From Antedon mediterranea (taxonomy: Eukaryota > Animalia > Echinodermata): a stretch of DNA of 64,000 nucleotides. The stretch covers positions 35,089,648-35,153,647 of the forward strand of contig NC_092673.1 in assembly GCF_964355755.1 (NCBI RefSeq). Reading direction: 5' to 3'. Positions within the stretch are counted from its first letter, which is position 1. The number at the start of each line of letters is the position of its first letter. Shown one piece after another: positions 1 to 64,000 of the stretch. The notes under the pieces were generated by a model. That model saw nothing but the letters and a program-made list of their open reading frames with translations, was not told the origin of the DNA and made no database searches. Position numbers and translations under genes: made by a program.

Positions 1-600
1 ACAATTTGATACCAAATTTAAGTTTCTACGACCAGTACTTACAGAGATATGAAGATGCCCTGGTATGTGGGTCAAAGGTCAGAAATGGCATTTCTGATCA
101 TTTTACACTAAAATGCCCCATTAGACGGAATATAAATGCATGCCTTCTGAACATTTTGAGACCAAAATTGACTTGCTGCGACCAGTGGTTGCCGAGATAC
201 AAGTACCTTTATTTATTTGTTTATATAACCCTTGACCCTGACCCTTTGACGTTTTGTAACATTTTTCAAAATGTTTTTCATATAACAAAATATATATTTC
301 AAACAATTTAAAACCAAATTCAAGTGTCTACGACCAGTAGTTACGGAGATAAATACATGCCCTGGGTTGTGGGTCAAAGGTCAGAAATGGCATTTCCGGT
401 CATTTTAAACTAAAATATCCCATTAGACTGAATATAAATGTATACCTTCTGATCAATTTGAGACCAAAATTACTTCGCTGTGACCAGTGGTTGTTCAGAT
501 TTAAGGACATATTGGTGTTTGGTCTTATGACCTTTCACCCTGACCTTTTGACCTTTCGCCACATTTTCAAAATGTGTAACCAAGCCAAAAATGATTGTTG
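1..600. repeat. About 300 bp tandemly duplicated unit with GGTCAAAGGTCA/TGACCTT motifs (interspersed repeat or satellite fragment)
   Basis: accaaatt.aagt.tctacgaccagt...gggtcaaaggtcagaaatggcattt recurs at ~11 and ~313. Confidence 0.6.
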
Positions 601-759
601 TTTTATATAACATCTAAATAACAAACAAAAATGTTTCAAAAAGTACTATTTAACGATCGTTGAATAGTGCGTACTATTGCACGCCATGTGACCCACATTC
701 GTCCAATCAAATGACAGGAATTTATATAGGTGTTTTATAATATCATATATTATATTGCT

Positions 760-3238
760 TATTATAATATCACACTGAAAAGGGCAAATTGTTAAGAAGG
801 TTAAAGATGTATTGTCCCCTGAAAAAATAATTCTTAAACATTTTTTTTTAATAGGCAATATAAATGTCCATTTAAACATAATAGTTATCCACTTTGACCA
901 AATTGGATCGGGGAAAAAAAATGTATTTACCTAAAAAACTGTAATTTAAACAGAGTTTATTAACATAGAACCATTGTTGCTTTTCAACCTTTAGTGGGAC
1001 CACCTCCATGTATTACAACAAATTGTTTCTGTATTGTTGTTGTGTAAAGTACGAAAACAAAAGAACGAACTAATTCAGAGAATTCTACAGCTGACCAGCT
1101 GAAATTAAGTTGTTGTTTGTTAAGACATGTTGAGAAACGTTGCCATGAAGAAGGGCAGAAATATTATATAATACGTAATATATACGTTTGAAATCGTTGT
1201 CCTTGCTCCAATTGAAGCAGGGCAGAAATATTATAGATACGTTGAAAATCGTTGCCCTTTCTCCTATTGAAGCAAGGCAGAAATATTATAGATACGTTGA
1301 AAATCGTTGCCCTTGCTCCTATTGAAGCATGCCAGATATATTATAGATACATTGGAAATCGTTGCCCTTTCTCCTATTGAAGCAAGGCAGAAATATTATA
1401 GATACGTTGAAAATCGTTGCCCTTGCTCCTATTGAAGCAGGGCAGAAATATTATAGATACGTTGAAAATCGTCGCCCTTGCTCCTATTGAAGCAGGGCAG
1501 AAATATTATAGATATGTTGAAAATCATTGCCATTGCTCCTATTGAAGCAGGGCAGAAATATTATAGACATGTTGAAAATCATTGCCCTTGCTCCTATTGA
1601 AGCAGGGCAGAAATATTATAGATACGTTGGAAATCCTTGCCCTTGCTCCTATTGATGCAGGGCAGAAATATTATAGATACGTTGGAAATCCTTGCCCTTG
1701 CTCCTATTGATGCAGGGCAGAAATATTATAGATACGTTGACAATCGTAGTCCTTGCTCCTATTGAAGCAGGGCAGAAATATTACAGATACGTTAGAAATC
1801 ATTGCCCTTGTTCGCAGAACGGAGCAGAAATATCACTTTGCATTACCTTACCAGAGTATAATCTCTCCGAGTAGGCTGCATAGCTGATTGATACGTTGAA
1901 AACCGTTGCCCTCGTGGTTCATTCACGGGGCAGAAATACAGAATACAAAGGAATCAGTCCTGCATTTATTATAATTTATGTATTTGTATATAATATGTTA
2001 AATACTGTTGCCTATATCATTGTTTTTTGTAGTATAACATAATTAATATTGTATTGTGTCCTCATATACAGTAAAATCTTTATTAATGGACACTTGTTGA
2101 CTAAATGAGAGAAAGTTGTACAACCTCAGTTTAAATTTATACTTAAAGAACACAATTTATTGTCTGAACAGGGCTAATACTTATGAAAACTGTTCTTAAA
2201 TATTCAGAAGTGTTATATGTATTGGTCTCAAAAGTGTCCCTTAAATAGGATTCTACTGTATATCTTAATTCTACTTGATTGTTATGTCAATCTCATGTCT
2301 GGTTTTTGTAGTTCAGTATGGTAATGATGTATATTTTGATACTCCCTCCAATACATGCTTTTAGTTTAAAGGTTTTCATAATAAATAAATACTAGTAAAG
2401 TTACAACTTCAGTACACCAATTGCTTTTAAAAGGAAATAGAGTTGAGTATGTCTTTTGGACCATTCCCCAAACAGACAGACAACAACAACAGAAATGTGT
2501 CCAGCAATACATTGTTTATTGGAAACACATTCTAATTTTCTCATTAATTAGATAATTATCTTCTAAAATTATTATCTTCATAAGTCACTTTGATGACATC
2601 ATCGTATTATAAATTGGATTAAAAAGTGGGTCTCGTAACTTCATCTACTGTATGCTACAACACTGTATATAACATATACAGTGCATTCTGTAAATACTGT
2701 AATGTGCTGTATGTTACAAAATAAGTACAGTCCAGCACTGTAAAACATATTTAATTCATGTCATAGGACGGCATTATTGTCGGCGTTCAACAATTTTAAC
2801 GTATGTGCATATGGCATTTTCGTGGATAACCCGAACTTGTCGAAGTGACAAGTTCAAATCTAGTATATCTTGTATTTGTAGTTAAGTTTAATATTGGTGA
2901 TGAATTATATTATATTTATACTGTGCACAGATCACTTACTTTTAAGTCATTTTTTTTCTGAATCTATATATAAATTATTATTAATTAAAACCTTGCAGAA
3001 AATGTTGTACAGTATTTCTATTAGATATGTTGAAGAGATAAATAAAAAATGATAAAATGTAAAGAAGGGTATATTGTTTTCTTTGTTTGTAATTTCCCTT
3101 ATCAAACAATATTTAGGCCTAGTTTTATTTATGTTGACGTTTTAGTTATCAATGACGACGACAGTATACAGAATCTACTACTGCATCAGTAAAAGTCCAT
3201 TTGTTTTCTAGACGTGATGTTTATAAATATTGACACAT
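760..3238 (+). repeat. Segmental duplicate of the region downstream of the NLR gene (paralogous to ~40740-48478); probable 3' flank of an upstream paralog outside the window
   Basis: Collinear matches, e.g. acgaaaacaaaagaa.gaactaattcagagaattctacagctgac (1051 vs 41641), the 55-bp minisatellite, tatactgtgcacagatcactt and aatattgacaca (3226 vs 48465). Confidence 0.85.
1143..1815. repeat. 55-bp minisatellite, ~12 copies
   Basis: Unit gcccttgctcctattgaagcagggcagaaatattatagatacgttgaaaatcgtt; period 55 (1254 to 1309). Confidence 0.95.
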
Positions 3239-3284
3239 GGAGATTAGTATGCCAACAACAAGTTCTGTACTCATTTTCTTTGTT

Positions 3285-3605
3285 GCACCATCATCATGAT
3301 GATTGTTGTATATCATTGTCATCATTGTAAGAGGAACAGAAGGTCTATCTCCCCACATCATCTTTATCATCATCATTTTTAATATGCACTTCATCATTTT
3401 CATGTTCATAAATGTAATCATTGTTATATACACATAGTCGCGGGAGCTGAGGACCAAAAGGTCCATCACCCCTCATCATCTTTATCACCTCATTTTACCA
3501 TCTCCATTTCGTCATTATGTTTAACATTATTGAATCATCAATATTTTACCACCATCATTATCATTGGATTATCATTAATTTATTTATTATCTTCATTATT
3601 ATCGT
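3285..3605. repeat. Degenerate (ATC/ATT)n low-complexity tract
   Basis: Many catcat/attatc runs. Confidence 0.6.
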
Positions 3606-4579
3606 GTTGGTGTCAATCTTACCTGTAGTAGGCCTACCATTAAACATTTAACATAATGTTTCCAGAGGGTAAAATCCTCTTTTTATGTAAATACTATTAC
3701 GGGAATGTTAAAAACATAGAGGGCAGACTCTCAAGCGGATGTTTAGTGGGAACCATTTTGGTCTCTGCATTGTGTTACTGAAAAGGAAATACGTCCCTGG
3801 ATGGACGTGTTATAAGTTCGTGTTGACAAGTTAGTTGAATAGGTTCTGTGGTTCTAACCTCAGTCGTCGTATTAATTAGGACTAGCCAAAGATAGTAGGA
3901 TTTTTTCATCTTTTAAGTCCATAAAGATTCACAGACGGTTGATGTAGGCCTAGGCTAAAATAATTTTAAAATAGCCTACATACATACACACAGCCCAAGC
4001 CAGCCCCTGGCTGCCCTACCTACAGTAAAGTCGCTATTAAAATTATGCTCTAGCTTTTGGGCCAGTCGGATTTTTTATATTTGATAGGCCTATGCCCAGC
4101 AGCTGAGCAGTGCCAGCCTTGGCCTACAGCATCTTAGTAGGCCCAGTCGACAATGTCCACCATATTGGACTGTGAATGATAAGGAAACGACTAAAAGAGT
4201 AAGACTAATATAATAATACTGTATAAATAAGATGACAGATCACCAGTAGGGTAAGTATGCATACTCCAACCAATAGCACTTTACCAGCAACGTAAACTAC
4301 AATTGAATTTTGAAAGTAAAAGTATTAGGCTACGCCCTTCCCACCCGGTGTAGATAATCTATACCCTCTCTAGACCTATATAATAATAATTTTATCTTTA
4401 TATAGTTCAACATTTTCTAGGCCGATCTTAACCATTTTATGTGAGAGGATCGCAAGTGTTATGTGCCATTTCTTCTGTTTCTACAGTAGCTTTATTTGCA
4501 GTTTTTTTTTTGCTAATTGGATAGAGAGGCAGCCTTTTTACACGTTAGTGAGTTTCCAAATATACACTATATGTTGGTA

Positions 4580-5395
4580 GGTTTTTTTTTATTTTTATTT
4601 ATTTAAAAACATATTTATACAGGATAAAAACATATCAGGTATGATGTAGCACCTGTTTTACATATGGTCCTGTTTATAGAAAAGATTAACAACATGCATA
4701 AACATCTTTATTTGCTAAAACAGTAAAATAACAATACAAACAAAGACAAAAATATATGTATATTTACGATAAAAAGATTGGAAATACTACAAAAAGGAAT
4801 AAAACAAGTTTGTAATTGGCCTAAGCATGGATAGTGACTTAAAAAGAGGCAATAAAATAGTTTTAAGGAAACAATTTCTAAAATGAATCAATAAAAATGT
4901 TCACAAAATGTTAAAATAGTGAGGATTTATTGTGAAATATTTTTTTACAATTTGATTTAAAATTTAAATACTTGGATGATTCTTTTACTTCCTGCAGTAG
5001 ATCATTCCATACATGAGCGCCTCATGAAGTGAAGTCCTCATTATTTTAACATTCGACTTAGGGGAACCATATTATCCCACGTGTTACCAGAATTTGGAAT
5101 AACTTACCCAGTGAAATCCGCAACTTAAATATTTCTGTTAGTTCTTTTAAAACCAAATTACTTAATTATCTCAATATTTATTTTTAAAATAATTTTGATA
5201 TTGAAAATGTGTGTAGTTGGTCGCTTTCTTGTCGATGCTTTCATTGTAGAACGTAATTTATTTATTTTTCTCTGTTCTGGGTTGACCAACTAGCATAGGT
5301 GTTTAGCACCTGTTTTGTCTTTCCGTGCCTCCTTTTATAATTGTTTTGTCTTCTTTGTTATGTATATGGCAGAAATTGAAAAAATAAATAAATTA
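4580..5395. mobile_element. Two degraded LINE 3'-end fragments in opposite orientation (minus ~4580-5040, plus ~5050-5395)
   Basis: Plus fragment reads ...RIWNNLPSEIRN..., typical of a CR1/L2 ORF2 C-terminus, and ends in aataaataaat; minus fragment has the reverse of a similar WN-L motif (cattccatac) and a T-rich reverse tail. Confidence 0.5.
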
Positions 5396-5599
5396 AGAGT
5401 ATCAGATTGTCTAGTATTATATCCATGTCTATCAAACGCCATTTCTATATCATTGAATAGTCTTGAAGGTGCAGTACCATTAAAACGTTTGAGCATTAAA
5501 CATCTTATCACATAATTTCTTCATATTTGAAATGTTTTCCAAAATAGATCATTTATTATGTCATCGCCACATGTTGTTTTATAATTAAAATTGTTTTTA

Positions 5600-5817
5600 A
5601 CGATGCATGCATCTGTTTTTTGTAATTAAAAAACCTAAATTTGTTTTAATTGTCAATAACTAATTGTCTAGCTTAACATAATAAGTGTTATGTTTTGTAT
5701 TAGGAACGTGTTAAAAATCAGTATCGACATCATGTAGCAATTTATATACCATCGTGTAAAAATGCTAGAAGTTATGCGCGATTTACTGAATTTTGCCCTT
5801 ACGTAAATTTATATATG
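5600..5817 (-). mobile_element. 5' fragment of the same Helitron-like family as 44379-46905
   Basis: Reverse complement tatataaatttacgtaagggcaaaattcagtaaatcgcgc... matches 44383 onward. Confidence 0.65.
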
Positions 5818-7019
5818 AAAAAAGCCCATTTCAAGTCCAGCCTTCTATTCAAGATAGTATTGACATTTATTTTCGTGAGATATTTGAATGTCATTGTCAT
5901 TGTCAAAGATCATGTTATCATATCAGTATAAAATGACCTAACAACCATTAATTATCTCAATAATCAAGCCTTGTATATTTAATATACAATTATTGTTTTC
6001 CAAATGGTACTGTGATTGCATCTTGTATCTTCTCTTGTCTGCTTCCTTGCCATGTTCTATGTACAGTTGGGACCTATTCTATTTACATTCTTTGATGCAA
6101 TGGAGCTTTTATGGACAATGTTGAATCTCTAATGCCAATAGCCTTATATTAAAATATTCCTTTTACACTGCCAGCAAAAAAATTTAAGATTATACAGATT
6201 TGTATAATCGAATCACATGAAAAAATACATAATTAGTCTAGTGTAAAGATCACCTAAAGGTTATAAATGAAATTACCTTTGAGAGAAAATAGAAATAGAC
6301 CCACATAGATACTACATAAAATGAATTACACACATAAAAAACAGGAATTCTTATAAGATTAAGATAAAACTTTAGAATTCTGCAATTGTATTTAATTATG
6401 GTATATTACAGTATTAGTATACATATAGCTAAAAAAATACCTTAAAAAATGTTGTATTTATATATATTGTTTAAAACAGGTCGGTAAGATAATTCTTAAG
6501 GTTATTAAGCTTAAAACGATTATTTTTTTTAATTAAATAATAATTGGTCACAGCTGATCCACAGGCAGGTTTCTGAAATGTGGAATATTACTGAGAAAAG
6601 GATGTTGTTAAAGAAATACAGTAATATTGTTATTGTTATTAAATAATAAATTAAAGTAATATGTCACTGTCAACCGGTCTACTTGTTGTTAAAATCTTTT
6701 TCTATCGTATCATTTATCCAATAGTTCATTATATATAAACCATAGGCTTTCTGAACTTTTATTTCTATTTCTATCTCTTAAATGGCTTAACAAATAATTA
6801 TATGGATCATATTACGGAAATAATATTACAGGTTTATTTTGCACTTATTTTAAACTGTTTCTGTTTTAGAACAAGTCCTTGTTTTGTTTTTAAACAATGA
6901 TTCAATTCTTGCATACCTGGAAACAGGTATTAAATGATGGAAACACAAGCATTAACAACTTTGTCCAATCATGATTCAGCTACGATGTCAGACAGAAAAT
7001 AACAACTTAGAACCAGTTT

Positions 7020-7247
7020 GAGGCATTCATTAAGGAGTGGCTTGTTGCATGTCAAGCAACACATTTTCAGCAACTTATAAAGATGTATGCTGTACATCAA
7101 TATACCTGATTGAGCCTTCTTTGCATGTGAATGGTAACCTTAGTGCAACTTATCAAGATGTACGCTGTACATCAAGATACCTGAGCCTTCTTTGCATGTG
7201 AATGGTAACCTTAGTGCTACAAGTAACAACATCTGCATCAATACATT
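7020..7247 (+). other. Putative non-coding 5'UTR exon block (3' part), conserved with 58085-58230
   Basis: Shared taaggagtggcttgt...gctgtacatcaagatacctgagcct...att|gtaagt; consensus donor at 7248 and 58231. Confidence 0.45.
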
Positions 7248-10059
7248 GTAAGTAGATATTGTTGTGTATACTATTTTAAAGAAGTTGATTGTAATTGTGT
7301 TTCACGTATAATTGTAAGTTTGCGTTGTATTAATTTGACAACTGTATAGGCAAAGAAAGCCAATGCAAATATAAAAAAGCGATCAGATTTATCAAATTTT
7401 ACTTAGAAAAAAGCGCATCTAATTTTGTCGATGATTCTGTTTGTCAGTTTACTATTGGTAATCCTTAAACACATGTGCCTAAGACATAAACAAACACATT
7501 TTTTTTTTTGGTTATCATTCCTAGATGTCAAAGTCCATTCTTAAAGTAAAAAGTACTTGCTTGATAAAACAAAGACTAAGTTTTTCACTTAAGCGCTGCT
7601 TATCTGGTAAGAAATATTTATTAATGCTAACCCAGTACTATATATGTTATATTTATGATGTCACAAGAAATACTTTATTTCATTTTAATTCTTCACATAC
7701 AAAAGTTAATCAAATAACAAGAACATACTGTAGTAATGTTTAAAAACGTTTAAAAAAAACAGTAAATAAGTAAATAAATAAATGTTGAGTTGAGATAGTT
7801 GAGAAAAAATGACAAAGGCAGAATTTTATGCCTAAAAGCAAATAAAACAAAACAGAAAACGGTAAAAAAAACACCATAAAAAAATTAATAAATGTAATGT
7901 AATATGTTTTAGGATCCTTCTGAATTTGAGTCAATAAGATTTTTAGCATAAAAAACAACTGGAACCACAAATAATTTTACCCAACTGCTTTACTAGTTTT
8001 AATATAAAAGACATTTTTATTTATAATAATTCATAGTAATAATAACAATAGTTATATATTATGTTATTATTTTTTCTATTTCCTTTGTATGACTGTACTA
8101 CTGGTAATTTTTGTCCTTGTCATTTTGATGTGATTTGGGCCTTTATATTTTTATATGGTTGCAAATTCATTAACAAAATCTATCGCAGTTCAGTTTTACT
8201 GGGAAGATGATTTTAATAAATATACCACAAACCCATTTTATAATACACCTATTACGTATCACATGCCATGCATTATTTGGATCCTTCCTCAATTTGGATG
8301 GAGTACAGTACATTATATGTTGCATATGTTTATGTAAACATTGTGCAACATTAGGCTGGGGTGTTAAATGCATTCCAATTCTGAACAGGATTGTTTTTCA
8401 ATTTCACGAGCGCGTTATGCATAAGTCAGGTTAATTCAACACCAAGCGATGGTGCCAAAGAGGCATCCCGGACGCGTTTTGATTTTATCTGTTGGTGCAT
8501 GTTTTTTTATGACACCAAAAGAGTGCCACAACTTCCATGCTTTTCAACATTTATAACATTTTGGCATGCATGCATGGAGAATTAGGGATATATTTGAAAT
8601 TAGGCCTATCATTGTCTATTTTATCTACAATTTACGAAACTATCCTTTTTTTTTAAATGTTATATACTGCATTTATTTGACTATTGAATTTGAATTGAAT
8701 TTTTCATTAGGGTTTTTAGCGGGGCGTTTATATTCGAGGAAGGCGTTTATTTTTTGGGTGTAATGTGGTAACATGTATAACAAAATAAGTACCCCTAGAT
8801 ATAAGAAAATACAACACAATTAATATCTAGGCCTAGACTTGATCAAATACAGTAAAAATACTTGTTAAATTGTAGATCATATCAATCAATGAATACTACA
8901 AATAGAAATGTAGTATATATGCATGCGGCAAGACGTTTATTCAAAATGATGGAAGGGGGTGGGGAGGTGGCGTTTATTTGAGGGAGGTATTCATGTATAG
9001 TGGTCACTGATGAGTGCGGATAAGACACCATATTCACTTATTAGCTCTGATTTTAAGGTAAAAATAAGATGGCCAATCATGGTTTTGGACGAATTTGTGA
9101 TACGTGTTGGATCGTTAATTAGCTGCGTCATTTGAAATGCTCATTAAAGTGAATCACTATCATTTACTGAACTTATTAGTAGACTAGGCCTATACTATGT
9201 AATTGAATATTGTCATTACTATACGATACAGAAATACTAAATGTACATAATTATATAATACTAGTAACGTATTAAGAGTGTAAAAACCAGCCGGCTATTT
9301 AAATATGTCCAAGTTTTTGCACTTTATAAACATTCAACTGTGGTACTACTCAGGTCAACGATGTACAAAACAGGAAGACATTTACCACCGATTTGTTGCA
9401 ATAAAGTAGTTCCTTGTTACATAATTTTTCAAAGAACAACTGAATGAGCTCTTTGTTTGTTCATGGTATCTCTTAACTTAATGCGCTTTGTACGTAAGTT
9501 GAAAGATGCCAATAAATACTGCATTCAATCGTTTTTCTATTTTTGCATTTAGAAAATTAATTTATTATACAGAAAAATATATATATATACATATTCTCCT
9601 CCCTACCATATGCCTTAATGCAGTGTAAATTGTAGCCAACATACCAAGTCTACAAGTAAAAATCAGGCCTATTTTCCATCCCAATATAGCCAGACATTTT
9701 CAAAGTATACAGTGTAATTTCCGACAACCTAGCAGCTCTATTTTTTAAAATCCCCCCCCCCCCTTAGCCCCAACCATGGTTGTGCTGAGATACAACTCAC
9801 AAATGTTGTCTAATTCAAAGTAGAAGTGCAATTTTCGGTGACCTATTTTTGCACCCACTGACGGATCCTAGGGCTCTGTGATGCATTTTCGGGACCTGTT
9901 TTTGCACCCACTGACGGACCCTAGGGCTCTGTGATGCGGCTAGCGCCGCCCCTGGACCCCCTAGACAGCCCCAACCAATGAATACTAGGTTCGCGCGCAT
10001 GATGAACACTTTGTTCCTGGTATCTCTTAACTTAAGGAACAGAATACGTTGGTTTACTT

Positions 10060-11620
10060 GTAAAATCAATGTTATTTGTTCTTCTTTATAGTAATCTATT
10101 TGGCTAAATATAAAATCTGGAAAAAAGAAGAAGAAAAGAAATGTTTCTTTTTTAATTTTCTACTAAAGATCTATCAAGTTATTTTAAAATATCATGAACA
10201 ATAAACAAAGCATTCGTTCATAGTTGTTTTCATTGTTATTTGATTTAATATGAAACCAATTCAAACTGATTCCCAGAAAACTGAGGCTTGGCTTCCTGTT
10301 TTTTACATTGTTGATCTCCATATCAAAGTTGAATGTTTGCTTTTATTTCAAAGTACAAACAATTTGATAAAGCAAAAAAAAAAAAATATTGTATTGGCCA
10401 CTCCTGACCAACTCTGACTTGACCGTTCTCAGTAAACTGGAAACAATTTAGATTACAGTAGGTCCTTTACTGACCCATTGCCTACCAAGATAGTATATAG
10501 TACTAGATAAGATAAATAAACAAAACAACTTATAGTACTACTTTATTAAAAATAAACCAGTCTGCTATTATTATATTTATTATGATTATTATGATTTTGA
10601 TGATATTTTTTTGCACTTAGTATAGTAAGCATTCAACTCGGGTTCTTCTCAGGTCAACGATGTAAAAAACAGGAAGCCATTACCACCGATTTGTTGCAAT
10701 AAAGTAGTTCCTTGTTAAATTATTTGTTCATTGTATCTCTTAACCTAATAGACCTTGTACAGTTGGGATGGTTCAAATGTAGTACATGTTCAGTATCCCT
10801 GATCTTTAAATATCACCATATATTTTAAAATGTATTTTAAAATGTATCTTCCCAGTAGAATATGTTGACCCATCATTCCCAACCCACAAACTCTCAGTGG
10901 TAGCTTTCAAATTCAAAATGAAAGTTTTCATTTTAGTATCCCATATACAGTATATGGTTACGTGCAATAACAAAAAAATGGTATAAAGAACAAACATCCT
11001 AAAGCTCTGTCTACACTATCAAACATTATGTGTCAACAAATGTGATGTGCCCAAATATGGTAGTGCTAATGCATCAATATGGTAGTGATATGGGCACATC
11101 GCATTTTTGACACACAAAGTTTGATAGTGTAGACTAGGCTTAAGTGGGGAATTTTGGCAGATAAATTAAATCCAAGGTGGTGGATTATATTGAAACGTCA
11201 TACAATTCTGGTCACTTTGATACCCCATGTGTATGGATGCGTGCAAGCAATACAAACATTTGTAAAACAAACAAAAACGTACAAACTCTTTCTCTTTTAT
11301 AATATATAAACATGTTGCTATATAATTATCAAAGTTTTTGCACTTTGAAATAAAAGCAAACATTCAACTTTGGTATTGAGATCAACGATGTAAAAAACAG
11401 GAAGCCAAGCCTCAGTTTTCTGGGAATCAGTTTGAATTGGTTTCATATTAAATCAAATAACAATGTAAACAACTATGAATGAACGCTTTGTTTATTGTTC
11501 ATGATATCTTTTAACTTAATAGATCTTTAGAAGGAAACTTAAGAAAAAAGATTTTTTTTTTCAAATTTCACAATTACCAAAATAGATTACTTGAGAAGAA
11601 GAAATGATAACATTTATTTT
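10060..11620. repeat. About 300 bp inverted repeat pair (10060-10370 and 11325-11620)
   Basis: gaaaccaattcaaactgattcccagaaaactgaggcttggcttcctgtttttta is the reverse complement of taaaaaacaggaagccaagcctcagttttctgggaatcagtttgaattggtttc. Confidence 0.9.
11003..11140. mobile_element. MITE, PIF/Harbinger (Tourist)-like
   Basis: TIRs agctctgtctacactatcaaac / gtttgatagtgtagactaggct, TAA TSD on both sides; related copy at 49750. Confidence 0.8.
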
Positions 11621-11712
11621 ACTGTGATATTTTTTTTAACAATTTTCTTCACAGAATAAATACGATTGAATATAAGGAAGTTAGTTGTGAAGTTTAACAT
11701 CTACAGTAGTTG

Positions 11713-12801
11713 AACAACATGGCATCTACCAAAGGTATGATATACAGTATGTAATGACCAACAAATAACTCTTAACATCATGGCATCTACCAAAGGTATG
11801 ATATACAGTATGTAATGACCAACAAATAACTCTTAACAACATGGCATCTACCAAAGGTATGATATACAGTATGTAATGACCAAACAAATAACTCCTAACA
11901 ACATGGCATCTACCAAAGGTATGATATACAGTATGTAGTGACCAAACAAATAACTCTTAACAACATGGCATCTACCAAAGGTATGATATACAGTATGTAA
12001 TGACCAACAAATAACTCTTAACAACATGGCATCTACCAAAGGTATGATATACAGTATGTACTGACCAAACAAATAACTCTTAACAACATGGCATCTACCA
12101 AAGGTATGATATACAGTATGTAATGACCAAACAAATAACTCTTAACAACATGGCATCTACCAAAGGTATGATATACAGTATGTAATGACCAAACAAATAA
12201 CTCTTAACAACATGGCATCTACCAAAGGTATGATATACAGTATGTAATGACCAACAAATAACTCTTAACAACATGGCATCTACCAAAGGTATGATATACA
12301 GTATGTAGTGACCAAACAAATAACTCTTAACAACATGGCATCTACCAAAGGTATGATATACAGTATGTAATGACCAAACAAATAACTCTTAACAACATGG
12401 CATCTACCAAAGGTATGATATACAGTATGTAATGACCAACAAATAACTCTTAACAACATGGCATCTACCAAAGGTATGATATACAGTATGTAATGACCAA
12501 CAAATAACTCTTAACAACATGGCATCTACCAAAGGTATGATATACAGTATGTAATGACCAAACAAATAACTCTTAACAACATGGCATCTACCAAAGGTAT
12601 GATATACAGTATGTACAGTAATGACCAAACAAATAACTCTTAACATCTACAGTAAAACAACATGGCATCTACCAAAGGTATGATATACCGTACAGTATGT
12701 AATGACCAACAAATAACTCTTAACATCTACAGTAAAACAACATGGCATCTACCAAAGGTATGATATACCGTACAGTATGTAATGACCAAACAAATAACTC
12801 T
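11713..12801 (+). repeat. 61-62 bp minisatellite, 17 copies, each containing ATG GCA TCT ACC AAA G|GTATGA
   Basis: ATG at 11719, 11780, 11841, 11903, 11965, 12026, 12088, 12150, 12212, 12273, 12335, 12397, 12458, 12519, 12581, 12662, 12742; last two units are longer (~80 bp). Confidence 0.97.
11719..11734 (+). CDS. NLR gene: putative first coding micro-exon (MASTK, phase-1 donor); exon probably starts at 11655
   Basis: Acceptor ttttcttcacag ends at 11654; aacaacATGG start context; AAAG|gtatga donor; splices in frame to 15471 giving MASTKEISVEEFNELL. Confidence 0.6.
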
Positions 12802-13841
12802 TTAGTTTTAACAAAACATAGAATTATGTATACTTTACTACAGTAGTATTCTGTAGTTTATATTTGATATATAGCTGCCTTTGTATGTTTACTGTTCTCA
12901 TTAAACTACTGGCTTTAGTTTTTACCTACAACATCTATTAATTTCATAAACATATTTAAAATTAGTTTTTTAGAATAAATACCAGTATAAAGTTTGTTAT
13001 TAATAAATAATGTTGTTGTTTGATAATAATTTAATTATTTTTACTAACGTAAACCATAAGCAGTTTTAGAATTTTGGACCACTTTTTAAAAGACAGGCAA
13101 TTACTATTAATTACAGTACTAGGTTAATCAATCATACTGCAAATGTTTTTTTTTAAATACCAAAATAGATACGTTTTTTTGGATCTAACAGTGTCCCCTT
13201 AATAGGGGTGTCCCCTGAATAGGAATACCATTATTAAGGGGTCACTAGCAAAAACCCTAAATTGTTCCCTTATTACAGGTTTTCGCTGGAAAAACAAAAA
13301 ACAAATACACCAAGATGAACAATAATTGATTATTAACGTTTCACCAATAAAAACTTTCATGTTTTATCATAATAATATTAATTTTTAAAATTCAAAATGA
13401 TAGAAATGAATATAATTATTCGATCTTCTTTGTTGTTTTTTGTGACAAAAAAAATATTGAACTTCAGTCTCCACAAGTTCAGTTTATTTTGTTGTAAATA
13501 TTGAAAAGGACTAAATACATAATTTGAACGAATACACAAAAACAACATTACAATTTTTTTTAAATGTAATAAAATAGTTTTTATGAATTTTAGTTTCATC
13601 TGGGATAACATTATAAAATTTGGTGCCACTTATGTTATTTTGGTTTGTGGATATAGGTAATTTTATGTTTAATTACGAAATGGAACGAGTTTGTGTCAAT
13701 CTGAAGTAATCTTATTTGACAATAAATTATTTTCTTATACCAGTCAAATTCATTCAATTCAATTTGAAAAACAAATTGTAATCAAAGGATAGTTTAAGAA
13801 AGCTAAGCTGCTGAGTCAGGATATTGCTCACAATTGAGATT

Positions 13842-15435
13842 CATGTACTATATTGCAGTACTATATTCCATGTACTATATTGCATGTACTATATTGCGTG
13901 TACTATATTGCAGTACTATATTGCATGTACTATATTGCATGTATTATATTGCATGTACTATATTGCATGTACTATATTGCATGTACTATATTGCATGTAC
14001 TATATTGCATGTACTATATTGCATGTACTATATTGCGTGTACTATATTGCGTGTACTATATTGCGTGTACTATATTCCGTGTACTATATTGCGTGTACTA
14101 TATTGCAGTACTATATTGCGTGTACTATGTTGCGTGTACTATATTGCGTGTACTATATTGCGTGTACTATATTCCGTGTACTATATCGCGTGTACTATAT
14201 TGCGTGTACTATATTGCAGTACTATATTGCATGTACTATGTTGCATGTACTAAATTGCATGTACTATATTGCGTGTACTATATTGCGTGTACTATATTGC
14301 ATGTACTATGTTGCATGTACTAAATTGCATGTACTATATTGCGTGTACTATATTGCGTGTACTATATTGCAGTACTATATTGCATGTACTATATTGCATG
14401 TATTATATTGCATGTACTATATTGCATGTACTATATTGCATGTACTATATTGCATGTACTATATTGCATGTACTATATTGCATGTACTATATTGCGTGTA
14501 CTATATTGCGTGTACTATATTGCGTGTACTATATTGCGTGTACTATATTCCGTGTACTATATTGCGTGTACTATATTGCAGTACTATATTGCGTGTACTA
14601 TGTTGCGTGTACTATATTGCGTGTACTATATTGCGTGTACTATATTCCGTGTACTATATCGCGTGTACTATATCGCGTGTACTATATTGCGTGTACTATA
14701 TTGCGTGTACTATGTTGCGTGTACTATGTTGCATGTACTATGTTGCATGTACTATATTGCATGTACTATATTGCATGTACATATCGCATGTACTATATCG
14801 CGTGTACTATATCGCGTGCACTATATTGCGTGTACTATATTGCGTGTACTATGTTGCATGTACTATGTTGCATGTACTATGTTGCATGTACTATATTGCA
14901 TGTACTATATTGCATTTACTATATTGCATTTACTATATTGCATGTACTATATTGCATGTACTATATTGCATGTACTATGTTGCATGTACTATATTGCGTG
15001 TACTATATTGCATGTACTATATCGCGTGCACTATGTTGCATGTACTATGTTGCATGTACTATATTGCGTGTACTATATTGCATGTACTATATTGCGTGTA
15101 CTATATTGCATGTACTATGTTGCATGTACTATGTTGCATGTACTATATTGCATGTACATATCGCATGTACTATATCGCGTGTACTATATCGCGTGCACTA
15201 TATCGCATGTACTATATTGCGTGTACTATATTGCATGTACTATGTTGCATGTACTATATTGCATGTACTATATTGCGTGTACTATATTGCATGTACTATG
15301 TTGCATGTACTATGTTGCATGTACTATATTGCATGTACTATATTGCATTTACTATATTGCATTTACTATATTGCATGTATTATATTGCATGTATTATATT
15401 GCATGTATTATACTGCATGTACCATATTGCGTGTT
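13842..15435. repeat. 14-bp minisatellite (gcatgtactatatt)n, ~110 copies
   Basis: Direct inspection; gcgt/gcag/ccgt variants; ends ~35 bp before the acceptor at 15470. Confidence 0.97.
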
Positions 15436-15470
15436 TATAAACTTATAGTGGTGTTGTCTTTACATTTTAG

Positions 15471-16007
15471 AAATCTCAGTGGAAGAATTTAATGAACTGT
15501 TGACTGATACAGCAAATTGGTATGACCGACTTGGATACCTGAAAGCGTTGAAAGTTTTATACAAAGACCATTTGAAAAAATCTAATGTAGCAGTGTCTAA
15601 TGCTAAAAGTGTCTGGTATCTACTACAGGATTTAACAGGCTCTGGAAGTTTAAGTCCATCAAATCTTACTATCATATACGACACAATAAAGATAACCAAG
15701 CAATTTGGCTTTAAGTCAAACGTTAAGAATCAATCTTCAGAAGATATTAAGAACCATGTAGTATCAATGTTGACATCTTACAGACAGAAGCTTTTTCGGT
15801 TGGGACTAGAACTTAAAAAGGATGAAGTATCAAAACTTGATTTTATTTTTAACAATCCATTATTAAAGAACTATCCAGATAGCTGGAGTTTGATTAAGGA
15901 TTTTGAAGACAGAAAGATCATTGATAGCGATTATGCAAGGATGGAGGATTTTCTTAATGTTTTAGAAAGAAATGGAATGACAAAGGCTAGGAAGATTTTT
16001 CTTGATG
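15471..16007 (+). CDS. NLR gene exon: tandem death-effector domain pair A (phase 1-1, 537 bp)
   Basis: ttttag| acceptor and G|gttagt donor; FNELL...LKVLYKDHL...LLQDL...LSPSNLTII, then SYRQKLFRLGLELKKDEV, resembling caspase-8/FLIP DED1+DED2. Confidence 0.8.
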
Positions 16008-17011
16008 GTTAGTTTCTTTGTTTTTATTTATTTTTGATTATAGCCTTGATATTTTAAATCATTCAGCCAAATATTTATATCTTTCTTGGCACCTTCTAAT
16101 CCCATGTGTTAAGAATGGCAAATTTTTTGGACCAATTTCTTTGAATGGTAATCTTAGTTATTTTTTACTGTCATGTAAATGTACAGTATTCAAGTCGCAA
16201 ACAGGTAAAAAATGAATACAAAATAAATAATTGTAACCAAGTTAATAATACAAATCGATAAATAAAATAATACAAATGATCAATTGAGTGTAAGTATGTA
16301 AACATTTAAAGATATATTATTCCCCTGAAAACAAATAATTTAAAGAAAAATAAGTTATTTTTATGTTACTAAACAAGGCTATCAAACAAATTGGCTTGGC
16401 AAAATAGGCTATCATAACAGACTTTAATGTTTGTTTAATTTTTTGTGTTTATTGATATTTAATTGTAATTTGGTCATATATTCTAGTGAAATTTTGTGGA
16501 AGCCAATTGACCACTGGCAAATCAAACAAACATTGCATCTAAGCCATAACGTTTACAGATGTATTGTTCCCATGACAAAATATTTTTTTCCTTTTTGTTT
16601 TATATGTTAATTGTTATATGTCACATAATAGTTATCCACTTTGAACAAAAATTAAATCAAAAAGAAAAAACTGTAATTTAAAGCAGAAAATAGTAAAATT
16701 GGCTGCCAGCCAATGGGTTTTTGGTTGAATTTGACTGTTAATTTTGTCATTTTATATAAGAAAACATTTTTTTTATAGTTTTTTTTTACGGAAGGGATTA
16801 ACTTTATTAAAACTACAAAATAACCAATTCAAATTCTGATTTAATAAATCTTTTTTTCATGTTTTGGGGAGGAAAATACATCTTTAATTCAGAGATTTAA
16901 GTCTGGTTCTTTACAAGATTTGTTAAACTCTTTACTGTGGATGAATCCACTGATTATTACTTGCATGTTTTATTACATTAAAATTGTGTTGTACTCATTT
17001 TCACATTATAG

Positions 17012-17545
17012 AAATCTCAGTCAAAGATTTTAATCAACTGTTGATTGATACAGCAGAATGGTATGATCGACTTGGATACCTCACACCCTTGAAATTATTA
17101 TATAAAGACCATCTGACAAAATCTAACACAGGTACAGCTGGAGCTGAAAGTGTCAAGGATCTACTACAGGATTTAACAGCCTCTGGGAAATTGAGTTCAT
17201 CAACTCTTACTCTTCTGTATGACACAGTAAAAATAACCAAGCAATTTGACTTTAAGTCAACAGTTAAAAATCAACCTCCAGAAGATATTGAGAAACATGT
17301 GATATCAATGTTGACACCATTTAGACAAAAGGTTTATCAACTGGGATTAGAACTTAAAGAGAATGATGTATCCACACTAGATTCTTTATATAACATTCCA
17401 GTAAAGAAATATCAAGACAGCTGGAGTTTGATTGAAGACTTTGAAGAGAGAGAGATCATTGATAAGGATTTTAAAAAAATGGACAAATTTTTTACAATTT
17501 TGGAAATAAATGGAATGACAGGAGCAAAGAAGATATTCATTGACG
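17012..17545 (+). CDS. NLR gene exon: tandem DED pair B, duplicate of A (phase 1-1, 534 bp)
   Basis: tatag|aaatctcag acceptor and G|gttagt donor; colinear protein similarity to the 15471 exon (EISV..FN.LL.DTA.WYDRLGYL...KIF.DG). Confidence 0.8.
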
Positions 17546-17574
17546 GTTAGTTTATTTGTTTATTGAATATTAAT

Positions 17575-19060
17575 TAACAGATTTAATAGTGGAATACAGG
17601 ACAATTGAGTGTTTTGTATTTCACATTAAAAATTTTAGGCAGATTTAAACTTTGCATTAGTTTTATTATGATTTAGTCTTAAATTTAAAAGACATAAATC
17701 TTTGGATATTTAAAAGTAACATTCCACTGTTTATATTTAAACTATTGTAATTACAATATTGTAGTAATTTTTTTTCTTTTAAAATTGTGTATACTTTACT
17801 GCAGTAGTATTCTGTAGTTTATATTTGATATGTACCTGTAGCTGCCTTTCTATGTTATCTCTGTGACTCTGTCTGAGTCTTAAATAAAATTAATTTTACC
17901 TACAACACCCATTCAATTCATAAATATATCAATAATAATTAAATTATTGTTACTAAAGTAAACCATAAGAAATTTTAGTATTTTTGGACCACTTTTTGAC
18001 AGACAACTACTATTAATTACAGTACTAGCTTAATCAATCACACAGCAAATATTATTTTTGAATTCCAAAAAGAATCTTTTTTTATATCAACAAACTGAAT
18101 TTTTTTTTATCTAAATGGCAATGGAGCAAATACTTGCTAAGATCACATCTAGTGGGTGCATGGCATAACGATGATCTCCTTATCCCAGACCTCACTTTTC
18201 AGTCACACAGTCTTTTAGCTTCAATGCTCCGACTTTTTTTAAATTCTCTTCCTTTAGATATCCGACTTGCTTCATCTCCTCCTTAAAATTTCTGCACAAG
18301 AACCATCTTCTTATTTAGTTGCTTCCTTTTCTTATCTTTTCTTCTGAGATGGTCAATTTTATTTAATTTAATTCTTTTATTTTTTTATTCTAATTTTGTT
18401 GTAAATTTTATAAATGTTAATTTAATTTTTATTGTTACATGTTTATGTATCGTCATGTTGTATTTTTATGATGGTCCCTAATGATCAATAGGACCATCCT
18501 GGTAAATTATTTTAGAAATAAAATAAAAATAAAATTAGTGACTTTAGTAGTGTAATACAGGACAATAAATTATGAGGGAGATTCAAACGTTGCCGTTATT
18601 TTTATTATGATTTGGCCTTAATTTAGAAATACAGAAAATCATCAAATTCTTAGATACGTCTTTGGATATTTAAAAGTAACATTGTACTGTTTTATATTTA
18701 AACTATTGTAATTACAGTATTGTAGTAAAATTGTTCTTTCTTTTTCTTTCCAAATTGTGTCTACTTTGCTACAGTAGTATTCCGCTTGAAGTTTATATTT
18801 GATATGTAGCTGCCTTTGTCTCTGTCTGTTACACCTATTCATTTCATAAATATATTAATAATAATTTAATTATTGTTACTAAAGTAAACCATAAGCAAAT
18901 TAAACATTTTTGACCACTTTTTGACAGACAATTACTATTAATTACGGTACTAGCTTAATCAATCTCACAGCAAATATTTTTTTTTCAATTCAAAAATAAA
19001 TTTTTTTTTTCTTATCAACAAACTGAAAAAAAGTATTTAAATGGCAATGGAGCAAATGAA
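17575..19060 (+). repeat. Intronic direct duplication (17575-18130 vs 18535-19060), partly homologous to 12825-13170, separated by a LINE 3' fragment (~18140-18535)
   Basis: Shared cagtagtatt...gtttatatttgatat...taaaccataag...gaccacttttt...ctattaattac; the intervening piece ends aaataaaataaaaataaaa. Confidence 0.7.
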
Positions 19061-19460
19061 CAAAATGTGAAGAGACATTAAGTAATGCAATTATACATGG
19101 ACAGCATAGAATAGGTGTCTTTGTGATTATTTAGCATATTACATTTTCATTAGGTTATTTGTTATTCTAATTTATTCAATTGGCAATAGAGTCAATGAAC
19201 AAAGAGTGAAGAGACATTAAATCATGCAATGATACATGGACAGCATAGAATAGGTGTCTTTGTGATTATTTAGCATATTACATATTCATTAGGTTATTTG
19301 TTATTCTAATTTATTCAATTGGCAATAGAGTCAATGAACAAAGAGTGAAGAGACATTAAATCATGCAATGATACATGGACAGCATTAGCATAGAATAGGT
19401 GTCATCTATTTAACATTTAAAATTTTGCATATTAATAAGGTTATTCATTATTCTAATTCC
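19043..19460. repeat. 139-bp tandem repeat, ~3 copies
   Basis: ggcaatagagtcaatgaacaaagagtgaagagacatta at 19182 and 19321; diverged copy at 19043. Confidence 0.85.
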
Positions 19461-19680
19461 CCAACAAGAATATCATTAAAATGCCAATAATAGCAAAATC
19501 TTTTAGGTGGTGGGCATCATAGCTGTACAGTGAGTGCTGCTACGTGACATCCCCACGGCCCATTGTTCACAAGATACAAGATATATTTTTATTGTTCCTT
19601 TTATAAACATAAATCATACAAACTGTGACGTATTGACACTGATTATACTTGTACTGTTGTATTGATTTTTTTAAACTTAG

Positions 19681-19755
19681 ATGTGGAATCAAATGAAAGA
19701 GTAATGAAGCTTTCTTCTTTAAACTGGGAACAACAACTATCACCAACAGATAAAG
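19681..19755 (+). CDS. NLR gene linker micro-exon 1 (75 bp, phase 1-1): DVESNERVMKLSSLNWEQQLSPTDK
   Basis: aaacttag| and AAAG|gtataa; open in the required phase; paralogous to micro-exon 30926-30973. Confidence 0.7.
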
Positions 19756-20081
19756 GTATAATAACATTGAATTTTGTATAAAAAAACACCAATTAAATTA
19801 AATACTACTACTGGGCCTAGACGCATGCGCAGGTATAGGTTACTGTTTCTTCTGTCTACCGTCCCCTTTTCATCTACCGATGCAAAGCTCACTAAATCGG
19901 AATATCAGGTTTGTGCTGTAGTTCAATTAGTCATAATTTACGTCTTCAGATACCGTCTAGATTGATCCTATGTTGATGATCAGTTTAATATCAAGTTTAA
20001 TATCAAGTTGGAACACGCATTATTTTATAAGATTTATACATTCTAATATTTTATAAGATTGCTTTATTTTAATTTTTGCAG

Positions 20082-20624
20082 ACAAAACTGAAGCAGATGT
20101 TGATGCCTTGTACCTTAAGGATAAGTTCCAAACTTTAAAATATGAACTTAGCAATATCTATAAGGGTCAGTTTTACAAGTGGTTGATATTCTGCCTGTGT
20201 GATAAGATATGTGTGGAAGATTTTACCTGTGATGATGGTACAGGAATTCTTTTATTGAATGAACTTCAACGAACTGGTAAAATCACACCTTATAAATTTA
20301 CTGTTCTGTTGGATATTGCAATTTTAACCGGTTTTAGAGAGGCTGAAGGTCTGGTAATTCAATATATGATAGATAACAATGTTGAACCTGTTGATGACGA
20401 AAGGCTGTCATTGTTTCGACAACAACTATTCCAGGTTTTAAGAGACTGTGGAAAAAATGAGTTGAAGAAAGTTAATCAAAATTATGATGTACTGAAAACA
20501 TTTAAATCGACAAATATTTGGGATTCTGTGCTAATACTAGAGAGAGAAAAACTCCTAAACACACCTGCACACATAGATAAGTTTGCACATCTTCTTGGAA
20601 AATCCACTGCACAGAGACTACTTG
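20082..20624 (+). CDS. NLR gene exon: tandem DED pair C (phase 1-1, 543 bp)
   Basis: tttttgcag| and G|gtatgt; FQTLKYELS...LIFCL...LLNELQRTGKITP...LSLFRQQLFQVL; homologous to the 62033 exon. Confidence 0.8.
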
Positions 20625-20773
20625 GTATGTATTATTTCTTATTACTCACTGTGCCAGTAAAGAAATAGCAAAAATATCAAAACAGCTAGAGTGACGAAAA
20701 ATGTTCTGGGCCATATTTCTTAAAATTTATAAAGATTTTTTTCACTTTCTTATTTTGTCATTGTCTCCTTTTC

Positions 20774-20946
20774 TGTAATGTATTATGTATAGCTATAGTA
20801 TTCTCAGATACTCCTAAATATTAGTATAGCGCCACCTATGTTGAAATAAAACTGATTTACAAAATGGACGATACACTGTTTATGTCATGAGGCATGAGGT
20901 CTATAAACAATCAATTGTAATCCACAAACATCTTCAGTATACAACA
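20774..20946 (+). repeat. 5' LTR (173 bp)
   Basis: Near identical to 30625-30787; tgta...caaca; contains aataaa. Confidence 0.92.
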
Positions 20947-20949
20947 AAT

Positions 20950-21735
20950 AGACACGTTTCGCGCACGCGAGGTCACCGTCAGTTTGACCTTTTAGTGGGT
21001 ATACAATGGTAAACAAACACAGCGAGAGGTATGTTAAAGCATGGGAGAACTGAGAGATGATCATCTTAAAAAGCAATTGTCAAAACTAGCCTTTTGATGA
21101 AATGGCATGGTAAGGATGTTATTTATTTTCTAAACTTATGTTTTATATTCACTGTAGAATTATTTGGGCATTTGGTTCGGAATCATCGACTTTATTTATG
21201 TATTGTCATTTTTGGTTTGACACATATATATTGCATTTAATACATGTTAACTGTTGATTTTATTTACAAATGTTGCGTAAATATATTAATTATTATCTTT
21301 CATTCTTCTTCATGCTCCTATTGCATCTTCCATGTATTATGTGATGTTCTTCGGCGCTTAAACAGACACCAAGCCTCCTACTAGGCCTAGTAGACGAATA
21401 ACCGCATCAGGCAACGCCACCGGGCGGGCGGAGAGACACGAGCACATCGTGGACGTACCTTTCCTTGAAAAATTTCCAAGATTTTGCGCCACTATCCTTC
21501 GGAGCCGACGCAAACCACTCAGCAAGTATTTGAAAATTAAAAACAGGAATATTATTCAGTGATTTTGTGTTCACGATTTATCCAACATATACAACATTTA
21601 TGATGCACCTTGCAACAAAAGCACTCGGCAGTCGCCATTTCGCTATGCTTCAACACGCACTAGGCGAGAGGTGTTCGGTTTGTTTACAAATCTATACCCA
21701 CTATTTCTGATTGGTCGCGAGCGCGAAACGTGTCT
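20950..21735. mobile_element. Non-autonomous TIR DNA transposon (786 bp) between the LTR and the PBS; AT TSD, possibly ISL2EU-type
   Basis: TIRs agacacgtttcgcgc / gcgcgaaacgtgtct with AT on both sides; removal puts the PBS 3 nt from the LTR end. Confidence 0.85.
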
Positions 21736-21788
21736 ATTGGCGACGAAGATTAAAATAAGGTAACGTTATAGAACAATTATAACAAAAA

Positions 21789-24700
21789 ATGCCTACAATA
21801 GGAAGCATAGAAGCCTACGATAACAATTCGGAAGATTGGACCGCATATGCGGAAAGGCTAGAATCCTATGTTGACGCTAATGGTATAGCGGATGATAAAC
21901 GGGTAGCAACACTACTGACAGTGATAGGACCCAAAACATATGGCCTGTTAAAAGACCTATGCACACCAGACATACCAAAAACCAAAACGTTTAAAGAGCT
22001 ATGCGATTTACTAAACATGCATTACTCACCCAAGCCTTTAGTTATAGCGGAGAGGTTCCGATTTTACAAACGAAATCAGAAACCAGGAGAGTCAATAAAG
22101 GACTTTTTCTTGCTGAACTTAGGCATCTGACTAAACACTGTGATTTCGGTGACAAGCTAAGCGAATCCATCAGGGATAAATTAGTTGTAGGGTTGCAGTC
22201 AACAGCCATACAAAAACGCCTCCTAACAGAAAGCAACTTAACACTTACAAAAGCAACCGAGTTAGCCTTAGGAATGGAATCTGCTCAAAAAGACGCCACA
22301 GAAATAAGTGGTAAACCAATCGCCAGCACTGATTACGTCGCACGCAAAACTTACAAAGCACAGCACACTAAGCCTAAGTCAATATGCCACCGATGCGATA
22401 GCAACACGCACCGATCTGACAAATGCAAATTTATCGACACGATATGCAATTTCTGTAAGGGCAAAGGTCACATCGAAAAAGCTTGCTTCAAAAAGAAGAA
22501 AAGTCAAGCGGGTTCAAAGGCGAAACCTGCATACAAAGGTACGAACTGTCGAGGGAGAGTCGGATGATAACGTTGAATTAAAGGGACTCGATCAAATTAC
22601 AGTGGCAATTGACAATATTGAATCTGATACGACTCCAATTTGGATCCAACCATACATAATCGGAGTGAAAGTAAATATGGAGCTAGACACTGGTGCTACT
22701 TACTCAATTATGAACCACAATGATTTTCGCAAGTATTTCCCGAACATGAGGTTAGATACGGTTCTAGAAAAATTCAAAACATACTCCGGCGAACCAATTA
22801 CATGCATTGGTGCTTGTAATGCTCACGTGAGTTACAATGGACAAACGGCGGATAGCAGATTGTTTATTGTAGAAAATGGTGGACCTCCATTATTTGGAAG
22901 AGCGTGGTTGAACAAGATTAAGCTGCCATGGCATGAAATCTTTAATGTAAATACAAACAGCCAAGCTCATATAAAAGTTACTCAGCTGATAGAAACATAT
23001 GCTGAACTCTTTTCAGAAAGAGTGGGTCTACTGAAAGGACAAAAAGCAAACCTTCACATGGAAGAGAACGCTACACCAAAATTCTGCAAAAGCAGGGAAT
23101 TAGTACCTTACGCACTGCGTCCAGCAGTAGACAAGGAACTCGACAGACTCGAGAAAGAAGGCATTATCACACAAATCAAATTCAGCGAATGGGCTACACC
23201 TGTAGTTCCCATTGTAAAACCCGATAAGTCTATTAGATTATGTGGTGACTACAAGGTCACTGTCAACCCGGCAATAAAACCTGACAAACACCCAATGCCA
23301 AAAATTGAGGACATATTTGCGACACTAGCTGGAGGAGAGAAATTCTCAAAGTTAGACCTAAAAAACGCATACTTACAGTACACTTGGAAATGAGTGAGGA
23401 AGCAAAACGAATACTCACCATTAACACACAAAAAGGGCTATACCAGGTAAATAGACTACCCTACGGTATAACCCCAGCGACCGGCATATGGCAGCGGATT
23501 ATGGAGCAAGTACTCCAAGGTATCCCAGGAGTTGCCTGCATACTAGATGATATGATTATAACTGGTCAAAATGACGACGTTCATTTGGAGCGCCTAAAAC
23601 AAGTGTTAGAAAGACTAAGGGAAAATGGTCTAATTCTGAATAAGAACAAATGTCAATTTCTGAAAACAAAGGTAACCTTCTTAGGTCATGTGATAGACAA
23701 ACAAGGTCTTCATAAGTCGTTAGACAAGATTGACGCGGTAGTAAATGCCCCACCACCCACAGACGTATCAACGCTACGATCGTTTATTGGTTTAATCAAT
23801 TATTACCATCGTTTCTCGTTTCTTACCCAACTTGTCATCTATTCTCTACCCATTACATCAGCTACTACAGAAAGAAAAAAAATGGAAATGGTCTAGCGAA
23901 TGTGAGGAAGCATTTGTTAAAGTAAAAAACATGATAGCGGAAGAGTGTGTACTCGCGCACTACGATCCAAAGCTACCTGTGAGATTAGCAACTGACGCAT
24001 CTCCATACGGTCTTGGCGCCGTATTATCACACGTCGTAAATGGTGAAGAACGCCCAATAGCGTTTGCTTCGAGAAGCCTTACTGTAGCAGAAAAGAATTA
24101 TTCGCAAATAGACAAAGAAGCGCTAGGTATCGTTTATGGAGTAAAGAAATTCACAGCATACCTGTTAGGGAGAAAATTCACATTGTTAACCGATAACCAA
24201 CCACTCACAAGACTGTTTAGCCCAACGAAAGCGATTCCAGCTACGGCAGCAGCCAGGTTAACGCGACAAGCAATTTTTCTTACGGGATTTGACTATGAAA
24301 TCGTCTACCGTCCAAGCGCAGATAACATGAACGCTGACGCATTGTCGAGACTACCACTACACATGCAAAGTGAAAAGTCAAACAAACCTGACGACATAGA
24401 GTTAGTTTACACGGATTGCTTTGAAGCACTGCCTGTCACGTTTAAACAAATTAAGGAACATACCAGACGTGATCCAATATTATCTAGGGTACTAGAGTAC
24501 ACGAAAAACGGTTGGCCCAGCCAACGAGACGACGAACTTGAAGCATTTTACCGTAGAAAGGACGAATTAAATCTAATCGATGAATGTTTATTATGGGGGA
24601 ACCGAATAATTATTCCTCCCAAGCTACGCAAAGAAGTAAGCGACGAACTCCACCAGGGACATCTCGGGGTAGTAAAAATGAAATCTATCGCGAGAAGCTA

Positions 24701-25730
24701 CTGTTGGTGGCCCAGAATGGACCACGATATTGAGACATTAGCGAAAGCATGTCCAGGTTGCAAACTTAACATGAAGGAGCCACCAAAAGCACCATTACAC
24801 CCGTGGGAGTGGCCTGAAAACGTATATGACCGCATCCATATCGATTACGCAGGTCCTATCGACGGCATTATGTATTTAGTAGTTGTAGACGCGCACTCCA
24901 AATGGCCAGAAGTATTAGCGACTAGAGATACCTCTTCGAGTAAAACCATTACCATGCTGAGAAGTCTATTCGCACAATACGGCCTATGCAAGATACTTGT
25001 GTCGGACAACGGACCGCAATTTAAGTCAAGTGAGTTTGAAATGTTCTTGAAAAGCAATGGTATCACTCACATTACTTCTGCACCTTATCATCCTGCGACT
25101 AATGGTCTCGCAGAGCGCATAGTCCAAACATTTAAAAATGCCTTGAAAATGGCAAAACTGGACAAAGGAAGTAAACAGCTAAAGTTAGACAATTTCTTAT
25201 TACACTACAGGAATTCACTACATGCTACAACCGGTGTAAGTCCAGCACAGTTATTCCTAAATAGAAATTTGAGAACAAGACTTGACCAAATTAAACCTGA
25301 TCTAAAGCGGAAAGTTTTCGAGAATCAAAACAAGCAAAGAGTAAACCCAGGAAAACAACGCGAATTCAAAATTGGACAAAAAGTGTTAGCTAGAGATTAC
25401 AGAAATGAGGATAAGTGGGTAACAGCTGAAATTATAGCAGTAAATGGCCCACTGTCATACGAAGTGAAAACACAACAAGGAGGACTGTGGAATAGACATG
25501 TCGAACAATTGCGCGAAACGCTATTGAAAACTACAGAAATCACCCCACTGACATTGACACCACAGTACATACCGGAAGCGACACCAACACCAACAAAGGA
25601 AACACCACCTTCAATCGCAAACAATCAACAAAGCGAAGAAGCAGTAAATAAAGAAATCATGAACGCTAAAACACCAAGACGCTCCAAGAGAGTGGTCAAA
25701 AGCCCTAAAAGGCTTATAGCTGAAATATAA
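21789..25730 (+). pseudogene. Gypsy gag-pol, frameshifted (~22108, ~22545, ~23385, ~23820)
   Basis: Zinc knuckles CHRC...H....C and CNFCKGKGHIEKAC; protease LDTGA; RT ILDD; RNase H DASPYGLGAVL; integrase H..H...CPGC and HIDYAGP/SDNGPQF/NGLAER, split over five ORFs. Confidence 0.93.
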
Positions 25731-26007
25731 TGAACTCATTGTCTTCCAATAAAATACACAAGACTTTTGAACTGAACATTGATTTTTAATTCATATATAA
25801 ATCTCAATTATTCTCTTTCACCTAATTGTACAACAATATATGTAACAAACTATGCGACCGAGAAGGTAAGACGTACACATACGGAGCTCCGCCACAAATA
25901 TTTTATACTTTGCCAACACCAATTACGCCTGGTCATTCTCTTGGATTTCATAAAGTAGTAAGTTATCTTACCTTTAATCACATCATTAACAGTATTTAAT
26001 CATTAAA

Positions 26008-26793
26008 ATGAGTACTAGAAAGAGTAAAAAATCGGCCGATCTAACGCCTACAACCGACTCAATTGAAACTGCCGCTACTGCAAATGACACGTCAGCACAA
26101 ATAAATGCCCTTCGTAGTGAGCTCCAGAAATTTGCAGCTGATATTAACTCAAAAATTGACAATGGAATTAAATCAATTAAAGATAATCAACAGGTATTGA
26201 TCAACAGAATGGAAGAAATAGAAAATAAACAATCTGTTATGGAAAAATCACTGGAATTTGTTTCGGAAAATACAACTGAAATAAAAACGGAAGTGACTGG
26301 ACTGGAGGCTAGCGTCACTTCAATTGAAGCGGAACTGAAAGAAAAGGGTGACAGAATCAGCGTTTTGGAAAAGGAATTACTCAAAATGGAAAGATATAGT
26401 AGGAGTTTCAATCTAAGATTTGGAGGCATCTCAGAAAAGGAAGGAGAAAATCCGATAGATGAAATATCAAATTTAATAGATAATGAACTTGACTTAGCAG
26501 GCGTTACCATTGAAAACGCACACAGAACGGGTAGGCCTAAAACCGGATCGCAAACAACAGTTCCCAGACACATAATAGCGAAATTTCTATACAGACCGCA
26601 AAGGTTCTCTATCCTATCAAAGGCTAAAAAAATAAAGAAAAAAAGCTTTTATGTCATGGAAGACCTACCCCTATCTGATGTGAAAAAAAAACATCAACTA
26701 AAGGATGTAATGTCGAAGGCATATCTAGCAGGCAAGCACCCGTCTTTTCGTAACGGCACATTGTATATAGATGGAATGCCTTATCGTGAATAG
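26008..26793 (+). CDS. LINE ORF1 protein (coiled coil plus RRM-like domain)
   Basis: 261 aa intact ORF; heptad-rich N half, then YSRSFNLRFGGISE...IENAHRTG...PRHIIAKF...VMEDL. Confidence 0.85.
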   Translation: MSTRKSKKSADLTPTTDSIETAATANDTSAQINALRSELQKFAADINSKIDNGIKSIKDNQQVLINRMEEIENKQSVMEKSLEFVSENTTEIKTEVTGLEASVTSIEAELKEKGDRISVLEKELLKMERYSRSFNLRFGGISEKEGENPIDEISNLIDNELDLAGVTIENAHRTGRPKTGSQTTVPRHIIAKFLYRPQRFSILSKAKKIKKKSFYVMEDLPLSDVKKKHQLKDVMSKAYLAGKHPSFRNGTLYIDGMPYRE

Positions 26794-27149
26794 TCCTAAT
26801 GACGCAATCAGAATGTAACTTGAATAGCTATTCAAGTATTTATCGCACATTGACACGTAGGCCTATTTTATATAATCGTTTATTCTACCTTTAGAAGGCC
26901 TAGTAGACGTGTGCATTGCGTTTTTTATGTACATATACGAGAACCATTATGTTATGTTGGACCATCATGGACCTGATTATTTGGCGGAGCAAAGAAGCAA
27001 AGAAATTGAATATTTATTTATAATACTTACTTTGTAATGAACTTGCATATATGTATTCATATTTTTATTAATTATGTATGTATATTTATTTATTTATGTT
27101 TTATTTATTTGTTATTATTTATGTTTGTTTTATCATATCTTCCTGATCC

Positions 27150-30100
27150 CCTTCTCCATTCTTTCTTTATAAATCCTGTAACTGAACATGAAGTGATGAT
27201 AATTATAAATGATCTTGATCCAAAGAAAGGAGGTGGCGATGATAGAGTTACACCATACGTTATTAAATTGATTTCTCCATTCATTATTAATCACCTTACG
27301 TTCTGTATTAATTCATCTTTTTCTTCAGGTAGTTTTCCCAATTATTTAAAGTTAGCAAAAGTTATTCCAATTTTCAAGAAAGGTAGACAAGATATACTTT
27401 CAAATTACAGACCCATTTCACTACTTAGTACCTTTTCCAAAATCATTGAAAAATTAATGTACTCCCGTCTCTATGAGTTCCTGGATTGCAATAACGTACT
27501 CTTTGCTCATCAATATGGTTTTCGTAAATCTCATTCCACTTCACATGCAATCCTTGATCTCATAAATAATGTAACAAACTCCTTTGAAAAAAGACAATTT
27601 TTGTTATCTGTCTTTGTCGACTTATCCAAGGCCTTCGATATTATAGATCACCGTATACTTATTAATAAACTTAACAATTATGGAATCAGGGGTATTACCT
27701 TAAACTGGTTTCGTAGTTACTTAAGTACTGTATGAGGAAGCAATATGTCTCGTTTGGTAATTGTATATCACCAGAGGAGGAGATGACATGTGGGGTGCCA
27801 CAAGGGTCGGTTCTTGGCCCTCTCCTTTTTTTAATTTACGTAAATGACTTATCCAGAGTCAGTGACACCCTCCATGTCATCTCCTTTGCTGATGACACTA
27901 CACTATTTTTTTCTCATTCAGATTTAAAAGTTTTATTTTCTATAGTTAATAATGAATTGTCAAAATATAATGACTGGTTCATCTCAAATAAACTCCTTAT
28001 AAACTCCATGAAAACCAATTACATTCTTTTTCATACACAACGTCAATCGTTAGACCTTAATGATTACAATATATTTATTAATGGAGATAACATTAAACAA
28101 ACGTCAGAGACTATGTTCCTTGGTATTTTAATCCAGGAAAACTTGAGATGGACCAGTCATCAGAATCATATTGCAAATAAAATTTCTAAAACAATTGCGA
28201 TTATAAATAATCTTAAGCACACTTTTCCCCGACGTATCCTTCTTTCATTATATAATTCTTTAATTTTACCTCATCTTTATTATTGTAACATTATTTGGGC
28301 TGCTGACTATCCATCACATCTCGATAAACTTAATAAGCTGATTAAGCGTGCTATTAGAAATATTACTTGTACGTCTCGCATTACTCCATCTGAACCTTTA
28401 TTTTATGAACTTAAAGTGGAGCTCCACCCAGAAAATTACTATTTTTCATACATTTCAACTATTATTTAAAAATATCATCCCTTATACTTCATATTTTTTT
28501 GAATTTTTTTTCAATGAGTACGATTTTCTTGAAAATCACGCCTTTTTGCGTTTTGGGGGGATACCTTGTAATTTCCTATTCTTTTACATGCAAAAGGGGG
28601 GTATATTTGAATAATCCTAAAAAATTCATTTCTTCACCAAAAAAAAAATGTAAAATGTATATTTATGTAATTTTTCCAGATCTTTCTATTTCTGGTATTT
28701 TTATCACGTATACATTGCGCAATTTTGCGTAAATAGACACTTTCCCCCGTTCGGGTCCAATTGGGTTTTTTATTTTGCTAGGGAGTACGATCACGTGACA
28801 TTTTCACAATCACACTACTGCAGCTGGCGATCTGTTATTTTGTCGCGATGTTATTTTTGACGGGCGAAAAGTATATTAAAACATTCTGAATGTGACCCTA
28901 TTATGTTTCACAGTGTAATAATGTGATTATGAGACTATTACTAAAATGTCAAATTTAACGAGATTTGAGAAAGATGTGGCTATATATTCAATAAAGCTAG
29001 GCCTAGGCCTACTAGAGTGTAGGTATGTACCGATGCTGCTTAGTGGCTTGGCCTCTAGCTAGGCTAGGCTGACAGCAGTGAAGTTTGTTTTGCTGTCACC
29101 CGACCTTGGCCTACCCATGGGCCATGATAGGGTGCCTGAATAGTTGCTTTTCAGTCAGGTCTAAGCTTGCACATCGCTTTACTATTCTTTACTACTCTTG
29201 TTCTGTATAGGATTTTGTGTTTCACAATTCTTAATATGCGAGAAAACCCAGGAACGATAAATGGGGCGAAACGACCATGCCTATGAATACATAGGCCTCT
29301 AGACAAAAATTCAAGGCTAGCTAGGCTGAGCAGACGGCTTAGCTAGGCCTAGCCCTAGCTTAAAGTTAAAAGCAATCTTGTTGTACAGTGAAAATCATGA
29401 GGTTACATGTAAATTATACTGACATTCTTATCGGAAATATTACTTAGGCCTAAACAAATCGTATTAATTGTGTGTATAAAATTTATTCCCCATTTTTCGA
29501 CACATAATTTACCAAAGGGAAGAAATTTCCACAATGCGTTGACCAGCGACTAAAACGCGTCAGTCGCTAAGTGTAACGCGTTTCGCGACGTATTGTAAAC
29601 TAATAACCCCTAAGTTACTGAAAAACTGTAATTTGTTAAAAAACACTATTTTCTGACCGATTTTTTAGAAATGAGTTTTTGGAAAATATTTCCGTATTTT
29701 TCCTGTTTTTTTTTATGTAATCACTTTCAATTAAACATACTTAAACATAATATAAGCTGAGAAAGTCTGAGTGTAGCTCCACTTTAAGTTACTGAAGTTA
29801 GGTGATATACATAAATTGCAAAGTGCCTCTTTTGTCTTTCAATATTTTTCTAACAATCTTCCTTCTCCCATGATGAATTTATTTAACACTGCTGATTTCA
29901 ACCATGGTCATAATTTAAGAAGTACTGTTCATAAGTTTCAGTTAACTATTCCTTTTGTAAGATTAACTATCTTCCCACTTTATTTATGTTTCTGGCCCTT
30001 TTATTTGGAATCAATTAGATACTAGTATTGTTAACTCTTCCTCTCTCCCAACTTTTCATAAAAAACTTAAAAGTAATTTGTTATCATTGTACTCAAACTA
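27150..30100 (+). pseudogene. LINE ORF2 reverse transcriptase; endonuclease missing, frameshifted at ~27733, split by a DNA transposon
   Basis: NYRPISLL, QYGFR, DLSKAFD, GVPQGSVLGPLLFLIYVND, FADDT; the frame PLFYELK|LLKLGDIHKLQ is restored after removing 28415-29787. Confidence 0.9.
28415..29783. mobile_element. Non-autonomous DNA transposon with TTAA TSD and AG...CT termini (Kolobok-like), 1369 bp
   Basis: TTAA-agtggagctccacccaga ... tctgagtgtagctccact-TTAA. Confidence 0.88.
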
Positions 30101-30624
30101 GACCTTCAAACTGTTTTTGTCACGACTTTTTTTTATTTTATTTAATAATTATATACAAATGTATTTTTTTCTTTTTGTTTATGGGTCTTGCGTGACAAGT
30201 ATTCTCTTCTTGCAAGATCCTCTATTAATGGTATTTTTTGTATTTTCTCATTATAAATTATCATTCTTTTTTATTGTATTGTTATACCATTGATAGAAAC
30301 TAATAAATGTTGAATTATTATTATTATTATTAATGGATGAACACTAAACTGTTCACTATCAATTATCATTATTAATGGACCTTAAGATATATTCACTTTA
30401 CAGATTCATAATTTTAAATATGTTTGTATGTCTAAATAGGAACAAAGTCAAATAGCATACAATTATTAATTAATGAATGTTCTTTTGTTTATATCGTATG
30501 ATAAAACTTAAAATAATAAAAAAAATATAAAACATAGAAAAAAGATTCTTACGGATAACTTTAACTCATATATTGTTGACACACCCAAATGTTTAACCCA
30601 CCTTTAAATTATTTCTGGGAGAAT

Positions 30625-30787
30625 TGTAAGTATTATATACTATGTATTCTCAGATACTCCTAAATATTAGTATAGCGCCACCTATGTTGAAATAAAACTG
30701 ATTTACAAAATGGACGATACACTGTGTTTATGTCATGAGGTCTATAAACAATCAATTGTAATCCACAAACATCTTCAGTATACAACA
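30625..30787 (+). repeat. 3' LTR (163 bp)
   Basis: Matches the 5' LTR with a few indels; followed by the TTTTC TSD. Confidence 0.92.
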
Positions 30788-30925
30788 TTTTCTTTTTCCC
30801 ATTCCTTTTTCCTTTTAACCATTACATTTCTAAAATATTTGTAAAAATTAGGGCTTTTTTTTTTTCAGAATAAAGACTAGTCCAGTTCAATGTGATGTTT
30901 TAAAGCTAATATTTTTTATATTTAG

Positions 30926-30973
30926 TTGCAGAATCTACTGAAAGAATAATGAAGCTATCACCAATAGATAAAG
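30926..30973 (+). CDS. NLR gene linker micro-exon 2 (48 bp, phase 1-1): VAESTERIMKLSPIDK
   Basis: tatttag| (alternative in-phase cag at 30931) and AAAG|gtattt; similar to micro-exon 19681. Confidence 0.7.
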
Positions 30974-31312
30974 GTATTTTATCAATTTTGGCAACAAAAA
31001 TAAAATTGCATTTGCAAACAATATGCCAAAATCTAAAATTTACTCCAATTAATTGTATAATTGAACTTGATTGTAAATTATGGTTGGTGTCATACATTTG
31101 GACTTGTACATACTGTAATTGATTGTATATTTTGGGTGGCATACAGCTAAATAACTACAGAGAAGGTAAACTTCTTCCTAGACCAGAATTAAGTTATAAC
31201 AAAGTTATGAATTACTATATATTTATATTTTCTATTAAAAAAAAACCTTCATAGAAAAGAATCTGTTTCATTTAACTTTACTAACTTGAAACTTACTAAT
31301 TTCATTTAACAG

Positions 31313-34300
31313 TTATCAAGACGTTCTTGAAAGAACACAAAAAACAATCATATCAAGATATGCATCTACTGGGAACAGCAGTTTTTAATGAAGAACACAA
31401 AGTTAACATTGCTGACGTATTCACAGATCTCAAGTTACTTCAATCTACAAAACAAAAACAGGTTGACCAAGCAACAAGACGGCAAGATGCTAAACCAACA
31501 AATTTAGTACATGTGTTGAAGATGATAAAATATAGAAGTTCATGTAAAGTTCTAATAACAGGTAAAGGAGGGATGGGAAAGACAACTCTTCTTAGACACA
31601 TTACTTATAACTGGGCTACTAATAATGATGATACATTTGCTGACAAAGTATTGTTTCTGTTAAATATCAGAGACATAGAGCCAGGAAAGACAATCATAGA
31701 TACTATTGTTGATGAAATTGACCTTGAAATATTTGCTAACCATATGAAAAAGATATCCAATGAGGAACCTAAGGAATTAATAAAAACGTTCATGATAGAA
31801 AAGGGGAATGAAATAGTTATACTATTAGATGGATTAGATGAGTTAAAGCAAGATGCTAAAAAACCATTACAATTATTGAAATTTAAATCTGACTATAAAA
31901 ATACCACAATAATAACATCACGACCTGAAAATATTACAACATTTGTTGAAAACTGTGATGTAGGTATTGAAGTTAATGGATTTAGTGAAGAAAGTATGAA
32001 GCTTTATATTCAGAAATATTTTACAGAAAAACCTAAATTAGGAAAAGTGTTAATCATAAAATTAAATCTTATTTCACACACGAATTCTGATTCAGAGGAT
32101 TCAAAAGATTTTGATCAAGAAATTTCAGATTCAAAAGATTCAGATTCTGAAAATTCTGATTCAGAAGATTCAAATTCAAAATATTCCGATCCAGAAATTT
32201 CAGATTTAAAAGATTCAGATTCTGAGAACAAACACACTGATCCATTTAGAAATATAGATATCATTGAACTGTGTTCATCTCCTTTATTATTACTTCAGAT
32301 TTGTAGCATTTGGGAAGAATCAGAAAAGCTTCCCAATGATTTGTCAGATCTTTTCAAAGAACTAATTTGTTGCACTTTAAATCAATATTTATCCAAAACA
32401 AATAGTGAGGGGAAGAAATCTACAATTGCACATTTTGAACAAATTCGAGGTGATTACAAAACTGCTATCCTAGCGTTAGGCCAATGTATTTATGAACGAC
32501 TAAAAACAAATGAACTGATAATTGACAAGTCTCAGTTCACAAATATGGTAAAGGATGAGGATAAATCAATAGTGGACTTGGCACTAAAAATTGGATTTGT
32601 TTACAAAAAGCCACCTCTTAATAAAAGAGATAAAAAAGAGATCTTCTCTCCCCCACACAAGCTAGTTTCGGAGGCATTAGCAGGGTTTTACCTTTCTGAT
32701 AAGTGTCATTCAGATAATTTGAAGGAGGAGGAGTGTGAAATGATAATATTTAATAAATATCTACATATGACAATTATATTCACAATAGGATTCTTAGGTG
32801 ATGATGCTGGTAGATTAATGAAACATTTGATGAAAGTGAAAGCTTCAAACTTGTATTCACTAGCAAAGTATTTCAGATATGTAAAGAAAGAACATGAATA
32901 TTCTGTAATAGAGCAATTAGAAGCAAAAATATCTAGTGATGAAGTACTTACAGAAACATGTTTAGAAATGTCTGAATCATTTAGATGTGCTCTAGATTAT
33001 ATTAACCCTTTGAGTGAGCAAATAGCAACATCACAAATGCAATTGGTAAAACTTATGAGCAGATGTTATGGTTTTTTGAATGAACAGTGGAATTCAGTAA
33101 TTATGGAGAAAAGACCCACTACATCAACTACAGAATTTTGTGCTATGGTAGTTCATTTCTTAATATTCATGTATACACCAATAAGTGATGATGAAGAAGT
33201 ATTTGAATTCGAATCGTTTGTGAAAGACAATGAGATTGGTACTATTGCAACTATGATGGACAAATTTCAATTTCAATATGGCTTTAAAAACATTTCATTT
33301 GATAAATCACAGAGTCCTAATTTCTTGATACATTGTTTGAAATATTCACCCAACCTGAAAAATATCTATTTTAAACCTGAGAGTTTAACCATTATTACAT
33401 TAAACCACGTTCTTGAAAATATCTTTCCACTTGATCTAAAGCTTCATATTGAAAAGGATGATCTAAGTAATATTGATGCTGTTTCACTTTCTAAGTTGGG
33501 GAGTCTAGTTGAGAAGTTTACATTTAGTAACTGTAACTTATCAGTTGATCACCTAAATGTTCTTGTAAATTTCTGTTATGAATGTGATAGGATATTGACA
33601 TGGAAGAAGTTGGATTTAAGTCGAATTAACCTATGTTCAATTGAAGGATCAAAATTAGCTTGTTTATTAAAATTCTCTCCACAACTAGAACATCTTGATA
33701 TGAGTGAGTGTAATCTCTCAGGTAGTATTATAAAAGATTTATTGAATGAATGTGATAAAAACAATGTGATATTAAAGCGAGGTATGGTTGATGTAACGAA
33801 AAACAATCTTTCAGATATTGATGTTGATACACTATATAAGTTGGTGGATTCAGATTGTACGCATTATTTAATGTTTAAATTTTGTGATCATAGCCTGTCA
33901 GTTCATCACCTGAAAAGTCTTATAGATGTATGTTGTGAACATGGTAGGATATTGATATGGGAAGAGTTGAGTTTAAGTAGGATTAACTTAGCTTTAATTG
34001 AAGGATCAAAATTAGCTTGCTTATTAAAATTCTCTCCACAATTACAAAATCTTGATATGAGAAACTGCCATATTTCAGGTAGTATTATAAAAGATTTATT
34101 GAATGAATGTGATAAAAACAATGTGGTATTGAAACCTGGCATGATTAATCTAGGGGAAAACAATTTGTCAGGTATTGATGGTGGTACACTATTTAGGTTG
34201 ATGGATTCAAATTGTATAAATTATTCTACTTTTGAATGGAAAGATTATAGCATGTCAGTTGATAACCTAAGAGGTCTTGCAGATGCCTGTTATGAACATG

Positions 34301-37300
34301 GTAGGATATTGACATGGGAACAGTTGAATTTAAGGTGGATTAACCTAGCTTCCATTAAAGTATCACAATTAGCTTGTTTATTAAAATTCTCTCCACAATT
34401 ACAAAATCTTGATATGAGAAATTGCCATATTTCAGGTAGTATTATAAAAGATTTATTGTATGAATGTGATAAAAACAATGTGGTATTGAAACCTAAATTG
34501 CTTGATCTTCAGGAAAACAATTTGTCAGGTATTGATGGTAGTACACTATTTAGGTTGATAGATTCAAATTGTATGAATTATTCTACTTTTAAATGGAAAG
34601 GTTATAGCATGTCAGTTGATAACCTAAGAGGTCTTGTAGATGCCTGTTATGAACATGATATGATATTGACATGGAAAGATTTGAGTTTATATGGGGTTAA
34701 CCTATGTTCAATTGAAGGATCAAAATTAGCTTGTTTATTAAAATTCTCTCCACAACTTGAACGTCTTGATATGAGAAACTGCCATCTTTCATGTAGTATT
34801 ATAAAAGATTTATTGAATGGATGTGATAAAAACAATGTGGTATTGAAACATGATATGCTTGATCTAGAGGGAAACAATCTTTCAGATATTGATGGTGTTA
34901 CACTATTTAGGTTGGTAGATTCAAATTGTATGAATTATTCTACTTTTGAATGGAAAGATTATAGCATGTCAGTTGATAACCTAAGAGGTCTTGTAGATGC
35001 CTGTTATGAACATGATATGATATTGACATGGAAAGATTTGAGTTTATATGGGGTTAACCTATGTTCAATTGAAGGATCAAAATTAGCTTGTTTAATCAAA
35101 TTCTCTCCACAACTTGAACGTCTTAATATGAGAAACTGCCATATTTCAGGTAGTATTATAAAAGATTTATTGAATGAATGTGATAAAAACAATGTGGTAT
35201 TGAAACCTGGCATGATTAATCTAGGGGAAAACAATTTGTCAGGTATTGATGGTGGTACACTATTTAGGTTGATGGATTCAAATTGTATAAATTATTCTAC
35301 TTTTGAATGGAAAGATTATAGCATGTCAGTTGATAACCTAAGAGGTCTTGCAGATGCCTGTTATGAACATGGTAGGATATTGACATGGGAACAGTTGAAT
35401 TTAAGGTGGATTAACCTAGCTTCCATTAAAGTATCACAATTAGCTTGTTTATTAAAATTCTCTCCACAATTACAAAATCTTGATATGAGAAATTGCCATA
35501 TTTCAGGTAGTATTATAAAAGATTTATTGTATGAATGTGATAAAAACAATGTGGTATTGAAACCTAAATTGCTTGATCTTCAGGAAAACAATTTGTCAGG
35601 TATTGATGGTAGTACACTATTTAGGTTGATAGATTCAAATTGTATGAATTATTCTACTTTTAAATGGAAAGGTTATAGCATGTCAGTTGATAACCTAAGA
35701 GGTCTTGTAGATGCCTGTTATGAACATGATATGATATTGACATGGAAAGATTTGAGTTTATATGGGGTTAACCTATGTTCAATTGAAGGATCAAAATTAG
35801 CTTGTTTATTAAAATTCTCTCCACAACTTGAACGTCTTGATATGAGAAACTGCCATCTTTCATGTAGTATTATAAAAGATTTATTGAATGGATGTGATAA
35901 AAACAAAGTGGTATTGAAACATGATATGCTTGATCTAGAGGGAAACAATCTTTCAGATATTGATGGTGTTACACTATTTAGGTTGGTAGATTCAAATTGT
36001 ATGAATTATTCTACTTTTGAATGGAAAGATTATAGCATGTCAGTTGATAACCTAAGAGGTCTTGTAGATGCCTGTTATGAACATGATATGATATTGACAT
36101 GGAAATATTTGAGTTTATATGGGGTTAACCTATGTTCAATTGAAGGATCAAAATTAGCTTGTTTATTAAAATTCTCTCCACAACTAGAACATCTTGATAT
36201 GAGTGAGTGTAATCTCTCAGGTAGTATTATAAAAGATTTATTGAATGAATGTGATAAAAACAATGTGGTAGTGAAACGTGATATGCTTTATCTACGGGGA
36301 AACATTCTTTCAGATATTGATGGTGTTTCACTTGTTAGGTTGGTGAATTTTTTTTTTGCACAACATAATGGTGATGACGAGTTTTATGAACCACCTATTG
36401 GTTATGCTAACAGTGTTTATTTTCATGATTACAGTCTGTCAGTTAATAACATAAGAGGTATTATAGATGCTTGTTATGAACATGATTGGATATTGAAATG
36501 GACAAGTTTGAATTTAAGTGGGATTAACTTATCTTCAATAGAAGGATCAAATTTAGCTTGTTTATTAAAATTCTCTCCACAACTAAAACGTCTTGATATG
36601 AGGAATTGCCATATTTCAGGTAGTATTATAAAATATTTATTGAATGAATGTGATAAAAACAATGTTGTATTGAAACCTGGCATGCTTGATCTAGAGAAAA
36701 ACAATTTGTCAGATATTGATGGTGTTACACTATTTAAGTTATTAGATTCAAATTGTATGAATTATTCTACTTTTGAATGGAAAAATTATAGCATGTCAGT
36801 TGATAACCTAAGAGGTCTTGCAGATGCCTGTTATGAACACGATGAGATGTTGACATGGGAAAAGTTGAATTTAAGTGGGATTAACCTAGCTTCAATTGAA
36901 GGATCAAAATTAGCTTGTTTATTAGCTTGTTTATTAAAATTTTCCCCAAAACTTGAATGTCTTGATATGAGAAATTGTCATCTCTCAGGTAGTATTATAA
37001 ACGATTTATTGAATGAATGTGATAAAAACAATGTGTTATTGAAACCTGGCATGCTTGATCTAAAAGAAAACAATTTGTCAGGTATTGATGGTGGTACACT
37101 ATATATGTTGGTAGATTTAATTAATTGTATGAATTATTCTACTTTTGAATGGAAAGATTATAGCATGTCAGTTGAAAACCTAAGAGGTCTTGCAGATGCC
37201 TGTTATGAACATGATAGGATATTGACATGGCAACAGTTGGATTTAAGTGGGATTAACCTATCTTCAATAGAAGGATTAAAATTTGTTTGTTTATTGAAAT

Positions 37301-40300
37301 TCTCTCCACAACTACAACATCTTGATATGAGTAATTGCCATCTCTCAAGTACTATTATAAAAGATTTATTCAATGAATCTGATAAACACAATGTTGTATT
37401 GAAACCTGGCATGCTTGATCTAAATGGAAATAATCTTTCAGGTATTGATGGTAGTACACTATTTAGGTTGATGGATCTAATTTATATAAATTATTCCAAT
37501 TTTACATGGTGTGATTATAGCCTGTCAGTAGATACCCTTAGAGGTCATATAGATGCCTGTTATGAACATGGTAGAATATTGAATTGGAAGTGGTTGAATG
37601 TAAGTGGTACTAACCTGTCTTCAATTGAAGGATCAAAATTAGCTTGTTTATTGAAATTTTCTCCACAACTACAACATCTTGATATGAGAAATTCCCATAT
37701 CTCAGGTAGTATTATAAAAGAATTATTAAATGAATGTGATAAAAACAATGTGGTATTAAAACCTGGCATGCTTCATCTAAAAGGAAACAATCTGTCAGAT
37801 ATTGATGGTGATACACTTTTTAGGTTGATGGATCTACTTTCTAAATGCAATATGGATCAATATGGTTATTGTTCCATAAGTTATTTGGCATGGACTGATT
37901 ATAACCTGTCAGTTGATAATCTAAGATGTTATTTGGACACCTTAGATAAACATGGTCAAATATTGGATTTGTATATTTTGAATTTAAGTGGGATTAACTT
38001 GTCTTCAATTGAAACATCAAAACTGGCTTGTTTATTGAAATTGTCACCACAACTACAACAACTTGATTTGAGTGATTGCCTTCTCTCTGGTAGTATTATA
38101 AAAGATTTATTAAATGAATGTGATAAAAACCATGTGGTATTGAAATCTGGCATGCTTGATCTAAAGGGAAACAATCTTTTAGATATTGATGGTGTTACAC
38201 TATTTAGGTTGGTGGATCTAAATTGTATAAAGCATTCCACTTTTAAATGGGATGATTATATCCTTACTGTTGATGACTTAAGGGATTTTATTAATGCCTG
38301 TTGTGAACATGGAAACATTTTAACATGGAAAAAGTTGAGTTTAAGTGGAATTAACCTAGCTTCAATTGAAGGATCAAAATTGGCTTGTTTATTAAAATTC
38401 TCTCCAAAACTTAAAACTCTTAATATGAGTAATTGCCATCTCTCAGGTAGTATTATAAAAGATTTATTGGATGAATGTGATAAAAACAATGTGGTATTGA
38501 AACCTGGCATGATTGATCTTAAAGGAAACAATCTTTCAGATAGTGATGGTGTTACACTGTTTAGGTGTATAAATCTGATTTATAATAACTTTTATTACAA
38601 GTATGTTTGCATTTTTATGGATTACTATATTTTTAATTGGAATGATTATAGCCTGTCTGTTGATAACCTGAAAAGTCTTGTAGATGCCTGTTATGAACAT
38701 GGTAGGATATTAACATGGGAAAGATTGAATTTAAGTGGGAATAACTTATCTTCAATTAAAGGATCAGAATTAGCTTTTTTATTAAAATTCTCTCCATATT
38801 TAAAACATCTTGGTTTGAGATATTGTCATCTCTCAGGTAGCATTATAAACGATTTATGGAATGAATGCGATAAAAACAATGTGGTATTGAAACCTGGCAT
38901 GTTTGATCTAAGAGGAAATAATCTTTCTGAAATTGATGGTGTTAGACAATTTGGGTTGGTGAATTTAATTTATAACAAATACACTTTTGAATGGTGGTAT
39001 TACATGCTTTCAGTTGATAACCTGATAAGTCTTGTAAATGCCTTGGATGGTAGGATATTGACATGGACAAACTTAAATTTAAGTTTGATTAACTTATCTT
39101 CAATTAAAGGATTACATTTAGCTCTTTTATTAAAATGTTCTCCAGAACTAAAACACCTTGATATGAGTAATTGTCATCTCTCAGGTAGTATTATAAAAGA
39201 TTTATTGAATGAATGTGATAAAAACAATGTGTTATTGAAACCTGGTATGCTAAGGCTTGATCTAAAAGGAAATAATCTTTTAGATATTGATGGTATTTCA
39301 CTTTTTCGGTTGATGGATTTAAATTGTATGGATTGTTGTACTTTCAAATGGAAAGATTATAGCCTGTCATTAGATAACCTAAAAAGTCTTATAGACGCCT
39401 GTTATGAACCTGGTGGAATTTTGAAATGGGAAAGATTGGACTTAAGTGGGATTAACCTATCTTCAATTGATGTATCAACATTTGCTTATTTATTAAAATT
39501 CTCTCCAGATCTAGAACATCTTGATATGAGTAATTGTTGTCTCTCAGGTAGTATTATGAAAGATGTGTTAAATGAATGTCATAAAAGCAATGTGGTATTA
39601 AAACCTGGCATGTTTGATCTAATAGAAAACAATCTTTCAGATATTGATGGTGTTTCTCTATTAAGGTTGGTGAATCTAATTGATATGGATGATGACACTT
39701 TTGAATGGTATGATTATTATAACATGTCAGTTGATAATCTAGAAGGTTTAATAGATGCCTGTTATGAAGATGGTAGGATATTGAATTGGAACAGGTTGAG
39801 TTTAAATGGGATTAACCTAGGTTCAATTAAAGGATCAAAATTAGCTTTTTTATTGACACTCTCTCCAAACCTAGAATGTTTTAACATTAGACATTGCAAT
39901 CTTTCGGGTAGTATTATAAAAGATTTATTGACTGAATGTGATCAGAATAAAGTGGTATTGAAACCTGGCATGCTTGATCTACATGGAAACGATCTTTCAG
40001 ATATTGATGGCCTTTCACTTTTTAGGTTGGTGAATTGTATGAATTATGACACTTTTAAATGGTGTGATTATAGCCTGTCGGTTGATAACCTTGTGAATAT
40101 CTGTAAGGGGAATAATAGTAAGTTAACATGGAGCTATTTAGATTTAAGTGGACTTAACCTTGTAGGATCCACTTTAGCTGGTTTAATACCATTATTTCCA
40201 TTACTAGAACATCTCAGTTTGGAAAATTGCAATCTTTCAGGTGGTATGATAATGTCTGTATTGGATGAATGTGAAAGAAATGGAATAGTATTGAAAAAAG

Positions 40301-40716
40301 AAATGCTGAATCTGATGGGCAATGACCTTTCAGATATCACAGATGAAACATCAGTTGCTAAATTAGAATGGATCAGTACTAATCGGTTTTCTAATCTGAA
40401 CTCGGATTTAGATAATTTTGGAAATGAAAACTTAGACTTTGACAACTTAGAAAATGAAAACTCAGATTTAGACAACTTAGAAAATGAAAACTCTAATTTA
40501 GACAGTTTAAAAAACAAAAATTCAGACTTTGGCAACTTAGGAAATGCAAAATCAGACCCAGAAAACACTGATATCTCTGATGACCAAGACAATTCAGATC
40601 CAGGAATTGCAAACAAATCTAAAGTGGCTCTAATAATGTATTTTTTCAATTATTTTTTACTATTTATTTTGCTTATGTATATTTTCAATTTGTTATTTGG
40701 CCTACAATTTTTTTAG
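31313..40716 (+). CDS. NLR gene giant terminal exon (9.4 kb): NACHT NTPase, HD1/WHD/HD2, ~19 x 119-aa LRR super-repeats, acidic linker and hydrophobic tail
   Basis: ctaac branch motif and ttaacag| phase-1 acceptor; Walker A GKGGMGKTT (31561), Walker B ILLDGLDEL, sensor ITSRP, CSSPLLL, WHD PPHKLVSEALAG; LxxLxLxxNxL repeats; 3129-aa uninterrupted ORF. Confidence 0.95.
33490..40340 (+). repeat. Coding tandem repeat, 357-bp basic unit, with a near-identical 1071-bp (3-unit) duplication
   Basis: Antisense shadow ORFs at 34290/34647/35004/35361/35718/36075 are spaced exactly 357; ~34055-35094 is almost identical to ~35126-36165. Confidence 0.95.
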
Positions 40717-41732
40717 AATTATAAATCATATTGCTTTTTATAATATCATACTGAAAAAGGGAAATTAATATAAAGGTCAGATGTATTGTCCCCCGAAAAA
40801 ATAATTCTTAAACATTTTTTTGTCATTTTGCCATTTTAATGTCACCTAATAGTTATCCACTTTGACCAAAATTGGATCGAAAAAGAAATGTATTTGCCTA
40901 AAAAACTGCAATTTAAACAGAGATGATTAACATAGAACCATTATTGTTTTTCACCAATCACAAATAATTGATATTCTTTGATTTACTTTTTTCAATAGCA
41001 AGACAAGTCTGTAATACATAACCTATACAAGAGTAAATTCAATAATGTTAATATCTATTATACTTTCTAATTTTACTAATTTACCTATATTGAGGATCTA
41101 ATTATACTAAGTTGTACAGCTTAAGTAGACATCCTATTTTTCAAAAATTTAATTAATCATAAATAAGTCATATGTGTTTTGCTTAGTGAAGAAATAACAT
41201 TCTTGAAGGACAGTGTGGGAGTAGTGGTTGTGCCTTGTCTTTGTGGAGGAGAGAAATGGAGTTATTAATGAGTTTTAAAAATCAGCTCTTTGTGGTAGAT
41301 GCTAAATAATTCTAGAATACTATAAAGCCAGACATCAGAATGTGGGTTAGATGAGAATTATGCCCTACAATTAGATTTAGGTTGAGGAGTCATTCTGTAC
41401 ATCTCTATCAGCACAACTACATTTTCAAATATGCATGATTTATGTGATATGTACTATGGATCCTGCTTACCTGGATAACCGACATTAGCTCTTTCCCTAC
41501 GAAGTGGGGGACAATTTGAAAAGAAGTATTCTTTATTGGAACACCCCTACATATCAATGGGACCGTTGGCTACCGCACCCCCTAGTGTGACCATTCCATG
41601 TATCACCATCATTTCTTTCTGTATTGTTGTTGAGTAGAGTACGAAAACAAAAGAATGAACTAATTCAGAGAATTCTACAGCTGACTAGCTGAAATTAAGT
41701 TGTTGTTTATTACAATACGTTGAGAAACGTTG

Positions 41733-42125
41733 CCCTGAAGCAGGGCAGAAATATTATATATATACTAGATACGTTGGAAATCGTTTCCCTTGCTCCTATT
41801 GAAGCAGGGCAGAAATATTATAGATACGTTGAAAATCGTTTCCCTTGCTCCTAGTGAAGCAGGGCAGAAATATTATAGATACGTTGAAAATCGTTGCCCT
41901 TGCTCCTATTGAAGCAGGGCAGAAATATTATAGATACGTTGAAAATCATTGCCCTTGCTCCTTTTGAAGCAAGGCAGAAATATTATAGATACGTTGACAA
42001 TCGTTGCCCTTGCTCCTATTGAAGCAGGGCAGAAATATTATAGATACGTTGGAAATCGTTACCCTTGCTCCTATTGATGCAGGGCAGAAATATTATAGAT
42101 ATGTTGAAAATCGTTGTCCTTGTTC
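41733..42125. repeat. 55-bp minisatellite, ~7 copies (same family as 1143-1815)
   Basis: Same unit and same flanks. Confidence 0.95.
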
Positions 42126-42607
42126 GTCGAACAGAAAAGAAATATCACATTGCATTACCTTGCTGGAGTCTCTCCGAGTAGGCTGCATAGCTGATTGGTA
42201 CGTTGAAAACCGTTGCCCTCGTGGTTCATTCACGGGGCAGAAATACAGAATACAGAGGAATCAGCCCTGCATTTATTATTATTTATGTATTTGTATATAA
42301 CATGTTAAGTACTGTAGACTATACCATTGTTTTTGCAATATCAAATAATTTCTTGTACAGTATTATATCATTATATACAGTAAAATCTTTATTAATGGAC
42401 ACTTGTTGGCTAAATATTAAAGAGAAAGTTGTACAACCCCAGTTAAGTCATACTTAAAGGACACTTCTTCATTCTCTGAAAAAAATCATGAGAACTGTAG
42501 CCAGAGAAAACACTCCTATTGAAAAAAAACCATTTGTTTTGGTCCCAAAAGTGTCCCTTAAATATAATTCTATTGTATCTTAATTATTCTGAATAATGTA
42601 GCAGTTA

Positions 42608-43454
42608 TTTTATATCTTGTATTTGTAGTTAAGTTTAATGTTGAAGTATATATTTATACTGTGCACAGATCACTTGCTTTAAGTGATTTTATATCTTGTA
42701 TTTGTAGTTAAGTTTAATGTTAAAGTATATATTTATACTGTGCACAGATCACTTGCTTTTAAGTCATTTTATATCTTGTATTTGTAGTTAAGTTTAATGT
42801 TAAAGTATATATTTATACTGTGCACAGATCACTTGCTTTTAAGTAATTTTATATCTTGTATTTGTAGTTAAGTTTAATGTTGAAGTATATATTTATACTG
42901 TGCACAGATCACTTGCTTTTAAGTCATTTTATATCTTGTATTTGTAGTTAAGTTTAATGCTGAAGTATATATTTATACTGTGCACAGATCACTTGCTTTT
43001 AAGTCATTTTATATCTTGTATTTGTAGTTAAGTTTAATGCTGAAGTATATATTTATACTGTGCACAGATCACTTGCTTTTAAGTAATTTTATATCTTGTA
43101 TTTGTAGTTAAGTTTAATGTTGAAGTATATATTTATACTGTGCACAGATCACTTGCTTTTAAGTCATTTTATATCTTGTATTTGTAGTTAAGTTTAATGC
43201 TGAAGTATATATTTATACTGTGCACAGATCACTTGCTATTAAGTCATTTTATATCTTGTATTTGTAGTTAAGTTTAATGTTAAAGTATATATTTATACTG
43301 TGCACAGATCACTTGCTTTTAAGTCATTTTATATCTTGTATTTGTAGTTAAGTTTAATGTTAAAGTATATATTTATACTGTGCACAGATCACTTGCTTTA
43401 AGTCATTTTATATCTTGTATTTGTAGTTAAGTTTAATGTTAAAGTATATATTTA
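42608..43454. repeat. 80-bp tandem repeat, ~10.5 copies
   Basis: tatatcttgtatttgtagttaagtttaatg...tgtgcacagatcacttgcttttaagtcattt; period 79-80; single copy in the paralogous region ~2865-2950. Confidence 0.95.
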
Positions 43455-46400
43455 CAGTGGGACAGCCAGTCGACAAATCGTGTCAAATTTCGACTCGGAG
43501 AGGGCGCCCTACTTTTCTAATTTAGTTCAAAATGGCTAAATTTTAGGGTGTTGGAAAAACACAATATTTGTAAATTTAGTTGATTATCGGAAAAATGTTG
43601 TTAGTGAAATAAATTCATAAATGGTTTTAATATATTGTCATGTAAAATTAAATGTATTTGAACAAAACGATAATCTGTAATTTAACGGCAAAATCAACCA
43701 ATGTCTTTTTTCCGAAATTGTACCCTAGAAAATCATTAAAATAAAATATTTAGAAAAATTGAACAGTCCTGAATTTAAAATCCCTGTTAGAAAAATTAAT
43801 AATCTACAGAATACGATATTAAGATACAAAATTCGGTGGTTGGGATGCAGCTCCGACTATTCAAACTAAAGGTACCACTATTTGTTCCATCGAAAACTAG
43901 CGAAACCGCCATTTTGTAAACACATCGTCATCGTGTTTATGAATTTATTTATAGCGAACGATATACGCGATGTTTATAATTGTCCGCGTATAAGAATTCA
44001 TATAAATAAATACATTCCAATACAACGTATATTATTACTTGTTTATTTATCACAGTAAACATTTTAGTTGAGGAATATTTATCATAACTATTATAATAGC
44101 TTTTATACGAGTCCGAGGCCTAGCCCTATTAGCGAGCGATTGTTCCAGAGGCGCAAAGTCACTTAGTGACGTTGTGATCGGGCGCGTCGGGCCTAGCTAA
44201 TATTAATAATATGACCTGAAATAAGCGGCTAACAAGAACTGTTATATACTTGCTTACAATTGTTTTGTTATTGATGAACAAACAAGCAATTAGATTGAAA
44301 AACAAATTATTTATTCATTTTTTTGGGGTAAAAACATGTACAAACTAGGCCTAGGGGGGGGGGGGGCCTAGTACTGTATCTATATATAAATTTACGTAAG
44401 GGCAAAATTCGGTAAATCGCGCCTTACTTCTAGAATTTTCACTCGATGGTATGTAAAGTTGGTTCGTACTTTCGGTACTGATTTTAACCGCCTGATGTAA
44501 CCCTGTTTACTAATTAAATTGAGTTAAATAATTAGTTATTGACGATTAAAACGAATTTAGGTTCAACGATTTGCCCCAAATAGGGGTGTTTTCCGATCGT
44601 GGTATACACTGTCTAATGGATGTCCATCTTGAAAAATACCCGCCAAAAAAATGCGAGGAGGCTTCGCATTTTTCTATCTCCTCCTACGATAATTGTTTTT
44701 AATAGCTGAAAACCGGTTGAACAGCTAGAGTACACCATCATAATGTTGAAGACAGGCCGATTTTCTTTAAAAAATACTATTTTGATAGATTTAATATACG
44801 ATTATACAAATGTATTGATTTGCGATGAATGGAACATCCCAATCTCTCAGTCTGCCAGAGTTTGGTTTAACACAAGTACTGTAGGTAAATTTATGAGCCC
44901 TTTGAGAATAAACTTGCAATACTTTGACAATACTGTAAATACCTATTAACTATTTTTCCTTTGAATCGAACATTTCTTACTGTGAATGTTCGTACTGTTA
45001 GATGTAATATAAAAATATATACAAATAAACTTTATTACTGAGACTGTGGATAGGCTCTACTGTTAGATATACAAATAAACTTTATACTGACAGTTCCTTC
45101 TCAACGTTTGTATTAATTAATAATTACCAAAAATATAAACGTCGTAGTGGTGTATCGTGACATGTACTTTAATATTTCAATCGATTATGACAGTGACAGT
45201 TTTAACAAAGTATTAAATCGCAAATGTTTTAGGCCTACTGTATTTAGAGGTATATTATTTATAGGCCTATAAAACATGAACAAAATATTTCGTTACTCAG
45301 TGGATAAAGAATATATTTAAAAATTGTTCCTCTTTGTACCTATCCGCTTTCCCATCCCTCAACCCTAATGTTACATAGCGAGGAGGCTTCGCATTTTCCT
45401 ATCTCCTCCTACGCTAATTGTTTTTAATAGCTGAAAACCGGTTGAACAGCTAGAGTACACCATCATAATGTTGAAGACAGGCCGATTTTCTTTAAAAAAA
45501 TACTATTTTGATAGATTGCTAGAGTACACCATCATAATGTTGAAGACAGGCCGACTTTCTTTAAAAAATACTATTTTGATAGATTTAATATACGATTATA
45601 CAAATGTATTGATTTGCGATGAATGGAACATCCCAATCTCTCAGTCTGCCAGAGTTTGGTTTAACACAAGTACTGTAGGTAAATTTATGAGCCCTTGGTT
45701 TAACACATACGGTAGGTAAATATATGGGCCCTTTGAGAATAAACTTGCAATAGGTTCGGAAAATGTTAAAAACCAATTTCTATTATTTGAATCGGTAAAC
45801 AGTTTCCATTTATTATACATTGATGATGAAACATGAAATATTCCTATTTATGTCCCTCGAGGTTCATTACAATTTATATTTAGTAGTCCCACGGACTTCA
45901 TCTTAGCCACTCCCCCGAGTGCTAAGGCCAAATTTATGATACCCTACTTTCTATGTAAGTTTAGTTACAGTTAGTTCTTGACGATAATACAACGAATTTA
46001 GGTTACACCCTTCGGCCGCGAAAACGTTTCTGTACAAATATGATACCGATTGGCTTTATTTCATTCAACAGCGACCATAATCTCGCCAATTACAGGATAG
46101 ATAAACTATTTTATTATTGATGTGCTTATAAATTAAGACTCATGTAAACAGCTTGATTCCATCATTTTACAGACAAACGAAACTTTTTTAAACCTACTGT
46201 TTCAATAACTGAGTATAATACTGTATACGTTTTCATAAGTAAGTGCATATACATTTTCGTGTTTTCATTGACGAGATTGTAATAGTAACTTCAGTAACTA
46301 TTACAGTACTTATTTATTATACGACACAAGACAATTGTATCTGACAGGTACGTACATTATTCTAAAAAATAAGTCTAGATAGATCCCTTAGGCGTCATAA

Positions 46401-48163
46401 ATCACAGGCCAACAAATCAGTACTCATGACAGAAATTCGACCCAGTTTGGTTCACACAAATGTTTACAGGAATTTCAACACCACAACCGATGATTTGCCC
46501 TAAATATTTAGGTAGACTACAGTTTAATTTTTCACTGAATAGGAGCTTGCATTTCCGATTTCCATTTCGCAGAATGTCTAGGTCTATTTATTTAGTTTGG
46601 TTCTTATAATATACAAATACAATCAACTTTATTACTGCGGTTCCATCACCACCACCACGTGTCGCCCAATTCCCGTACATACATTTCCATTTCTCCCTAA
46701 TTTCTTTAATCCACATAAATTAATTGTCCTTTATGGAATCCAGTATTGGTTTTGTTGTCTCTATTTCTGAATACCCCAATTAGGGGGACACTTCCGTTTT
46801 TGTTTAGTGTCCCAAAAAAGTCCCCGTCCGTGGATTCTACTGTATTCGAGAACCATCTGTGAGCACCCCTAGATGGTACGCGAGCGAAGCGAGCGTGCCA
46901 TCTAGTAATATAAATTAATAGTAATATTAAACTAATACAGTATTAATAAAATATAAAATAGGCCTAACATACAATAAATATTCAATTTTTAAGGTCTACC
47001 ACATGACAATAACATAATTTACAGAGTATAGTGTAGTAGGTTTGCATTCAACATAAATATTTGTATTGTAATTCATCTAAATCCTCTGCAACATACATAT
47101 ATATTTCAAATTTGTAATTCAACATTTTGTTTTAAATAATTAAATTATAGTTTGGGTATGACAATGTCGGTAGGTACCGGTGTCATCTTTTTATCCACTT
47201 CACTCTCAGTTTGAAGTCACAAAGACAAAGAACTCTGCATCATCAACGATTCCTGAAAGTGTCGGAAAAAATAATAAATATTATTTAAAAAAAATGTTAA
47301 TGTCTAGTTGTATATATAATTATAATATTATATGATGACATAAAAGTAAGGCAAATGGAAGCTGTATTTTTTTAATTAAATTACAGTATTTACTTTTATT
47401 ATTTATATAATCTAGGCCTACTAGTAGCCTAGCTAGGCATCTATTGAGCCTAATAAATCAAATAATAAATGAAAAATAAAATAATAATATTAATACTGAT
47501 TGAAAAAAAGTATTTTTGGGGGGGGGGGGGGGGGGATCAGATCACCAGGCTAGGCCGGCCAGGACCAATGATACTCGTAATCAGTACAGCATCAACACAG
47601 TACCAACACACGTCTCGCTATCGCCTATACTGACACACGTGTCTCGCGTTGCCGAAACCACGCTCACAGCTAGAAAATGTACCTACCTTTCGAGGCCTGA
47701 GAATACACCAACACATTTTGAACAGGATAGAAATATATCATACTCGATTAAACTAATATTATTCTTGATAAAACAATTGATTACAATTTTTTTAATTTGT
47801 TGGGATGCACCTCCGACTATTCAGAACATGGACAACAAAACAGTAGTCAAATCGTACCACATTTATAAATTTCACGAGTCCCGACTTCAGTCGCCGAATG
47901 TATTGTATTAGCTTCGGTTTCTTTGAAGAAAACCGATTGGTTATTCAATTATACTTATTAGGAAATGCTTTTACCATAATAGGTAATGTTGGGCGGTTCT
48001 TAAATATTCATGAGAGCTTAAAATAAAACAGCACTTTTTTGCTAGGCGACGAAAAATCGTGGTTTCAGTTTTCAACGATAGGTGGCGCTTCAAAATCGTC
48101 AATGCGGAAGTAAGTCGATTTTACACGATTTAACGGTCAAAACGCGAAGTGGCTTTCCCACTG
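43455..48163. mobile_element. 4.7 kb non-autonomous TIR DNA transposon with 4-bp TTTA TSD, superfamily unassigned
   Basis: ttta-CAGTGGGACAGCCA...aaatcgtgtcaaatttcgact and agtcgattttacacgattt...TGGCTTTCCCACTG-ttta; splits the last 80-bp unit; empty site at ~2918. Confidence 0.85.
44379..46905 (+). mobile_element. Non-autonomous Helitron-like element nested in the TIR element
   Basis: A|TC 5' end; 3' hairpin ctagatggtacgc-gagcgaagcga-gcgtgccatCTAG|T; no TSD; internal duplication 44653-44930 vs 45378-45750. Confidence 0.7.
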
Positions 48164-48478
48164 TTTATACTGTGCACAGATCACTTGCTTGCTTGAAGTC
48201 ATTTTTTCTGAATCTATAAATTACAATTAAATTCTTGCAGTAAATCAATCAAATTTTGTATTTCTATCAGATTTGTTGAAGAGATGAATAAAATGGATTA
48301 AAAATGTATATGAGAGTATATTGTTTTCTTTGTTGTAGTTTTAATTTTATTTATTGACGTTTTAGATATAAATGACGACAACAGTATACATAGTGATCTA
48401 CTTCCTGATGATTTTACGTAAAAGTCACTTTTGTTTTCCGAACCATAGCATAAATTTATTTATTAATATTGACACATA

Positions 48479-50619
48479 CCGTATCCATACTTTTAAAAAC
48501 TAAAGGTACGGTAATTATAGAGGGCGCTATGTAATGTGGATGTTAACCAAATAGGTTATTGCATTGGTTTTCTGCAAGCCAGCTGTGTAGCCTAGTGGGC
48601 ATGTGATGAGGCTTTGGCTTAAGGGGTTGGGGGTTCGATACTCTTCTTGACGTCTTTTTTTTATTTTTTTTTTTAGTTTTTAATTTAAGAGAGATTATTT
48701 AGAGGGTTAGGTTTTTCGCGCCGCGGCTCTAGCCAGCTATGTCCCAGGAGGACACATTCATTAATAAGCTGTTTCATAGCGGTAGCTTTAGTATCTAAGG
48801 CTGACAGTTTTGTGAATTTGGAAACTCGACTATAATTTATAGGTAGCTGCTGGACCCAAAAAACGTCTGGGAGAAGAGAGTCTATATGAAAGCCTTTGCT
48901 GATAATACAGTATTATTGAGATGTAGACGGAAATCTGCAAAATTGGGCTTATCAACAACAAAATATTTTATTATTAGACGCGATAACATCAAGGATAATC
49001 AGTATAATTATTAATATAGCCACTGTTACTAGTTTTATTCTACATGCTAAAGTAAATAAAAATCCACTAGAAAACAAACCAGTCTGAATGCTATGCTTAT
49101 TAGCCATGTTATGTTTGTTACTGTAGGCCTATGATTGTTTGCAATGTCCACATATTATTTTCGTGGGCATATCCATAGTGTATCACTCACAAAAAAGACG
49201 TGTGTGGTTCTTTCTTTAGATTTTGAAGAATGATTTGTGTTACAGGTTGACATGAGTCAAATGCTCAAGATATCGGCTAACGCCATGGGACCCTTGGCTT
49301 ATCAATGAATAATACAGTACTACTCAATTGAAATCAGAATCTGACCGTTTCATTAAATTGGGTGTGATTTGGCCTAAACATATAATAATTTATTAAAAAG
49401 GTACAATAAAAACAAATGCATCAGAGGCGTAAAGAACCCACGGTCAATATCATGTAAAATGTATATGGTATAAGCACTGTGGAAGGGGTCATTATTATTA
49501 AACTGGAAATTCGGCTTATCAACAAATAAATACTTTCGTTTAAAATGTAAAATAAGACTGCAAAATTGGGCTTATCAACAAATAAATATTTTCGTTCAAA
49601 ATGTAAAATAAGACTGCACAATTGGGCTTATCAACAAATAAAATACTTTTTTTTCAAAATGTAAAATTAAGACTGGAAAATTGGGCTTATAAACAAATAA
49701 ATACTTTTTTTTCAAAATGTAAGAAAACATTTTTTAAATATAATCCTTAAGCTCTGTCTATACTATCAAACTAAATATGATGTGCCCATATTATATAGAC
49801 ATGACGATGTCATATCACTACGATATTCGGGCATATCACTACCACATTTGGGCACATCACACTTTTTTTGTTAAACTAGTTGGGACAGTGTAGACACAGA
49901 ACTATGTGATCGAAACATAAGTCGGAATTGGACTGACGCGATTGATTTAATTGGGTATTTTTAGTAATGTAATGATTCATTAAAGACTATAATACAGATA
50001 CGCGTTTGGTATTGATCAATGGTGCAAAAAACCCTGAGAAATAATGTTATAACGCGATTTGGTGATAGCTTAGAAATAATACAACCCATATACTATTATT
50101 ATAAATACCTATATTACAAATCCATTCATATAACTTTTCATCGCGAACCGAAAATGTATAAATGTTATTCTACAGACAGTAATTATATATTCAAAAGCCA
50201 TATTATTATTATTATCAATACCTAAATGCGATAGTAATAACCACATAAACATACATTATTCCCAATACAAGTTTGTGCGTTTAATTCTAGAAAGAAACGA
50301 CTGTGCTGACAGGCCAATGACATAAATCGCAAGTAAAGTCCCAATTGTTCACTTGCGTTTTGATTGGCCGACCTATTATATTAGATTAATGAAGGCTGTT
50401 CTTACAACTGTCCAGTCAAAAAGTTACGCGGCGTTTTTTGTAAGAAATATTTCTTGTAATATTTAGGAAGGAGTTTAATATTTAGGAACGAGTTTTATAT
50501 TTAGGAACGAGTTTTATATTTAGGTACGAGTTTTAGGAATGCAATTTTACCGTACTTTTAGCAAACGGAAGCGCCCTCTATAATTACCGTATCTTTAGTT
50601 TTTAAAAGCATGGATACGG
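48479..50619. mobile_element. Non-autonomous Tc1/mariner (pogo/Tc2-like) element, 2141 bp
   Basis: About 50-bp TIRs ccgtatccat.cttttaaaaactaaag.tacggtaattatagagggcgct, flanked by TA. Confidence 0.85.
49750..49903. mobile_element. MITE, same family as 11003-11140
   Basis: agctctgtctatactatcaaac ... gacagtgtagacacaga. Confidence 0.7.
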
Positions 50620-52765
50620 TACCGTATCTTTAGCAACGGCGATAAATAATACTGATTTAGTTTGTTTGCTTATTAAATAAAATATGTTCTAGAAGTAGAA
50701 ATCTGATCTTGCATACATATGCCAACATCAGAAGTCTCCCATGTATGTTTTTGTTATTATTAAAACAAATTATAGTATAAATAATGCATACACTGTTACT
50801 GGAGTGTTTCTTCATATAATGATGCAGTATTTGGAGTAATAATGTATTTAATGTACTGTAGGCTACTTTAATATTATTGTTAATAAAACGATTACATTTT
50901 TGCAATGAAAAGTTTACAATAGGAGGTATATACTGCCCTCATATCAAAGTAAGCATGAACTTTTGTGGCACTTATTACAAAAATAACATCCAAAGGTTGT
51001 TTATGATATTCAAATAAATAGTCAATTTTGTTGAGGGCAGCAGCTATGTAAACTGTAGACCAATTCATAAACTGTCTTTTTGTAACTTTTGATGGCAGAA
51101 TTCATTATTTGATTTTTATCGTTCTAGGTAAAGTATGATATTAAAATCTACAGAAAAATTATGCAGAAAGTTAACGTTGTATTGTAGTTAATTTTTGTAA
51201 AACCCAGAATGTACTGGTACTGGTAATGGTTCAAATAACTGTCTCACAGAGACATCTGGTAGCCATTGACTTAAAGTTGGCATTTGGATGTGTTACTTTT
51301 AAATGTAGGCCTACAGTATGAGAGTGACTACTACCAAATTACACAGTCACAAAACTTAAACACAAAAGGTTAATGTTGTATTGTAGTTAATTTGTGTAAA
51401 AGCCAGAATGACTATTTATAAAATATGAAAGTAGGTATAAATTAAATGTGTGCATTCAGCTGTGAAAAAGGAATTAAAAGAAGTAAAGAAATATAAAATA
51501 AAAGAAATTGTGCATTGACGTCAATGCTATTCAAACAAATAAATCCCTATTGTGAGAAATCACTGATACAGGTTGAATGTTAACAATCAACAAGTTGGTT
51601 TAAATATTTTATCTTTTGATTGGTAATATTCTACACTGTAGGAGATGTTAATACTAAATACTGTACACAATTTACAATATCTACTTTTTTATTATGGAAA
51701 CGTCTTTCCTTAATCGTCTTGATTACTGAAGTCGTGCATGGGACCCTGATTGTAATATTTATACAATTCATATAATGCGTTCAGCAAACTTTTTATTTTG
51801 TGGCCTAAAATCTAGGACCAAGACGCACCCCAACCACCCAGCTGGACCACTGTAATGAAACTAATACTAAAAGAGCTAAAAAACTAACTAAAACCAGTGC
51901 AATAACGTTACTATTTTACTATAACTAATAATTTTTTTTCTTCGACAAATTCTTTGAATTATTTGATTAATATATTTTCCCATCTTCTTTTTCTACTCAT
52001 AGTCATTGCACCTATATTTATTTCATTAAAAGACCTACTGTAAGAAGTAGAGTTTTATCAAGTAAAGAATATTCTATACTCAATGGTTATTGGTCAATAT
52101 GCTTACTCCCTTTACGGTCCAAGCTCATGTGTGGCAGGATGGATTTAAATTGAAATAAACTTTATTTGTTCAGGAATGAAAAATAAATGTCTTAGGTACT
52201 GTAGATCAAAGTTGGGACCCACACATCTCCTCCCCCAAGTCAATGCAAAAGGCTTTTGAACACTATACTACATTTTGGCACTGGGCACCCAAGAACAGAC
52301 AAGGAATGACCTGGTTTAATGTTTTTAAAGTAATACAGGTATGCATTATTTTTACAAAACATCAAACATTGTAGGGATAGTGTCTATAATAAGTGATTTG
52401 AAAAATTAACAAAAAAATTCCTTTTTTTACAATAAAAATGGTACAATTAAATATTTATCAACCATTAGTATTATGTAGGCTAATCTTGCAATGCTTTCAT
52501 TCCTGATACATTAAAATATAGAAATTATTCAGTTGAAATGAATGATAGTGATCAAGTTGTTTTAATCTGTTATGTTGCACAGAAAGGATATCTTGTATAT
52601 TCCTAGCACTTTTTAATAATTGATCAATGAACAAAAAGAAAAGTACCATAAATGTACTAATTTTTTTATTTGAAATGATTAAAAAATTAATCTTATTTAC
52701 TAGTCCTACTTATTTAATCTTATAATTATAATGTAACTCTAAAAAACAATGTAAAACAGGGTGGA

Positions 52766-54570
52766 ATTTATTTCATGTACGGTACTGTAGGCTACTTTAA
52801 TTTATTTCATGTACTGTAGGCTACTTTAATTTATTTCATGTACTGTAGGCTACTTTAATTTATTTCATGTACTGTAGGCTACTTTAATTTATTTCATGTA
52901 CTGTAGGCTACTTTAATTTATTTCATGTACTGTAGGCTACTTTAATTTATTTCATGTACTGTAGGCTACTTTAATTTATTTCATGTACTGTAAGCTACTT
53001 TAATTTATTTCATGTACTGTAGGCTACTTTAATTTATTTCATGTACTGTAGGCTACTTTAATTTATTTTATGTACTGTAGGCTACTTTAATTTATTTCAT
53101 GTACTGTAGGCTACTTTAATTTATTTCATGTACTGCAGGCTACTTTAATTTATTTCATGTACTGTAGGCTACTTTAATTTATTTCATGTACTGTAGGCTA
53201 CTTTAATTTATTTCATGTACTGTAGGCTACTTTAATTTATTTCATGTACTGTAGGCTACTTTAATTTATTTCATGTACTGTAGGCTACTTTAATTTATTT
53301 CATGTACTGTAGGCTACTTTAATTTATTTCATGTTCTGTAGGCTACTTTAATTTATTTCATGTACTGTAGGCTACTTTAATTTATTTCATGTACTGTAGG
53401 CTACTTTAATTTATTTCATGTACTGTAGGCTACTTTAATTTATTTCATGTACTGCAGGCTACTTTAATTTATTTCATGTACTGTAGGCTACTTTAATTTA
53501 TTTCATGTACTGTAGGCTACTTTAATTTATTTCATGTACTGTAGGCTACTTTAATTTATTTCATGTACTGTAGGCTACTTTAATTTATTTCATGTACTGT
53601 AGGCTACTTTAATTTATTTCATGTACTGTAGGCTACTTTAATTTATTTCATGTTCTGTAGGCTACTTTAATTTATTTCATGTACTGTAGGCTACTTTAAT
53701 TTATTTCATGTACTGTAGGCTACTTTAATTTATTTCATGTACTGCAGGCTACTTTAGTTTATTTCATGTACTGCAGGCTACTTTAGTTTATTTCATGTAC
53801 TGTAGGCTACTTCAATGTATTGCATGTACTGTAGGCTACTTCAATGTATTGCATGTACTGTAGGCTACTTTAATTTATTTCATGTACTGCAGGCTACTTT
53901 AATTTATTTCATGTACTGTAGGCTACTTTAATTTATTTCATGTACTGTAGGCTACTTCAATGTATTGCATGTACTGTAGGCTACTTTAATTTATTTCATG
54001 TACTGTAGGCTACTTTAATTTATTTCATGTACTGTAGGCTACTTTAATTTATTTCATGTACTGTAGGCTACTTTAATTTATTTCATGTACTGTAGGCTAC
54101 TTTAATTTATTTCATGTACTGTAAGCTACTTTAATTTATTTCATGTACTGCAGGCTACTTTAATTTATTTCATGTTCTGTAGGCTACTTTAATTTATTTC
54201 ATGTTCTGTAGGCTACTTTAATTTATTTCATGTACTGTAGGCTACTTTAATTTATTTCATGTACTGTAAGCTACTTTAATTTATTTCATGTACTGTAGGC
54301 TACTTTAATTTATTTCATGTACTGTAGGCTACTTTAATTTATTTCATGTACTGTAGGCTACTTTAATTTATTTCATGTACTGTAGGCTACTTTAATTTAT
54401 TTCATGTACTGTAGGCTACTTTAATTTATTTCATGTACTGTAGGCTACTTTAATTTATTTCATGTACTGTAGGCTACTTTAATTTATTTCATGTACTGTA
54501 GGCTACTTTAATTTATTTCATGTACTGTAGGCTACTTTAATTTATTTCATGTACTGTAGGCTACTTTAAT
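52766..54570. repeat. 29-bp minisatellite (gtactgtaggctactttaatttatttcat)n, ~62 copies
   Basis: Direct inspection; a single progenitor-like copy at ~50845-50872. Confidence 0.97.
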
Positions 54571-54644
54571 GTTTTTGTTTAAAACTACTACATTTTTGCA
54601 ATTAAAAGTTTACAGGAGGTATACCGCCCTCATATCAAAGTAAG

Positions 54645-55080
54645 TGTAGTGAATTTATCTTAGTTGGTTCCGAGCTTTCTCAGGCGTATATATATTTCCA
54701 CACGACGTACACTGCTGTCACTGAATGATAACTCATACAAAAAGTATATTTAACTCAACTAGAACTTTTATTCCTTGTAACTCTATTAATACATCTTTCT
54801 ACCACTGTACCAGTCAAGCCTTATTTTCTTTATCATCTTTCCGTTTATCTACTCTGATCTTATTCTCTCTTCTCCTTTATCTACTCTGATCTTATTCTCT
54901 CTTCTCCTCTAATATCTATTACATTCTACTTTTATACTGGATATGCAAATTTTAGGCTTCAGAGGAGGATAACATTTTCCCTCCAAAAATTATACAATTT
55001 TGATTGGCTAATAATAAGGCGGACCTGGTCTAAAGCATCCTTCTCTAAACACAGAGAATCACAACATCAATAATATGACA
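54645..55080. mobile_element. Probable solo LTR (436 bp)
   Basis: TGT...ACA termini; 5-bp TSD GTAAG; empty site in the duplicate at ~50949 (tcaaagtaagcatgaac). Confidence 0.85.
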
Positions 55081-55833
55081 GTAAGCATGAACTTTTGTGG
55101 AACTTTTGTGGCACTTATTACAAAAATAACATCCAAAGGTTGTTTATGATATTCAAATAAATAGTCAATTTTGTTGAGGGCAGCAGCTATGTAAACTGTA
55201 GACCAATTCATAAACTGTGTTTTTGTAACTTTTGATGGCAGAATTCATTATTTGATTTTTATCGTTCTAGGTAAAGTATGATATTAAAATCTACAGAAAA
55301 ATTAGCAAAAGGTTAACGTTGTATTGTAGTTAAATTGTGTAAAACTTAAATTAAATGTGTGCATTCAGCTGTGAAACGATATTTGAAAGAAGTAAAGAAG
55401 TGAATGAAAGAAATTGAGCATTGACGTCAATGACGTCAATGCTATTCAAACAAGTAAATCCCTATTGTGAGAAATCACTGATACAGGTTGAACGTTAACA
55501 ATCAACAAGTTGGTTTAAATATTTTATCTTTTGATAATAATAGTATTGATTCAGTCACCAATGAAAGCCCAAACAGATTCTGCACTCACTCCATACAATA
55601 CAAACAGTTAAGATAAACCTGTATATAAGAAAATTAAACAATTGTAATACAAATAAAACATGAAATAAAGTGTTTGTCATTTGGTATTTGCTCCTATAGT
55701 CTAGAAAAGGAAACAAATACAGAATTATGAAAAGTATTGCCTTTCAATTTCCACCGTCAAAGGTGTAAATTGGTAATATTCTACACTGTAGTAGATGTTA
55801 ATACTAAATACTGTACAAAATTTACTATATCAA

Positions 55834-56652
55834 TTTTTAGTCGCATGGAAGCGACTCTATAGTTCACTATGTCGGTCGGTCGGTCTGTCTGTCTGTCTGT
55901 CTGTCTGTCGGTCTGTCTGTCGGTCTGTCTGTCGGTCCGGTATCACTATGCGTTTTATCGCTTTCTGACCTTATCTTGATATCAGTTTAATCTAGCTAGG
56001 TCAATTTTTCACAGTATATTCCTTATGGCCAGGAATCAATGTGGTTATGTTTTCACGGTGCGCAATAAAAAATTACGCGGTCTACGCACGATTTAACGAA
56101 ATCACGTTTGTAATCATATCTTCACAACCATGAATCACAATTAAATAAAATTTGGTACTCATAAATTTCAGGGCATAAATCATCATATGGCAATACAATT
56201 ACGTGCGTAGCGCATGTAACGCATGCGTACGCGCGCTTAAAATTTTCAAAATATATTTTCGATGAAATAAGAGTACATTTCAGGCAATTTTAAGCATTTA
56301 CAAAATTGCCAAGAGTGAGCATATTTTTGCGCGCGCACTGCGCGTTAAATGTTATTGCGCACTCTTTTTGCCCGATTTCTGTTTTCTTGACTTACTTTTC
56401 AACTCGAAATTACGTTATACGAGCACGTCGAAAGTGACAGGCTACGCACGTGTAAATTAAAAAAATATAAATGTTTTTAAACATTTCAACATTTTTAAAC
56501 ATGTTCAGTAATTTCGGTGAGTATAGTTCACTATGTCGGTCGGTCTGTCTGTCTGTCGGTCTGTCGGTCTGTCTGTCGGTCTATCGGTCTGTCTGTCGGT
56601 CCGGTATCACTATGCATTGTAGCACGCGACTTAATGGCTGTTGGCCTTGTTT
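55834..56652 (+). mobile_element. Helentron-associated element (HINE/DINE-1-like)
   Basis: tttttagtcgcatg...gcgact 5' end, (GTCT/GTCG)n microsatellites, 3' cacgcgact plus ggc..ggccttgttt; inserted in a T-run that is empty at ~51685. Confidence 0.8.
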
Positions 56653-57980
56653 ATTATGAAAGTTCTTTTTTTAAATTTGTATTTATTAAACTTTATCACT
56701 GCACATAAACAACATAACATAAAGGCAGCGAAAAGAAAGGACAAGCACCTCTATCCACATCTCCCCCCCCCCCCCTTAAAATACACACAAAAGTAACAAA
56801 TAGAATATATAAATGCAAAAGGTAAATATGAAAATAGCTAAAGTAAATTACTTTTAAATACTATACTGAATACAATTTGAGAAATAAAATAAATAAAATA
56901 CGGTACCTTACTGTACCCTATTCTTGAATACAGTCTTGCATGGATTCTCATTGGGATAATTATATAATTCATATACTAGAACAAATCCAAATAACTGCAA
57001 CAAGTTTGTTTGTTGTGCGGAAAGCTGTGATTATAAGCCCAACTAAAGATGATGGTTTAAAATTCTTCTGCATTTTTCTTCGGTTGCATGTAAAGATGAA
57101 AGATAAATATTTAAGCTTCATGAATGTTGTGGGTTGTAAGAATTGGAATGTCTATTCATTCAAAGTTACAAGATTACCTATGTCAACTATTATCACCAAA
57201 ATGTTACCTTATCTTCTATATCCTGAGATGAGAGTTATTGAAGAATAAAACGTATTTGAAATTATCATTCTGTTGCTTTAAAGCAAAGAATCTTTTTTCT
57301 TGATAGTAAAACTTGAAAGCAGTAAGTATCTTGGTAAAGTGTCTGGTGTTTCAGTATTTAGACTTATATTATTTAGTATCTTGACAACAGTAAGTATCTT
57401 GGTAAGTTTCTGGTGTTTCAGTATTTAGACTTATATTATTTAGTATCTTTCTAGATCTTTACTTATTTTGTTAATAATATAGTGTATTATAATTTCTTTA
57501 TTTTATTTTCTTGTGTGTTTTAATATAAGGAACAATTATTTTATTTTGAAAGTTTAAGTTGAAGTGAACACATACACATTACAAACCTTTGTGGTTTTAT
57601 AGGAGACACCATTGTCAAAAACCTATACTTTTTAGCAGTAGCATATGAAATGCAGAGGTCTGGCGATTTTAGCCCTTTTCAACATATTTGAATGCTTGTT
57701 TTTTTCTTTTGGGCCCTGCTCATGGGTTTCCGTAAGCTCAATGGCCCCTGGGTTTAGCCAGTGAGCACTCATAGCCGTTACGCCAATACCTTTCAATACC
57801 TTTATATTGTTTTCTGTTCTTTAGTTTTTGAATGGAAAACTTTTAGATAAAAGGGTTGACATGTAGTAGTGATGCTTGTCGATAGCTACTTACAAAGTTT
57901 CTCGTTGTCATGGAAAGTTGCACTATTTGAATGTACATATATTTTAAAATTGGTAAAAACCAGTATTACTAATTTTACAG

Positions 57981-58230
57981 GTTAAAGTGTGGGTGTAAAT
58001 GATAGAAAGATGAACAACAGAATTATTAAGCTTAGCAAATTCATCAGAGTTATGATTGGTTTAAATGATCAGTTGATCAGCAGTTTTTGTCATTCAGTAA
58101 GGAGTGGCTTGTGCTGGTGGAACCACATCAACTTGCTTTTAACATTCAAGATGTAGTATGCTGTACATCAAGATACCTGAGCCTCCTTTACTTGTGAATA
58201 CCGTGATGGTACAAGCTACATTGATTAATT
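57981..58230 (+). other. Putative non-coding 5'UTR exon of the second gene
   Basis: ctaattttacag| acceptor and |gtaagt donor; homology to 7020-7247. Confidence 0.45.
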
Positions 58231-59775
58231 GTAAGTAATATTTCTGTTTTCCTGTACTGTATGTCAAGGTGAGGGAGGAGGCATGTTGGCATTCTCCACA
58301 GCTCCTCCAATTATCAATAAAAAATTATTATCAAGTTTAATCAATGTTTCGTGGAAACCAAGAGGACCATGGATAGCAACTGGAATGGTCAGTGGCGGAT
58401 CTAGGATCTGACGAGGGAGGTGGCCTCAGAAAATTGTTGAACATGCAAATAGATGCTTACACAGTTTAATAGGCTAGAGCAACTGTTTCCATCACATTTA
58501 ATAACAAATGTTACGTAATGTAAATTTAAATAAATCCTTCCTAAATACTGTACGGATCTTTTTCGACGAACTAATAATAAAATTTGATCGAAAACACTTT
58601 AAACGAAATGAACATTTGGTAATGCGGTACTCCGAAAATGCCTCGATAGTGCATGTTGTGCATGTTATGTATTTTGTTTTGGTGGTCTGTGAACCTCAGA
58701 TATATACCCTACAGCCGGGTGAATAACTCAATGTAAATTAGTATACAAAATGATTGCAGTAATCGCCGTGTCTATAACACAAATCAATAAAACGCCAAAT
58801 ACGCCACACACTTTTTTTCGGTCGTGTAGTACATACAAGCAAGACATTTCATGTTTGTTTTATGCCTATGAAATAATAAAAGAACATGTTTCTTTCTTCT
58901 ATTTCTTCCCGAAACCTTGACTCAGAAATACCGGATGGTTTCCGGCGGGGGATAGTTTTACCTTAGTTAAGCATAGTTAAGCTTTGTTACATTTTTTTTT
59001 TTCACATTATTGATTGTCTCCATCCCCGAAACCTCGACTAAGAAATACCGGAATGGTGTCCGGCGGGGGATAGTTTATTACCATTATTTAAGGTCCTATG
59101 TAAAGCACCTAGAGGGGTCAGTGATCCATTAGGCGCTATATAAATACTGTTTATTATTATTTATTATTTTTATCGTTTATAATGCATACCATTATTATAT
59201 AAAAAACCTTTATACGCGAGAAAAAAGTTCAGGATATTACACTCCACTCAGGGGTGTAAATATACCATGCTAACGCTTGCACACACGGAGGGCCAAGGCG
59301 GTAATTAAAACTGAAATGGAAAATGGTGTATTTTTGGAGCGTGATGACGTCAGCATTCACACGAGGGTCAGGTGCGTCGAATCCACGTCTAGCGACGGTC
59401 GCGGGTATGTTGCATCTTTTTTTTAGCAAGTTGCTAAGTTAATCGTTAATATTGTAACGTTTTTCCGTCTCGCCTGTCTCTACTGCGTACTATAGCCTGG
59501 TAGCAATCTTTTTCGTTAGGCCTAGAGCCTGGCTAGCCTAGTTATTTATTTAATAAAGTTAAAGACAAGATGCTCGGCTTATCGGAAGGAGTGTGCTCCT
59601 TCTAATAAACGGACCACCAGAAAAGTCCCACACCCTAGTATATTCTACGGACAGATGGGAAGTTTAATCTCGCTAGACCTTCTAGTTTTCAGTCTGTAAA
59701 GAGCAATATTCAGATTATCGGCGATACGGTTACGATTAAAATACCTTCCCAAACATCAAAGCAGAATGACAAGCA

Positions 59776-60018
59776 TTTTTTTTTAAAACCATATTTAATG
59801 AGGGTGATCCATCCAGCTATTGCTGATCATTAGGGACCCTCAGAGGTTCACAAGACAAACATATACACAAGATGCTCTACATAAACAAAGTCTTGTTACA
59901 AGTCTTTGGGAGTGGAGTAATTTGGTCCTTAGAAAAAATCCTGACATGTGACGGGACTTGAACCCAGGACCCTTGGAGTGGTAGCCAAGCATCATAACCA
60001 CTAAGCCACAACTCCGCT
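59776..60018 (-). mobile_element. tRNA-derived SINE
   Basis: Minus strand has A-box TGGCTTAGTGG and B-box GGTTCAAGTCC, followed by an unrelated body and an A-rich tail. Confidence 0.7.
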
Positions 60019-62032
60019 CCAACAAGCGTTCAGAAAATGTAGACAAAACACCTTCTGAAAATGAAGTAAAGATTTCAATCGATGCACCTATCAGGTTCCT
60101 TTCGTTCAGTCTGCTCGCTGTAGGCCTACAGCCGTACGTACACTAAATTAAATAATTATTGCTAGGGCCTAGGTAAAGAGGGTTTAGCCTATGTTTATGA
60201 CAGGTAGCGTCAGGTTCGGTGATGGTGATATTCCGTCGGCTTCACGTACAATGTAAATAGATAAATGATGAAAGTACAAGTAAGTTAAATTCTCATGAGC
60301 CGTATGGCCCTTTTATTCATGTTAGGTAAACTTACCAATTTAATACAAGCTACTACTATACAAACACAATAAATAAGGTTTGGGATGGATGGCCCGATTA
60401 ATACAACACGTCCTGCTCCGTCAGAATCAAAACGAAGAGTGCCAGAGACCAAAGAATATATATCACATTCTTTGCAGAGACCTACTACTGTAGGTCCCTG
60501 GATAAGTTGTTTACCACAATTTAGCACGTAGTTAAATTACACCCACAACAGAAAAAGAGCCAATCAGAACTTAGTCTTATTTGGCCTGCTACATTATAGC
60601 AATAGGTAAGAAATAAATGATTTGGGCTATACCAAATTCCGTTACAATATCAATAGCTTGTTGTGCTATGTGTTATATAAACAAAATATAGTAGAACCCC
60701 TGAAGGGGACATCTTTGGGACCCAAAAAACTTCCCCTTAATTGTGGTGTCCCCTGATTGGGGAAAAAACAAGAAATAAATACTAAAATAAACAATAATTT
60801 ATCTGACTTGCAAGATTAAGATAATTGAAAATTAGCAACCAAAATTTAACTTTCAAGCCAGAGAAAGTATCATAATTTTTATCGTAATTATTATATGCAT
60901 TTTTGTCGCCTTTATAGGGGTTGAATCAACCATTTGGCACACTCAAATGTGTTCCTGTCTCCTTAGTAGGGGTGTCCATGAGGTTAGCCGTAGTGTTAAA
61001 ATATTTTCCTGTTTTTTCGTGGGAAGTAGTCTCTTAATATAGGAGTGTTCCCAAGGATGGGTTATAATCTATTGCTAATGATCATAATTATTTATATCTG
61101 GTTTATTGAAATTCTTCCCCCAAATAACAGTTAACCTACTGTATTATTAAATTGTGTAAAAACCAATATTGCTATATTTATAAAATGAAAGTATATATAC
61201 ATTTTTAATGGATGTGCATTCATCTGCAACAACACAAGGAGAGAAGAACTAAAAAACATAAAGCCAAGGAAATACAGTGACGTCAATGCTATTCAAACAA
61301 TCCAATCACTAATTTTTGGCCATTTATTGTGTACTTTTGACGTACAATCTTTAACAATCATTTTAATTCAAAAGAACACTTAACTGCCAAGTTCACACAC
61401 TATATTATAAAAGAGAGAGACTTTGTGCATTTGTTATTTTACAAATTGTTATTATTGCATGCACACTTTTGTGATATCAAAATGACCGCAATTGTACTGG
61501 AAAGTTTTTAAACTACATTTGAAAATTATATGCCATCTAGATAAAAAAATGGTATCTGAATTCTCCACTTATCAATATGTTTAAAAATGAATTTGTATTG
61601 AGAGTCACTATTATCATTAGTGATTGAATGAGCTTTGCCTCATTATTATTTTTATTTTTCTCTAGCCTTAATCACAAAATAAGTGTACTTTTACCTTTTT
61701 AGTAATTGTTCTTTTCTTGCCATTCTTTGTTAATACTTATTATTATTAATGCAAGTTCCCATTTCTATACAGATTCAGGTCTAAATTTTCAACGTAAGCG
61801 TAAACGTTGTATTGGTTCAACCATAGCATAGTACATATAATTTAAATTGCAGGATTTTATTTGGGTGGGTGCGGATTAATATATTTTGAACCATTTTCAT
61901 AATATAATGTATAATACACTACAGATTTTTGTTGTTGAACCAATTGCACCCCCCCCCCCCTGCGTACGGCCCTGCTCTCAAGTGTAAAAATGTTTTTTTT
62001 GTTCATTACATTTTCAGACTGAAAACAGTGAA

Positions 62033-62552
62033 ATGGAAGATCCTGAAGAAAAATTCCGACAATTGAAGTCAGACCTCAGTAGAGACTACGAAAATGAAAA
62101 ATACAGATGGTTGAGATTCTGTCTGTTTGATTACTTATCTGTAGGGGATATCACCAATCCTCAGCTCATAGGAAATGTTCTATTCAATAAACTCCATTAT
62201 GAAGGTAAAATCACAGAACAGAATGTCAACCTTCTGTTGGATATTGCTAAGTTAACACGTTTGCAGCATGCTGAACAACTAGTAATTCAGTATATAAAGG
62301 ATAACAATATTCAAAACACTGGCAGTGGTGAAAGTTTGTCACCTTATCGAAGACGACTATTTCATGCTTTGAGAGAGAGTGAACCAAATGATTTACGAAG
62401 GGTTATTTCTCACTATGAATTAAGCACTGAGATACAAAATATTTGGGATTCAGTTTTAAGATTGGAAATTGATACAAAATTAGAAGATAACCAAGAAAAA
62501 ATTGAAGTGTTTGCACGTCTTCTTGGAGAACGGTCAAGGAGAGAACTAACTG
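62033..62552 (+). CDS. First coding exon (tandem DED) of the next paralogous gene, probably an NLR; exon starts at 62018
   Basis: ttttcag| at 62017, gaaATGG, G|gtatgc phase-1 donor; KFRQLKSDLS..YRWLRFCL..GKIT..LLLDIA..LSPYRRRLF..NIWDSVL aligns with exon 20082-20624. Confidence 0.8.
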
Positions 62553-63177
62553 GTATGCATAGTTTTCTTTTTCATTTACATCTTTTTACTTGAACATGAT
62601 CAAATACACATCAATATTACACTTTGTTGTGTACTGTTCGGTAATTATAGTTGAATAATATTTTTATATTACTATTAAAAATAAAATAGAATAGAAGTAT
62701 CTATTTTAATAAATTATCTTTTATTTTAAAGAAATAGCTACCTTTACATTTTTCAACTCTGCATTTAATAAAATTGCATGATAAATATTTATAATAAGAA
62801 ATTGTTCTTACTTGTACTGTCCAAGATCTCCGTTGATTCATTTATTCGAAATTATGAAAAATGAATTATTACACAAATTTGGTCATCCTCATGATGAATC
62901 AAATTTAACAATAAAGTTGTATGAATGTTAAATCCAATCAAATTGTATGCTTTGGTTCATTCTGCATACTATACTATTGTAAAACATTGCCATACAAATC
63001 TTATTATAAAACTATACTTAGCAACTTGTTAGACCTTATTTAAATGATGGTGTCTCTGCTCATGCCTTTAAAGAATATATATAGATGCTTTCAAATCTGT
63101 CCAAAGAAGAATCACATGTATCTGTCTCCCGAATCCGCTGGTAGCATTACTTACTAGTAAAAAGCTAAAATGTCAAA

Positions 63178-63514
63178 TCTTATGTTCATATCTTATGTTC
63201 ATATCTTATGTCCATATCTTATGTTCATATCTTATGTTCATATCTTATGTTCATATCTTATGTTCATATCTTATGTCCATATCTTATGTCCATATCTTAT
63301 GTCCATATCTTATGTTCATATATTATGTTCATATATTATGTTCATATATTATGTTCATATCTTATGTTCATATATTATGTTCATATCTTATGTTCATATC
63401 TTATGTTCATATATTATGTTCATATATTATGTTCATATCTTATGTTCATATATTATGTTCATATCTTATGTTCATATATTATGTTCATATATTATGTTCA
63501 TATCTTATGTTCAT
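63178..63514. repeat. 13-bp minisatellite (tatgttcatatct)n, ~26 copies
   Basis: Period 13 (63181 to 63194). Confidence 0.95.
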
Positions 63515-64000
63515 AAATAATCTTATTATTTTTCTTTGTATTACCTTTGTAAATGTTTGTCACAAAATATGTGATGTCTTCAAATTTATTTACTCAGGCA
63601 TATAGTGACCATCTTAACTTAAGTAATAATTTTGTGTGTAGGCCTACTGATTGTTTTCATAATTCTTTTCTTGGACATTTTAGAAATCTACCTGTGGATC
63701 ACAGGATTTAAGTTTGATTTAACATAATTTAGTAAACGTTAAATTTTCAGCTTGAGGGTAAATTTGTATCCATTTTTATAATTATATTGAATTTTAATCT
63801 TTTAACCGTAAATACATTTTAATATGTGTATTTCAATGTAGAGAGCCGCTCACCAGTTATTTCTTTTAAAACAGTTAGGTATAATCCTGCCTGATTATTT
63901 TACATTTTGGTCTGTTTTTGTCAGGCAAATATGATATGATAAATGACAACATTTATTTCAATTCAATTCAATTCAATTCAATAATACATTTATTTAAGAT

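What the first reader, a model, noticed from the sequence alone, without database searches (positions are those of the whole stretch)
11655..12801. The start-codon/5' splice-site micro-exon is amplified 17-fold as a minisatellite
Seen: each unit has a good-context ATG followed by ATG GCA TCT ACC AAA G|GTATGA, a phase-1 donor that matches the phase needed by the first DED exon (MASTK-EISVEEF). The first copy sits 64 nt after a strong acceptor (ttttcttcacag). Unspliced, a typical unit reads MASTKGMIYSM-stop. Inference: using the n-th donor yields the same protein but with n-1 short uORFs upstream. Donor choice and repeat copy number could therefore act as a dial on translation or NMD of a potentially cytotoxic immune receptor.
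Basis: partly seen in the sequence, partly recalled or inferred. Interest (0 to 1): 0.8.

Follow-up and report, generated by a model that had tools for sequence, protein, structure and literature searches.

The report
Start-codon splice site copied 17 times
In a feather-star-like animal, the short stretch of an immune-receptor gene that holds both the start codon and the following splice signal is repeated 17 times in a row; most likely only the first copy, or the first few, are used, as in similar human repeats, so it is probably a by-product of repeat growth and not a tuned expression dial.

Summary
Observation confirmed. Seventeen exact ATG-plus-donor copies lie at 11719-12757, behind an acceptor at 11655, in an intact 3,718-aa crinoid-type DED-NACHT-LRR (NLR) gene. 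The exon call is supported through paralogues: an annotated Antedon protein starts MASSK-E, a spliced contig joins the homologous ATG exon to a DED exon, and three contigs carry it as a single copy. The array grew from an 80-nt duplication and occurs in two samples. The dial is not shown. In the five human genes with such donor-spanning minisatellites, only the first or the first three donors are used, which would make copy number irrelevant. The window is 10% non-coding tandem arrays, two with single-copy counterparts. Against my reading: the one spliced contig over the start of the 15471 exon joins another exon (probably a paralogue), and the run with spliced contigs also holds array sequence past the donor, which may be read-through, precursor or DNA. 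New twist: the unit includes the start codon, so any later donor adds uORFs; my searches found no such case in print. The scan's earlier notes held no match.

The parts
6930..7247 (+). Likely upstream non-coding exon (start unknown), donor at 7247
   Evidence: Similar to 57995-58230. The last 18 nt of that second stretch stand spliced in front of an 11655-like exon in X8 contig 15. Both end before a GTAAGT donor. Inferred from a paralogue.
11635..11654 (+). Splice acceptor of the ATG exon
   Evidence: Pyrimidine fraction 0.72. A like acceptor lies before the homologous exon in an X5 contig (loose end at 11672).
11655..11734 (+). 80-nt exon: 64 nt of 5' leader, then the start codon and 16 coding nt (MASTK plus one base), then the first donor
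   Evidence: paralogues MASSK-E and spliced X8 contig 15.
11713..12802 (+). Minisatellite, 17 copies of ATG plus phase-1 donor (16 extra pseudo-donors, last at 12757)
   Evidence: Tandem units are present in runs X1 and X8.
12575..12802 (+). Longer 81/80-nt units that keep about 14 more bases of the exon; likely the founding duplication
   Evidence: Alignment; junction print-out. Order of events inferred.
13842..15434 (+). Second, unrelated 14-nt minisatellite (114 copies) in the same intron, ending 36 nt before the acceptor
15471..16007 (+). Phase 1-1 exon with death-effector-domain-like folds
   Evidence: Pfam DED E 2e-8, 34.8 bits, just under the 35.9 cut-off; 92% to an Antedon protein.
17012..17545 (+). 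Second DED-like exon, duplicate of the first
   Evidence: A paralogous spliced contig joins the two exon types (X8 record 19).
19681..19755 (+). 75-nt linker exon
   Evidence: weak match to P0003 residues 180-211 (E 0.055).
20082..20624 (+). Third death-fold-like exon (no Pfam hit)
   Evidence: 35% to the P0002 N-terminus, E 8e-18; frame open.
30926..30973 (+). 48-nt linker exon
   Evidence: from sequence only.
31313..40716 (+). NACHT plus 18 leucine-rich blocks of 119 aa, single exon to the stop
   Evidence: NACHT 68.5 bits against cut-off 26.7 and LRR_1 24.6 against 20.6; 357-nt period x18.

Best explanation
The start codon and 5' splice site of the first coding exon of an intact NLR immune-receptor gene are repeated 17 times head to tail, and most likely the spliceosome uses the first donor (at most the next one or two as minor forms), so that the other copies leave with the intron and the protein starts normally. 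Shown: the array, the open gene, single-copy homologous exons in paralogues, and a spliced paralogue with the same exon order. Inferred: an 80-nt duplication between short look-alike words in exon and intron founded the array, small deletions made the 61/62-nt unit, and slippage or unequal exchange expanded it. Exon definition from the acceptor at 11655 would then favour the 80-nt exon over the 141-1,103-nt alternatives. Minor use of donor 2 or 3 would give the same protein behind 2-4 uORFs, a fixed small loss that would not scale with copy number.
For: (1) All five human donor-spanning minisatellites described in PMC1557585 use only the authentic donor (F7, lamin B2, PDGF) or it plus the next two (6-16 with 25 pseudo-sites, CBS with 15-20 repeats). 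(2) No AG inside the array has a tract like the real acceptors: best 0.61 against 0.67-0.78. Units therefore cannot be separate cassettes, and later donors need a longer exon. (3) The function exists without the array. X5 contigs 9 and 11 and X1 contig 3 run from the exon through one donor into unrelated sequence. P0003 and P0010 begin MASSK-E. X8 contig 15 is spliced leader exon to ATG exon to DED exon, with a 16-nt coding part (read by eye). (4) Array birth is common here. Seven non-coding arrays cover 10.4% of the window, and the 80-nt and 29-nt arrays each have a single-copy counterpart in it. A crude model gives 0.035 per window for a founder unit spanning a donor and 0.003 for one spanning an ATG-donor block.
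Against: (1) X8, a run with spliced contigs, holds array sequence past the donor. 7 of 8 listed pieces (10 laid) lie wholly in the array, at depth 19-75, with no drop behind the donor. This fits read-through as well as precursor RNA or DNA multiplied by copy number. (2) The only X8 contig listed over the start of the 15471 exon (record 17, 8 differences in 176) carries 189 other bases in front. Its match begins at 15470, not 15469 as the array exon's end would give, and it is not among the pieces listed on the ATG exon, where only one X8 record fits in part. It is probably a paralogue, but an allele is not excluded. (3) The precedents are all human. The same paper notes that tandem-duplication experiments in globin gave opposite results in two studies. 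(4) This gene tolerates internal exons of 534-543 nt, so longer exons are not barred.
Confidence: 0.62

Rival explanations
1. Copy-number dial: many donors are used, each later one adds uORFs and likely exposes the message to nonsense-mediated decay, so longer alleles would give less receptor.
For: All 17 donors and ATG contexts are intact. Array sequence past the donor is present in the run with spliced contigs. 6-16 and CBS show that pseudo-donors can be used. Tandem units occur in two samples.
Against: No described case goes beyond the third donor, and with a 5'-first rule copy number above three changes nothing. Intact donors are expected in a young array: the few substitutions fall elsewhere, but there are too few to test. 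Similar arrays arise nearby without any splice site.
Confidence: 0.13
2. The array slows or blocks splicing of this intron (17 U1 sites at one end, a 1.6-kb repeat just before the acceptor at the other), so the allele would be damped by intron retention or exon skipping and not by donor choice.
For: Array sequence in X8. The second array ends 36 nt before the acceptor. In F7, distant pseudo-donors went with more exon skipping.
Against: The coding frame is intact over 3,718 codons. The X8 signal is not clearly above intron background (see Tried and rejected).
Confidence: 0.11
3. The array exon is not this gene's working start: the 15471 exon is joined to a different upstream exon, and the ATG-donor block is a remnant.
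For: X8 record 17. The closest proteins, P0001 (92%) and P0002 (88%), put other sequence before the same exon.
Against: P0001's NACHT-LRR part is only 51-59% identical, so it is a paralogue sharing a shuffled exon. X1 shows up to 7-9 contigs over single exon positions, so the family has many near copies, and the companion X8 contig shares several variants with other X1 copies. P0001's N-terminus has no real match upstream in the window. The other 9 in-frame ATG-to-phase-1-donor candidates between 7248 and 15400 have no homologue support.
Confidence: 0.11
4. Assembly artefact.
For: Run X1 may be the sample that was assembled, so it is no independent support.
Against: Units differ from one another in ordered ways. 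An X1 contig holds two ATG-donor copies in tandem, and a second sample (X8) holds unit tail-to-head sequence.
Confidence: 0.03

Closest known systems
Human F7 intron 7 37-bp VNTR (PMC1557585; I read abstract, introduction, discussion and passages)
   Same: The first unit spans the exon-intron boundary, so identical donors are reiterated into the intron.
   Different: The F7 unit holds 4 exon bases of an internal coding exon and 5-9 copies. Here the unit holds the start codon and 22 exon bases, in 17 copies, so a later donor would keep the protein and add uORFs.
Human 6-16 (IFI6) and CBS donor minisatellites (seen only as described in the introduction of PMC1557585; the 6-16 paper itself is not held)
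   Same: Long arrays (25 pseudo-sites; 15-20 repeats) in which two pseudo-donors are used besides the authentic one; 6-16 is interferon-inducible.
   Different: No start codon in the unit is described in the passage I saw; use stops at the third site.
Human lamin B2 (100-bp) and PDGF (81-bp, 16-18 copies) donor minisatellites (same passage)
   Same: Unit size and copy number are close to this array; only the authentic donor is used.
   Different: Internal exons, no ATG described.
Invertebrate deuterostome NLRs with death-fold N-termini (PMC3879445, passages)
   Same: Death-fold, NACHT, LRR order; expanded family with varied N-terminal domains.
   Different: Crinoid family with exon-encoded DED pairs and 18 long LRR blocks; no functional study found (listing).

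Membership tests
Donor-spanning minisatellite (F7/6-16/CBS type) | First unit spans a true exon-intron boundary | tested here: met
   Open gene model; homologous exon spliced in a paralogue. The joint at this locus itself was not seen.
Donor-spanning minisatellite (F7/6-16/CBS type) | Identical donor reiterated in tandem into the intron | tested here: met
   17 of 17 units carry the same donor.
Donor-spanning minisatellite (F7/6-16/CBS type) | Copy number varies between alleles | tested here: inconclusive
   Contigs cannot give array length. An X1 contig shows a different array end or single copy, and X8 shows unit variants.
Donor-spanning minisatellite (F7/6-16/CBS type) | Only the first one to three donors are used | not testable with these tools
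   No raw RNA reads were offered; contigs only.
uORF-controlled leader (GCN4/ATF4-like; recalled, not from a call) | uORFs lie in the mature mRNA | tested here: inconclusive
   True only if a later donor is used; array sequence in X8 is of unclear origin.
uORF-controlled leader (GCN4/ATF4-like; recalled, not from a call) | uORF layout conserved across relatives | tested here: not met
   Three contigs from two organisms carry the homologous exon as a single copy.
Tandem alternative cassette exons | Each copy has its own acceptor and an intron long enough to splice | tested here: not met
   Best AG in the array scores 0.61 and occurs in 2 units; about 40 nt between donor and next ATG.
NLR (death fold-NACHT-LRR) | NACHT domain | tested here: met
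   68.5 bits against cut-off 26.7.
NLR (death fold-NACHT-LRR) | C-terminal LRRs | tested here: met
   LRR_1 24.6 against 20.6; 18 blocks.
NLR (death fold-NACHT-LRR) | N-terminal death-fold domain | tested here: met
   DED E 2e-8 and 2e-7, both under Pfam's cut-off; homologues carry PF01335.
NLR (death fold-NACHT-LRR) | Triggers cell death or inflammation | not testable with these tools
   Inference from domain content only.

The most novel reading that the evidence does not exclude
A natural minisatellite whose unit is the start codon plus splice donor acts as a copy-number rheostat on an immune receptor. Later donors are used, each adds uORFs while leaving the protein unchanged, and animals with different array lengths make different amounts of a death-domain NLR.
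Probability: 0.13. Interest if true: 0.75.

Novelty: new variant of a known kind. Interest (0 to 1): 0.36.

Why it matters
If only the first donor is used, this is an invertebrate example of a known oddity. It still offers a clean natural test of the 5'-first donor rule outside mammals, with single-copy paralogues as controls. If later donors are used, it would be a repeat that changes protein dose without changing the protein, by coupling donor choice to uORF number, on a receptor class whose dose is likely to matter. I found no such case in the held literature.

Tried and rejected
No whole genome is held, so paralogous loci could not be read as DNA. No RNA holder listed: none of the 9 runs is on record as RNA. 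X8 is a guess, which I treat as holding spliced RNA because contigs join exons across introns. Parts without cover, none of them proof: X8 has no cover on 11590-11666 and lists no contig joining a donor to the 15471 exon; X5 has no cover over the unit tail-to-head junction (11755-11831); X9 has nothing on the stretch. Depth ratio X8/X1 on the array is 0.22, against 0-0.63 for 10 intron bins (pooled 0.11), 0.33-1.95 for 8 exon bins (pooled 0.79) and 0.05-4.65 for 9 dispersed-repeat bins (bins classed by eye, 27 of 30 used, 3 exon-edge bins dropped). This is inconclusive, and the tool warns that depth is a poor measure. X1 unit contigs have depth 421 and 550 against 7-16 on flanks, which fits a multi-copy unit but is no copy number. 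No array contig meets the tool's 31-letters-each-side rule for bridging a unit junction. Units as separate cassette exons were rejected. Of 8 proteins found plus 3 cluster members, none begins MASTK; 2 begin MASSK-E, and the others begin differently or are partial. Three look-ups in the scan's earlier findings gave nothing relevant. The 6-16 paper is not held. Searches returned 0 papers. Searches were judged from listings, apart from three papers opened for passages: PMC11508797 (nothing on DED), PMC12776774 (only a CUL4A splicing VNTR) and PMC3879445. No supplements were read.

Full report
Observation. The array is as described. Seventeen exact copies of ATG plus 13 exon bases plus GT start between 11719 and 12742, spaced 61-62 nt, then 81 and 80 nt. 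There is no near copy elsewhere in the window. The first ATG lies 64 nt behind an acceptor at 11655, and the 64 nt hold no ATG. Unspliced, 13 of 17 units read an 11-residue peptide and stop; the other four read 12-34 residues.

The gene. Joining 11719-11734 to 15471-16007, 17012-17545, 19681-19755, 20082-20624, 30926-30973 and 31313-40716 gives 3,718 codons with one terminal stop. Pfam finds DED in the first two large exons (E 2e-8 and 2e-7, under the cut-off), and NACHT and LRR above cut-off. All 8 homologues found are from the crinoids Antedon mediterranea and Anneissia japonica. Death-fold N-termini, DED included, are described for NLRs of sea urchin, amphioxus and sponge (PMC3879445, passages). 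That the protein is cytotoxic is inference only.

Is the first unit a real exon? The evidence comes from paralogues. P0003 and P0010 begin MASSK and continue into the same DED exon type. In run X8, contig 15 matches 11672-11726 with 4 differences. On one side it continues into a DED-exon start in the same phase with a 16-nt coding part (MASIR then E, read by eye). On the other side it continues into 18 bases identical to 58213-58230, which precede a GTAAGT donor. That gives the order leader exon, ATG exon, DED exon, and points to 7247 as this gene's upstream donor. X5 contigs 9 and 11 (organism B) and X1 contig 3 (organism A) pass through one ATG-donor block into unrelated sequence.

Against this: the only X8 contig listed over the start of the 15471 exon, record 17 (8 differences in 176 nt), has 189 other bases in front. 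Its match begins at 15470 and it is not listed on the ATG exon. I read it as a paralogue, for three reasons. The exon is a shared module: P0001 has it at 92% while its NACHT-LRR part is 51-59% identical, and P0002 has it at its C-terminus. X1 shows up to 7-9 contigs at single exon positions. The companion X8 contig 19 shares several variants with other X1 copies. An allele of this locus is not excluded.

Origin of the array. Units 15 and 16 keep about 14 more bases of the exon than the others, and the junctions of units 1-2 and 2-3 are two different deletions of that longer form. I infer an 80-nt founding duplication, shortening, then expansion. Tandem units are present in X1, which may be the assembled sample, and in X8, a different sample of the same organism. 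Such events are common here: seven non-coding arrays cover 10.4% of the window, and the 80-nt array at 42603 and the 29-nt array at 52782 each have a single-copy counterpart in the window. A crude placement model gives 0.035 per window for a founder spanning a donor and 0.003 for one spanning an ATG-donor block. Over the several thousand windows of an animal genome (size assumed), some such cases are expected by chance.

Which donor is used? This was not measured. No unit has a usable acceptor, so later donors mean exons of 141-1,103 nt. PMC1557585 (abstract, introduction, discussion) describes this arrangement in five human genes. F7, lamin B2 and PDGF use only the authentic donor; 6-16 and CBS use it and the next two. 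It reports a 5'-to-3' rule for F7 and notes conflicting results for duplicated globin donors. Under that rule copy number above three is irrelevant, and the dial fails even if donors 2-3 leak. One result keeps the dial alive: X8 holds array sequence past the donor in 7 of 8 listed pieces (10 laid), at depth 19-75. Contigs cannot tell mature RNA from precursor or DNA, a 17-copy unit multiplies any background, and my depth comparison was inconclusive.

Verdict. This is a real feature and a new variant of a known kind. What differs from the described cases is that the unit holds the start codon, so a later donor would keep the protein and add uORFs. Searches showed no such case; the library lacks most subscription journals, and I judged most hits from listings. 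Odds: first-donor use with a near-neutral array 0.62, copy-number dial 0.13, damping by poor splicing 0.11, not the working start exon 0.11, artefact 0.03. Interest 0.36.

Noticed in passing
window 11870-12560: The uORF stop overlaps a new ATG (stop-start). In 62-nt units that ATG runs in frame into the next unit's start. Three of the 62-nt units (4, 6, 10) have lost it by substitution at the same base, in two different ways. Too few events to test.
   Followed up: partly
window 13842-15434: A 14-nt x114 minisatellite ends 36 nt before the 15471 acceptor, so both ends of this intron carry arrays.
   Followed up: no
window 9294-9482, 10608-10730, 11317-11520 and inverted 10060-10370: A motif-bearing stretch occurs three times directly and once inverted upstream of the ATG exon. 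It contains a GGAA-core word like an ETS site (recalled); possible duplicated promoter or enhancer.
   Followed up: no
window 33541-40091: 18 coding repeats of 357 nt give a single open exon of 9.4 kb, far more LRR blocks than in the homologues found.
   Followed up: no
window 7070-7217: A 71-nt duplication lies in the likely leader exon, which holds 12 ATGs in 6930-7247; the normal mRNA may already carry uORFs.
   Followed up: partly
window 20774-30787: The intron holds a retrotransposon-like element (21783-25727, gag/pol-like frames by eye, broken by frameshifts) and LINE-like pieces (25990-28466), between two copies of a 175-nt stretch.
   Followed up: no
window 57995-58230 and 62018-62553: Start of a second family member: a leader exon like 6930-7247 and a death-fold-like exon with its own ATG, 48% to the P0002 N-terminus.
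   Followed up: partly
window 733-3238 and 40709-43415: The region behind the NLR gene is duplicated at the window's start, which suggests another paralogue just upstream. An 80-nt stretch is single in one copy and present 10.7 times in the other.
   Followed up: partly

Follow-up and report, generated by a model that had tools for sequence, protein, structure and literature searches.

The death-fold N-termini of NLRs are usually effectors. In NLRC4 and NLRP1-type receptors, oligomerisation of the NACHT brings together death folds capable of adaptor-free caspase recruitment, and these receptors, like NOD2 with its tandem CARDs and NLRC5 with its long LRR, carry one or two CARD or PYD domains and far fewer LRRs than the receptor described below. 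An RxDL charge-triad pattern is a feature of caspase-8-type tandem DEDs. Filaments of this type are reported to require the FL motif of the second DED (DED2), and the F122G/L123G substitution blocked filaments of human caspase-8 (PMC7864959). Among invertebrates, a direct connection from DED-bearing NLRs to DED caspases, with no ASC-like hub in between, was put forward for amphioxus in 2008 (PMC2575513), one or more death domains or DEDs were reported in 24 of 53 NLRs of Chiridota (PMC8913654), and the sea cucumber AjDD-NLR was reported to interact with AjDD-CASP, promoting lytic death (PMC13673367). Here, we compare with these systems a giant NLR gene of the crinoid Antedon mediterranea, located in a 64,000-nucleotide stretch of DNA (the window, in whose coordinates and on whose + strand all features are given).

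Reading frame, tandem-DED modules and NACHT-LRR body

Seven coding exons of 16, 537, 534, 75, 543, 48 and 9404 nt join into 11,157 nt encoding 3,718 aa with a single terminal stop, all six introns being GT-AG and phase 1. The reading frame is intact, and the boundaries, lengths and sum of the seven stop-free exons given in a preliminary description were reproduced exactly. Exon 1 (11655..11734) contributes 16 coding nt (11719-11734), and an AG acceptor at 11654 suggests a non-coding exon upstream. In XP_071954806 and XP_071948490, too, this five-residue start leads into a tandem-DED exon. Repeat analysis identified a tandem array of 62-bp then 80-bp units (11713..12802) holding 17 copies of its start codon and splice donor.

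Exons 2 (15471..16007, aa 6-184), 3 (17012..17545, aa 185-362) and 5 (20082..20624, aa 388-568) each encode a caspase-8-like tandem DED, that is, two six-helix death folds in a rigid pair. Pfam recognised two DED stretches in each of exons 2 (E 2e-8) and 3 (E 1.9e-7), with both exons slightly below the curated cut-off, and returned no match for exon 5; many modules of the wider family are likewise missed or under-scored by Pfam. A profile of the window's four modules searched against the PDB had caspase-8 prodomains as the top 9 of 14 matches (best E 0.0011), colinear across both DEDs. For exon 5, phmmer against the PDB with this exon alone yielded chance matches only. Its AlphaFold model (pLDDT 61) aligned along its whole length with tandem-DED structures, the top nine matches being caspase-8, cFLIP or vFLIP (Z 8.9-10.9, 149-168 residues); in Foldseek, the TM-score was about 0.6 with a non-significant E-value. 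A further lead comes from an Atlas search, in which two modules of a homologue retrieved DED clusters at 0.85. Another death fold was rejected for these exons, since single DD, CARD and PYD structures reached Z ≤ 6.2, compared with 8.9-10.9 for tandem DEDs. The preliminary description had called about six DEDs, arranged as three caspase-8-like tandem modules in cis with a NACHT-LRR, and had proposed profile and structure searches as a check; Pfam, profile and model together support this arrangement, with DEDs of caspase-8 type in exons 2, 3 and 5.

The three modules fall into two lineages. Module 1 (exon 2) is 92% identical to a module of XP_071948965, and exon 3, at 64% amino acid identity to exon 2 by alignment, is probably its duplicate. 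The two are joined by few residues, far fewer (by eye) than the linker between DED1 and DED2. Module 3 (exon 5) is only about 22% identical to modules 1-2, consistent with a distant second lineage, and aligns at 53% identity with the N-terminal module of the NLR XP_071948490. Exon 5 seems to have arrived from a different lineage of NLRs, in a position flanked by two linker micro-exon copies: exon 4 (19681..19755, 25 aa), paralogous by comparison to exon 6 (30926..30973, 16 aa, placed by reading frame). A linker homologous to exon 4 occupies the same junction in XP_071954806, and two isoforms of an Antedon paralogue differ by a short exon 6-like segment joined to the NACHT exon. The gene was likely assembled by exon shuffling. 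Because the DED and linker exons are all phase 1-1 and multiples of three, exon skipping would vary the number of DEDs without a frameshift.

Exon 7 (31313..40716) is a single 9.4-kb exon by reading frame and encodes, in order, the NACHT, helical domains, LRRs, an acidic extension, a hydrophobic tail and the stop. The NACHT NTPase core (31549..32028) was matched by Pfam PF05729 (E 3.6e-18, 66 bits against a cut-off of 26.7) and has Walker A at aa 668, Walker B at aa 752 and sensor 1 at aa 783, bearing out the NACHT domain of the preliminary description with its NTPase motifs intact. Motifs at aa 904 and 1029, beyond the core, we take to be those of the helical and winged-helix domains. A Ser/Asp-rich insertion (32098..32222), recognised as a 15-nt tandem repeat, is absent from the paralogue XP_071948965.

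The LRR solenoid (33337..40386, aa 1260-3609), delimited by repeats and a model, contains 18 full units of about 119 aa with four LRRs each (33664-40197). A structure model of three units (pLDDT 84) had 12 strand-helix repeats, four per unit, and best matched ribonuclease inhibitor (E 6.9e-7); Pfam LRR_1 was matched in the C-terminal region. Counting by eye, the 72 repeats in units and about 6 flanking ones give about 78 LRRs, in line with the ~75 strands first noted. Self-alignment revealed a 1,071-nt duplication of three units (34055..36165) with 2 mismatches in 1,040 nt, which is very recent and either real or an assembly artefact. Contig depth is uninformative on this point, as it sums many near-identical LRR units of other copies. 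Dependence of the gene's size on this duplication was rejected, as 15 distinct units remain without it. Variation at exposed strand positions is about double that of the remaining solenoid (pN 0.33 at 20 positions against 0.16 elsewhere; permutation p 5e-5; 15/18 units used), and this variable surface is probably the ligand face. At exposed sites, pN/pS among non-independent pairs was 1.08 relative to their own synonymous sites and 1.43 relative to all synonymous sites; positive selection was not established by this comparison among 15 of the 18 units.

The C-terminal extension (40387..40713; repeats, hydropathy) consists of acidic 10-aa repeats followed by a 30-residue hydrophobic tail (40624-40713; best 19-residue hydropathy 2.26). 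Of 575 non-coding segments in the window that end at a stop, 13 score as high in hydropathy, and none of the 28 NACHT-LRR relatives checked has a hydrophobic C-terminus. The tail noted earlier is present but private to this copy.

The module family, candidate partners and assembly contacts

The gene belongs to an expanded and apparently undescribed crinoid tandem-DED NLR family, judging from 160 fetched proteins (38 with a NACHT, 122 without). Its initial presentation as an oddity was not borne out, and uniqueness in DED number or length was rejected, as RefSeq already holds a ten-DED NLR and NLRs of 3,100-3,300 aa for Anneissia japonica. The three-module architecture itself was found in none of the 38 NACHT-bearing relatives. 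Two of the 160 proteins are caspases, XP_033126911 (with two modules) and XP_071950579. The second module of XP_033126911 shares 72-75% identity with modules found on NACHT proteins, and 43% and 40% with exons 2 and 3, respectively; the caspase with the closest modules comes from another genus than Antedon. Other fusion partners of the module are Roc-COR, TRIM, TIR, GVIN-type GTPase, kinase, TPR-NTPase and ubiquitin-like proteins.

The reading we favour, to which we would grant about an even chance overall, is that of an exon-shuffled multi-module NLR made from one transcript, which recruits tandem-DED caspases without an adaptor through a contact that is probably not of FL type. The NACHT would be activated when a ligand binds the long LRR; nucleotide exchange, oligomerisation and proximity activation of the caspase would follow, as in established NLR biology. 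The clustered modules would draw in tandem-DED caspases of crinoids through contacts of like with like, probably different from the FL-motif contact of caspase-8, and the two unrelated module types would likely let one receptor engage two classes of partner. Adaptor-free recruitment, part of the preliminary description, is plausible given crinoid caspases with the same module family, but the idea itself is not new, having already been proposed for amphioxus in 2008 (PMC2575513).

The modules might instead link a genuine NLR mainly to non-caspase members of the network (Roc-COR, TRIM, TIR, GVIN or other NLRs), inhibit the receptor itself, or act as decoys that bait DED-binding proteins of pathogens. 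The spread of the module over so many protein classes, with 122 of 160 fetched proteins lacking a NACHT and caspases numbering just two, makes other partners equally available, and the hypervariability of the DED2 FL position is what would be expected of a conflict or partner-choice surface. Nevertheless, we consider this unlikely, since the 72-75% identity between a caspase prodomain and NLR modules implies exchange or shared constraint between these two classes, and effector roles are the rule for NLR death-fold N-termini.

Assembly contacts were assessed by mapping the FL positions through alignment to caspase-8. At the DED2 position, a hydrophobic pair occurs in 9 of 215 family modules, in none of the three crinoid caspase modules found and, within this gene, in module 1 only (1/3), the motif being half lost in module 2 and lost in module 3. 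In the 92%-identical module of XP_071948965, the second FL residue is replaced by arginine. The DED1 position, by comparison, holds a hydrophobic pair in 210/215 family modules and in all three modules here, a conservation that supports rigid tandem packing. With RxDL present in 5/215 modules (any position counted) and the DED2 pair in 9/215, the best-known DED assembly contacts are missing. These counts weigh against nucleation of a caspase-8-type DED filament as first envisaged. It is distinctly unlikely that the three modules already constitute part of a canonical filament of the caspase-8 type, on which caspase-8 would be templated by the type I (FL-motif) contact: caspase-8 tandem DEDs are the best fold and profile match, the outermost module 1 retains the hydrophobic pair, and a DED1 pocket of the receptor could accept an FL motif supplied by caspase-8 itself, but modules 2 and 3 lack the motif, the closest relative has arginine there, modules 1 and 2 are linked by far fewer residues than DED1 and DED2, and F122G/L123G is reported to abolish filaments in human caspase-8 (PMC7864959).

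As a tentative extension of the favoured reading, possible rather than probable, the crinoid death-signalling network may be wired by one mobile tandem-DED exon swapped among NLRs, caspases and other defence proteins. Receptors would stack module lineages, vary their number by skipping and form an FL-independent polymer with a variable partner-choice surface, and the tail may anchor this copy to a membrane.

Probable transcript continuity across intron 5

Exons 1-7 probably form one gene, likely spliced into one transcript: of the six junctions, four have counterparts in related RefSeq models, the NACHT clusters with receptors bearing exon 2/3-type modules, and intron 5 resolves into a 282-bp intron plus a young LTR element. 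The four junctions, 1/2, 2/3, 3/4 and 6/7, are found again in RefSeq models of Antedon mediterranea, which are themselves predictions. The start of exon 5 agrees with the junction that follows the first exon of XP_071948490, and junctions 4/5 and 5/6 had no exact counterpart among the fetched proteins. In a tree of 32 rows, the NACHT clusters with those of two NLRs bearing exon 2/3-type modules (SH-aLRT 99; 55% identity, against 40% to the exon 5-type NLR). No RNA data set was listed as containing the NACHT stretch, and no transcript of the gene was found. Four read runs aligned at the locus cover introns as well as exons, and none of the joints listed (15 of 208 in one run) falls on a predicted splice site; the runs thus behave as DNA and are uninformative on expression.

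Intron 5 spans 10.3 kb, or 282 bp after removal of a young Ty3/gypsy-type LTR retrotransposon (20774..30787, on the gene strand), recognised by its TG...CA LTRs (20774-20946 and 30625-30787) and a 5-bp target duplication and containing nested insertions. This element might end most transcripts early, or the exons might represent two genes, so that the full protein would not be made and the products would be DED-only proteins like short cFLIP plus a separate or silent NACHT-LRR. The insertion is 10 kb long and on the same strand, and its LTR carries an AATAAA hexamer resembling a polyadenylation signal, 220 nt behind exon 5; read-through at the donors of exons 2, 3 and 5 meets a stop within 1, 1 and 14 codons; DED-only proteins with two to four modules occur among the family matches; and the splice donors score moderately, in the 85th-98th percentile of GT sites. 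We nonetheless rate either outcome as improbable, given that exon 7 is stop-free over 9.4 kb in DNA of 32% GC, that the NTPase motifs are intact, that the NACHT groups with exon 2/3-type NLRs, and that the interval from exon 3 to exon 5 has one weak candidate and no convincing alternative first exon.

Comparison with described systems

The gene matters less than the family that it exposes. For signalling by expanded invertebrate NLR families without ASC, the family offers a concrete pair of NLRs and caspases sharing a closely related tandem-DED module. It would also allow a test of whether DEDs can polymerise in the absence of the FL motif, which human caspase-8 requires, and of whether covalently stacked modules lower the activation threshold. 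Since Pfam misses or under-scores many of the modules, surveys may have classed genes of this kind as effector-less NLRs.

The closest systems are crinoid RefSeq models annotated as 'uncharacterized protein', namely XP_071948965 and XP_071954806 of Antedon mediterranea and XP_033103043, LOC117115710 and LOC117103017 of Anneissia japonica, which share the tandem DED, the NACHT and the four-LRR unit. Such relatives reach five modules (XP_033103043) and about 19 LRR units; unlike them, this copy combines modules of the exon 2/3 and exon 5 types. The DED-NACHT(-LRR) NLRs of amphioxus, sea urchin, Nematostella and holothurians likewise use a DED as N-terminal connector, whereas the portions of these accounts available to us describe no caspase-8-type tandem modules, module arrays or 70+ LRRs (PMC2575513, PMC8913654). 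The AjDD-NLR/AjDD-CASP pair, as reported, is similar in matching an echinoderm NLR with a caspase of the same death-fold class, and differs in using a death domain and not a tandem DED. With the caspase-8, cFLIP and vFLIP tandem DEDs and with the filament of FADD:caspase-8, these modules have the fold and the rigid-pair packing position in common; however, the DED2 FL motif and RxDL are mostly absent here, and the modules are concatenated on a sensor instead of a protease or inhibitor.

Exon structure and death-fold modules

The seven exons of the giant NLR gene lie on the + strand at 11719-11734 (exon 1, 16 nt), 15471-16007 (exon 2, 537 nt), 17012-17545 (exon 3, 534 nt), 19681-19755 (exon 4, 75 nt), 20082-20624 (exon 5, 543 nt), 30926-30973 (exon 6, 48 nt) and 31313-40716 (exon 7, 9,404 nt). 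These lengths are those of the preliminary description. All introns are GT-AG and all junctions phase 1, and the joined frame of 11,157 nt encodes 3,718 aa and contains a single stop; exon 7 by itself maintains an open frame of >3,100 codons in DNA of 32% GC. The nearest relatives are crinoid (exon 2 shares 92% identity with a module of Antedon mediterranea XP_071948965). At the 5' end, the exon 1 start codon and donor are repeated 17 times (11713-12802, +), and splicing from a later copy would place short upstream reading frames ahead of the start, with a possible loss of translation. Much of intron 1 is occupied by a 14-bp satellite of 114 copies (13842-15434), which produces long spurious reading frames.

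The predicted receptor N-terminus comprises six death effector domains (DEDs), arranged as the three tandem modules first proposed by eye (exons 2, 3 and 5), with exons 4 and 6 as linker micro-exons. In Pfam, exons 2 and 3 each yielded two DED stretches (E 2e-8 and E 1.9e-7, respectively), below the curated cut-off in both cases, and exon 5 yielded no match. A profile built from these three exons and a fourth module at 62 kb gave 14 PDB matches, the first nine of them to caspase-8 prodomains and spanning both DEDs (best E 0.0011). The exon 5 model, itself modest (pLDDT 61, from an alignment of four sequences), retrieved caspase-8, cFLIP and vFLIP tandem DEDs as its top nine structures, aligned end to end (Z 8.9-10.9, 149-168 residues, rmsd 3.5-5.2), against Z up to 8.0 for single DEDs and up to 6.2 for DD, CARD and PYD structures. 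Because the search tool warns that Z below about 13 can be common among helical folds, the weight of the exon 5 assignment rests on the agreement of profile and fold. Beyond the exon 2, exon 3 and exon 5 donors (16008, 17546 and 20625, +), a stop is met after at most 1, 1 and 14 codons; retention of these introns would therefore yield clean two-, four- or six-DED-only proteins.

LRR region and hydrophobic tail

Exon 7 encodes a NACHT domain (E 3.6e-18, motifs present) followed by 18 copies of a 119-aa LRR unit. A three-unit model formed 12 strand-helix repeats (pLDDT 84), with ribonuclease inhibitor as its best structural match, giving ~78 LRRs in total (including ~6 flanking repeats counted by eye), close to the ~75 originally claimed. 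Three units have a near-exact duplicate (2 mismatches in 1,040 nt), either a genuine duplication or an artefact of assembly; in both cases the region retains 15 distinct units. Across these 15, pN was 0.33 at 20 exposed strand positions and 0.16 elsewhere (permutation p 5e-5), a contrast that falls short of proof of positive selection. Judged from sequence variation, the exposed positions would fit a ligand-binding face.

The hydrophobic tail is present, as a 30-residue stretch closing an extension of ~110 residues behind the last LRR, and it is covered at ≥98% identity by DNA contigs from three sequencing runs on a single sample. That it serves as a new membrane anchor is less likely than not, and it could instead be neutral read-through. 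A hydrophobic C-terminal end occurred in none of 28 NACHT-LRR relatives (several of those models seemingly cut short), the closest paralogue stops ≤8 residues after its last LRR, and 13 of 575 non-coding stop-ended segments of the window were as hydrophobic. The tail-coding DNA is 55% T and ends at the start of a repeated element. Blocks at 733-2343 and 40709-42660, the latter starting at the NLR stop codon, are ~82-91% similar and carry 55-bp minisatellites; they are explained by a repeated element or, alternatively, by the 3' flank of a paralogue lying upstream.

A probable single gene in a crinoid family

We questioned whether the exons belong to several genes rather than one. No exact counterpart was found for junctions 4/5 and 5/6, an AATAAA lies in a same-strand LTR 220 nt behind exon 5, and the RefSeq models that support the other junctions are themselves predictions. 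Counting for one gene, junctions 1/2 and 3/4 recur in XP_071954806 and junction 2/3 in XP_071948965; two isoforms of XP_071954806 are set apart by a short exon 6-like segment joined to the NACHT exon. The start of exon 5 corresponds to the point directly behind the five-residue start of XP_071948490, a tandem-DED NLR with a module 53% identical to exon 5. A NACHT tree with 32 entries, restricted to relatives with a sufficiently long NACHT and a matched Walker A, grouped the gene with the two NLRs bearing exon 2/3-type modules (SH-aLRT 99), far from XP_071948490. The 10,301-bp intron 5 also reduces to 282 bp without a Ty3/gypsy-type element, whose TG...CA LTRs show one mismatch and 14 gap columns between them and which is flanked by a 5-bp target duplication. 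On this indirect evidence a single gene is likely. Exons 4 and 6 align with each other, and we infer as the simplest history that exon 3 is a duplicate of exon 2, with exon 5 inserted from another lineage between two copies of the linker micro-exon. The gypsy gag-pol is spread over several frames, and nested within the LTR element are a 790-bp element bounded by 24-nt inverted ends, together with a LINE-like piece (20947-21738 and 25990-28466), the latter with an ORF1-like frame and reverse transcriptase in broken frames.

Two homologue searches returned 15 crinoid proteins and two isoforms, each of the 17 carrying one module or more, and searching 1.84 billion representatives with the profile produced 208 matches, 150 of them listed. 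Of the 160 proteins fetched in total, the 37 whose names were looked up all came from Antedon mediterranea or Anneissia japonica. NACHT was present in 38 of the 160, with one module in 24, two in 13, three in none and five in one (Anneissia japonica XP_033103043). This five-module NLR, together with Anneissia NLRs of 3,112 and 3,309 aa (~16 and ~19 LRR units of the same 119-aa type), rules out six DEDs or ~3,700 aa as a record; the gene sits at the upper end of a crinoid expansion. Domain scans, which took in 36 of the listed proteins, also showed the module in fusion with Roc-COR, TRIM-like, TIR, GVIN-type GTPase, kinase, TPR-NTPase, OTU and ubiquitin-like domains. Between tandem DED and NACHT, two Anneissia japonica NLRs (P0012, P0014) carry an OTU protease domain and two Antedon mediterranea NLRs (P0051, P0150) strongly hydrophobic, membrane-like segments. 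A fourth tandem-DED exon (62018-62552, +), which is of the exon 5 type (41% identity) and has an in-frame ATG of its own, is probably where the coding sequence of an adjacent family member starts; no further family exons were found elsewhere in the 64-kb window.

Predicted caspase recruitment and known systems

Two of the 160 proteins were caspases with the family module: XP_071950579, with one, and the caspase-8-like Anneissia japonica XP_033126911 (P0053), whose four DEDs make up a pair of modules from different lineages. The second of these shares 72-75% identity with modules of NACHT proteins (43% and 40% with exons 2 and 3), so that like-with-like recruitment without an intermediary is plausible. 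The true caspase-8 orthologue of Antedon mediterranea may be among the 58 matches beyond the 150 listed, or below threshold.

Growth of the human caspase-8 filament runs through the FL motif of DED2 and is blocked by F122G/L123G (PMC7864959, PMC7156525). When FL positions were mapped via the alignment of the profile to caspase-8 structures, the DED1 equivalent, buried in the packing between the two DEDs, was hydrophobic in 210 of the 215 modules of the family. At the DED2 position, just 9 of the 215 had a hydrophobic pair. This pair is kept in module 1 and absent from modules 2 and 3 and all three caspase modules. The rigid DED pair is preserved but not the known chain contact, so of the mechanism first suggested, adaptor-free caspase recruitment is retained as plausible and the canonical caspase-8 filament is dropped. 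The leading mechanism, at roughly even odds, is that the NLR modules would recruit tandem-DED caspases with no adaptor, through a non-canonical interface other than the FL contact.

The gene was correctly read as a multi-DED NLR, and belongs to an apparently undescribed crinoid family: no description was found in the literature covered, mainly open-access text, and multi-DED NLRs could be listed in figures or supplementary domain tables. Invertebrate DED receptors and domain shuffling are mentioned in PMC11508797, PMC8662601, PMC8998645, PMC8195603 and bioRxiv 10.1101/2025.07.21.665930, the accessible portions of which do not mention tandem-DED arrays on NLRs. In Chiridota, 24 of 53 NLRs are reported to have at least one death/DED domain (PMC8913654), and a sea cucumber death-domain NLR reportedly interacts with a death-domain caspase (review PMC13673367). 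DED-only products predicted from intron retention would resemble short cFLIP. Described DED-NACHT NLRs include those of amphioxus, sea urchin and Nematostella, for which caspase triggering without an adaptor has been proposed (PMC2575513, PMC3879445).

What the first reader, a model, noticed from the sequence alone, without database searches (positions are those of the whole stretch)
33490..40340. LRR domain built from 357-bp four-strand cassettes with conserved scaffold and variable ligand face
Seen: about 19 units of about 119 aa, each with four LRR-like strands (WxxLxLSGINL / LxxLDMxNCHL / MLDLxGNNL / FxWxDYSLS). Scaffold segments (IEGSKLACLLKFSP, SGSIIKDLLNECDKNNVVLKPG) are nearly invariant even in DNA. 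The x positions of the strands vary widely: KKLDLSR, EELSLSR, EQLNLRW, KDLSLYG, TSLNLSG, QQLDLSG, KWLNVSG, NRLSLNG. Known: these positions form the concave binding face of LRR solenoids. Inference: an intron-free cassette array in which homologous scaffolds promote unequal crossover or gene conversion, giving a fast-changing receptor repertoire.
Basis: partly seen in the sequence, partly recalled or inferred. Interest (0 to 1): 0.8.

Follow-up and report, generated by a model that had tools for sequence, protein, structure and literature searches.

The report
Crinoid NLR with shuffled four-LRR cassettes
An immune-sensor-type (NLR) gene, likely from a feather star, ends in one very long reading frame holding 18 similar four-repeat cassettes that share duplicated and identical tracts and vary most on their predicted binding face, likely giving new recognition surfaces in the way known for some fungal sensors.

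Summary
The array is real: 18 full ~119-aa units (33601-40128), 10 exactly 357 bp, all indels in frame. It is the sensor end of a NACHT-LRR (NLR) gene with upstream DED-like exons, and all 49 relatives found are crinoid proteins with 0-12 units. AlphaFold gives four ribonuclease-inhibitor-like repeats per unit. Exchange between units is visible: a near-perfect three-unit (1071-bp) duplication, a chimeric unit 5, and a 143-bp tract identical between units 1 and 8. Concave-face residues change faster than exposed helix residues (omega 1.5 vs 0.56), and 3-4 face sites test positive. The face as a whole is only 1.1-1.5 depending on the model, and the signal fades in the older units. Scaffolds are conserved (88-89% nt), not invariant. 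A length-variable loop, one per cassette, is a second variable element. Closest known: fungal high-internal-conservation NLRs, here with LRRs. Allelic variation in unit number, expression and ligand are untested; somatic diversification has no support. The scan noted analogous, exon-based arrays in urchin and tunicate NLRs. Verdict: new variant of a known kind.

The parts
15471..16007 (+). Predicted exon 1: tandem DED-like pair, phase 1-1 (start exon lies upstream, not found)
   Evidence: Pfam DED E=2.4e-8, 34.5 bits, just under the 35.9 cut-off, 2 stretches; AG/GT ends and 92% identity to P0009
17012..17545 (+). Predicted exon 2: second tandem DED-like pair, a copy of exon 1 about 1.54 kb downstream
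   Evidence: Pfam DED E=2.5e-7; about 80% nt to exon 1; 87% to P0009
19681..19755 (+). Predicted 75-nt linker exon, phase 1-1
   Evidence: AG/GT ends; best match in the window to the linker of P0014
20082..20624 (+). Predicted exon of the same size class, probably a diverged death-fold pair
   Evidence: AG/GT ends, phase 1-1; no Pfam hit; 42% to the exon at about 62017-62550, which weakly matches exon 2 (E=0.008). Death-fold identity is inferred
30932..30973 (+). Predicted 42-nt linker exon, phase 1-1
   Evidence: AG/GT ends, joins in frame; its 3' end resembles that of the 75-nt exon
31313..40716 (+). Predicted last exon, 9.4 kb: NACHT, helical domains, whole LRR array, tail, stop
   Evidence: stop-free frame; acceptor AG just before 31313
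31549..32028 (+). NACHT domain (Walker A at 31561, Walker B at 31819)
   Evidence: PF05729 E=3.6e-18, 66 bits against a cut-off of 26.7; PDB hits NLRC4 E=3e-5 and entries 5irm/5irl; motif positions
33286..33600 (+). Degenerate first cassette (unit 0)
   Evidence: matches unit HMM positions 19-119; 31% mean identity to the internal units
33601..40128 (+). 18 four-LRR cassettes; starts 33601, 33958, 34315, 34672, 35029, 35386, 35743, 36100, 36499, 36856, 37228, 37585, 37969, 38326, 38716, 39064, 39427, 39787
   Evidence: 72-100% pairwise nt identity; AlphaFold pLDDT 88 and 80.5
34055..36105 (+). Recent three-unit duplication: 34055-35034 equals 35126-36105 at offset 1071, one mismatch in 980 bp; unit 5 is a unit-4/unit-2 chimera
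   Evidence: three private substitutions at the junction (35095, 35097, 35125)
36125..36267 (+). 143-bp tract identical to 33626-33768 (unit 1) in units otherwise about 81% alike: likely conversion or crossover tract
   Evidence: global permutation p=0.001; pair identity
40129..40340 (+). Three-strand terminal cap, shared with P0009
   Evidence: unit HMM 1-88; same end motif in P0009
40399..40557 (+). Acidic, Asn-rich linker from a 30-bp tandem repeat
   Evidence: TRF period 30, 5.3 copies
40624..40716 (+). Hydrophobic C-terminal stretch, possible membrane anchor, then stop
   Evidence: 19-residue hydropathy 2.26; a comparable tail in only 1 of 49 relatives; coding status uncertain

Best explanation
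This is the sensor end of a NACHT-LRR (NLR) gene of a crinoid-specific family, built from 18 tandem four-LRR cassettes in one reading frame, which likely grow, shrink and swap pieces by germline unequal crossover and gene conversion while selection likely diversifies a few residues on the predicted binding face. Shown: the NACHT domain and the array in one frame; the unit structure; the duplication, chimera and identical tract; face-biased amino-acid change; one length-variable loop per cassette. Predicted: each cassette folds as four strand-helix repeats of ribonuclease-inhibitor type, about 78 repeats in all, forming one long solenoid. Inferred from the sequence: upstream phase-1 DED-like exons splice onto this exon. 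Inferred from textbook NLR biology (recalled): ligand binding to the LRR frees the NACHT to oligomerise and cluster the DEDs, which recruit a caspase-8/FADD-type partner. Because the unit is a multiple of 3 and has no intron, any in-register misalignment keeps the frame, so one event changes the number and order of binding strands and loops.
For: NACHT E=3.6e-18 and DED hits. All 49 relatives are Anneissia or Antedon proteins; 28 of 49 carry 1-12 full units. Best fold match is ribonuclease inhibitor (Z 16.2, rmsd 9.0, 332 aligned), followed by NLRP3 and NLRP9. Offset-1071 duplication with 1 mismatch in 980 bp; 6 of 120 unit pairs have identical tracts at global p<0.05. Window units form one side of a branch against 48 Anneissia units (99/99), as do P0001's 12 units (100/96). 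Face omega 1.5 vs 0.56 for polar helix residues, p=1e-10. M2a beats M1a in 6 of 6 settings on 15 units (LRT 15-30), still does so with multi-nucleotide changes allowed (p=7e-4), and exceeds 298 of 298 no-selection simulations on mosaic trees. Top sites 3, 66, 95 and 90 are face positions. Face entropy exceeds other non-core positions in all 5 long Anneissia proteins (p 0.0004-0.025). Psim 0.78 passes the 0.70 threshold used for fungal NLRs (PMC13449251).
Against: Face omega depends on the model: 1.08, not above 1 (p=0.55); 1.46 with multi-hit (p=0.043); 1.07 in units 9-18 (p=0.66). M2a on units 9-18 gives p=0.2 and 0.027. Synonymous divergence is also higher at face codons (0.385 vs 0.286 overall). 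PHI-like tests are significant in 3 of 15 runs, none in units 9-18 or 11-18. One of the five top sites under GY94 (116) is off the face. Sites 3 and 95 are not hypervariable in P0003 or P0005. Exchange between genes is not shown: window-P0009 unit identity (64%) is about equal to their NACHT identity (66%). Only one haplotype was seen. The codon models are my own code, with rescaled nucleotide branch lengths. The exon chain lacks a start exon.
Confidence: 0.72

Rival explanations
1. Ordinary repeat turnover. The array grew by tandem duplication as a spacer or scaffold, and the exposed strand residues vary because they are unconstrained; each unit is then fixed. There is no receptor repertoire.
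For: Face omega 1.08 under GY94 and 1.07 in the older units. The older units 11-18 show no PHI signal. Persi et al. (PMC5120217, abstract) report that fast within-protein repeat divergence followed by fixation is universal.
Against: Polar helix residues, also exposed, have omega 0.56 against 1.5 on the face. The site-model signal survives the recombination and multi-hit controls. The gene is an NLR of a large family with very different unit numbers.
Confidence: 0.2
2. The youngest part of the array (the three-unit duplication) is an assembly error, so the evidence for very recent exchange is partly false.
For: 980 bp with a single mismatch.
Against: Three private substitutions at the junction and one within the copy are not what a mis-join of identical reads makes. 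The unit-1/unit-8 tract is independent of the duplication. A 477-nt contig of run X1 fits the unit-17/18 order. Selection tests left out units 5-7.
Confidence: 0.08
3. Somatic diversification: cassettes are rearranged in immune cells, as in lamprey VLRs.
For: Only the modular, frame-preserving layout.
Against: The gene is complete in this DNA. No loose donor cassettes were found in the window: LRR hits of P0003 and P0005 fall only in 33511-40452. Germline exchange explains every feature seen.
Confidence: 0.04

Closest known systems
Crinoid 'uncharacterized' NACHT proteins: Antedon mediterranea P0009, P0011, P0014; Anneissia japonica LOC117103017 (P0001), LOC117120766 (P0002), LOC117125276 (P0003), LOC117114597 (P0004), LOC117124812 (P0005)
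   Same: NACHT plus the same ~119-aa four-LRR unit, DED domains annotated in several, and the same variable loop position. P0009 has the two DED exons at 92% and 87% and the same cap.
   Different: 18 full units here, against 0-12 in 49 relatives (many models are partial). This gene adds an acidic linker and a hydrophobic tail. None of the relatives is named beyond automatic labels.
Fungal high-internal-conservation NLRs (Podospora HNWD het-d/het-e family; TPR and ANK NLRs)
   Same: STAND NTPase plus near-identical repeats, a few hypervariable positively selected positions on the binding face, and loss, gain and shuffling attributed to unequal crossover (PMC13449251 and PMC4986451, passages). 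PMC13449251 section 12 says such NLRs also occur in animals.
   Different: The repeat here is an LRR super-unit of four different repeats, not WD40, TPR or ANK; PMC4986451 found no LRR in fungal NLRs. Allelic length polymorphism, balancing selection and a function in non-self recognition are shown in Podospora and untested here. The automated survey in PMC13449251 discarded repeat units longer than 100, so a 119-aa unit could have been missed.
Invertebrate NLR expansions with NACHT and LRR on one exon (Amphimedon clade C; Lottia, Capitella and Nematostella examples)
   Same: Death-fold effector, NACHT and LRRs, with NACHT and LRR on one exon (PMC3879445, passages). The lack of introns is therefore not new.
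   Different: The passages read do not describe a long array of near-identical four-LRR cassettes with internal exchange.
Ribonuclease-inhibitor-like LRRs (RI, NLRP3, NOD2)
   Same: Strand-helix repeats of 28-31 aa; best fold matches.
   Different: Period of four repeats (28/31/29/31); about 78 repeats; rmsd 7-9 A to RI and NLRP over 310-330 residues, which suggests another curvature (coordinates could not be inspected); one insertion-prone loop per four repeats.

Membership tests
Animal NLR (NACHT-LRR) | NACHT domain with Walker A and B | tested here: met
   PF05729 66 bits against 26.7; motifs; NLRC4 hits
Animal NLR (NACHT-LRR) | C-terminal LRRs on the same chain | tested here: met
   same frame; PF00560 E=1e-13; RI-like fold
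Animal NLR (NACHT-LRR) | N-terminal death-fold effector domain | tested here: inconclusive
   DED hits just under the Pfam cut-off; in-frame phase-1 exon chain, same order in P0009; splicing not observed
Animal NLR (NACHT-LRR) | Ligand-triggered oligomerisation and signalling | not testable with these tools
   needs bench work
High-internal-conservation (HIC) NLR | Repeat similarity Psim >= 0.70, or > 85% over 100 aa | tested here: met
   Psim 0.78 on match columns; several units 91-100% aa to their nearest unit
High-internal-conservation (HIC) NLR | A few positively selected sites on the binding face | tested here: met
   sites 3, 66, 95, 90; 0 of 298 simulations reach the observed LRT; weak in units 9-18
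High-internal-conservation (HIC) NLR | Repeat exchange within a gene | tested here: met
   duplication, chimera and 143-bp tract
High-internal-conservation (HIC) NLR | Repeat exchange between paralogues | tested here: inconclusive
   P0003 and P0005 units interleave; Antedon units are not resolved by gene; unit identity is about equal to NACHT identity
High-internal-conservation (HIC) NLR | Repeat-number polymorphism among alleles | not testable with these tools
   one haplotype; only short contigs available
Fungal HNWD family proper | HET domain and WD40 repeats | tested here: not met
   DED-like and LRR instead; works like it, is not a member
VLR-type somatically assembled LRR receptor | Incomplete germline gene flanked by donor cassettes (feature recalled) | tested here: not met
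   complete frame; no LRR cassette outside the array in this window; the rest of the genome is not held

The most novel reading that the evidence does not exclude
Crinoids have independently evolved an animal, LRR-based counterpart of the fungal repeat-shuffling NLRs. A family-wide four-LRR cassette acts as an interchangeable binding module, with a selected concave face plus one CDR-like loop of 8-44 residues. Its number and order differ between alleles under balancing selection, giving a heritable hypervariable cytosolic (here perhaps membrane-anchored) sensor repertoire for pathogens or non-self.
Probability: 0.35. Interest if true: 0.75.

Novelty: new variant of a known kind. Interest (0 to 1): 0.5.

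Why it matters
How invertebrate deuterostomes diversify cytosolic sensors without adaptive immunity is mostly described as gene-number expansion. This gene shows diversification inside one exon: a frame-preserving cassette, visible exchange events, a handful of fast face sites and a length-variable loop. The parts are few and countable, so one long amplicon per animal would test whether an animal NLR behaves like the fungal repeat-shuffling NLRs. A ~78-repeat RI-like solenoid on an NLR also raises a structural question about auto-inhibition. Ten literature searches (listings read, open-access library only) showed no description of this crinoid cassette family. The general mechanism is known, which caps the interest.

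Tried and rejected
No whole genome is held, so paralogues in this organism could not be counted. No RNA holder was listed; run X9 is only guessed to be RNA, so its contigs say nothing on expression or splicing. Summed contig depth over a single unit was far above that of unique contigs, but the tool states this is no copy number, so it is not used. The search of protein representatives never returned (queued; an earlier job failed), so distant non-crinoid relatives are not excluded. The Atlas gave only generic LRR clusters for P0009 (0.91-0.92). No PDB sequence matched exon 1. Alignment A2 aligned overlapping stretches to themselves and was discarded. The entropy rows were one column out of register; one search replaces them. 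The search for the start exon with P0009's first 23 residues found nothing convincing. Pairwise dN over whole-unit dS (1.56, CI 1.07-2.28) was not taken as proof, because dS at face codons is also raised. 'Scaffolds invariant in DNA' was rejected, and 'intron-free is new' was rejected. No complex prediction was run. The supplement of PMC13449251 could not be read; it may list crinoid HIC NLRs. The look-up of earlier scan findings by place found nothing.
Full report
Observation. A single stop-free frame covers 31300-40716 (+), 3138 aa. TRF reports period 357, 18.0 copies. I delimit 18 full units at 33601-40128; 10 of 18 are exactly 357 bp and all length differences are multiples of 3. A degenerate unit precedes them and a three-strand cap follows, giving about 78 LRRs. 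Pairwise nucleotide identity is 72-100%. It is highest among units 2-7, 9 and 10 (88-100%) and 72-83% among units 11-18.

What the gene is. The same frame begins with a NACHT domain (PF05729, E=3.6e-18; NLRC4 is the best PDB sequence hit). Upstream lie two exons with DED hits just under the Pfam cut-off, a third exon of similar size without a Pfam hit, and two short linker exons. All have AG/GT ends and phase 1, and they join to a 3710-aa frame that lacks only a start exon. Antedon mediterranea P0009 carries the first two exons in the same order at 92% and 87%. Three homologue searches gave 49 proteins, all from Anneissia japonica or Antedon mediterranea (two of the searches scored only the top ~7980 candidates). 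28 of 49 hold 1-12 full units and 21 hold none; many models are partial. The window is therefore most likely crinoid (inference), and the cassette is a family trait.

Structure. AlphaFold on units 2-4 gives pLDDT 88 and pTM 0.78, with four strand-helix repeats per unit. A 1161-aa model of units 10 to cap repeats this (pLDDT 80.5, pTM 0.47). Best matches are ribonuclease inhibitor (Foldseek E=7e-7; VIA Z 16.2, rmsd 9.0, 332 aligned), then a designed LRR, a flagellar LRR, NLRP3 and NLRP9. That the x positions of LxxLxLxxNxL face the concave side is established LRR knowledge (recalled); I could not read model coordinates. The loop between helix 3 and strand 4 (unit positions 82-93) is 10-26 aa in the window and 8-44 aa in five Anneissia proteins. 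It takes 35 of 42 inserted residues in the window and 430 of 431 in those proteins, and it is the low-confidence part of both models.

Exchange between units. 34055-35034 recurs at 35126-36105 with one mismatch in 980 bp, a three-unit duplication. Unit 5 joins unit-4 sequence to unit-2 sequence, with three private changes at the junction. Units 1 and 8, about 81% alike, share 143 identical bases (p=0.001). Six of 120 pairs (16 units; 6 and 7 left out) pass global p<0.05. PHI-like tests are significant in 3 of 15 runs, and in none on units 9-18 or 11-18. In a tree of 67 units, the 19 window units (99/99) and P0001's 12 units (100/96) each form one side of a branch, while P0003 and P0005 interleave. 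With Antedon paralogues added, units are not resolved by gene. Unit identity to P0009 (64%) is close to NACHT identity (66%), so exchange between genes is open.

Selection. All tests use my own codon-model code on 15 of 18 units (5-7 left out as near-copies). Face/core/rest omega is 1.08/0.37/0.46 under GY94 (face against 1: p=0.55) and 1.49/0.45/0.65 under MG94 (p=0.002). It is 1.46 with multi-hit (p=0.043) and 1.07 for units 9-18 (p=0.66). Face against polar helix residues is 1.5 vs 0.56, p=1e-10. M2a beats M1a in 6 of 6 settings (omega2 2.8-5.6 on 1.5-10% of sites). Sites 3 and 66 are named in all six settings and 95 in five; 90 and the off-face 116 are named in the three single-tree settings. 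For units 9-18, p=0.2 and 0.027. The observed LRT of 28.9 exceeds all 298 no-selection simulations on four block trees (maximum 20.6), and p=7e-4 with multi-hit. Face entropy is also raised in 5 of 5 long Anneissia proteins, but not always at the same sites. My reading: the face is freed from constraint, and a few sites are likely positively selected, mainly in the young units.

Public contigs. Four of nine listed runs were laid on the two flanks. X1 holds contigs identical to the window and one 477-nt contig that fits the unit-17/18 order. X1 and X7 also hold unit junctions with strand-1 variants absent from this array, which points to paralogues. X5 and X7 have no cover at 23474-25327 and show a joint 20735 to 30863 (2 contigs each, only 22 letters on the short side). 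That fits absence of the intron transposon and adjacency of exons 4 and 5. An X9 contig spans 40314-40703 without a gap, and X5 and X7 show an in-frame 3-nt loss at 40631. These are weak hints that the hydrophobic tail is kept; only 1 of 49 relatives has such a tail.

Mechanism. Shown: architecture in the last exon, unit structure, exchange tracts, face bias and variable loop. Inferred: germline unequal crossover and conversion in register; splicing of the DED-like exons; NLR-type activation and caspase recruitment (recalled from textbook NLR biology). Rivals: neutral repeat turnover (0.2; PMC5120217 abstract), a mis-assembled duplication (0.08) and somatic rearrangement (0.04).

Comparison with the known. 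It is an animal NLR by domain tests. It works like the fungal high-internal-conservation NLRs: near-identical repeats, four hypervariable selected positions, and repeat loss, gain and shuffling (PMC13449251: abstract, passages and section 12 read, supplement unreadable; PMC4986451: passages). It meets their Psim threshold (0.78) but is not a member of the HNWD family. PMC13449251 already states that HIC NLRs occur in animals. NACHT and LRR on one exon is known from sponge and other invertebrate NLRs (PMC3879445, passages). Passages of PMC8913654 and PMC12314368 cover echinoderm and coral NLR numbers only. Ten searches listed no paper on this crinoid cassette. Earlier scan notes describe exon-based recombining LRR arrays in urchin and tunicate NLRs (unchecked).

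Verdict. What is distinctive is a four-LRR super-unit with a variable loop, in a single 9.4-kb frame, the longest among the relatives found. What is missing is any allele, RNA or ligand evidence.

Noticed in passing
window 20774-30787: A 10-kb LTR element sits in the predicted intron 4: terminal repeats 20774-20946 and 30625-30787 (91%), the same 5 bases on both flanks, Gypsy-type protease/RT/RNase H/integrase frames at 21995-25730, and a LINE-like RT at 27010-28469. Runs X5 and X7 seem to lack it.
   Followed up: partly
window 15438-17561: The two DED-like exons are themselves a ~1.54-kb tandem duplication (80% nt). Contig joints skip or repeat one period in X5/X7 and X1, a hint of copy-number variation in the effector end. 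P0009 shares these exons at 87-92% but its NACHT region at only 66%, suggesting mosaic genes.
   Followed up: partly
window 61988-62593: An exon-like frame 42% identical to predicted exon 4: probably the front of another NLR paralogue.
   Followed up: no
window 733-3238 vs 40709-48477: The start of the window matches the 3' flank of this gene in several collinear blocks (70-91%), beginning at the stop codon. Possibly the tail of an upstream paralogue or shared repeats.
   Followed up: partly
window 32098-32222: A 15/45-bp Ser/Asp-rich repeat is inserted in frame just after the NACHT core. P0003 has an acidic insert at a similar place.
   Followed up: no
window 36909-36936: A 12-bp tandem duplication adds four residues to the first helix of unit 10.
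   Followed up: yes
P0001 residues ~2300-2387 and ~2527-2615: Two half-length (two-LRR) units inside the Anneissia array, so crossovers can also occur between strands 3/4 out of full register.
   Followed up: no
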